Positions 1 to 18,404 of a stretch of DNA of 18,404 bases are shown here, piece after piece; position 1 is the first letter of the stretch; every line of letters begins with the position of its first letter. Source of the stretch: Candidatus Nanohaloarchaea archaeon (GTDB taxonomy: Archaea; Nanohalarchaeota; Nanosalinia; Nanosalinales; Nanosalinaceae); contig JBKHHG010000015.1 of NCBI GenBank assembly GCA_046539225.1, positions 1 to 18,404 of the forward strand. Reading direction: 5' to 3'. The position numbers and the translations under genes were made by a program. Below the pieces are notes generated by a model, which saw nothing but the letters and a program-made list of their open reading frames with translations, had not been told where the DNA came from and did no database searches.

Positions 1-1064
1 AAGTCTACAAGTTTCACTCAGCGGACGGACTTAACTCCAAAAACAGTTTCAGAGACGAAGAACTTCTCCTATCGGACAAAGTAGACGCCGAGGAAGACAG
101 GATACTTGTGGTACAGTCAAACTACGGTTTTCTCGGCATAGTACTCGGGGAACAGGCAGAGAAAACAGTTATGCAGGACACAAGCGCCAGAGCCTGCGAA
201 TACTCAAGAAAAAACGCAGAGGAAAACAGTCTCGAAAACTACAAAGTTTCAAAAACTGCTTTAGAAGATCTAAAAGGAGAATTCGACAAGATAATTTACG
301 CGCCTGCTGGCTACGAAAACGTAGACGTGGTAAAGAACAGACTGGCGGAAGCAGCATTAAAACTCAGAGACAACGGCGAACTCCACATCGCGGGAAGAAA
401 AAAGACAGGCCTGAAAAGATATCGAGACTTCCTGAAACAGTACGGAGAAATAGAAAAAACAGGGAGAGACGGATCAGTAAAAGCCTACAGATTTACAAAA
501 AACGATACGCCGCTGCCGCCTGAAATCACGAAAAACTTCAAAGCAGAAGTAAACGGAGTGGAAGCCGAGTTCGTTACAGAGGAAGGACTTTTCTCGGCCG
601 GAAAACTCGACGACGGAACCAGGCTGCTACTGGAAAACCTGGAAAACGTTTCGGGGAAAGTTCTGGATCTGGCGTGCGGGTACGGCGCAGTCTCCGCGTT
701 CATTGGTAAAAGCTACAGCTGCGACCTGTTTCTGACAGACGATAATGCCCGAGCAACAAAGTACGCCCGGGAGAACTTGGAGCGGAACAATGTGAAGTTT
801 TCGGAGATCAAGACTGCGGACTGCCTCGACGGATTCAAGAACAAGAAATTCGACTACATAGTCTCCAACCCGCCAACCCACGCAGGGAAAACAGTGACCA
901 GCAAAATCTTTACACAGGCCTACAATTCCTTGAAAAAAGGCGGCGAGTTCTGGATAGTCTACAACCAGAACATGAACTACGAGGAGGAGCTGAATCAAAA
1001 GTTCGGTTCGGTTGAAGAGGTTGAAAGAGAAGGAAACTTCAAAGTTGTCAGGGCTGTGAAGTAA
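1..1064 (+). CDS. Class I SAM-dependent methyltransferase, RsmC/RlmG-like (two-domain); 5' end lies outside the window
   Basis: The frame is open from nt 3 (VYKFHSADGLNSKNSFRDEELLL...), upstream of the ORF-track start at 108. The C-terminal half has GLFSAGKLDDGTRLLLE, the SAM motif VLDLACGYG and NPPTHAG. Confidence 0.85.
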   Translation, partial: VYKFHSADGLNSKNSFRDEELLLSDKVDAEEDRILVVQSNYGFLGIVLGEQAEKTVMQDTSARACEYSRKNAEENSLENYKVSKTALEDLKGEFDKIIYAPAGYENVDVVKNRLAEAALKLRDNGELHIAGRKKTGLKRYRDFLKQYGEIEKTGRDGSVKAYRFTKNDTPLPPEITKNFKAEVNGVEAEFVTEEGLFSAGKLDDGTRLLLENLENVSGKVLDLACGYGAVSAFIGKSYSCDLFLTDDNARATKYARENLERNNVKFSEIKTADCLDGFKNKKFDYIVSNPPTHAGKTVTSKIFTQAYNSLKKGGEFWIVYNQNMNYEEELNQKFGSVEEVEREGNFKVVRAVK

Positions 1065-1074
1065 GTCGAAGGCC

Positions 1075-1081
1075 TTTTTAC
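1075..1081 (+). promoter_or_regulatory. Putative TATA box for a leaderless GNAT transcript
   Basis: TTTTTAC ends about 24 nt before ATG 1105, with no SD. It overlaps the end of AGGCCT (1070-1075). Confidence 0.45.
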
Positions 1082-1104
1082 GCTTCAGACCGAAGTAAAG
1101 GATT

Positions 1105-1641
1105 ATGCCGGGACCAGTATTTATTGAGGGCGACAGGATTAATCTGAGGACTGTTGAAAAGGAAGATGCAGGGTTTATGAGGGATGTAAAAAATCTTCCT
1201 GAGATCCGGAATGGTATGGCGATACGTTTCCCTATAAGCCGGGGTCATGAAGAAGAGTTCTATGAGGGTGTGGTGCTTGATAGAGACGACGAGTCGGTAA
1301 GGTTGATGATCACCAGGGAAGAGGAAACCCTGGGCATGATAGAGCTGTCGCCTGACGACATGTACAGCGGAACCGGCTCGATAGTTATATGGCTGAAACC
1401 TGAGGCACAGGGTAAAGGATACGGCACGGAAGCGGCCTCAGAACTGATAGATCACGCATTCTCGGAGCTGAGGTACCACAGACTGACAGCGAAGGCCCTG
1501 GAATCGAACCCTGCTTCACAGAAGGTATGGGAGAAACTTGGGTTCGCCGAGGAAGGAGTAAGAAGGAAAAGCGTATATACACAGGGAGAGTACCAGGATC
1601 TGAAGCTTTATGGCCTTCTCGAAAACGAGTGGGACAGATAG
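1105..1641 (+). CDS. GNAT family N-acetyltransferase (RimJ/RimL-like)
   Basis: Motifs include GDRINLRTVEKED, the acetyl-CoA loop QGKGYGTEA, NPASQKVWEKLGFAEEG and a C-terminal YGLLENEW. Confidence 0.9.
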   Translation: MPGPVFIEGDRINLRTVEKEDAGFMRDVKNLPEIRNGMAIRFPISRGHEEEFYEGVVLDRDDESVRLMITREEETLGMIELSPDDMYSGTGSIVIWLKPEAQGKGYGTEAASELIDHAFSELRYHRLTAKALESNPASQKVWEKLGFAEEGVRRKSVYTQGEYQDLKLYGLLENEWDR

Positions 1642-1668
1642 AAAAGAATTCCTCAACCTGGAGAATAT

Positions 1669-1947
1669 ATGCCGCGCACCGCTGAAAACCTTCCGAAGCA
1701 TGAACTGATAGGCCTCGAAGTAGAGGTGGCAGAGCATAGCGATGAAAACCTTGAAGGCCTGGAAGGCGCTGTAGTCGATGAGACCCGTAACCTGCTTGTT
1801 ATCGACGGGAAGAAGGTTTCGAAGAAAGACGGCGTATTTATCTTTCAACTCGAGGATTCGCGTGTAGAAATCGATGGCGAGTTGATCAACAAGAGGCCGG
1901 AGGACCGGTTGAAGATGAGGATTCCTGAAAAGTTTGAAGGCCTCTGA
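1669..1947 (+). CDS. rnp1: Ribonuclease P protein component 1 (Rpp29/Pop4)
   Basis: Motifs HELIGLEVEV, GLEGAVVDETRNLLVI and IDGELINKRPEDRLK. Canonical position upstream of rps17. Confidence 0.92.
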   Translation: MPRTAENLPKHELIGLEVEVAEHSDENLEGLEGAVVDETRNLLVIDGKKVSKKDGVFIFQLEDSRVEIDGELINKRPEDRLKMRIPEKFEGL

Positions 1948-1952
1948 AGTTT

Positions 1953-1969
1953 GCCGGAGGTTTTCCGGC
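1953..1969 (+). terminator. Hairpin after rnp1 (possible terminator or processing signal)
   Basis: GCCGGA-GGTTT-TCCGGC forms a perfect 6-bp stem 5 nt after the rnp1 stop. Confidence 0.4.
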
Positions 1970-1985
1970 TCAGGCCTATCCACCC

Positions 1986-1993
1986 TTTTAAAG
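1986..1993 (+). promoter_or_regulatory. Putative TATA box of the spc operon
   Basis: TTTTAAAG. The predicted TSS near 2015 coincides with the start of a structured leader. Confidence 0.6.
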
Positions 1994-2014
1994 TTTACTT
2001 TCTGTCTTGTTGTT

Positions 2015-2130
2015 ACACCGTTACGGTGTGTCGCTGGGACTCGACTGAGTTCGATACTCTCAACGGCCTGGAGGAAAACCGCTTGTCGAAGAGCAGGTTT
2101 TTTCGGGTCAGGGTCTCGATTTAGAGGTGA
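2015..2130 (+). ncRNA. Candidate structured 5' leader (r-protein leader-like) of the spc operon
   Basis: Hand-folded. Hairpin 2015-2029; stem 2036-2042/2111-2117 enclosing hairpin 2047-2059 and a long G-U-rich hairpin 2065-2109; then SD GAGGTGA at 2124-2130. Confidence 0.5.
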
Positions 2131-2135
2131 GAAAA

Positions 2136-2420
2136 TTGGCAGAACAGACTGGATACGACATTGAAACCGATGTACCGCTTAGAGGCAACGAGTTTGTAGG
2201 TACAGTTGTAAGCACAAAGATGCAGAAATCCGCTACAGTTAGATGGGGGTATGCAGAGGACGTTCCCAAGTATGAGAGAAAGGAGCGTAGAAATACTAAG
2301 ATTACGTCGCATGTCCCGGATGAACTGGAAGTAGAGGAAGGCGACAGGGTCAGGGTAGTTGAGACCAGGCCTATCTCCAAAACCAAGTCAACGATGATTG
2401 TAGAAGTAATAGAGGAGTAA
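2136..2420 (+). CDS. rps17: 30S ribosomal protein S17 (uS17)
   Basis: Motifs LRGNEFVGTVVSTKMQKSATV, PKYERKERRNTKITSH and ETRPISKTKS. TTG 2136 is preferred over GTG 2127 because SD GAGGTGA at 2124-2130 lies 5 nt upstream of it. Confidence 0.95.
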   Translation: MAEQTGYDIETDVPLRGNEFVGTVVSTKMQKSATVRWGYAEDVPKYERKERRNTKITSHVPDELEVEEGDRVRVVETRPISKTKSTMIVEVIEE

Positions 2421-2424
2421 AACC

Positions 2425-2826
2425 GTGAAACCGCTTGGAGCAAATATTACAAGGACATTGGATATCGGCGCAGAACTTGTATGCGCTGACAACTCCGGTG
2501 CAAAAGAACTCGAGATAATCGGTGTCAAGTCCAGGAAAGGAAGAAGAAGCCGGAGAGAAACCGCAGGAATCGGTGACAAAGTAAAAGTCAAGATTTTAAG
2601 AGGAGATCAAGAGGTAAAACACCAGATCTTTGATGCGGTCATCGTACGCCAGGCCAAGGAGTTCCAGAGGCCTAACGGCATGAGAGTAGAGTTCGAGGAC
2701 AACGCAGCAGTACTCATAGAAGAAGAGACAGGCCTTCCAAAAGGAAACGTTACCAAAGGCCCGATCGCAAAAGAAGTAGTCGAAAGATACAACCCTATCG
2801 GAAAAATCGCTTCACAGGTAGTATAG
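2425..2826 (+). CDS. rpl14: 50S ribosomal protein L14 (uL14)
   Basis: Motifs CADNSGAKEL, AVIVRQAKEFQRPNGMRVEFEDNAAV and PKG..KGPIAKEV. GTG start with GAGGAG upstream. Confidence 0.97.
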   Translation: MKPLGANITRTLDIGAELVCADNSGAKELEIIGVKSRKGRRSRRETAGIGDKVKVKILRGDQEVKHQIFDAVIVRQAKEFQRPNGMRVEFEDNAAVLIEEETGLPKGNVTKGPIAKEVVERYNPIGKIASQVV

Positions 2827-2828
2827 AA

Positions 2829-2882
2829 ATGAATAAAATCAAAGATTTTAAGGTTAACAGAAACTCGGGTGAGTTTCGATAA
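2829..2882 (+). other. 54-nt mini-ORF cassette 1 (MNKIKDFKVNRNSGEFR*), coupled to rpl24 by TAATG
   Basis: ATG 2829 to TAA 2880-2882 overlaps the rpl24 ATG at 2882. Internal GGTGAG SD. 37/54 nt identical to cassette 2. Confidence 0.65.
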
Positions 2883-3622
2883 TGGTACAACGAACAGAGA
2901 ACTGGAGCAGGGAATGGAACTCAAGCACCAACCCATCCAAGCAGCGAAAGTACAGGAAAAACGCTCCAATGCATGTAAAAGACAAGCTGATCTCCGCCAA
3001 CCTCGACCAGACACTTAGAGAAGAACTCGGCACCAGAAACCTTCCTGTAAGGGTAGGAGACAGGGCCAGAGTAATGAGAGGCGACGACAAAGGAGCAGAG
3101 GGAATCATCTCAAAGATCGACAGGACAGACGAAAAAATCTATATTAACGACCTCGACCGGCAGAAAACAGATGGAACAGTAAAAGAAAAGCCTTTGAGGC
3201 CTTCAAACATCCAGCTACAGGCCTTGAACCTTGAAGATCCTGACAGAATCGAGAAGTACGATGTAGAAGACTTTGGAGGAATCGAGGTAGAGCAGGAGGA
3301 GCTTGAAGAGATCGAGAGCGACGAAGACGAGGAAATGATGGAAGAGCTCCAGCAACAGGCCGAGCAGAGAGAAAAGGCCCAGGAAGAGACAGAAGAACCT
3401 GAAGAGGCCTCGGAAGAAGCAGATGAAGAGGAAGAACCCGAGGAAACAGAAGATGAGGATGAGGCCTCAACCGGACAGGCAGATGAAGTTGTCGAAGGCA
3501 CGATCGATGAAGTGAAGGAAGCGGTTGAAGACGGCGCAGACCCTGAAGAACTGCTTGAGGCAGAGAAAGCCGGTAAAGACAGGAAAACCCTGAAGACATG
3601 GTTGGAGAAACAGGTAGAGTAG
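2882..3622 (+). CDS. rpl24: 50S ribosomal protein L24 (uL24) with a long acidic C-terminal extension and small helical domain
   Basis: N-terminal SKQRKYRKNAPMH, KOW region VRVGDRARVMRGDDKGAEG and LRPSNIQL. About 120 extra Glu/Asp-rich residues follow. Confidence 0.93.
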   Translation: MVQRTENWSREWNSSTNPSKQRKYRKNAPMHVKDKLISANLDQTLREELGTRNLPVRVGDRARVMRGDDKGAEGIISKIDRTDEKIYINDLDRQKTDGTVKEKPLRPSNIQLQALNLEDPDRIEKYDVEDFGGIEVEQEELEEIESDEDEEMMEELQQQAEQREKAQEETEEPEEASEEADEEEEPEETEDEDEASTGQADEVVEGTIDEVKEAVEDGADPEELLEAEKAGKDRKTLKTWLEKQVE

Positions 3623-3623
3623 A

Positions 3624-4274
3624 ATGACACACCAGAAAAGACTTTCAGCACCGAAGCATTACCCGGTGGACCGGAAAGGCCTGACCTATACGACGACCGC
3701 TGAAGGAAGCAGGAGCCCGGAAAACGGCATCACGGCAGTTGTCTTCCTCAGAGAGGTCACAGGCTACGCGGACACCAAGAAAGAAGCAAAGAAAATACTT
3801 AGAAAGGGAAAGCTCCTGAGAAACGGCGACGAGGTAAGAAGCGTCAGAGACACCCTGGGAGTGATGGATGTTGTCGAGCTCCCTGACGCAGATGAGACTT
3901 TCCGGGTTCTTCCAAGGCCGGAGAGCATGGAGTTCATGGAGACAGAAGACGACAGGACCGCGGCGAAGATAACAGGAAAAAGAGTTGAAGGCGACGAATT
4001 CGTCTACAGCTTCCACAGCGGCGAGAACTACAGAACCGAGGAAGAGTACTCCACAGGCACCACATTGATCTTCAACGATGAAGTAGAGGCCGCCGAGCTC
4101 GAGAAAGGAAAAGAGGCGGTCATCCTCGATGGAAAGCACGCGGGTAAGATCGCTGAGATAGAAGAGATTCATGGTAGAGGCATGAGGCCTGACACTGCGA
4201 CAGTCAAAACCGATGAAGAGTTCGAGATCCGGCAGGACAAACTCTTCTCGATTGGAGGCCTTGAGGTGAATTAG
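3624..4274 (+). CDS. rps4e: 30S ribosomal protein S4e (eS4)
   Basis: Motifs HQKRLSAPKHYPV, LREVTGYADTKKEAKKIL and GKHAGKIAEIEEI. Position between rpl24 and rpl5. Confidence 0.95.
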   Translation: MTHQKRLSAPKHYPVDRKGLTYTTTAEGSRSPENGITAVVFLREVTGYADTKKEAKKILRKGKLLRNGDEVRSVRDTLGVMDVVELPDADETFRVLPRPESMEFMETEDDRTAAKITGKRVEGDEFVYSFHSGENYRTEEEYSTGTTLIFNDEVEAAELEKGKEAVILDGKHAGKIAEIEEIHGRGMRPDTATVKTDEEFEIRQDKLFSIGGLEVN

Positions 4275-4784
4275 ATGAACGAGATGAAACAGATACAGAT
4301 AGGGAAAGTGGTTGTCAACGTCGGCATCGGACAGGTAGGAGAAGACGTTGAAAAGGCCAAGAACCTTATAGAAAAAATCACGGGAAAGACCGCGGTAAAG
4401 ACAGAGTCCCGCGAAGCCTCCAAAACCTTTGGAAACCGTGAAGGCCTCAAGATCGGTGCGATGACAACGCTCAGAGGAGAAGAAGCCATGGAGTTCCTCG
4501 AAAAAGTCTTTACAGCGGTAGAAGAAGTCGAGGCCTCACAGTTCGATGATGCCGGCAACTTCGGCTTCGGTATCGGAGAGTACATCGATGTCTCAGGAAT
4601 CGACTACGACGCCGACATCGGTATGATGGGCTTCGAAGTATCTGTAAACCTTGAAAGGCCTGGCTACAGGATAAAAAGAAGAGATTACAGGCCTTCGGAT
4701 ATCGGAGACGAGCATATAGTGAATAGGGAGGATGCCATAGAGTTTGTCGAGCAGGAGTTCGATGTAGAGGTGAAGGACAAGTGA
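4275..4784 (+). CDS. rpl5: 50S ribosomal protein L5 (uL5)
   Basis: Motifs [40 protein letters not shown] and [11 protein letters not shown]. Confidence 0.97.
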
Positions 4785-5005
4785 GTTACGAAAAAGTACT
4801 TGAGCAGATCAGGCACAAGAAAGGCAAGAAGGAGAAGTTCGAGAAGAACAACGCCCCAAAAGGCAGGGATTACGGAAAATCCAAGAAAGAATGCAGAAGA
4901 TGCGGTAGAACAGGTAGAGGAGTAATCTCGAAGTACGACCTGAACTTCTGCCGTCAGTGCTTCAGAGAAGTCGCGGAAGACCTCGGCTTCGAACAGTTAA
5001 AATAG
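4781..5005 (+). CDS. rps14: 30S ribosomal protein S14 (uS14, zinc-binding type)
   Basis: CRRCG...[24 protein letters not shown] overlap with the rpl5 stop and GAGGTGA upstream. Confidence 0.93.
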
Positions 5006-5014
5006 GTGGTTTAG

Positions 5015-5068
5015 ATGAATAAAATCGTAGATTCAATGGATTTCAGGCTTGAAGGTGAGTTCCGGTAA
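5015..5068 (+). other. 54-nt mini-ORF cassette 2 (MNKIVDSMDFRLEGEFR*), coupled to rps8 by TAATG
   Basis: AGGTGG SD at 5004-5009 precedes ATG 5015. TAA 5066-5068 overlaps the rps8 ATG. Internal GGTGAG. Confidence 0.65.
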
Positions 5069-5454
5069 TGCAACAGGATACACTGAGCGACGCCTTGAGC
5101 TCGATCAACAACGCAGCAAGAAACGAGAAAGAACACGCAGTCATCGAGCCGACAAGCGACCTGATCCAGAACGTGCTTATCCAGCTGCAGCAGAAAGGCT
5201 ATATAGGAGTCTTCGAGCTTGTAGAGGACGGGAAAGGAGGCAAGTTCAAGGTCGAAGTAACGGATATCAACGAATGCCGGCCGGTAAAACCTAACTTCTC
5301 CGTGCAGCGAGACGAGTTCGAGAAATGGGCGAAAAGATACCTGCCCGCAAGAAACTTTGGAGACCTGCTCGTCACCACCTCACACGGCATCATGACCCAT
5401 AGAGAGGCCCGGGAAGAAGGAGTAGGAGGAAAACTCCTGGGATACATCTACTGA
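5068..5454 (+). CDS. rps8: 30S ribosomal protein S8 (uS8)
   Basis: Motifs DTLSDALSSINNA, GYIGVFELVEDGKGGKFKV, RYLPARNFG and TTSHGIMTHREAREEGVGGKLLGYIY. Confidence 0.97.
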   Translation: MQQDTLSDALSSINNAARNEKEHAVIEPTSDLIQNVLIQLQQKGYIGVFELVEDGKGGKFKVEVTDINECRPVKPNFSVQRDEFEKWAKRYLPARNFGDLLVTTSHGIMTHREAREEGVGGKLLGYIY

Positions 5455-5464
5455 GGCGATAAAA

Positions 5465-5995
5465 ATGGAAGAGATCAAGCTACCTGAAGGATTCGAAGCA
5501 GAATACGAGGACGGAGTCCTGAGAGTCAGCGACGGCGACAACGAACTTGAAAAGAAGATGGACAACGCCCTCGTCGAAGTAGAGGTATCCGGAGACAGAG
5601 TAGAGTTCAGGCCTCTGAGAGACAAGAGAGACGTGAAAAGTATTGCAGGAGCCTACAGAGGACACACGGAAAACATGATTCAAGGCCTCAAAGAGGAGTA
5701 CGTCTACAAGATGAAAGGGGTCTACGCCCACTTCCCGATGACCATAAAGAAACAGGGAGAAGAGGTACATATCGAAAACTTTATGGGCGAACGCGAGCCC
5801 AGGAGAGCAGATATAATGGAAGGAGTAAATGTAGAGGTAAACGGCGAAGACCTTGAAATTTCGGGATCCGACAAGGAAAAGGTCAGCCAGACCGCTGCCC
5901 GGATCGAACAGATCTGCGGCAAAGGCAACAGAGACCCGAGAACCTTCCAGGACGGCGTATACATTACAGAGAAAAACGGAGGTGCGGCAGAATGA
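5465..5995 (+). CDS. rpl6: 50S ribosomal protein L6 (uL6)
   Basis: Motifs HTENMIQG, YAHFPM, IENFMGEREPR, KEKVSQTAARIEQ and RDPRTFQDGVYI. Confidence 0.97.
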   Translation: MEEIKLPEGFEAEYEDGVLRVSDGDNELEKKMDNALVEVEVSGDRVEFRPLRDKRDVKSIAGAYRGHTENMIQGLKEEYVYKMKGVYAHFPMTIKKQGEEVHIENFMGEREPRRADIMEGVNVEVNGEDLEISGSDKEKVSQTAARIEQICGKGNRDPRTFQDGVYITEKNGGAAE

Positions 5996-6315
5996 GACAG
6001 AACACACACAAGAACAAGAGAATCAATACTTCATGGAGAAAGCCGCAGGGCAAACACAGCGACCAGAGACTCAAAAAGAAGAACACCCCGGCAATGCCCC
6101 AGGCAGGCCTGAGAACACCGAAAGACGAGAGAGGCCTCCATCCTTCAGGTTACGAAGACGTACTGGTTCACAGGCCTGAAGACTTAGAGGATTTGAACTC
6201 TGAGGAAGAAGCGGCAAGAATCGGGTCAACAGTAGGAGGAAAAAAGAGAGAGATGATACTTGAAAAAGCTGAGGAACTCGATCTAAAAGTACTGAACCCG
6301 GGTGAAGAAGAATGA
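5992..6315 (+). CDS. rpl32e: 50S ribosomal protein L32e (eL32), short form
   Basis: Motifs SWRKPQGKHS, RTPKDERGLHPSGYEDVLVH, RIGSTVGGKKREMI and LKVLNP. ATGA overlap with rpl6. Confidence 0.95.
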   Translation: MRQNTHKNKRINTSWRKPQGKHSDQRLKKKNTPAMPQAGLRTPKDERGLHPSGYEDVLVHRPEDLEDLNSEEEAARIGSTVGGKKREMILEKAEELDLKVLNPGEEE

Positions 6316-6755
6316 GCGACTTGAAGAACCAGAAGAGAATGGCGGCAGAGATCATGGACATAGGAGAGAACCGTGTAAAGATCGATCCTGAGATGCAGGA
6401 AAAAGTCAGCGAAGCCATAACGAGGAAAGACATCAGGAACCTGATCGAGGGCGGAGCAATCACAAAGAAGGATGTCAAAGGCACAAGCAAGGCCCGCGCC
6501 AAGAAAAACAAGAAGCAGAAAGCCAAAGGCCTGCGAAAAGGACAGGGTTCAAGAAGCGGAAGCAAGAACGCAAGAAAAAGCTCCAAAGAGAAATGGATGG
6601 AGAAGATCAGAGCTATAAGAACCCGGTTGAAAGAGATGAAAGAAGAAGGCGAAGTCTCCAGCGACGAGTACAGAAAGCTTTACGACATGAGCAAGGGAGG
6701 CTTTTTCAGAGATGTAAAACACCTTGAAAACCACGTTGAAAACAAACTCGAGTGA
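6312..6755 (+). CDS. rpl19e: 50S ribosomal protein L19e (eL19)
   Basis: Motifs LKNQKRMAAEI, AITRKDIRNLI, GQGSRSGSKNAR, WMEKIRAIR and YRKLYDMSKGGFF. Confidence 0.97.
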   Translation: MSDLKNQKRMAAEIMDIGENRVKIDPEMQEKVSEAITRKDIRNLIEGGAITKKDVKGTSKARAKKNKKQKAKGLRKGQGSRSGSKNARKSSKEKWMEKIRAIRTRLKEMKEEGEVSSDEYRKLYDMSKGGFFRDVKHLENHVENKLE

Positions 6756-6764
6756 TTTTTTGAG

Positions 6765-7274
6765 ATGGCAGACAACACAAACTTCAAAGTACCGCATAGA
6801 AGACGGAGAGAGCAGAAAACAGATTACGAACAGAGACTGAAGCTTCTCAAATCCGACCATCCGAGAGCAGTGGTCAGGACAAGCAACAAACATACCAAGA
6901 TGCACCTATCCTTCTACAAAGAAGAAGGAGACGAAAACAGATGCTTTACATCAACAGAGGAGCTTGAAAACTTCGGCTGGAGCCATAACACAGGCAACCT
7001 TCCATCAGCATATCTTGCAGGATTCCTGATGGGGTCAAAGGCTGAAGAAGACAAGGCAATCCTCGACATAGGCCTACAGGAGAAGAAAAGCGGCGGCCGA
7101 GTATTTGCCGCGGTAAAAGGAATGATAGACGCAGGCCTTGAAATCCCTGCAGGAGAAGAGGCCTTCCCGGAAGAGGAAAGGATTAGCGGCGAACATATAG
7201 AGCAGATACGGGACGTTGAAATATCTGAAGAGCTTGAAGAAGTCAAGGAAGAAATCAGAGGTGAATTTGAATAA
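6765..7274 (+). CDS. rpl18: 50S ribosomal protein L18 (uL18)
   Basis: Motifs RRRREQKTDYEQRLKLL, GNLPSAYLAG, AILDIGL and RVFAAVKGMIDAGLEIP. Confidence 0.96.
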   Translation: MADNTNFKVPHRRRREQKTDYEQRLKLLKSDHPRAVVRTSNKHTKMHLSFYKEEGDENRCFTSTEELENFGWSHNTGNLPSAYLAGFLMGSKAEEDKAILDIGLQEKKSGGRVFAAVKGMIDAGLEIPAGEEAFPEEERISGEHIEQIRDVEISEELEEVKEEIRGEFE

Positions 7275-7327
7275 TGCGAAATTCAAAGAGTTTATGTTTA
7301 CAAAGGATAGGCCGAGGTGATCTCTAA
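7274..7327 (+). other. 54-nt mini-ORF cassette 3 (MRNSKSLCLQRIGRGDL*), TAATG-coupled to both rpl18 and rps5
   Basis: The rpl18 TAA overlaps ATG 7274, and TAA 7325-7327 overlaps the rps5 ATG. Internal GAGGTGA. Nt 7279-7300 match 2835-2856 at 18/22 positions. Confidence 0.6.
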
Positions 7328-7998
7328 TGGCAGAGCAGGAAGAGGAAGGAGATATCTGGAAGCCGAAGACCAAGCTTGGGAAGAAAGTTGCAAACGGTGA
7401 GATAAACGATATAGTTGAAGCCCTGGACTATGAGAGGCCTATCATGGAGCCCGAGATAGTCGACCATCTTGTCGATCTCGATGAAGAAGTTATCCTGATC
7501 GGTGGAACCCCGGGTAAGGGAGGCGGCATGAGGAGAACTGTTTCAAAGAGAACGGCGAGAATGCACAAGTCAGGAGCACGTTACTCCTCGAACGCCATGA
7601 CCGTGCTTGGAGACAGGAACCGTGTTATAGGCCTTGGAGTAGGAGAATCCGAGGATACAAGGGCCGCAATCGAAGACGCTAACAGGGAGGCCAAGCTCAA
7701 CCTGATCAAAGTACCTAAAGGAAACGGCTCCTGGGAGGACACGGGAGAAGACGAATCCTCGATTCCTTTCGCGGTAGAAGGAAAGTCCGGAAGCGTAACG
7801 GTAGAGCTTAAACCGGCTCCGCGTGGAACAGGCCTTGCATGCAGCGACGAGGTCAAGAAAGTTATGGAGCTCGCAGGCATCGAAAATATCTGGGTTCAGA
7901 CCCGTGGAACCACTCAGACCCGTGAAAACCTTACACGTGCAACGTTCCAGGCCCTTGAAAAGCTCAGCGAGATGAAGACCCGGGGTGAAGAAGAATGA
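7327..7998 (+). CDS. rps5: 30S ribosomal protein S5 (uS5)
   Basis: Motifs WKPKTKLGKKV, EPEIVD, GKSGSVTVELKPAPRGTGL, LAGIENIWVQTRG and NLTRATFQAL. Confidence 0.97.
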   Translation: MAEQEEEGDIWKPKTKLGKKVANGEINDIVEALDYERPIMEPEIVDHLVDLDEEVILIGGTPGKGGGMRRTVSKRTARMHKSGARYSSNAMTVLGDRNRVIGLGVGESEDTRAAIEDANREAKLNLIKVPKGNGSWEDTGEDESSIPFAVEGKSGSVTVELKPAPRGTGLACSDEVKKVMELAGIENIWVQTRGTTQTRENLTRATFQALEKLSEMKTRGEEE

Positions 7999-8339
7999 TT
8001 GCAGCAGTAAAGGTCAGGGGAAGCGTCGACGCGCCTCACACCATTGAGGACACGATGCAGAACCTGGGCCTCGAGAACAGGAACCAGATAGTTTTCTACG
8101 AGGAAAACGACTCTATCAAAGGAATGATGAACAAGGCAAAGGACTTCATAACTTACGGAGAAGTTTCCGACGATATAATCGAAGAAGTCGAGGAAAGATA
8201 CGAGGAAGTTGAGTCAGGTACAGTTATCGACGCAAGGCCTCCGTCAAAAGGCTTTAGAAACACTAAGAAAGGAGTAAACCAGTCGGGAAGCCTTGGTAAA
8301 CGCGATTCAATCGACAGCTTGCTTAAGAGGATGATCTAA
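7995..8339 (+). CDS. rpl30: 50S ribosomal protein L30 (uL30), short form
   Basis: Motifs MIAAVKVRG, IEDTMQNLGL, GMMNKAKDFITYGE, PPSKGF and IDSLLKRMI. Position between rps5 and rpl15. Confidence 0.93.
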   Translation: MIAAVKVRGSVDAPHTIEDTMQNLGLENRNQIVFYEENDSIKGMMNKAKDFITYGEVSDDIIEEVEERYEEVESGTVIDARPPSKGFRNTKKGVNQSGSLGKRDSIDSLLKRMI

Positions 8340-8762
8340 ATGACCAAGAGAAGATCCAAGAAGAAAAAGTCCGGTTCTCACGGATACGGAAGCAGCAAGA
8401 AAAACCGTGGAGCAGGCAACCGTGGAGGACGAGGAAACGCAGGCTCCGGTAAGAAAGGCCAGTCCAAAAGACTGACCAAGGAAGGAGTACAGGAGCTCGG
8501 CGAGAAAGGATTCACATCCCGGCAGCCAGATCAGAACGGTATAAACCTTAGAGATATAGACGACAGGATCGAAACACTGAGCGAGAAAGGCCTTGTCGAA
8601 GATGACGGAGATGTTCTCGTGCTTGATGTTACAGAGTTCGGATATGACAAGGTGCTTGGCACCGGTCATTTAAACAGGGAGATCGAAATTCATGCTGAAA
8701 GCTTTTCATCCTCTGCCGAGAGAAAGATTGAAGAAGCAGGTGGAGAAGCAGTAGAGAAGTAA
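8340..8762 (+). CDS. rpl15: 50S ribosomal protein L15 (uL15)
   Basis: Motifs SHGYGSSKKNRGAGNRGGRGNAG, GYDKVLGTG and FSSSAERKIEEAGGE. Confidence 0.96.
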   Translation: MTKRRSKKKKSGSHGYGSSKKNRGAGNRGGRGNAGSGKKGQSKRLTKEGVQELGEKGFTSRQPDQNGINLRDIDDRIETLSEKGLVEDDGDVLVLDVTEFGYDKVLGTGHLNREIEIHAESFSSSAERKIEEAGGEAVEK

Positions 8763-8780
8763 AGGCCTGAGGTATCAAGA

Positions 8781-10172
8781 ATGTCAAAGCTTGTCCAGAT
8801 AGCACAGTACGTTCCCACGGTTGAGAAACCTGAGAAGGAACAGGCACTTAAACAGATGCTGACATGGACAGGCCTCGTAATTCTACTTTACTTTACCTTG
8901 AGCGAGATACCTATCTACGCCGCTGACGCCACACAGGTCGAACAGGCGATCCAGCAGCTGAGAACCTTTCAGACCTTGCTCGGTTCCGAGATAGGAACGA
9001 TAATAACCCTGGGTATCGGACCTATCGTAACCGCCTCGATTGTGCTGCAGATGATGGTAGGATCCGAACTTCTGCCATGGAACACCGATACACAGGAAGG
9101 AAAGCAGAAGTTTCAGGCCGCCCAGAAACTGCTCGCCTACTCTCTCACAGTCATTCAAGCTGTGGGTTTTACGCTTTCAGGCACGTTTGGCTCGGTCGCA
9201 GGAGACCCCATGCTTTTCACCCTGATAACAGGCCAGATTACACTGGGCGGATGGCTAATAATACTGCTGGACGACCTCGTCCAGAAATGGGGCTTCGGCT
9301 CCGGAGTAGGCCTGTTCATTGCGGCAGGAGTCTCAAAAGGAATATTCATACAGCTTTTCTCACCGCTGACAGACACAGGATCCTTCTTCTGGGTCAGCGG
9401 CGGAGACCCTCAGGGAGCTTTATTCACCTTTATAAACACGCTTGCGCCTGAAGCCGCTTTGACAGTGGTCTCAACTGTAGCAGTATTTGCCTTTGTGGTC
9501 TACCTACAGTCAATGAAAGTCGAGATACCGTTGACTTTCGGAAACGTCAGAGGATTCGGCCAGAAATGGCCTCTAAAGTTCTTCTACACCAGTGTTATGC
9601 CTGTCATCTTTGTATCGGCTTTAATCGCAAATATTCAGATAGTGGGGACGCTTGCAGCCGGACAGAACGGCTCAGTCCCTATACTCGGAAGCTTCAGCCA
9701 GGGACAGGCACAGTCAGGTCTCGCACTCCTCGTTAACCCGCCTACACAGGTCATAACCTCCTTGATCTCGGGAGGATTCGGATCCATCACTGCTTTCCAG
9801 ATATTCCACGTATTCTTCTACGTCACGATATACACTGTTGGAGCAGCCATATTCTCGATTTTCTGGGCCAAAACCACTGGCCAGGACAGTGATGCGGTCG
9901 CAGATCAGATCCAGCAGACCGGGATGAAAGTACCAGGATTCAGGAAGGACAGACGCGTCATCAAGAAAGTCCTTGACCGTTACATCCCACCGCTGATCGT
10001 CGTCGCGGGAGCAGCCGTAGGATTCATCGCCGCGGCCGCAGACCTTATCCAAGCCGCAGGCGGCGGAATGGGAATTCTGCTTACAGTGATGATCCTCTAC
10101 AGACTCTACGAACAGCTCGCCCAGAAACACATGGAAGAACTCCACCCCGCGATGAAAGACTTCCTCCAATGA
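8781..10172 (+). CDS. secY: Preprotein translocase subunit SecY (Sec61 alpha)
   Basis: About 10 TM segments. Motifs LGIGPIVTASIVLQ, KWGFGSGVGLFIAAG, PLKFFYTSVMPVI, PGFRK, LDRYIP and GGMGILLTV. Confidence 0.98.
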   Translation: MSKLVQIAQYVPTVEKPEKEQALKQMLTWTGLVILLYFTLSEIPIYAADATQVEQAIQQLRTFQTLLGSEIGTIITLGIGPIVTASIVLQMMVGSELLPWNTDTQEGKQKFQAAQKLLAYSLTVIQAVGFTLSGTFGSVAGDPMLFTLITGQITLGGWLIILLDDLVQKWGFGSGVGLFIAAGVSKGIFIQLFSPLTDTGSFFWVSGGDPQGALFTFINTLAPEAALTVVSTVAVFAFVVYLQSMKVEIPLTFGNVRGFGQKWPLKFFYTSVMPVIFVSALIANIQIVGTLAAGQNGSVPILGSFSQGQAQSGLALLVNPPTQVITSLISGGFGSITAFQIFHVFFYVTIYTVGAAIFSIFWAKTTGQDSDAVADQIQQTGMKVPGFRKDRRVIKKVLDRYIPPLIVVAGAAVGFIAAAADLIQAAGGGMGILLTVMILYRLYEQLAQKHMEELHPAMKDFLQ

Positions 10173-10375
10173 GAATAACAAAGATACAGGACGACGGGGA
10201 AAAATTTATTATCCACGGCGAGACAGGCCTCCAGCAGAAGCTGAGAGAAACCTTCGACCAGGTAGGCCTCGGAATCTCAGTAACAAGCTCCGAAAAAGCA
10301 GAGGCCCATGTTCTCTACACAGAAAACAACAGAGACATAGTCCTCAGGATTTTAGACGAGAGAACAGAAAAATAA
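10169..10375 (+). CDS. Hypothetical 68-aa protein translationally coupled to secY
   Basis: ATGA overlap with the secY stop. Codon style resembles neighbours, with two AGGCCT sites. No recognisable motif. Confidence 0.6.
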   Translation: MRITKIQDDGEKFIIHGETGLQQKLRETFDQVGLGISVTSSEKAEAHVLYTENNRDIVLRILDERTEK

Positions 10376-10423
10376 ACCGTAAAAGGTTCTATAGATTAAA
10401 TCACAGTCAACAATCATTCTCGG

Positions 10424-10769
10424 TCAGTCCCGGATAGCCAGTGCAAATATCTCTATCGGATACTTTCTGAAGTTGCTGACCCGGAAGATCAGCCAGACCG
10501 CGCTTCTCGACGTCCCGGTCCAGAACGCGGTAGTGGAGAAAAGCAGGTAGAGGTTGCCACCAGCATGCCGCTCAACATTGAAAGAGCCGCGTATACCAGC
10601 GTGAAGAGGCCTGGAGTTAGGCCTATCTGGAACGCTGCGTAGAAAATCAGTGCGATATTGGCGATAACCTTGGGAACGTTGTTGTGGACTTCCCCGCGCC
10701 GTTCGCACCGATATAACCGATCATCTCACCCTCCTCGATCTCCAGGTTCAGATCATCGGCCTCAATCAA
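10424..10769 (-). pseudogene. Collapsed ABC-2 transporter remnant: ATPase N-terminus joined to a frameshifted DUF990-like permease fragment
   Basis: 10769-10647 encodes LIEADDLNLEIEEGEMIGYIGANGAGKSTT (Walker A). A second frame gives NVPKVIANIALIFYAAFQIGLTPGLFTLVYAALSMLSGMLV. After a frameshift comes LYLLFSTTAFWTGTSRSAVWLIFRVSNFRKYPIEIFALAIRD*. Confidence 0.75.
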
Positions 10770-10828
10770 AGATATGGGGAAAGATGCGGCAGCCAGTTTT
10801 ACAAATCAGAGGCCTCAAAACTCAGTTA

Positions 10829-11419
10829 ATGCGGCAAAAACTGTTCCAAGAAAAAACCCTGTACACAATCGCTCTGCTGAACATTTTAGGGACTGTCTTC
10901 GGCTTCTACTACTACAGCGAACAGCTGCTCTCAACACCGCTCCACCTCTGGATATTCGTCCCGGCCTCTCCCATAGCCACGCTACTCTTCGCATCTTCAA
11001 TCTACCTCAACGCAAAGAATAAAGGCCTCCCGCTTCTGAACGCGCTGTCGTTCATCGCCAACCTCAAGTACGGGCTCTGGACAGTGTTCTGCCTCTTTTA
11101 CTACTTTGAAACATTTTTCTCAGGAAATAGCCTTCTCTACAGCTTCATGCTGGCATCACACCTTGGAATGGCGGTACAGGCCTTCCTCCTGTTTAAATGG
11201 CGCACCACCGTTAAAGCCTTGACTCTCTCATCTCTCTGGTACCTGTTCAACGATTTCATCGACTACAGCCTCGGAACCCATACAGAACTATACACTCAGA
11301 ACGTCTTCCCCGCAGAAATCGCGGCCTACTCACTGACATTTCTCGCCTTTGTCTCAGGCCTGTCGCTGATTCAAAAAGATCAAATTCTAAAGAAGTTGCG
11401 TGAAGTTCGAAGAGTTTAA
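10829..11419 (+). CDS. DUF1405-family membrane protein
   Basis: Motifs NILGTVFGFYYYSEQL..TPLHLWIFVPASPIATLLF, KYGLWTV, SHLGMAVQA and NDFIDY. Start moved to ATG 10829 because TATA-like TTTTACAA lies at 10797-10804. Confidence 0.8.
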   Translation: MRQKLFQEKTLYTIALLNILGTVFGFYYYSEQLLSTPLHLWIFVPASPIATLLFASSIYLNAKNKGLPLLNALSFIANLKYGLWTVFCLFYYFETFFSGNSLLYSFMLASHLGMAVQAFLLFKWRTTVKALTLSSLWYLFNDFIDYSLGTHTELYTQNVFPAEIAAYSLTFLAFVSGLSLIQKDQILKKLREVRRV

Positions 11420-11813
11420 AGAAGGCCAGAAAATACTGTACAACGATAGAAAGACCCCGCTGACAGTCCAAAAAATAGAGAAAGACAAGATGAAAGTGAA
11501 AGGCCCGAACGGCGGAGAATACGAGATTTTCTACGATGGCGACACAAGACTCGTCTCAAAACCCGGGAATAGGAAGTACTCCTCATACTGCAAAGACCTG
11601 AGAAAAGTCGGAGAATGGCGCCGAGAAGGAGACCAATGGATCCACTCAAAGACAGAGGCCTCCATCAAACTGGAGAAAAAGAAGAACGGCTTCTGGACCC
11701 TGAAATCAGAAAAATTCGAAGATGAACTCGACAACCCCAAGTACGGCTTCTCAAACAGGGAGGCGGCGGCAGAAGAAGCCCAAAAACTTACAGAGAAAAG
11801 GCCTGAAGGCTGA
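11400..11813 (+). CDS. Hypothetical protein (basic, beta-rich; N-terminal SH3/KOW-like look)
   Basis: 137-aa ORF with a GTG start overlapping the DUF1405 end. Contains EGQKILYNDRKTPLTV...VKGPNGGEY. Typical codon usage. Confidence 0.7.
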   Translation: MKFEEFKEGQKILYNDRKTPLTVQKIEKDKMKVKGPNGGEYEIFYDGDTRLVSKPGNRKYSSYCKDLRKVGEWRREGDQWIHSKTEASIKLEKKKNGFWTLKSEKFEDELDNPKYGFSNREAAAEEAQKLTEKRPEG

Positions 11814-11883
11814 AATAAAGCTTTTTTAGAAATATGAAAAAATGTCGGGTAAAGAAGCCCCGTGCTGCGAAACAATGCGTGTT

Positions 11884-12075
11884 TTAAACTTTTACTACGT
11901 CGACTGCTTCCAGCCCTTTGTCGCCTTCTTCAGTCTCGAACTCCACTTCATCGCCTTCGCCGACTTCGTCGGCTTCGACGTTTGTGATGTGGAAGAAAAT
12001 ATCGTCTTCCTCATCCTCAACTTCGATAAATCCGTACTTATCTCGGTCGTGGAAGAACTTTACTGTACCTTGCAT
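11884..12075 (-). CDS. csp: Cold-shock domain protein (CspA family)
   Basis: MQGTVKFF...KYGFI (RNP1) and DIFFHIT (RNP2), then EGDEVEFE..EGDKGLEA. ATG 12075 has SD AGGAGGTG at 12090-12083 and TATAAA at 12122-12117. Confidence 0.95.
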   Translation of the reverse strand: MQGTVKFFHDRDKYGFIEVEDEEDDIFFHITNVEADEVGEGDEVEFETEEGDKGLEAVDVVKV

Positions 12076-12116
12076 TAAACTACACCTCCTTGTAAAGAAT
12101 AGATTGGACGACAACC

Positions 12117-12170
12117 TTTATAGGATAGAAGGTTAGGCCTCCTGGAACTGGTTTAAAGAACGAGGCCTAA
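12117..12170. promoter_or_regulatory. Divergent promoter region csp / Nudix-like gene
   Basis: Minus-strand TATAAA at 12122-12117. Plus-strand TTTAAAG at 12152-12158 is bracketed by the 9-bp inverted repeat TTAGGCCTC (12133-12141) / GAGGCCTAA (12162-12170). Confidence 0.5.
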
Positions 12171-12179
12171 ACTTTCTGT

Positions 12180-12548
12180 ATGGATAGAGAAGTTTCAGGC
12201 GGATTCGTTGTCAGAGAGAAAAAGCTTTTGATGGTTGAAAGCGAGGATGGCTGGACCGTTCCGAGCAAGATCTCGGAGCCGGGAGAGATTTCATCGGATA
12301 CAGCCAGGAAAGCAGTTGAAAACGTTTCAGGCCTTGACTGCACGGTTAGAAAATTCAAGAGCCGGTTGAAAACCACTTATGTGCAGAACGGAGAGGACTA
12401 CTCATGGAAGCCCTACGCAGTTGAGATAGAGTCTGAAGAGGCTGTGGAGACGGAGAAAGGTGAATGGGTTCCGGTGAAGGAGCTTCCGGAGCTTGAACTT
12501 GTGCCGCCGCTTGAAAAAACCGCTGAAGAAGTCGTTGACAGGATCTGA
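12180..12548 (+). CDS. Nudix-fold protein with a degenerate Nudix box
   Basis: VSGGFVV...LLMV...GWTVP-SKISEPGEISSDTARKAVENVSGL and a C-terminal GEWVPVKEL. The GX5EX7REUXEEXGU box is only partly retained. Confidence 0.7.
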   Translation: MDREVSGGFVVREKKLLMVESEDGWTVPSKISEPGEISSDTARKAVENVSGLDCTVRKFKSRLKTTYVQNGEDYSWKPYAVEIESEEAVETEKGEWVPVKELPELELVPPLEKTAEEVVDRI

Positions 12549-12585
12549 GGCAAGGCCTTAAACCTGTGGAAACAAAACTTTAACT

Positions 12586-13212
12586 ATGATTAAAATGAAG
12601 AAGACTTTGACAGTTCTTGCTTTACTTATGGCTCTGGGCTTTTTAACCGGTCTTTCCGCGGCCCAGGACTCCAACAGTTCAGGTATGCAGGAGGCCTCTG
12701 ACGTGGCGACGCCCGGAGAAGGCCTCTACTTCTTCAAGAGTTTGAGGGAGCGGGTTCAGCTTGGGATGGCACGTGCACCTGTGATAGGAGGCCTTGAGAA
12801 AGAGGCCGAGGTCTTGACAGGGCATGCAGATGAAAGGGTTAGAGAGGTCGAGGCCCTCACGGAGAGAAGCCAGACTGAAAGAGTTCAGAGAGTGACGGAG
12901 CGTTACTCTCAGACGGTTGAACAGGCCTCGGAGGCTGCAAACCGTTCAGGCCAGAATCGTACGATACAGCAGGTAAGAAAAGCGACGAGCAGGCATGAAC
13001 AGGTTCTGCAACGGGTTTCCGAGAAAGTACCTGAAGCGGCCAGGCAGGGAATCCAGACCGCGATAGAGAACAGCCGGAGAGCTATTGGAAGGCCTGAATC
13101 CGCGGAACCCGGTTCAGAGAAAGGAAAGCAGAACGAGTCCCGTAATGGTTCACAGGGCTCCCCGCCTTCGGAGTCCCCAGGGCCTGGAGGAGGCTTTGCC
13201 TCAACCAACTGA
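12586..13212 (+). CDS. Secreted helical protein, DUF5667-like
   Basis: Signal peptide MKKTLTVLALLMALGFLTGLSAA. Contains TPGEGLYFFKSLRERVQL...EKEAEVL..HADERVREVEAL and a low-complexity Ser/Gly/Pro tail. Confidence 0.7.
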   Translation: MIKMKKTLTVLALLMALGFLTGLSAAQDSNSSGMQEASDVATPGEGLYFFKSLRERVQLGMARAPVIGGLEKEAEVLTGHADERVREVEALTERSQTERVQRVTERYSQTVEQASEAANRSGQNRTIQQVRKATSRHEQVLQRVSEKVPEAARQGIQTAIENSRRAIGRPESAEPGSEKGKQNESRNGSQGSPPSESPGPGGGFASTN

Positions 13213-13237
13213 TTTTTTCTCGTTCTTCTTTTTTCTT
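13213..13237 (+). terminator. U-rich archaeal-type terminator
   Basis: TTTTTTCTCGTTCTTCTTTTTTCTT directly after the stop codon. Confidence 0.5.
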
Positions 13238-13272
13238 CAGGTGTTAAAACTTTTCAGTTCGAACTCGGTTCT

Positions 13273-13560
13273 ATGGATCTTTCAAGACAGGAACGTGAAA
13301 ACCTGCATAAATGGGGTAAGGCCCGGAGAATTATCGATGAGGAGAAGATCTCAGTGGAGCTGAGGTCAAGCGACCGTTACCAGTTCGAGGTTGAGGGAGA
13401 CAGCGAGGCCTATACTGTAGGGATAGACATCGACACAGGCGAATCTTTCTGTCCCTGTCCTTTCCGCGGCGAGACGTGTTCCCATCAGATCGCGGCCCAT
13501 CTCTACCTTGCAGGGATCGGCGTGGAGAACGAGGATTACAGGCCTCCAGATCAGGGTTAG
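13273..13560 (+). CDS. SWIM zinc-finger protein
   Basis: FEVEGDSEAYTV...FCPCPFRGETCSHQIAA fits CxC-xn-CxH. TATA-like TTAAAAC at 13244-13250. Confidence 0.85.
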   Translation: MDLSRQERENLHKWGKARRIIDEEKISVELRSSDRYQFEVEGDSEAYTVGIDIDTGESFCPCPFRGETCSHQIAAHLYLAGIGVENEDYRPPDQG

Positions 13561-13595
13561 AATATAAAACCGTGGAGGAAGAATCTCTACTTTAT

Positions 13596-14276
13596 ATGAA
13601 AAAGAAAATAGTCCTGGGGCTTTTCGTACTGTTGCTCGCCGGGGTTTCATCGGCTCAGGCCTGTGAAGTAGTCGAGGCGGAAAACGCTTCTTCACAGGAT
13701 GTAAAACTTGAAGCAGGTGCATCGGTAAATTACAGCACCAATGTTTCTACAGGCCCTGAAGGCATGGCATCCTTCGTCTGCGGCTCAAATATGGTACACG
13801 TGGATTCAGGCCTTGAAGGCCCATTGAACCAGGTCGGAGAGGTAGAGAACCCTGATGTCGAAGTCGAGCAAAACGTTTCGATAAAAGATGCGTTGAAAAA
13901 TACTGAAGAGATCGAGGAGAACCTTGACGAAGTGAATCAGGCCCTGGACCAGCAGCTTCCTGACACCCTGAAGTCGCTGGTGTTCGGCGACAACGTGAAC
14001 TTTGCGGTGGACAACACAACAATAGGAATCGAAACTAATCAGTCAGGTATCACAGATGTTGAGAAGGGAGGCCTTGAAGACCCTACGCTTGAGATCTCGA
14101 TGGAGGAAGAGAGGATAGAGCAGATCCTCGAATCCAACAACTCGGTGAAGGAGGTCAGGGAGGCCTACAGCGGCGACGGAATAGAGGTCGAAGCCCATTC
14201 ACTGAAGAACAAGGCGGTGTTCGGAGCTGTAAACCTTGCGAACAAGGCCTACGGTCTTTTATCCGGTGTTTTCTAA
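13596..14276 (+). CDS. Secreted protein with a C-terminal SCP2-like domain
   Basis: Signal peptide MKKKIVLGLFVLLLAGVSSAQA from ATG 13596 (TATAAAA at 13563-13569). The C-terminal ITDVEKGGLEDPTLEISMEEERIEQIL...VREAYSGDGIEVEA resembles the SCP2 fold pattern. Confidence 0.6.
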   Translation: MKKKIVLGLFVLLLAGVSSAQACEVVEAENASSQDVKLEAGASVNYSTNVSTGPEGMASFVCGSNMVHVDSGLEGPLNQVGEVENPDVEVEQNVSIKDALKNTEEIEENLDEVNQALDQQLPDTLKSLVFGDNVNFAVDNTTIGIETNQSGITDVEKGGLEDPTLEISMEEERIEQILESNNSVKEVREAYSGDGIEVEAHSLKNKAVFGAVNLANKAYGLLSGVF

Positions 14277-14314
14277 GGGAAAACATTTTATCCTGTTAAA
14301 GTCCAAAACATTCT

Positions 14315-14992
14315 ATGAACTTGATTGAGGCCTCCGGTATCTCCAAGAAGTATGCTGGTTTTGAGCTGAAGAAAGTCGATCTTGAGGTGGAGAGCGGAGA
14401 GATAGTCGGGGTTCTCGGGCCAAATGGCGCAGGCAAATCTACTTTGATAGAGATACTTACAGGGCAGACCGAGAGGGATTCAGGCGAACTTCAGGTTTTA
14501 GGCCTCGACCCGAAGAAAAGTCCTGTGGGGCTGCGGAAGAGGATAGGTGTTCTACCTGAGCGAGAAGATCCTCCAAGCTTTCTGACAGGCAAGGAGTACC
14601 TCAACTTTGTATCCGATGTCAGGTCAGAGGCGATGGACTGGAGCTTGCCTGAACGCCTGAATCTCAGTGACCATCTCCTGTCGCAGCAGACCCGGCAGCT
14701 CTCAAAAGGAGAGAGACAGAAACTTATGGTAGTACAGGCCTTCTTCCACGAACCGGAGCTGGTTTTCATCGATGAACCGTTAATCAACCTCGACCCGTTA
14801 ATACAGGAAGAGGTAAAGGATGTCTTCCGGGAACACAGGGATAGAGGCGGTTCAATGGTGCTTTCAACCCATCTGGTATCTCTGGCGGAAGAGCTCTGTG
14901 ACCGGGTGCTGTTCCTTAAAGACGGTGAGGTAGTCGAAGAAGTCGATCCCGCCGACTTAAAGCAGAAATTCATCGATTCAGAGGAAGAGTAA
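14315..14992 (+). CDS. ABC transporter ATP-binding protein (ABC-2/drug-exporter type)
   Basis: Walker A GPNGAGKST, signature LSKGERQKL, Walker B LVFIDEP and H-loop LSTH. Confidence 0.95.
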   Translation: MNLIEASGISKKYAGFELKKVDLEVESGEIVGVLGPNGAGKSTLIEILTGQTERDSGELQVLGLDPKKSPVGLRKRIGVLPEREDPPSFLTGKEYLNFVSDVRSEAMDWSLPERLNLSDHLLSQQTRQLSKGERQKLMVVQAFFHEPELVFIDEPLINLDPLIQEEVKDVFREHRDRGGSMVLSTHLVSLAEELCDRVLFLKDGEVVEEVDPADLKQKFIDSEEE

Positions 14993-14994
14993 AG

Positions 14995-16128
14995 ATGATC
15001 CTCAAAAGAATGGTGAAAGAGGAGTGGAGAACCCAGTCCAAGCTTTATAAAGGCAGGAATCTTGCTTTACTGCCGGCTCTCGTATTTCTAATAACTTTTA
15101 TAGGTGCATTAGGAGTTGAAAAATTTTCAACAGCTCCTGTAGAAGATATAGGCCTTTTGATCACGGCGTTCGGGTTTTTCACAGGCCTCGCAGCGGGATC
15201 AATCGGTTTTTCAGGCAGCGACGCGGCCAAAAACGTCTTGGGCGACGCAAACTTCCTTGTCTTCAGCTCGAGAACTTTACCGGTCAGGAAAACCCGTTTA
15301 ATCACGTGTTTTCTGTTGAAAGACCTGCTGTTCTACACAGGCCTTTACCTGGTGCCTGTGGCGGCGGCCGCAGTTCTTGTATCGCCTGGACTCAAGATTT
15401 ACGCCTTTTACATGTCCCTACTCTTTGTTTCAGGCCTTGCTTTAAGCCTCGTGGCGGCCAACACTGCTGTAGGGATTCCTTCGCGGCTTAAACTCTTGAA
15501 CTATGGTAATATTCCGGCTCCGCCGGTCGCCCGTAAATCGGTTCTCGATGTTTCCCGGAGTAGCGGAGGCCTCTTCAAAATTCTGATGTCAATAGGTGTT
15601 TTGCTTGGACTGTATTACTACATCGTGAACTATGTTCCGATCGCGTCCTACCTGCTTTCCAACCCGCTGATGTCGTTTTCAGTGGTTTTAGGTATGATGT
15701 CTGTATCCATCTACAACTGGCTCAACACTTACGACACCGGACAAGATTACCTCTATTTACCTCTCCAGAAGGAAAAGCTGCTGAAATCAAAGTTCAAGGC
15801 CTTCAAAGCAATTTCAGCCGCTTTGATAGTTCCAACACTTACTTTATCTTACCTGGTGTACGGCGGTAACCTCTTGCTTTCTATCGCGACTGGATACATA
15901 ACCGCTTACTACATAGGAGCTATAACAATGCATGAAGCAGGCCTCAATCCCAACGAGGAGATGATAAACGCTGTAACGTTTACAAAGTTCCTGCTGCTGG
16001 TAAACGTTCTTGTCGTGCCGCTTCTCGCCCTTACATCTCTTGACCTGGATCCGGTCTATACTTTAGGTCTTCTTGTGCCGATGGCGGTGATAGCAAAGAT
16101 CATAGAAAAAAGACCTGTAAAGTTGTGA
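14995..16128 (+). CDS. ABC transporter permease (multi-pass membrane protein)
   Basis: About 10-11 hydrophobic segments, 2 nt after the ATPase. LPVRKTRL and YLYLPLQKEKLL are ABC-2-type loops in the two halves. Confidence 0.8.
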   Translation: MILKRMVKEEWRTQSKLYKGRNLALLPALVFLITFIGALGVEKFSTAPVEDIGLLITAFGFFTGLAAGSIGFSGSDAAKNVLGDANFLVFSSRTLPVRKTRLITCFLLKDLLFYTGLYLVPVAAAAVLVSPGLKIYAFYMSLLFVSGLALSLVAANTAVGIPSRLKLLNYGNIPAPPVARKSVLDVSRSSGGLFKILMSIGVLLGLYYYIVNYVPIASYLLSNPLMSFSVVLGMMSVSIYNWLNTYDTGQDYLYLPLQKEKLLKSKFKAFKAISAALIVPTLTLSYLVYGGNLLLSIATGYITAYYIGAITMHEAGLNPNEEMINAVTFTKFLLLVNVLVVPLLALTSLDLDPVYTLGLLVPMAVIAKIIEKRPVKL

Positions 16129-16160
16129 GTGGATAGTTATCAATTTTTAGCTGTTTTCTT

Positions 16161-16374
16161 GTGTATAGATGGAATAAAAAAATAGTATCTTTACCGAAGT
16201 CAGAGTCTCTAAAAGAAGCATTTGAAAAATACAGTAAAGGGCATTACAGGCCTCACAGCAGCCCGGGGAGAACAGAGAAAAGGAGTGCTCGACTACGTCT
16301 CAGAAGAGGATCTACATCAGTTCGACTCGGTTGAAGGATTCGAGGCCCTGGAGAAATCAGCGCTTGCGACTTAA
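16161..16374 (+). pseudogene. Probable frameshifted gene remnant (weak PIN/VapC C-terminus resemblance)
   Basis: Two protein-like frames overlap: ...SLPKSESLKEAFEKY and TVKGITGLTAARGEQRKGVLDYVSEEDLHQFDSVEGFEALEKSALAT*. ATG 16169 is followed at once by GAA TAA. Confidence 0.3.
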
Positions 16375-16439
16375 AAACTCGGAATTTCAAGGTTCTTCGG
16401 TACAATAATGGGTTTAAACCCTGAGTTGGAACAGTAGTT

Positions 16440-16691
16440 ATGGAGAATCTGTACCTGGTGATAGGCGTTCTGCTGCTTTTCTCCGGTATTGTAGGCTACG
16501 GATATACAGCCTCGGAAATGGAAGAATGTGGCTCAATTCTTGGAGAGCTGGATCAGTCCTTGGATGAGGATTCACAGCAGTACTGCAATAACATAGGATT
16601 AGCTAATTCAGCTTCCATAGGAGCTGCGGCAGTAGGCCTTATACTCTCAGCTGTAGGCCTTGTATCCCTGGCCCGTTTGAGAGAGAATTAA
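16440..16691 (+). CDS. Small two-TM membrane protein with a Cys pair in the loop
   Basis: TM1 LYLVIGVLLLFSGIVGYGY, acidic loop with two Cys, TM2 IGAAAVGLILSAVGLVSLA. TATA TTTAAAC at 16413-16419. Confidence 0.75.
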   Translation: MENLYLVIGVLLLFSGIVGYGYTASEMEECGSILGELDQSLDEDSQQYCNNIGLANSASIGAAAVGLILSAVGLVSLARLREN

Positions 16692-16699
16692 AAATTATC

Positions 16700-17329
16700 C
16701 TATCTCAATACGCCGCGTAGGGTCAGCTCGGCCACATTTTCCGAGAAACCCTTGAAAGAATGGTCTGCGCCCTCCACAGTTTCCATATTACAGTTAGGCA
16801 AGGCATCACAGATCCTCCTCGAGTTCTCAACACTCACTACCTCATCCCGGGTTCCATGAATAATCAATGTGGCCATATCAATACTTTCCAAGTATTCCTC
16901 ATCGACCGAGATATCTGTAGCCTCTGAGGCCTTCCCAAGCCTTTCAGATCTCCACTTATCCACGTTATACTCTCCAAATCCGATAGCTGGCGCCCAGAGA
17001 ACCATGAAATCCAACTGATCATTTCCGGGCCAGGTCAGGCCTAACTGCCCGCCAAAACTCTTTCCAAGAAGGCCTACAGACTCACATCCATTACTCTTCA
17101 ACAACTCAAAGGCCTCATACAGCCTGGCGTGAAGCATCTTTAGATTCATCCCCTCCAGGTCTTCGGCACCTTCCCAGGCATCGACACGCACAACACCGAA
17201 TTCACCTCTCACATCCTCGACAACCTCATCGAAAGGACTGCCGAAAGGCCCGCTGCTGATACCAGGGACCACTACCAGGCCTTGACTCGAACCGCTCTCA
17301 CTTTCTAAGATTAGATTATTCTTCGTCAT
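16700..17329 (-). CDS. Alpha/beta-fold hydrolase (serine hydrolase)
   Basis: Nucleophile elbow GKSFGG, acid in IIHGTRDEVV and His in EGADHSF. Confidence 0.9.
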   Translation of the reverse strand: MTKNNLILESESGSSQGLVVVPGISSGPFGSPFDEVVEDVRGEFGVVRVDAWEGAEDLEGMNLKMLHARLYEAFELLKSNGCESVGLLGKSFGGQLGLTWPGNDQLDFMVLWAPAIGFGEYNVDKWRSERLGKASEATDISVDEEYLESIDMATLIIHGTRDEVVSVENSRRICDALPNCNMETVEGADHSFKGFSENVAELTLRGVLR

Positions 17330-17335
17330 TATTTT

Positions 17336-17980
17336 TTAGGATAGTGCTTGAATTACGGCTTGCCATCCTTGATCTTCCTTTATTGGTTTTAGTATATTGT
17401 AGCCCTTAATGTAGGAGTCTGGATATTTGCTTATTTGAGTTTGTTCGCCTAGTTCCTCTTCTAAAAGAAGGGAGAAGCCTTCAATTTTAGGAAGGTTCTG
17501 ATTATATTTTTTTAGAATATCTTCTCTAAGGCCTCTGTATCCCTCTAAAAGTTCTTTATTTACTAAATAATATTTTTCATAATCATCTTCTATATCTAGG
17601 AAGGTTATATCATTATAATCTACTTCTAAGCTGTTTTCTACATTGCCGGGCAGTGTGAGTATTTCTTCTGTAAATTCCTCATTGAACAATCTTGACTCTA
17701 GACTATTTAACTCAGAATCGATCTGTCTTATCCTACGTCCATTTTCAGTGTTTTCAAAGTATGCGCCATGACCTGCTTCATGGATATAGTTATTTTTTAT
17801 TTCCCTTTCACTTTCGACATTTTTTATGAACCCCTCTAAATCTCGAGGTATGAATACTGCATCAGGATCTGTTATAAGAGATGTTTGAAGTTCATCTGTT
17901 ACAAAGAAATTGCTTTTTTCAACTGGCAGATCTATGTATTTAAGATGGTCTAAAACCTCTGGCGCTCTATATTTGTTCAT
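17336..17980 (-). CDS. Hypothetical protein with an HExxH zinc-metallopeptidase-like motif
   Basis: NNYIHEAGHGAYFE plus a downstream candidate third ligand in KIEGFS. ATG 17980 overlaps the upstream ORF. AT-rich. Confidence 0.6.
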   Translation of the reverse strand: MNKYRAPEVLDHLKYIDLPVEKSNFFVTDELQTSLITDPDAVFIPRDLEGFIKNVESEREIKNNYIHEAGHGAYFENTENGRRIRQIDSELNSLESRLFNEEFTEEILTLPGNVENSLEVDYNDITFLDIEDDYEKYYLVNKELLEGYRGLREDILKKYNQNLPKIEGFSLLLEEELGEQTQISKYPDSYIKGYNILKPIKEDQGWQAVIQALS

Positions 17981-18404
17981 AACCTTGTAGTGTATCCTGA
18001 GCAATTTCGGCTTTTTTCCTCGCTAGTTTGTACTCTACATCTTCAAGATTATCCATCAATGTTTCTTTATTTGAAAGAATATTTTCATTAAGTTGGGAAA
18101 TATCTTCTCTGCACTTTCGAAGAAATTCTTTGTCATACTCTCCTTCTTTCATCGCGTCAATCATCTTGTTTATTCCTTTATCTGCTAGTCCTTTGTTTTC
18201 GACTCTTCTAGCGCTCCATAAATAAAAACGTATCTTTTCTCGTTCTCCAAAGATTTTGCTGTAATCCAAATCTCTTAAAGACTCACTACTTTCAACACCT
18301 TCTATATTCAGGTCTTCTTCAATTACTCTTATGACTTGGTCTGGACGCCCTCCGCTCTCTAGAAACTCTGAAGTAACTCTCTCCATTTCTTGAATATACT
18401 GCTG
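17967..18404 (-). CDS. Hypothetical helical protein, possibly 5'-truncated by the window edge
   Basis: ATG at 18386, but the frame stays open to 18404 (QQYIQE-M...). AT-rich, no motif recognised. Confidence 0.6.
   Translation of the reverse strand, partial: QQYIQEMERVTSEFLESGGRPDQVIRVIEEDLNIEGVESSESLRDLDYSKIFGEREKIRFYLWSARRVENKGLADKGINKMIDAMKEGEYDKEFLRKCREDISQLNENILSNKETLMDNLEDVEYKLARKKAEIAQDTLQGYEQI

Follow-up and report, generated by a model that had tools for sequence, protein, structure and literature searches.

AGGCCT, a highly iterated palindrome of nanohaloarchaeal genomes, is a candidate Chi-like site of an AddAB-type helicase-nuclease

Introduction

Why some genomes fill with one short palindrome has been an open question since the description of HIP1. 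An 18,404-nucleotide stretch of a nanohaloarchaeal genome (contig JBKHHG010000015.1, positions 1 to 18,404; hereafter the window) raises the same question in an archaeon: its most frequent hexamer is the palindrome AGGCCT. The original prediction, made from the letters of the window, described a HIP1-like word and proposed a methylation-directed repair or gene-conversion drive, a chromosome-organising site, or an uptake or self-recognition mark. Here we follow the word through the genome of the window (G000) and 70 related genomes. AGGCCT is probably, if only just, a Chi-like signal that stops an AddAB-type helicase-nuclease of these archaea and is spread by biased repair; this reading draws on sequence comparison and structure models. 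No description of a Chi-type signal in archaea was found in the literature searched, and a 2026 preprint states that no archaeal Chi-controlled recombination is known. If the reading is right, Chi-controlled recombination extends to archaea.

AGGCCT is over-represented genome-wide and in all reading frames

A recount gave 83 copies in the window, the first at 407 and the last at 17529-17534 (~1 per 220 bp), against 4.0 expected from base composition. The excess is therefore ~21-fold, slightly above the ~18-fold first estimated from ~82 copies and ~4.5 expected. All three coding frames originally described are occupied in called genes, with Arg-Pro accounting for 13 copies, xAG GCC Txx for 19 and xxA GGC CTx for 41, and AGGCCT is present in 73 of the 101 peptide contexts compatible with it. 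Ten copies are in no called gene, among them those at the six positions originally listed as intergenic (1070, 1972, 8763, 12135, 12163 and 12553). The features of the window are as follows.

407..17534, no strand: dispersed AGGCCT, 83 copies by hexamer count
1070..1075, no strand: intergenic AGGCCT flanked by genes for a class I methyltransferase and a GNAT-type protein (both named from our own reading of the translations)
1972..1977, no strand: intergenic AGGCCT between the RNase P p29 gene (family assigned through the G058 orthologue) and the ribosomal-protein operon
2127..10172, forward strand: ribosomal-protein operon (spc-type) through secY, conserved genes with AGGCCT in all three frames; we take its genes to be spc-type ribosomal-protein genes and secY, and SecY served as a query
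8763..8768, no strand: intergenic AGGCCT in the 18-bp gap preceding secY
10607..10624, no strand: pair of AGGCCT 12 bp apart, outside called genes
12135..12168, no strand: two intergenic AGGCCT (12135 and 12163)
12553..12558, no strand: intergenic AGGCCT
13273-13560: SWIM-type gene

The enrichment is not confined to the window. G000 contains 2,850 copies in 606,781 bases (4.7 per kb), with a density of 1.7-5.8 per kb and copies on every one of its 38 contigs. Observed/expected values under Markov models of orders 0-3 were 20.2, 16.4, 5.9 and 2.4, and AGGCCT ranked first of 4,096 hexamers at each order; the value of 1.11 at order 4 is uninformative because the 5-mers are themselves built of AGGCCT. 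Of the 4,549 GGCC tetramers in G000, 2,850 sit within AGGCCT, and the order-2 value was 13.9 when the word was masked from the training set. Shuffling synonymous codons gave 85, 178 and 186 copies by frame against 447, 928 and 1,175 observed (maxima in 20 shuffles: 101, 205 and 209), and spacers contain 286 copies where 8.4 are expected. Codon, dipeptide or GGCC bias is thus ruled out as the cause by the Markov, masked-word and codon-shuffle results, the excess persisting under the codon- or dipeptide-preserving and GGCC-aware nulls under which, according to the original prediction, it might have vanished.

AGGCCT fills 75-85% of the places that the protein permits, and the fill is alike in conserved and lineage-specific genes (0.71-0.76). 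Peptides compatible with the word are enriched 1.6-2.2-fold; if the Chi-like reading below is right, this is a clean example of a molecular drive with the strength to favour certain peptides to that extent.

Neighbouring sites exclude each other and deviations concentrate at the outer bases

Neighbouring opportunities were co-filled at 0.23-0.40 when 6-11 bp apart, at 0.44-0.84 when 12-25 bp apart and at 0.93-1.05 beyond 30 bp. Sites less than ~25 bp apart thus exclude one another, and close pairs are below expectation genome-wide. Hairpin avoidance was considered as the cause and explains little of this exclusion zone, control inverted pairs giving 0.66-1.19 at 6-25 bp. No periodicity of AGGCCT was found at 5-200 bp.

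A depletion of one-off variants, suggested as a check on the pattern, was not observed: these variants were at 0.98-1.17 of expectation in G000 once AGGCCT was masked. The enriched deviations are those at the outer bases, and no other base pair than the outer one shows tolerance. The variant AGGCCC/GGGCCT was enriched 2.1-fold in G000 and 4.5-fold in G058, and stood at 0.94 in the AGGCCT-poor G065. AGGCCC gave 1.32 vs 1.23, without a clear replichore bias and without clear replichores; orientation is undefined for the palindromic AGGCCT itself.

In ten pairs of AGGCCT-rich loci, 0.39-0.67 of the sites of the first locus were kept, against 0.00-0.48 for control words; the value was higher in every pair and includes amino-acid constraint. 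The rich locus L168 has 30 sites, of which its decaying sister L167 retains 6. Among 40 differences listed between strains (contigs of one study, in which 71 more exist), one affected a site and ~1 was expected, a comparison with no statistical power. Collectively, the HIP-like character first recognised in the window holds: the pattern is genome-wide, frame-independent, conserved among rich relatives, marked by outer-base deviations, and archaeal.

AGGCCT abundance coincides with an AddAB-type enzyme where Mre11 is not found

The 70 related genomes were profiled for AGGCCT abundance, AddA, AddB and Mre11. Each of the 13 rich or intermediate genomes encodes full-length AddA together with AddB, and none of the 13 yielded an Mre11, absence calls throughout coming partly from incomplete genomes. 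Full-length AddA without detected Mre11 occurs in 17 of the 70 genomes, 13 of which are rich or intermediate. None of the other 53 is rich: the best AddA copy stops before the nuclease (8 genomes), AddA is absent or partial (35), or full AddA coexists with Mre11 (10). Four genomes (G037, G061, G002 and G007) have the profile of the rich genomes yet are AGGCCT-poor. In three further poor genomes without Mre11 (G036, G048 and G051), a second AddA copy extends to the nuclease, and the strict score is 13/20. Since AGGCCT is abundant only where AddAB is intact and Mre11 was not found, the word is likely a stop signal for this enzyme.

Close relatives gave a similar picture. Within genus g18, the two rich genomes, G056 and G058, carry addA and addB, and neither gene was found in the four poor ones, G055, G057, G059 and G060 (77-89% complete); a SecY tree places G056 and G058 as sister to G057 and G060. 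At independent metagenome loci, the AddA nuclease is kept in all six rich loci with a complete AddA (887-905 aa), and AddA stops at 758-777 aa in the poor L453, L443 and L450/451/452, for which the AddB tree gives three branches and three changes. The poor locus L448 has an intact AddA, and all haloarchaeal-type homologues are in poor DNA. The on/off difference between close relatives coincides with one domain of one enzyme. An independent-pairs test on the AddB tree cannot reach significance, as kin are non-independent and only two pairs were usable (one the same way, none opposite, one without difference). Independent events are few, and the loss of Mre11 may be a single event.

No third gene was found travelling with addAB, and no alternative iterated word was found in poor loci or in poor genomes keeping AddAB. 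ACCGGT, considered as such a word, reaches 2-3-fold in G065 and shows no relation to addB over the 70 genomes.

In G000 the genes lie outside the window.

G000:C2:28886-34077: addAB genes, encoding proteins of 895 and 835 aa

AddA has UvrD and PD-(D/E)XK domains with invariant nuclease residues and fits an SF1A motor followed by a C-terminal RecB-family nuclease; it scores below every NCBIfam AddA cut-off. The AddB model (pLDDT 88) found its best Foldseek matches in B. subtilis AddB (E 7e-12), and VIA Z scores were 16.0 for AdnA and 14.6 for AddB, AdnA matching at least as well. AddB is, as modelled, an inactive helicase fold with a nuclease, AddB/AdnA-like. It has no Walker A and just two cysteines, and therefore no four-cysteine Fe-S cluster. 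Because AddB lacks both features, we call the enzyme AddAB-type and not a B. subtilis-type AddAB.

The fold match spans the entire AddB chain. Residues 20-52 are degenerate in many poor lineages, with deletions in five of the eight poor sequences covering them and in none of the eight rich ones; by fold position in the model, this stretch is likely the motif Ia/Ib region that would read Chi. Profile searches of PDB sequences gave nothing significant and no residue-level mapping to B. subtilis D41/Q42/T44/R70. Diagnostic AddB columns showed no excess over shuffled lineage splits (rank 36 of 252). K624 looked perfect in 9 vs 9 sequences; it was dropped as a diagnostic residue when the match held for 9 of 12 rich genomes and also for 6 poor ones.

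A candidate archaeal Chi site

In the mechanism that we propose, DNA-end resection would have passed to the AddAB-type enzyme in a group of nanohaloarchaea without detected Mre11. Starting at a break, AddA would unwind the DNA and degrade the 3' strand with its nuclease up to the point where AddB recognises AGGCCT, and this recognition would spare the 3' strand for RadA; RadA-family genes are present in all five genomes checked. When repair involves two copies of which only one has AGGCCT at a given site, that copy would tend to keep the word, and the other would be degraded past the site and rewritten from its partner. A small bias of this kind could fill nearly every tolerant position, the palindrome working from both directions. 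Loss of the AddA nuclease or of both genes, or resection by Mre11-Rad50 instead, would end the bias, and AGGCCT would decay.

The domain lost from AddA in poor lineages is the one that Chi protects against in B. subtilis AddAB (PMC3321194). Clustered chi sites have been reported to be, possibly, not independently read (PMC5443536), and we count the exclusion below ~25 bp in favour of Chi reading. Like the Chi words of B. subtilis (AGCGG) and E. coli (GCTGGTGG) (PMC3321194, PMC5443536, PMC8022716), AGGCCT is short, G-rich, over-represented and sparser in island-like DNA, and like Chi hosts these archaea encode a two-subunit helicase-nuclease whose second subunit is predicted to combine an inactive helicase with a nuclease. 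Unlike Chi, AGGCCT is palindromic, archaeal and near-saturating, alters proteins and is ~20 times denser than E. coli Chi, which occurs once per 5 kb (PMC8022716); described Chi sites are non-palindromic, strand-polarised and much sparser. These differences, and the absence of a clear replichore bias of AGGCCC, count against the Chi-like reading. As in B. subtilis AddAB and mycobacterial AdnAB, an SF1A helicase-nuclease is paired with an adjacently encoded helicase-fold-nuclease subunit, but both proteins are shorter (895 and 835 aa). We know of no Chi for the AdnA complex. UvrD-pfam12705 fusions have been noted in mesophilic archaea and, in the portion of the source that describes them, are linked to no DNA word (PMC5704561).

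A stronger version, for which the case falls somewhat short of probable, is that AGGCCT may be the first archaeal Chi, a palindromic stop for an AddAB-type enzyme replacing Mre11-Rad50, and that biased break repair alone may have filled ~3/4 of the positions open to it and altered amino acids. If true, this would identify the cause of a highly iterated palindrome for the first time, and a repair enzyme could, with no part played by methylation, reshape the genome and proteome to which it belongs. The Chi-like reading itself would suggest a way in which a reduced symbiont that has no Mre11-Rad50 may mend broken DNA.

Other readers and drives

Palindromes more commonly mark double-strand, dimeric readers. 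Another protein, such as a dimeric binder or nickase shielding or marking self, might read AGGCCT in double-stranded DNA, with addAB merely co-gained and co-lost or dependent on it. A dimer footprint fits the palindrome, the outer-base-pair tolerance and the 25-bp exclusion zone, and a separate reader accounts for poor genomes with intact AddAB; moreover, many of the G058 proteins that G065 lacks belong to no Pfam family (three proteomes compared). However, no third gene accompanies addAB, candidates tested across genomes failed, and some other reason would be needed for poor lineages having lost precisely the AddA nuclease more than once. We consider a separate reader unlikely. Among the rejected candidates, the SWIM-type gene of the window (13273-13560) is missing in rich g17 and present in poor g18, Nre is found in 60 of 70 genomes, and an HhH-GPD glycosylase has no G000 orthologue.

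Methylation-directed repair, in which an orphan methyltransferase marks AGGCCT and repair converts near-matches, is the HIP1 model. HIP1 is GCGATCGC, and the alternate HIP of Synechococcus PCC 6312, CAGGCCTG, contains AGGCCT (PMC4390886, PMC5861425, PMC13756078). AGGCCT resembles HIP1 in being hyper-abundant, frame-independent, kept between relatives and patchy among kin, with enriched outer-base deviations (PMC4390886), and every cyanobacterial HIP genome in that study owns a matching methyltransferase. It differs in being archaeal, 6 bp long, present at 2-4.7 per kb and associated with a resection enzyme, and no shared methyltransferase was found: none of the families PF00145, PF01555, PF02086 and PF02384 is common to the four single-contig rich genomes. 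PF00145 occurs in 1 of 12 rich genomes and in none of these four. PF01555 is above cut-off in one of four (G052), with weak partial matches in G000, G039, G053 and G058; by our own reading, the G000 match reads as a tRNA methyltransferase. PF02086 is above cut-off in none of five genomes, and PF02384 matches strongly only in G052 and G058. Furthermore, G000 shows no shortage of inner one-off variants (0.98-1.13), and a Pfam scan of 247 of the 277 soluble G058 proteins without a G065 homologue revealed no Vsr. A methylation ratchet is accordingly very unlikely. Of the drive first proposed, the gene-conversion part is favoured, through an AddAB-type enzyme that the original prediction did not name, and the methylation part is not.

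Neisseria and Pasteurellaceae DNA uptake sequences are longer, non-palindromic and act at the cell surface, and no receptor of that kind was identified here. AGGCCT shares with them its genome-wide spread, a build-up that would come from a molecular bias and an effect on protein sequences, and it is lineage-specific and sparse in island-like regions, as a signal biasing entry and recombination might be; a transfer role has been proposed for HIP1 (PMC13756078). Against this, the benefit per site is unsaturated beyond ~30 bp, when uptake of whole fragments would be expected to saturate over hundreds of bases, and no uptake gene was seen tracking AGGCCT, short of a phylum-wide survey of uptake families. 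We give an uptake or self-recognition role very little weight.

Least probable of all is a chromosome-organising site, for histones for example. The exclusion distance is near the ~30-bp footprint of an archaeal histone dimer, the main histones are unusually alike among rich genomes, and by main histone the rich genomes came out on top. However, after the addition of poor sisters no residue of the histone tells rich from poor genomes, and AGGCCT has no periodicity from 5 to 200 bp. The uptake and chromosome-organising branches of the original prediction found no support.

Viral loci (80 listed with flanks) carry at most 1.5 dispersed AGGCCT per kb, with no match to these proteomes among the matches listed. 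The word is also low in the restriction-modification island of G058 and in other low-GC stretches, and AGGCCT tells native from acquired DNA in these genomes.

Abundance of AGGCCT in the window and across the phylum

Counting of AGGCCT in the window gave 83 copies (positions 407 to 17534) against 4.0 expected, confirming the strong excess of the original prediction. This excess extends past the window: the genome of the window organism (G000, a 607-kb draft) contained 2,850 sites, distributed over 38 of 38 contigs, and AGGCCT topped the ranking of all 4,096 hexamers at each of Markov orders 0 to 3. Codon bias had been judged insufficient as an explanation. In agreement with this, codon shuffling of G000 yielded only about 1/5 to 1/6 of the observed coding counts, and its spacers, delimited by gene calls from our own script, contained 286 copies versus 8.4 expected.

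Among 70 genomes of the phylum, densities (based on rounded genome sizes) were 2.0-4.7 per kb in 12 genomes (rich), about 0.95 in G023 (intermediate) and at most 0.7 in 57 (poor). The AGGCCT excess is real, strong and lineage-restricted. Rich titled loci included L175, L186 and L193. In a ribosomal-protein tree of loci, built without four distant outgroups and from an alignment lacking four loci with fewer than 5 genes, rich loci fell into four groups with at least 4 state changes; forcing them into one group was rejected (AU p 7.5e-5). No substitute iterated word was found in poor loci.

The accessible main text of two nanohaloarchaeal methylome papers and an archaeal restriction-modification survey (PMC11001535, PMC10266531, PMC10609329) did not mention AGGCCT, nor did that of a virus preprint (10.1101/2025.02.15.638363). 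In the searchable literature, neither AGGCCT in archaea nor a Chi site from an archaeon was reported (for Chi, preprint 10.64898/2026.05.08.723854 states that none is known in archaea); supplementary word or gene tables could mention AGGCCT or the addAB-like genes described below.

Effect on proteins and structural RNA

In G000, AGGCCT occupied 75-85% of the peptide contexts that can hold it; the share was 71-84% in the distant rich genome G058 and 7-11% in the poor comparison genome G065. The filling odds over a codon-usage null were 28-55. The peptides RP, [EQK]A[FLSYCW] and xGL occurred at 1.6-2.2 times residue shuffles in both rich genomes, versus 0.8-1.06 in G065, indicating that AGGCCT alters the proteins. 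Aligned orthologues held 1,558 compatible contexts in G058 versus 1,040 in G065, the differences often involving K/R, I/L and D/E exchanges. Structural RNA is spared: 0/11 and 1/31 tRNA genes contained AGGCCT, and two G058 gaps, which we read as rRNA, carried 3 copies in 5.2 kb.

AGGCCT was also sparse in low-GC, island-like stretches. Two such islands (G058:C1:670000-690000 and 1030000-1046000) carried genes for type I restriction, GmrSD and glycosylation.

Association with Mre11 and an AddAB-type pair

Gene content was compared between three proteomes (G000, G058, and G065 minus its last 16.5 kb). Several candidate causes did not hold across the phylum. G065 has an mre11-rad50 pair adjoining herA (names inferred from Pfam domains), absent from the G000 and G058 proteomes. 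Mre11 of this type was found in 35/70 genomes and in 0/13 rich or intermediate ones. Its absence is not sufficient for AGGCCT richness, because 22 poor genomes also lack it. The 35 genomes without detected Mre11 included the whole genera g1, g12 and g14-g18 and several single-contig genomes; most of the 35 had instead an AddAB-type pair, whose genes overlap in G000:

G000:C2:28886-31393, addB-like gene, 835 aa; structural model matches AddB, AdnA and RecC
G000:C2:31390-34077, addA-like gene, 895 aa; UvrD helicase and C-terminal RecB-family nuclease

UvrD-nuclease fusions in mesophilic archaea have already been noted (PMC5704561, in part). The addB-like gene was present in 39/70 genomes, including 13/13 rich or intermediate ones; in G023 and G024 it was divided between the ends of contigs. 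G023 also had a second, divergent (35%) and shorter addB-like match (G023:C5:4346-5542). AddA was found in 37/70 genomes and was full-length in 13/13 rich or intermediate ones; in 8 poor genomes without Mre11, the best copy ended at 758-777 aa, ahead of the nuclease. Within genus g18, addA and addB were found solely in the two rich members; in G055, G057, G059 and G060 (77-89% complete), neither Mre11 nor addAB was found. Among metagenome loci, the AddA nuclease was intact in six rich ones and lost in L453, L443 and L450-452; AddA was cut by contig ends at L436, L445 and L455. AddA or AddAB losses amounted to about 3 truncations and 1 whole loss, every one in poor lineages.

Other observations stood against the link. 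Four poor genomes (G037, G061, G002, G007) had the rich profile, poor G036, G048 and G051 carried a second AddA copy bearing the nuclease, the nuclease was intact in poor locus L448, and haloarchaeal-type homologues were located in poor DNA. No strand polarity of AGGCCT was found. No AddB residue marker separating rich from poor held up. The Fisher value for the co-occurrence of addAB and AGGCCT takes no account of kinship among genomes and does not count as a test, and a test on independent pairs was underpowered.

RadA-family genes were present, and no third gene accompanied the addAB pair. G065 contained a uvrC-uvrA-uvrB-like cluster (G065:C1:399406-406023, own reading), whose uvrB- and uvrC-like genes had no match in G000 and G058.

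A proposed Chi-like role

In B. subtilis, the inactive helicase domain of AddB binds Chi via motifs Ia and Ib and keeps the AddA nuclease away from the 3' strand (PMC3321194). Chi sites are also treated in PMC5443536 and PMC8022716. AGGCCT likely works in a similar way: by analogy with B. subtilis, it would be the signal read by the archaeal AddB-like subunit, shielding the 3' strand from AddA. Where copies differ at a site, repair would favour the AGGCCT-bearing copy because it tends to halt resection and survive, the other being degraded past the site and then rewritten. At equilibrium such biased repair resembles selection, so AGGCCT would rise without draining its one-off neighbours. This matches what was observed, as the depletion of one-off variants proposed as a check did not appear. 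By our own arithmetic, odds near 40 need a scaled bias of only about 3.7 (ln 40). Selection for repair near every break, instead of drive, would give an identical pattern.

Under the Chi-like reading, a palindrome would gain from breaks on either side. AGGCCC/GGGCCT was the sole clearly enriched variant (2.1-fold in G000, 4.5-fold in G058, 0.94 in G065), with no enrichment of GGGCCC. AGGCCC could act as a weaker, one-direction site, and leakage from abundant AGGCCT explains its enrichment equally well. Opportunities at most 25 bp apart were both filled less often, with near independence beyond 30 bp; ordinary inverted pairs showed far weaker mutual exclusion. Across rich relatives, AGGCCT sites were better conserved than control words, and they were decaying at the intermediate locus L167. 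The window itself has a polymorphic site (3197-3202), contigs from sequencing runs X1 and X2 differing from it at 3199.

Once the AddA nuclease is lost, the stop signal would no longer be needed. Alternatively, loss of recognition may have come first, with deletion of the then unchecked nuclease following later, an order that would fit poor L448 with its intact AddA.

Methyltransferases and other features

The label HIP1-like, after the cyanobacterial iterated palindrome (PMC4390886, PMC13756078, PMC5861425, in part), stands for the pattern, which AGGCCT matches; Synechococcus PCC 6312 has CAGGCCTG, with the same core hexamer, at O/E 14.7 (PMC5861425, in part). AGGCCT differs from HIP in the methyltransferase feature, and the suggested methyltransferase-linked origin is not supported: none of the four DNA methyltransferase families searched (PF00145, PF01555, PF02086, PF02384) was common to the single-contig rich genomes G039, G052, G053 and G058.

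CTAG was strongly avoided in G000 (133 sites, O/E 0.06-0.14; rich relatives 0.7-1.4) and in a few high-GC loci (L171, L178, L180, L198). In G065, AACCGGT/ACCGGT was 2-3-fold enriched in all frames; as an AddB-linked word it was rejected, having no relation to addB presence. G000 has at least 3 histone paralogues (C17:5222-5419, C3:20808-20987, C4:14054-14233), the main one 92% identical to that of distant rich G058 and 82-85% to G065. The window also encodes a small SWIM-type protein (13273-13560, own reading) with 61-78% identity to 19 other members of a patchily distributed family; in G058, G026 and L437/L438/L446, no more than about 3 kb separates its gene from addAB.
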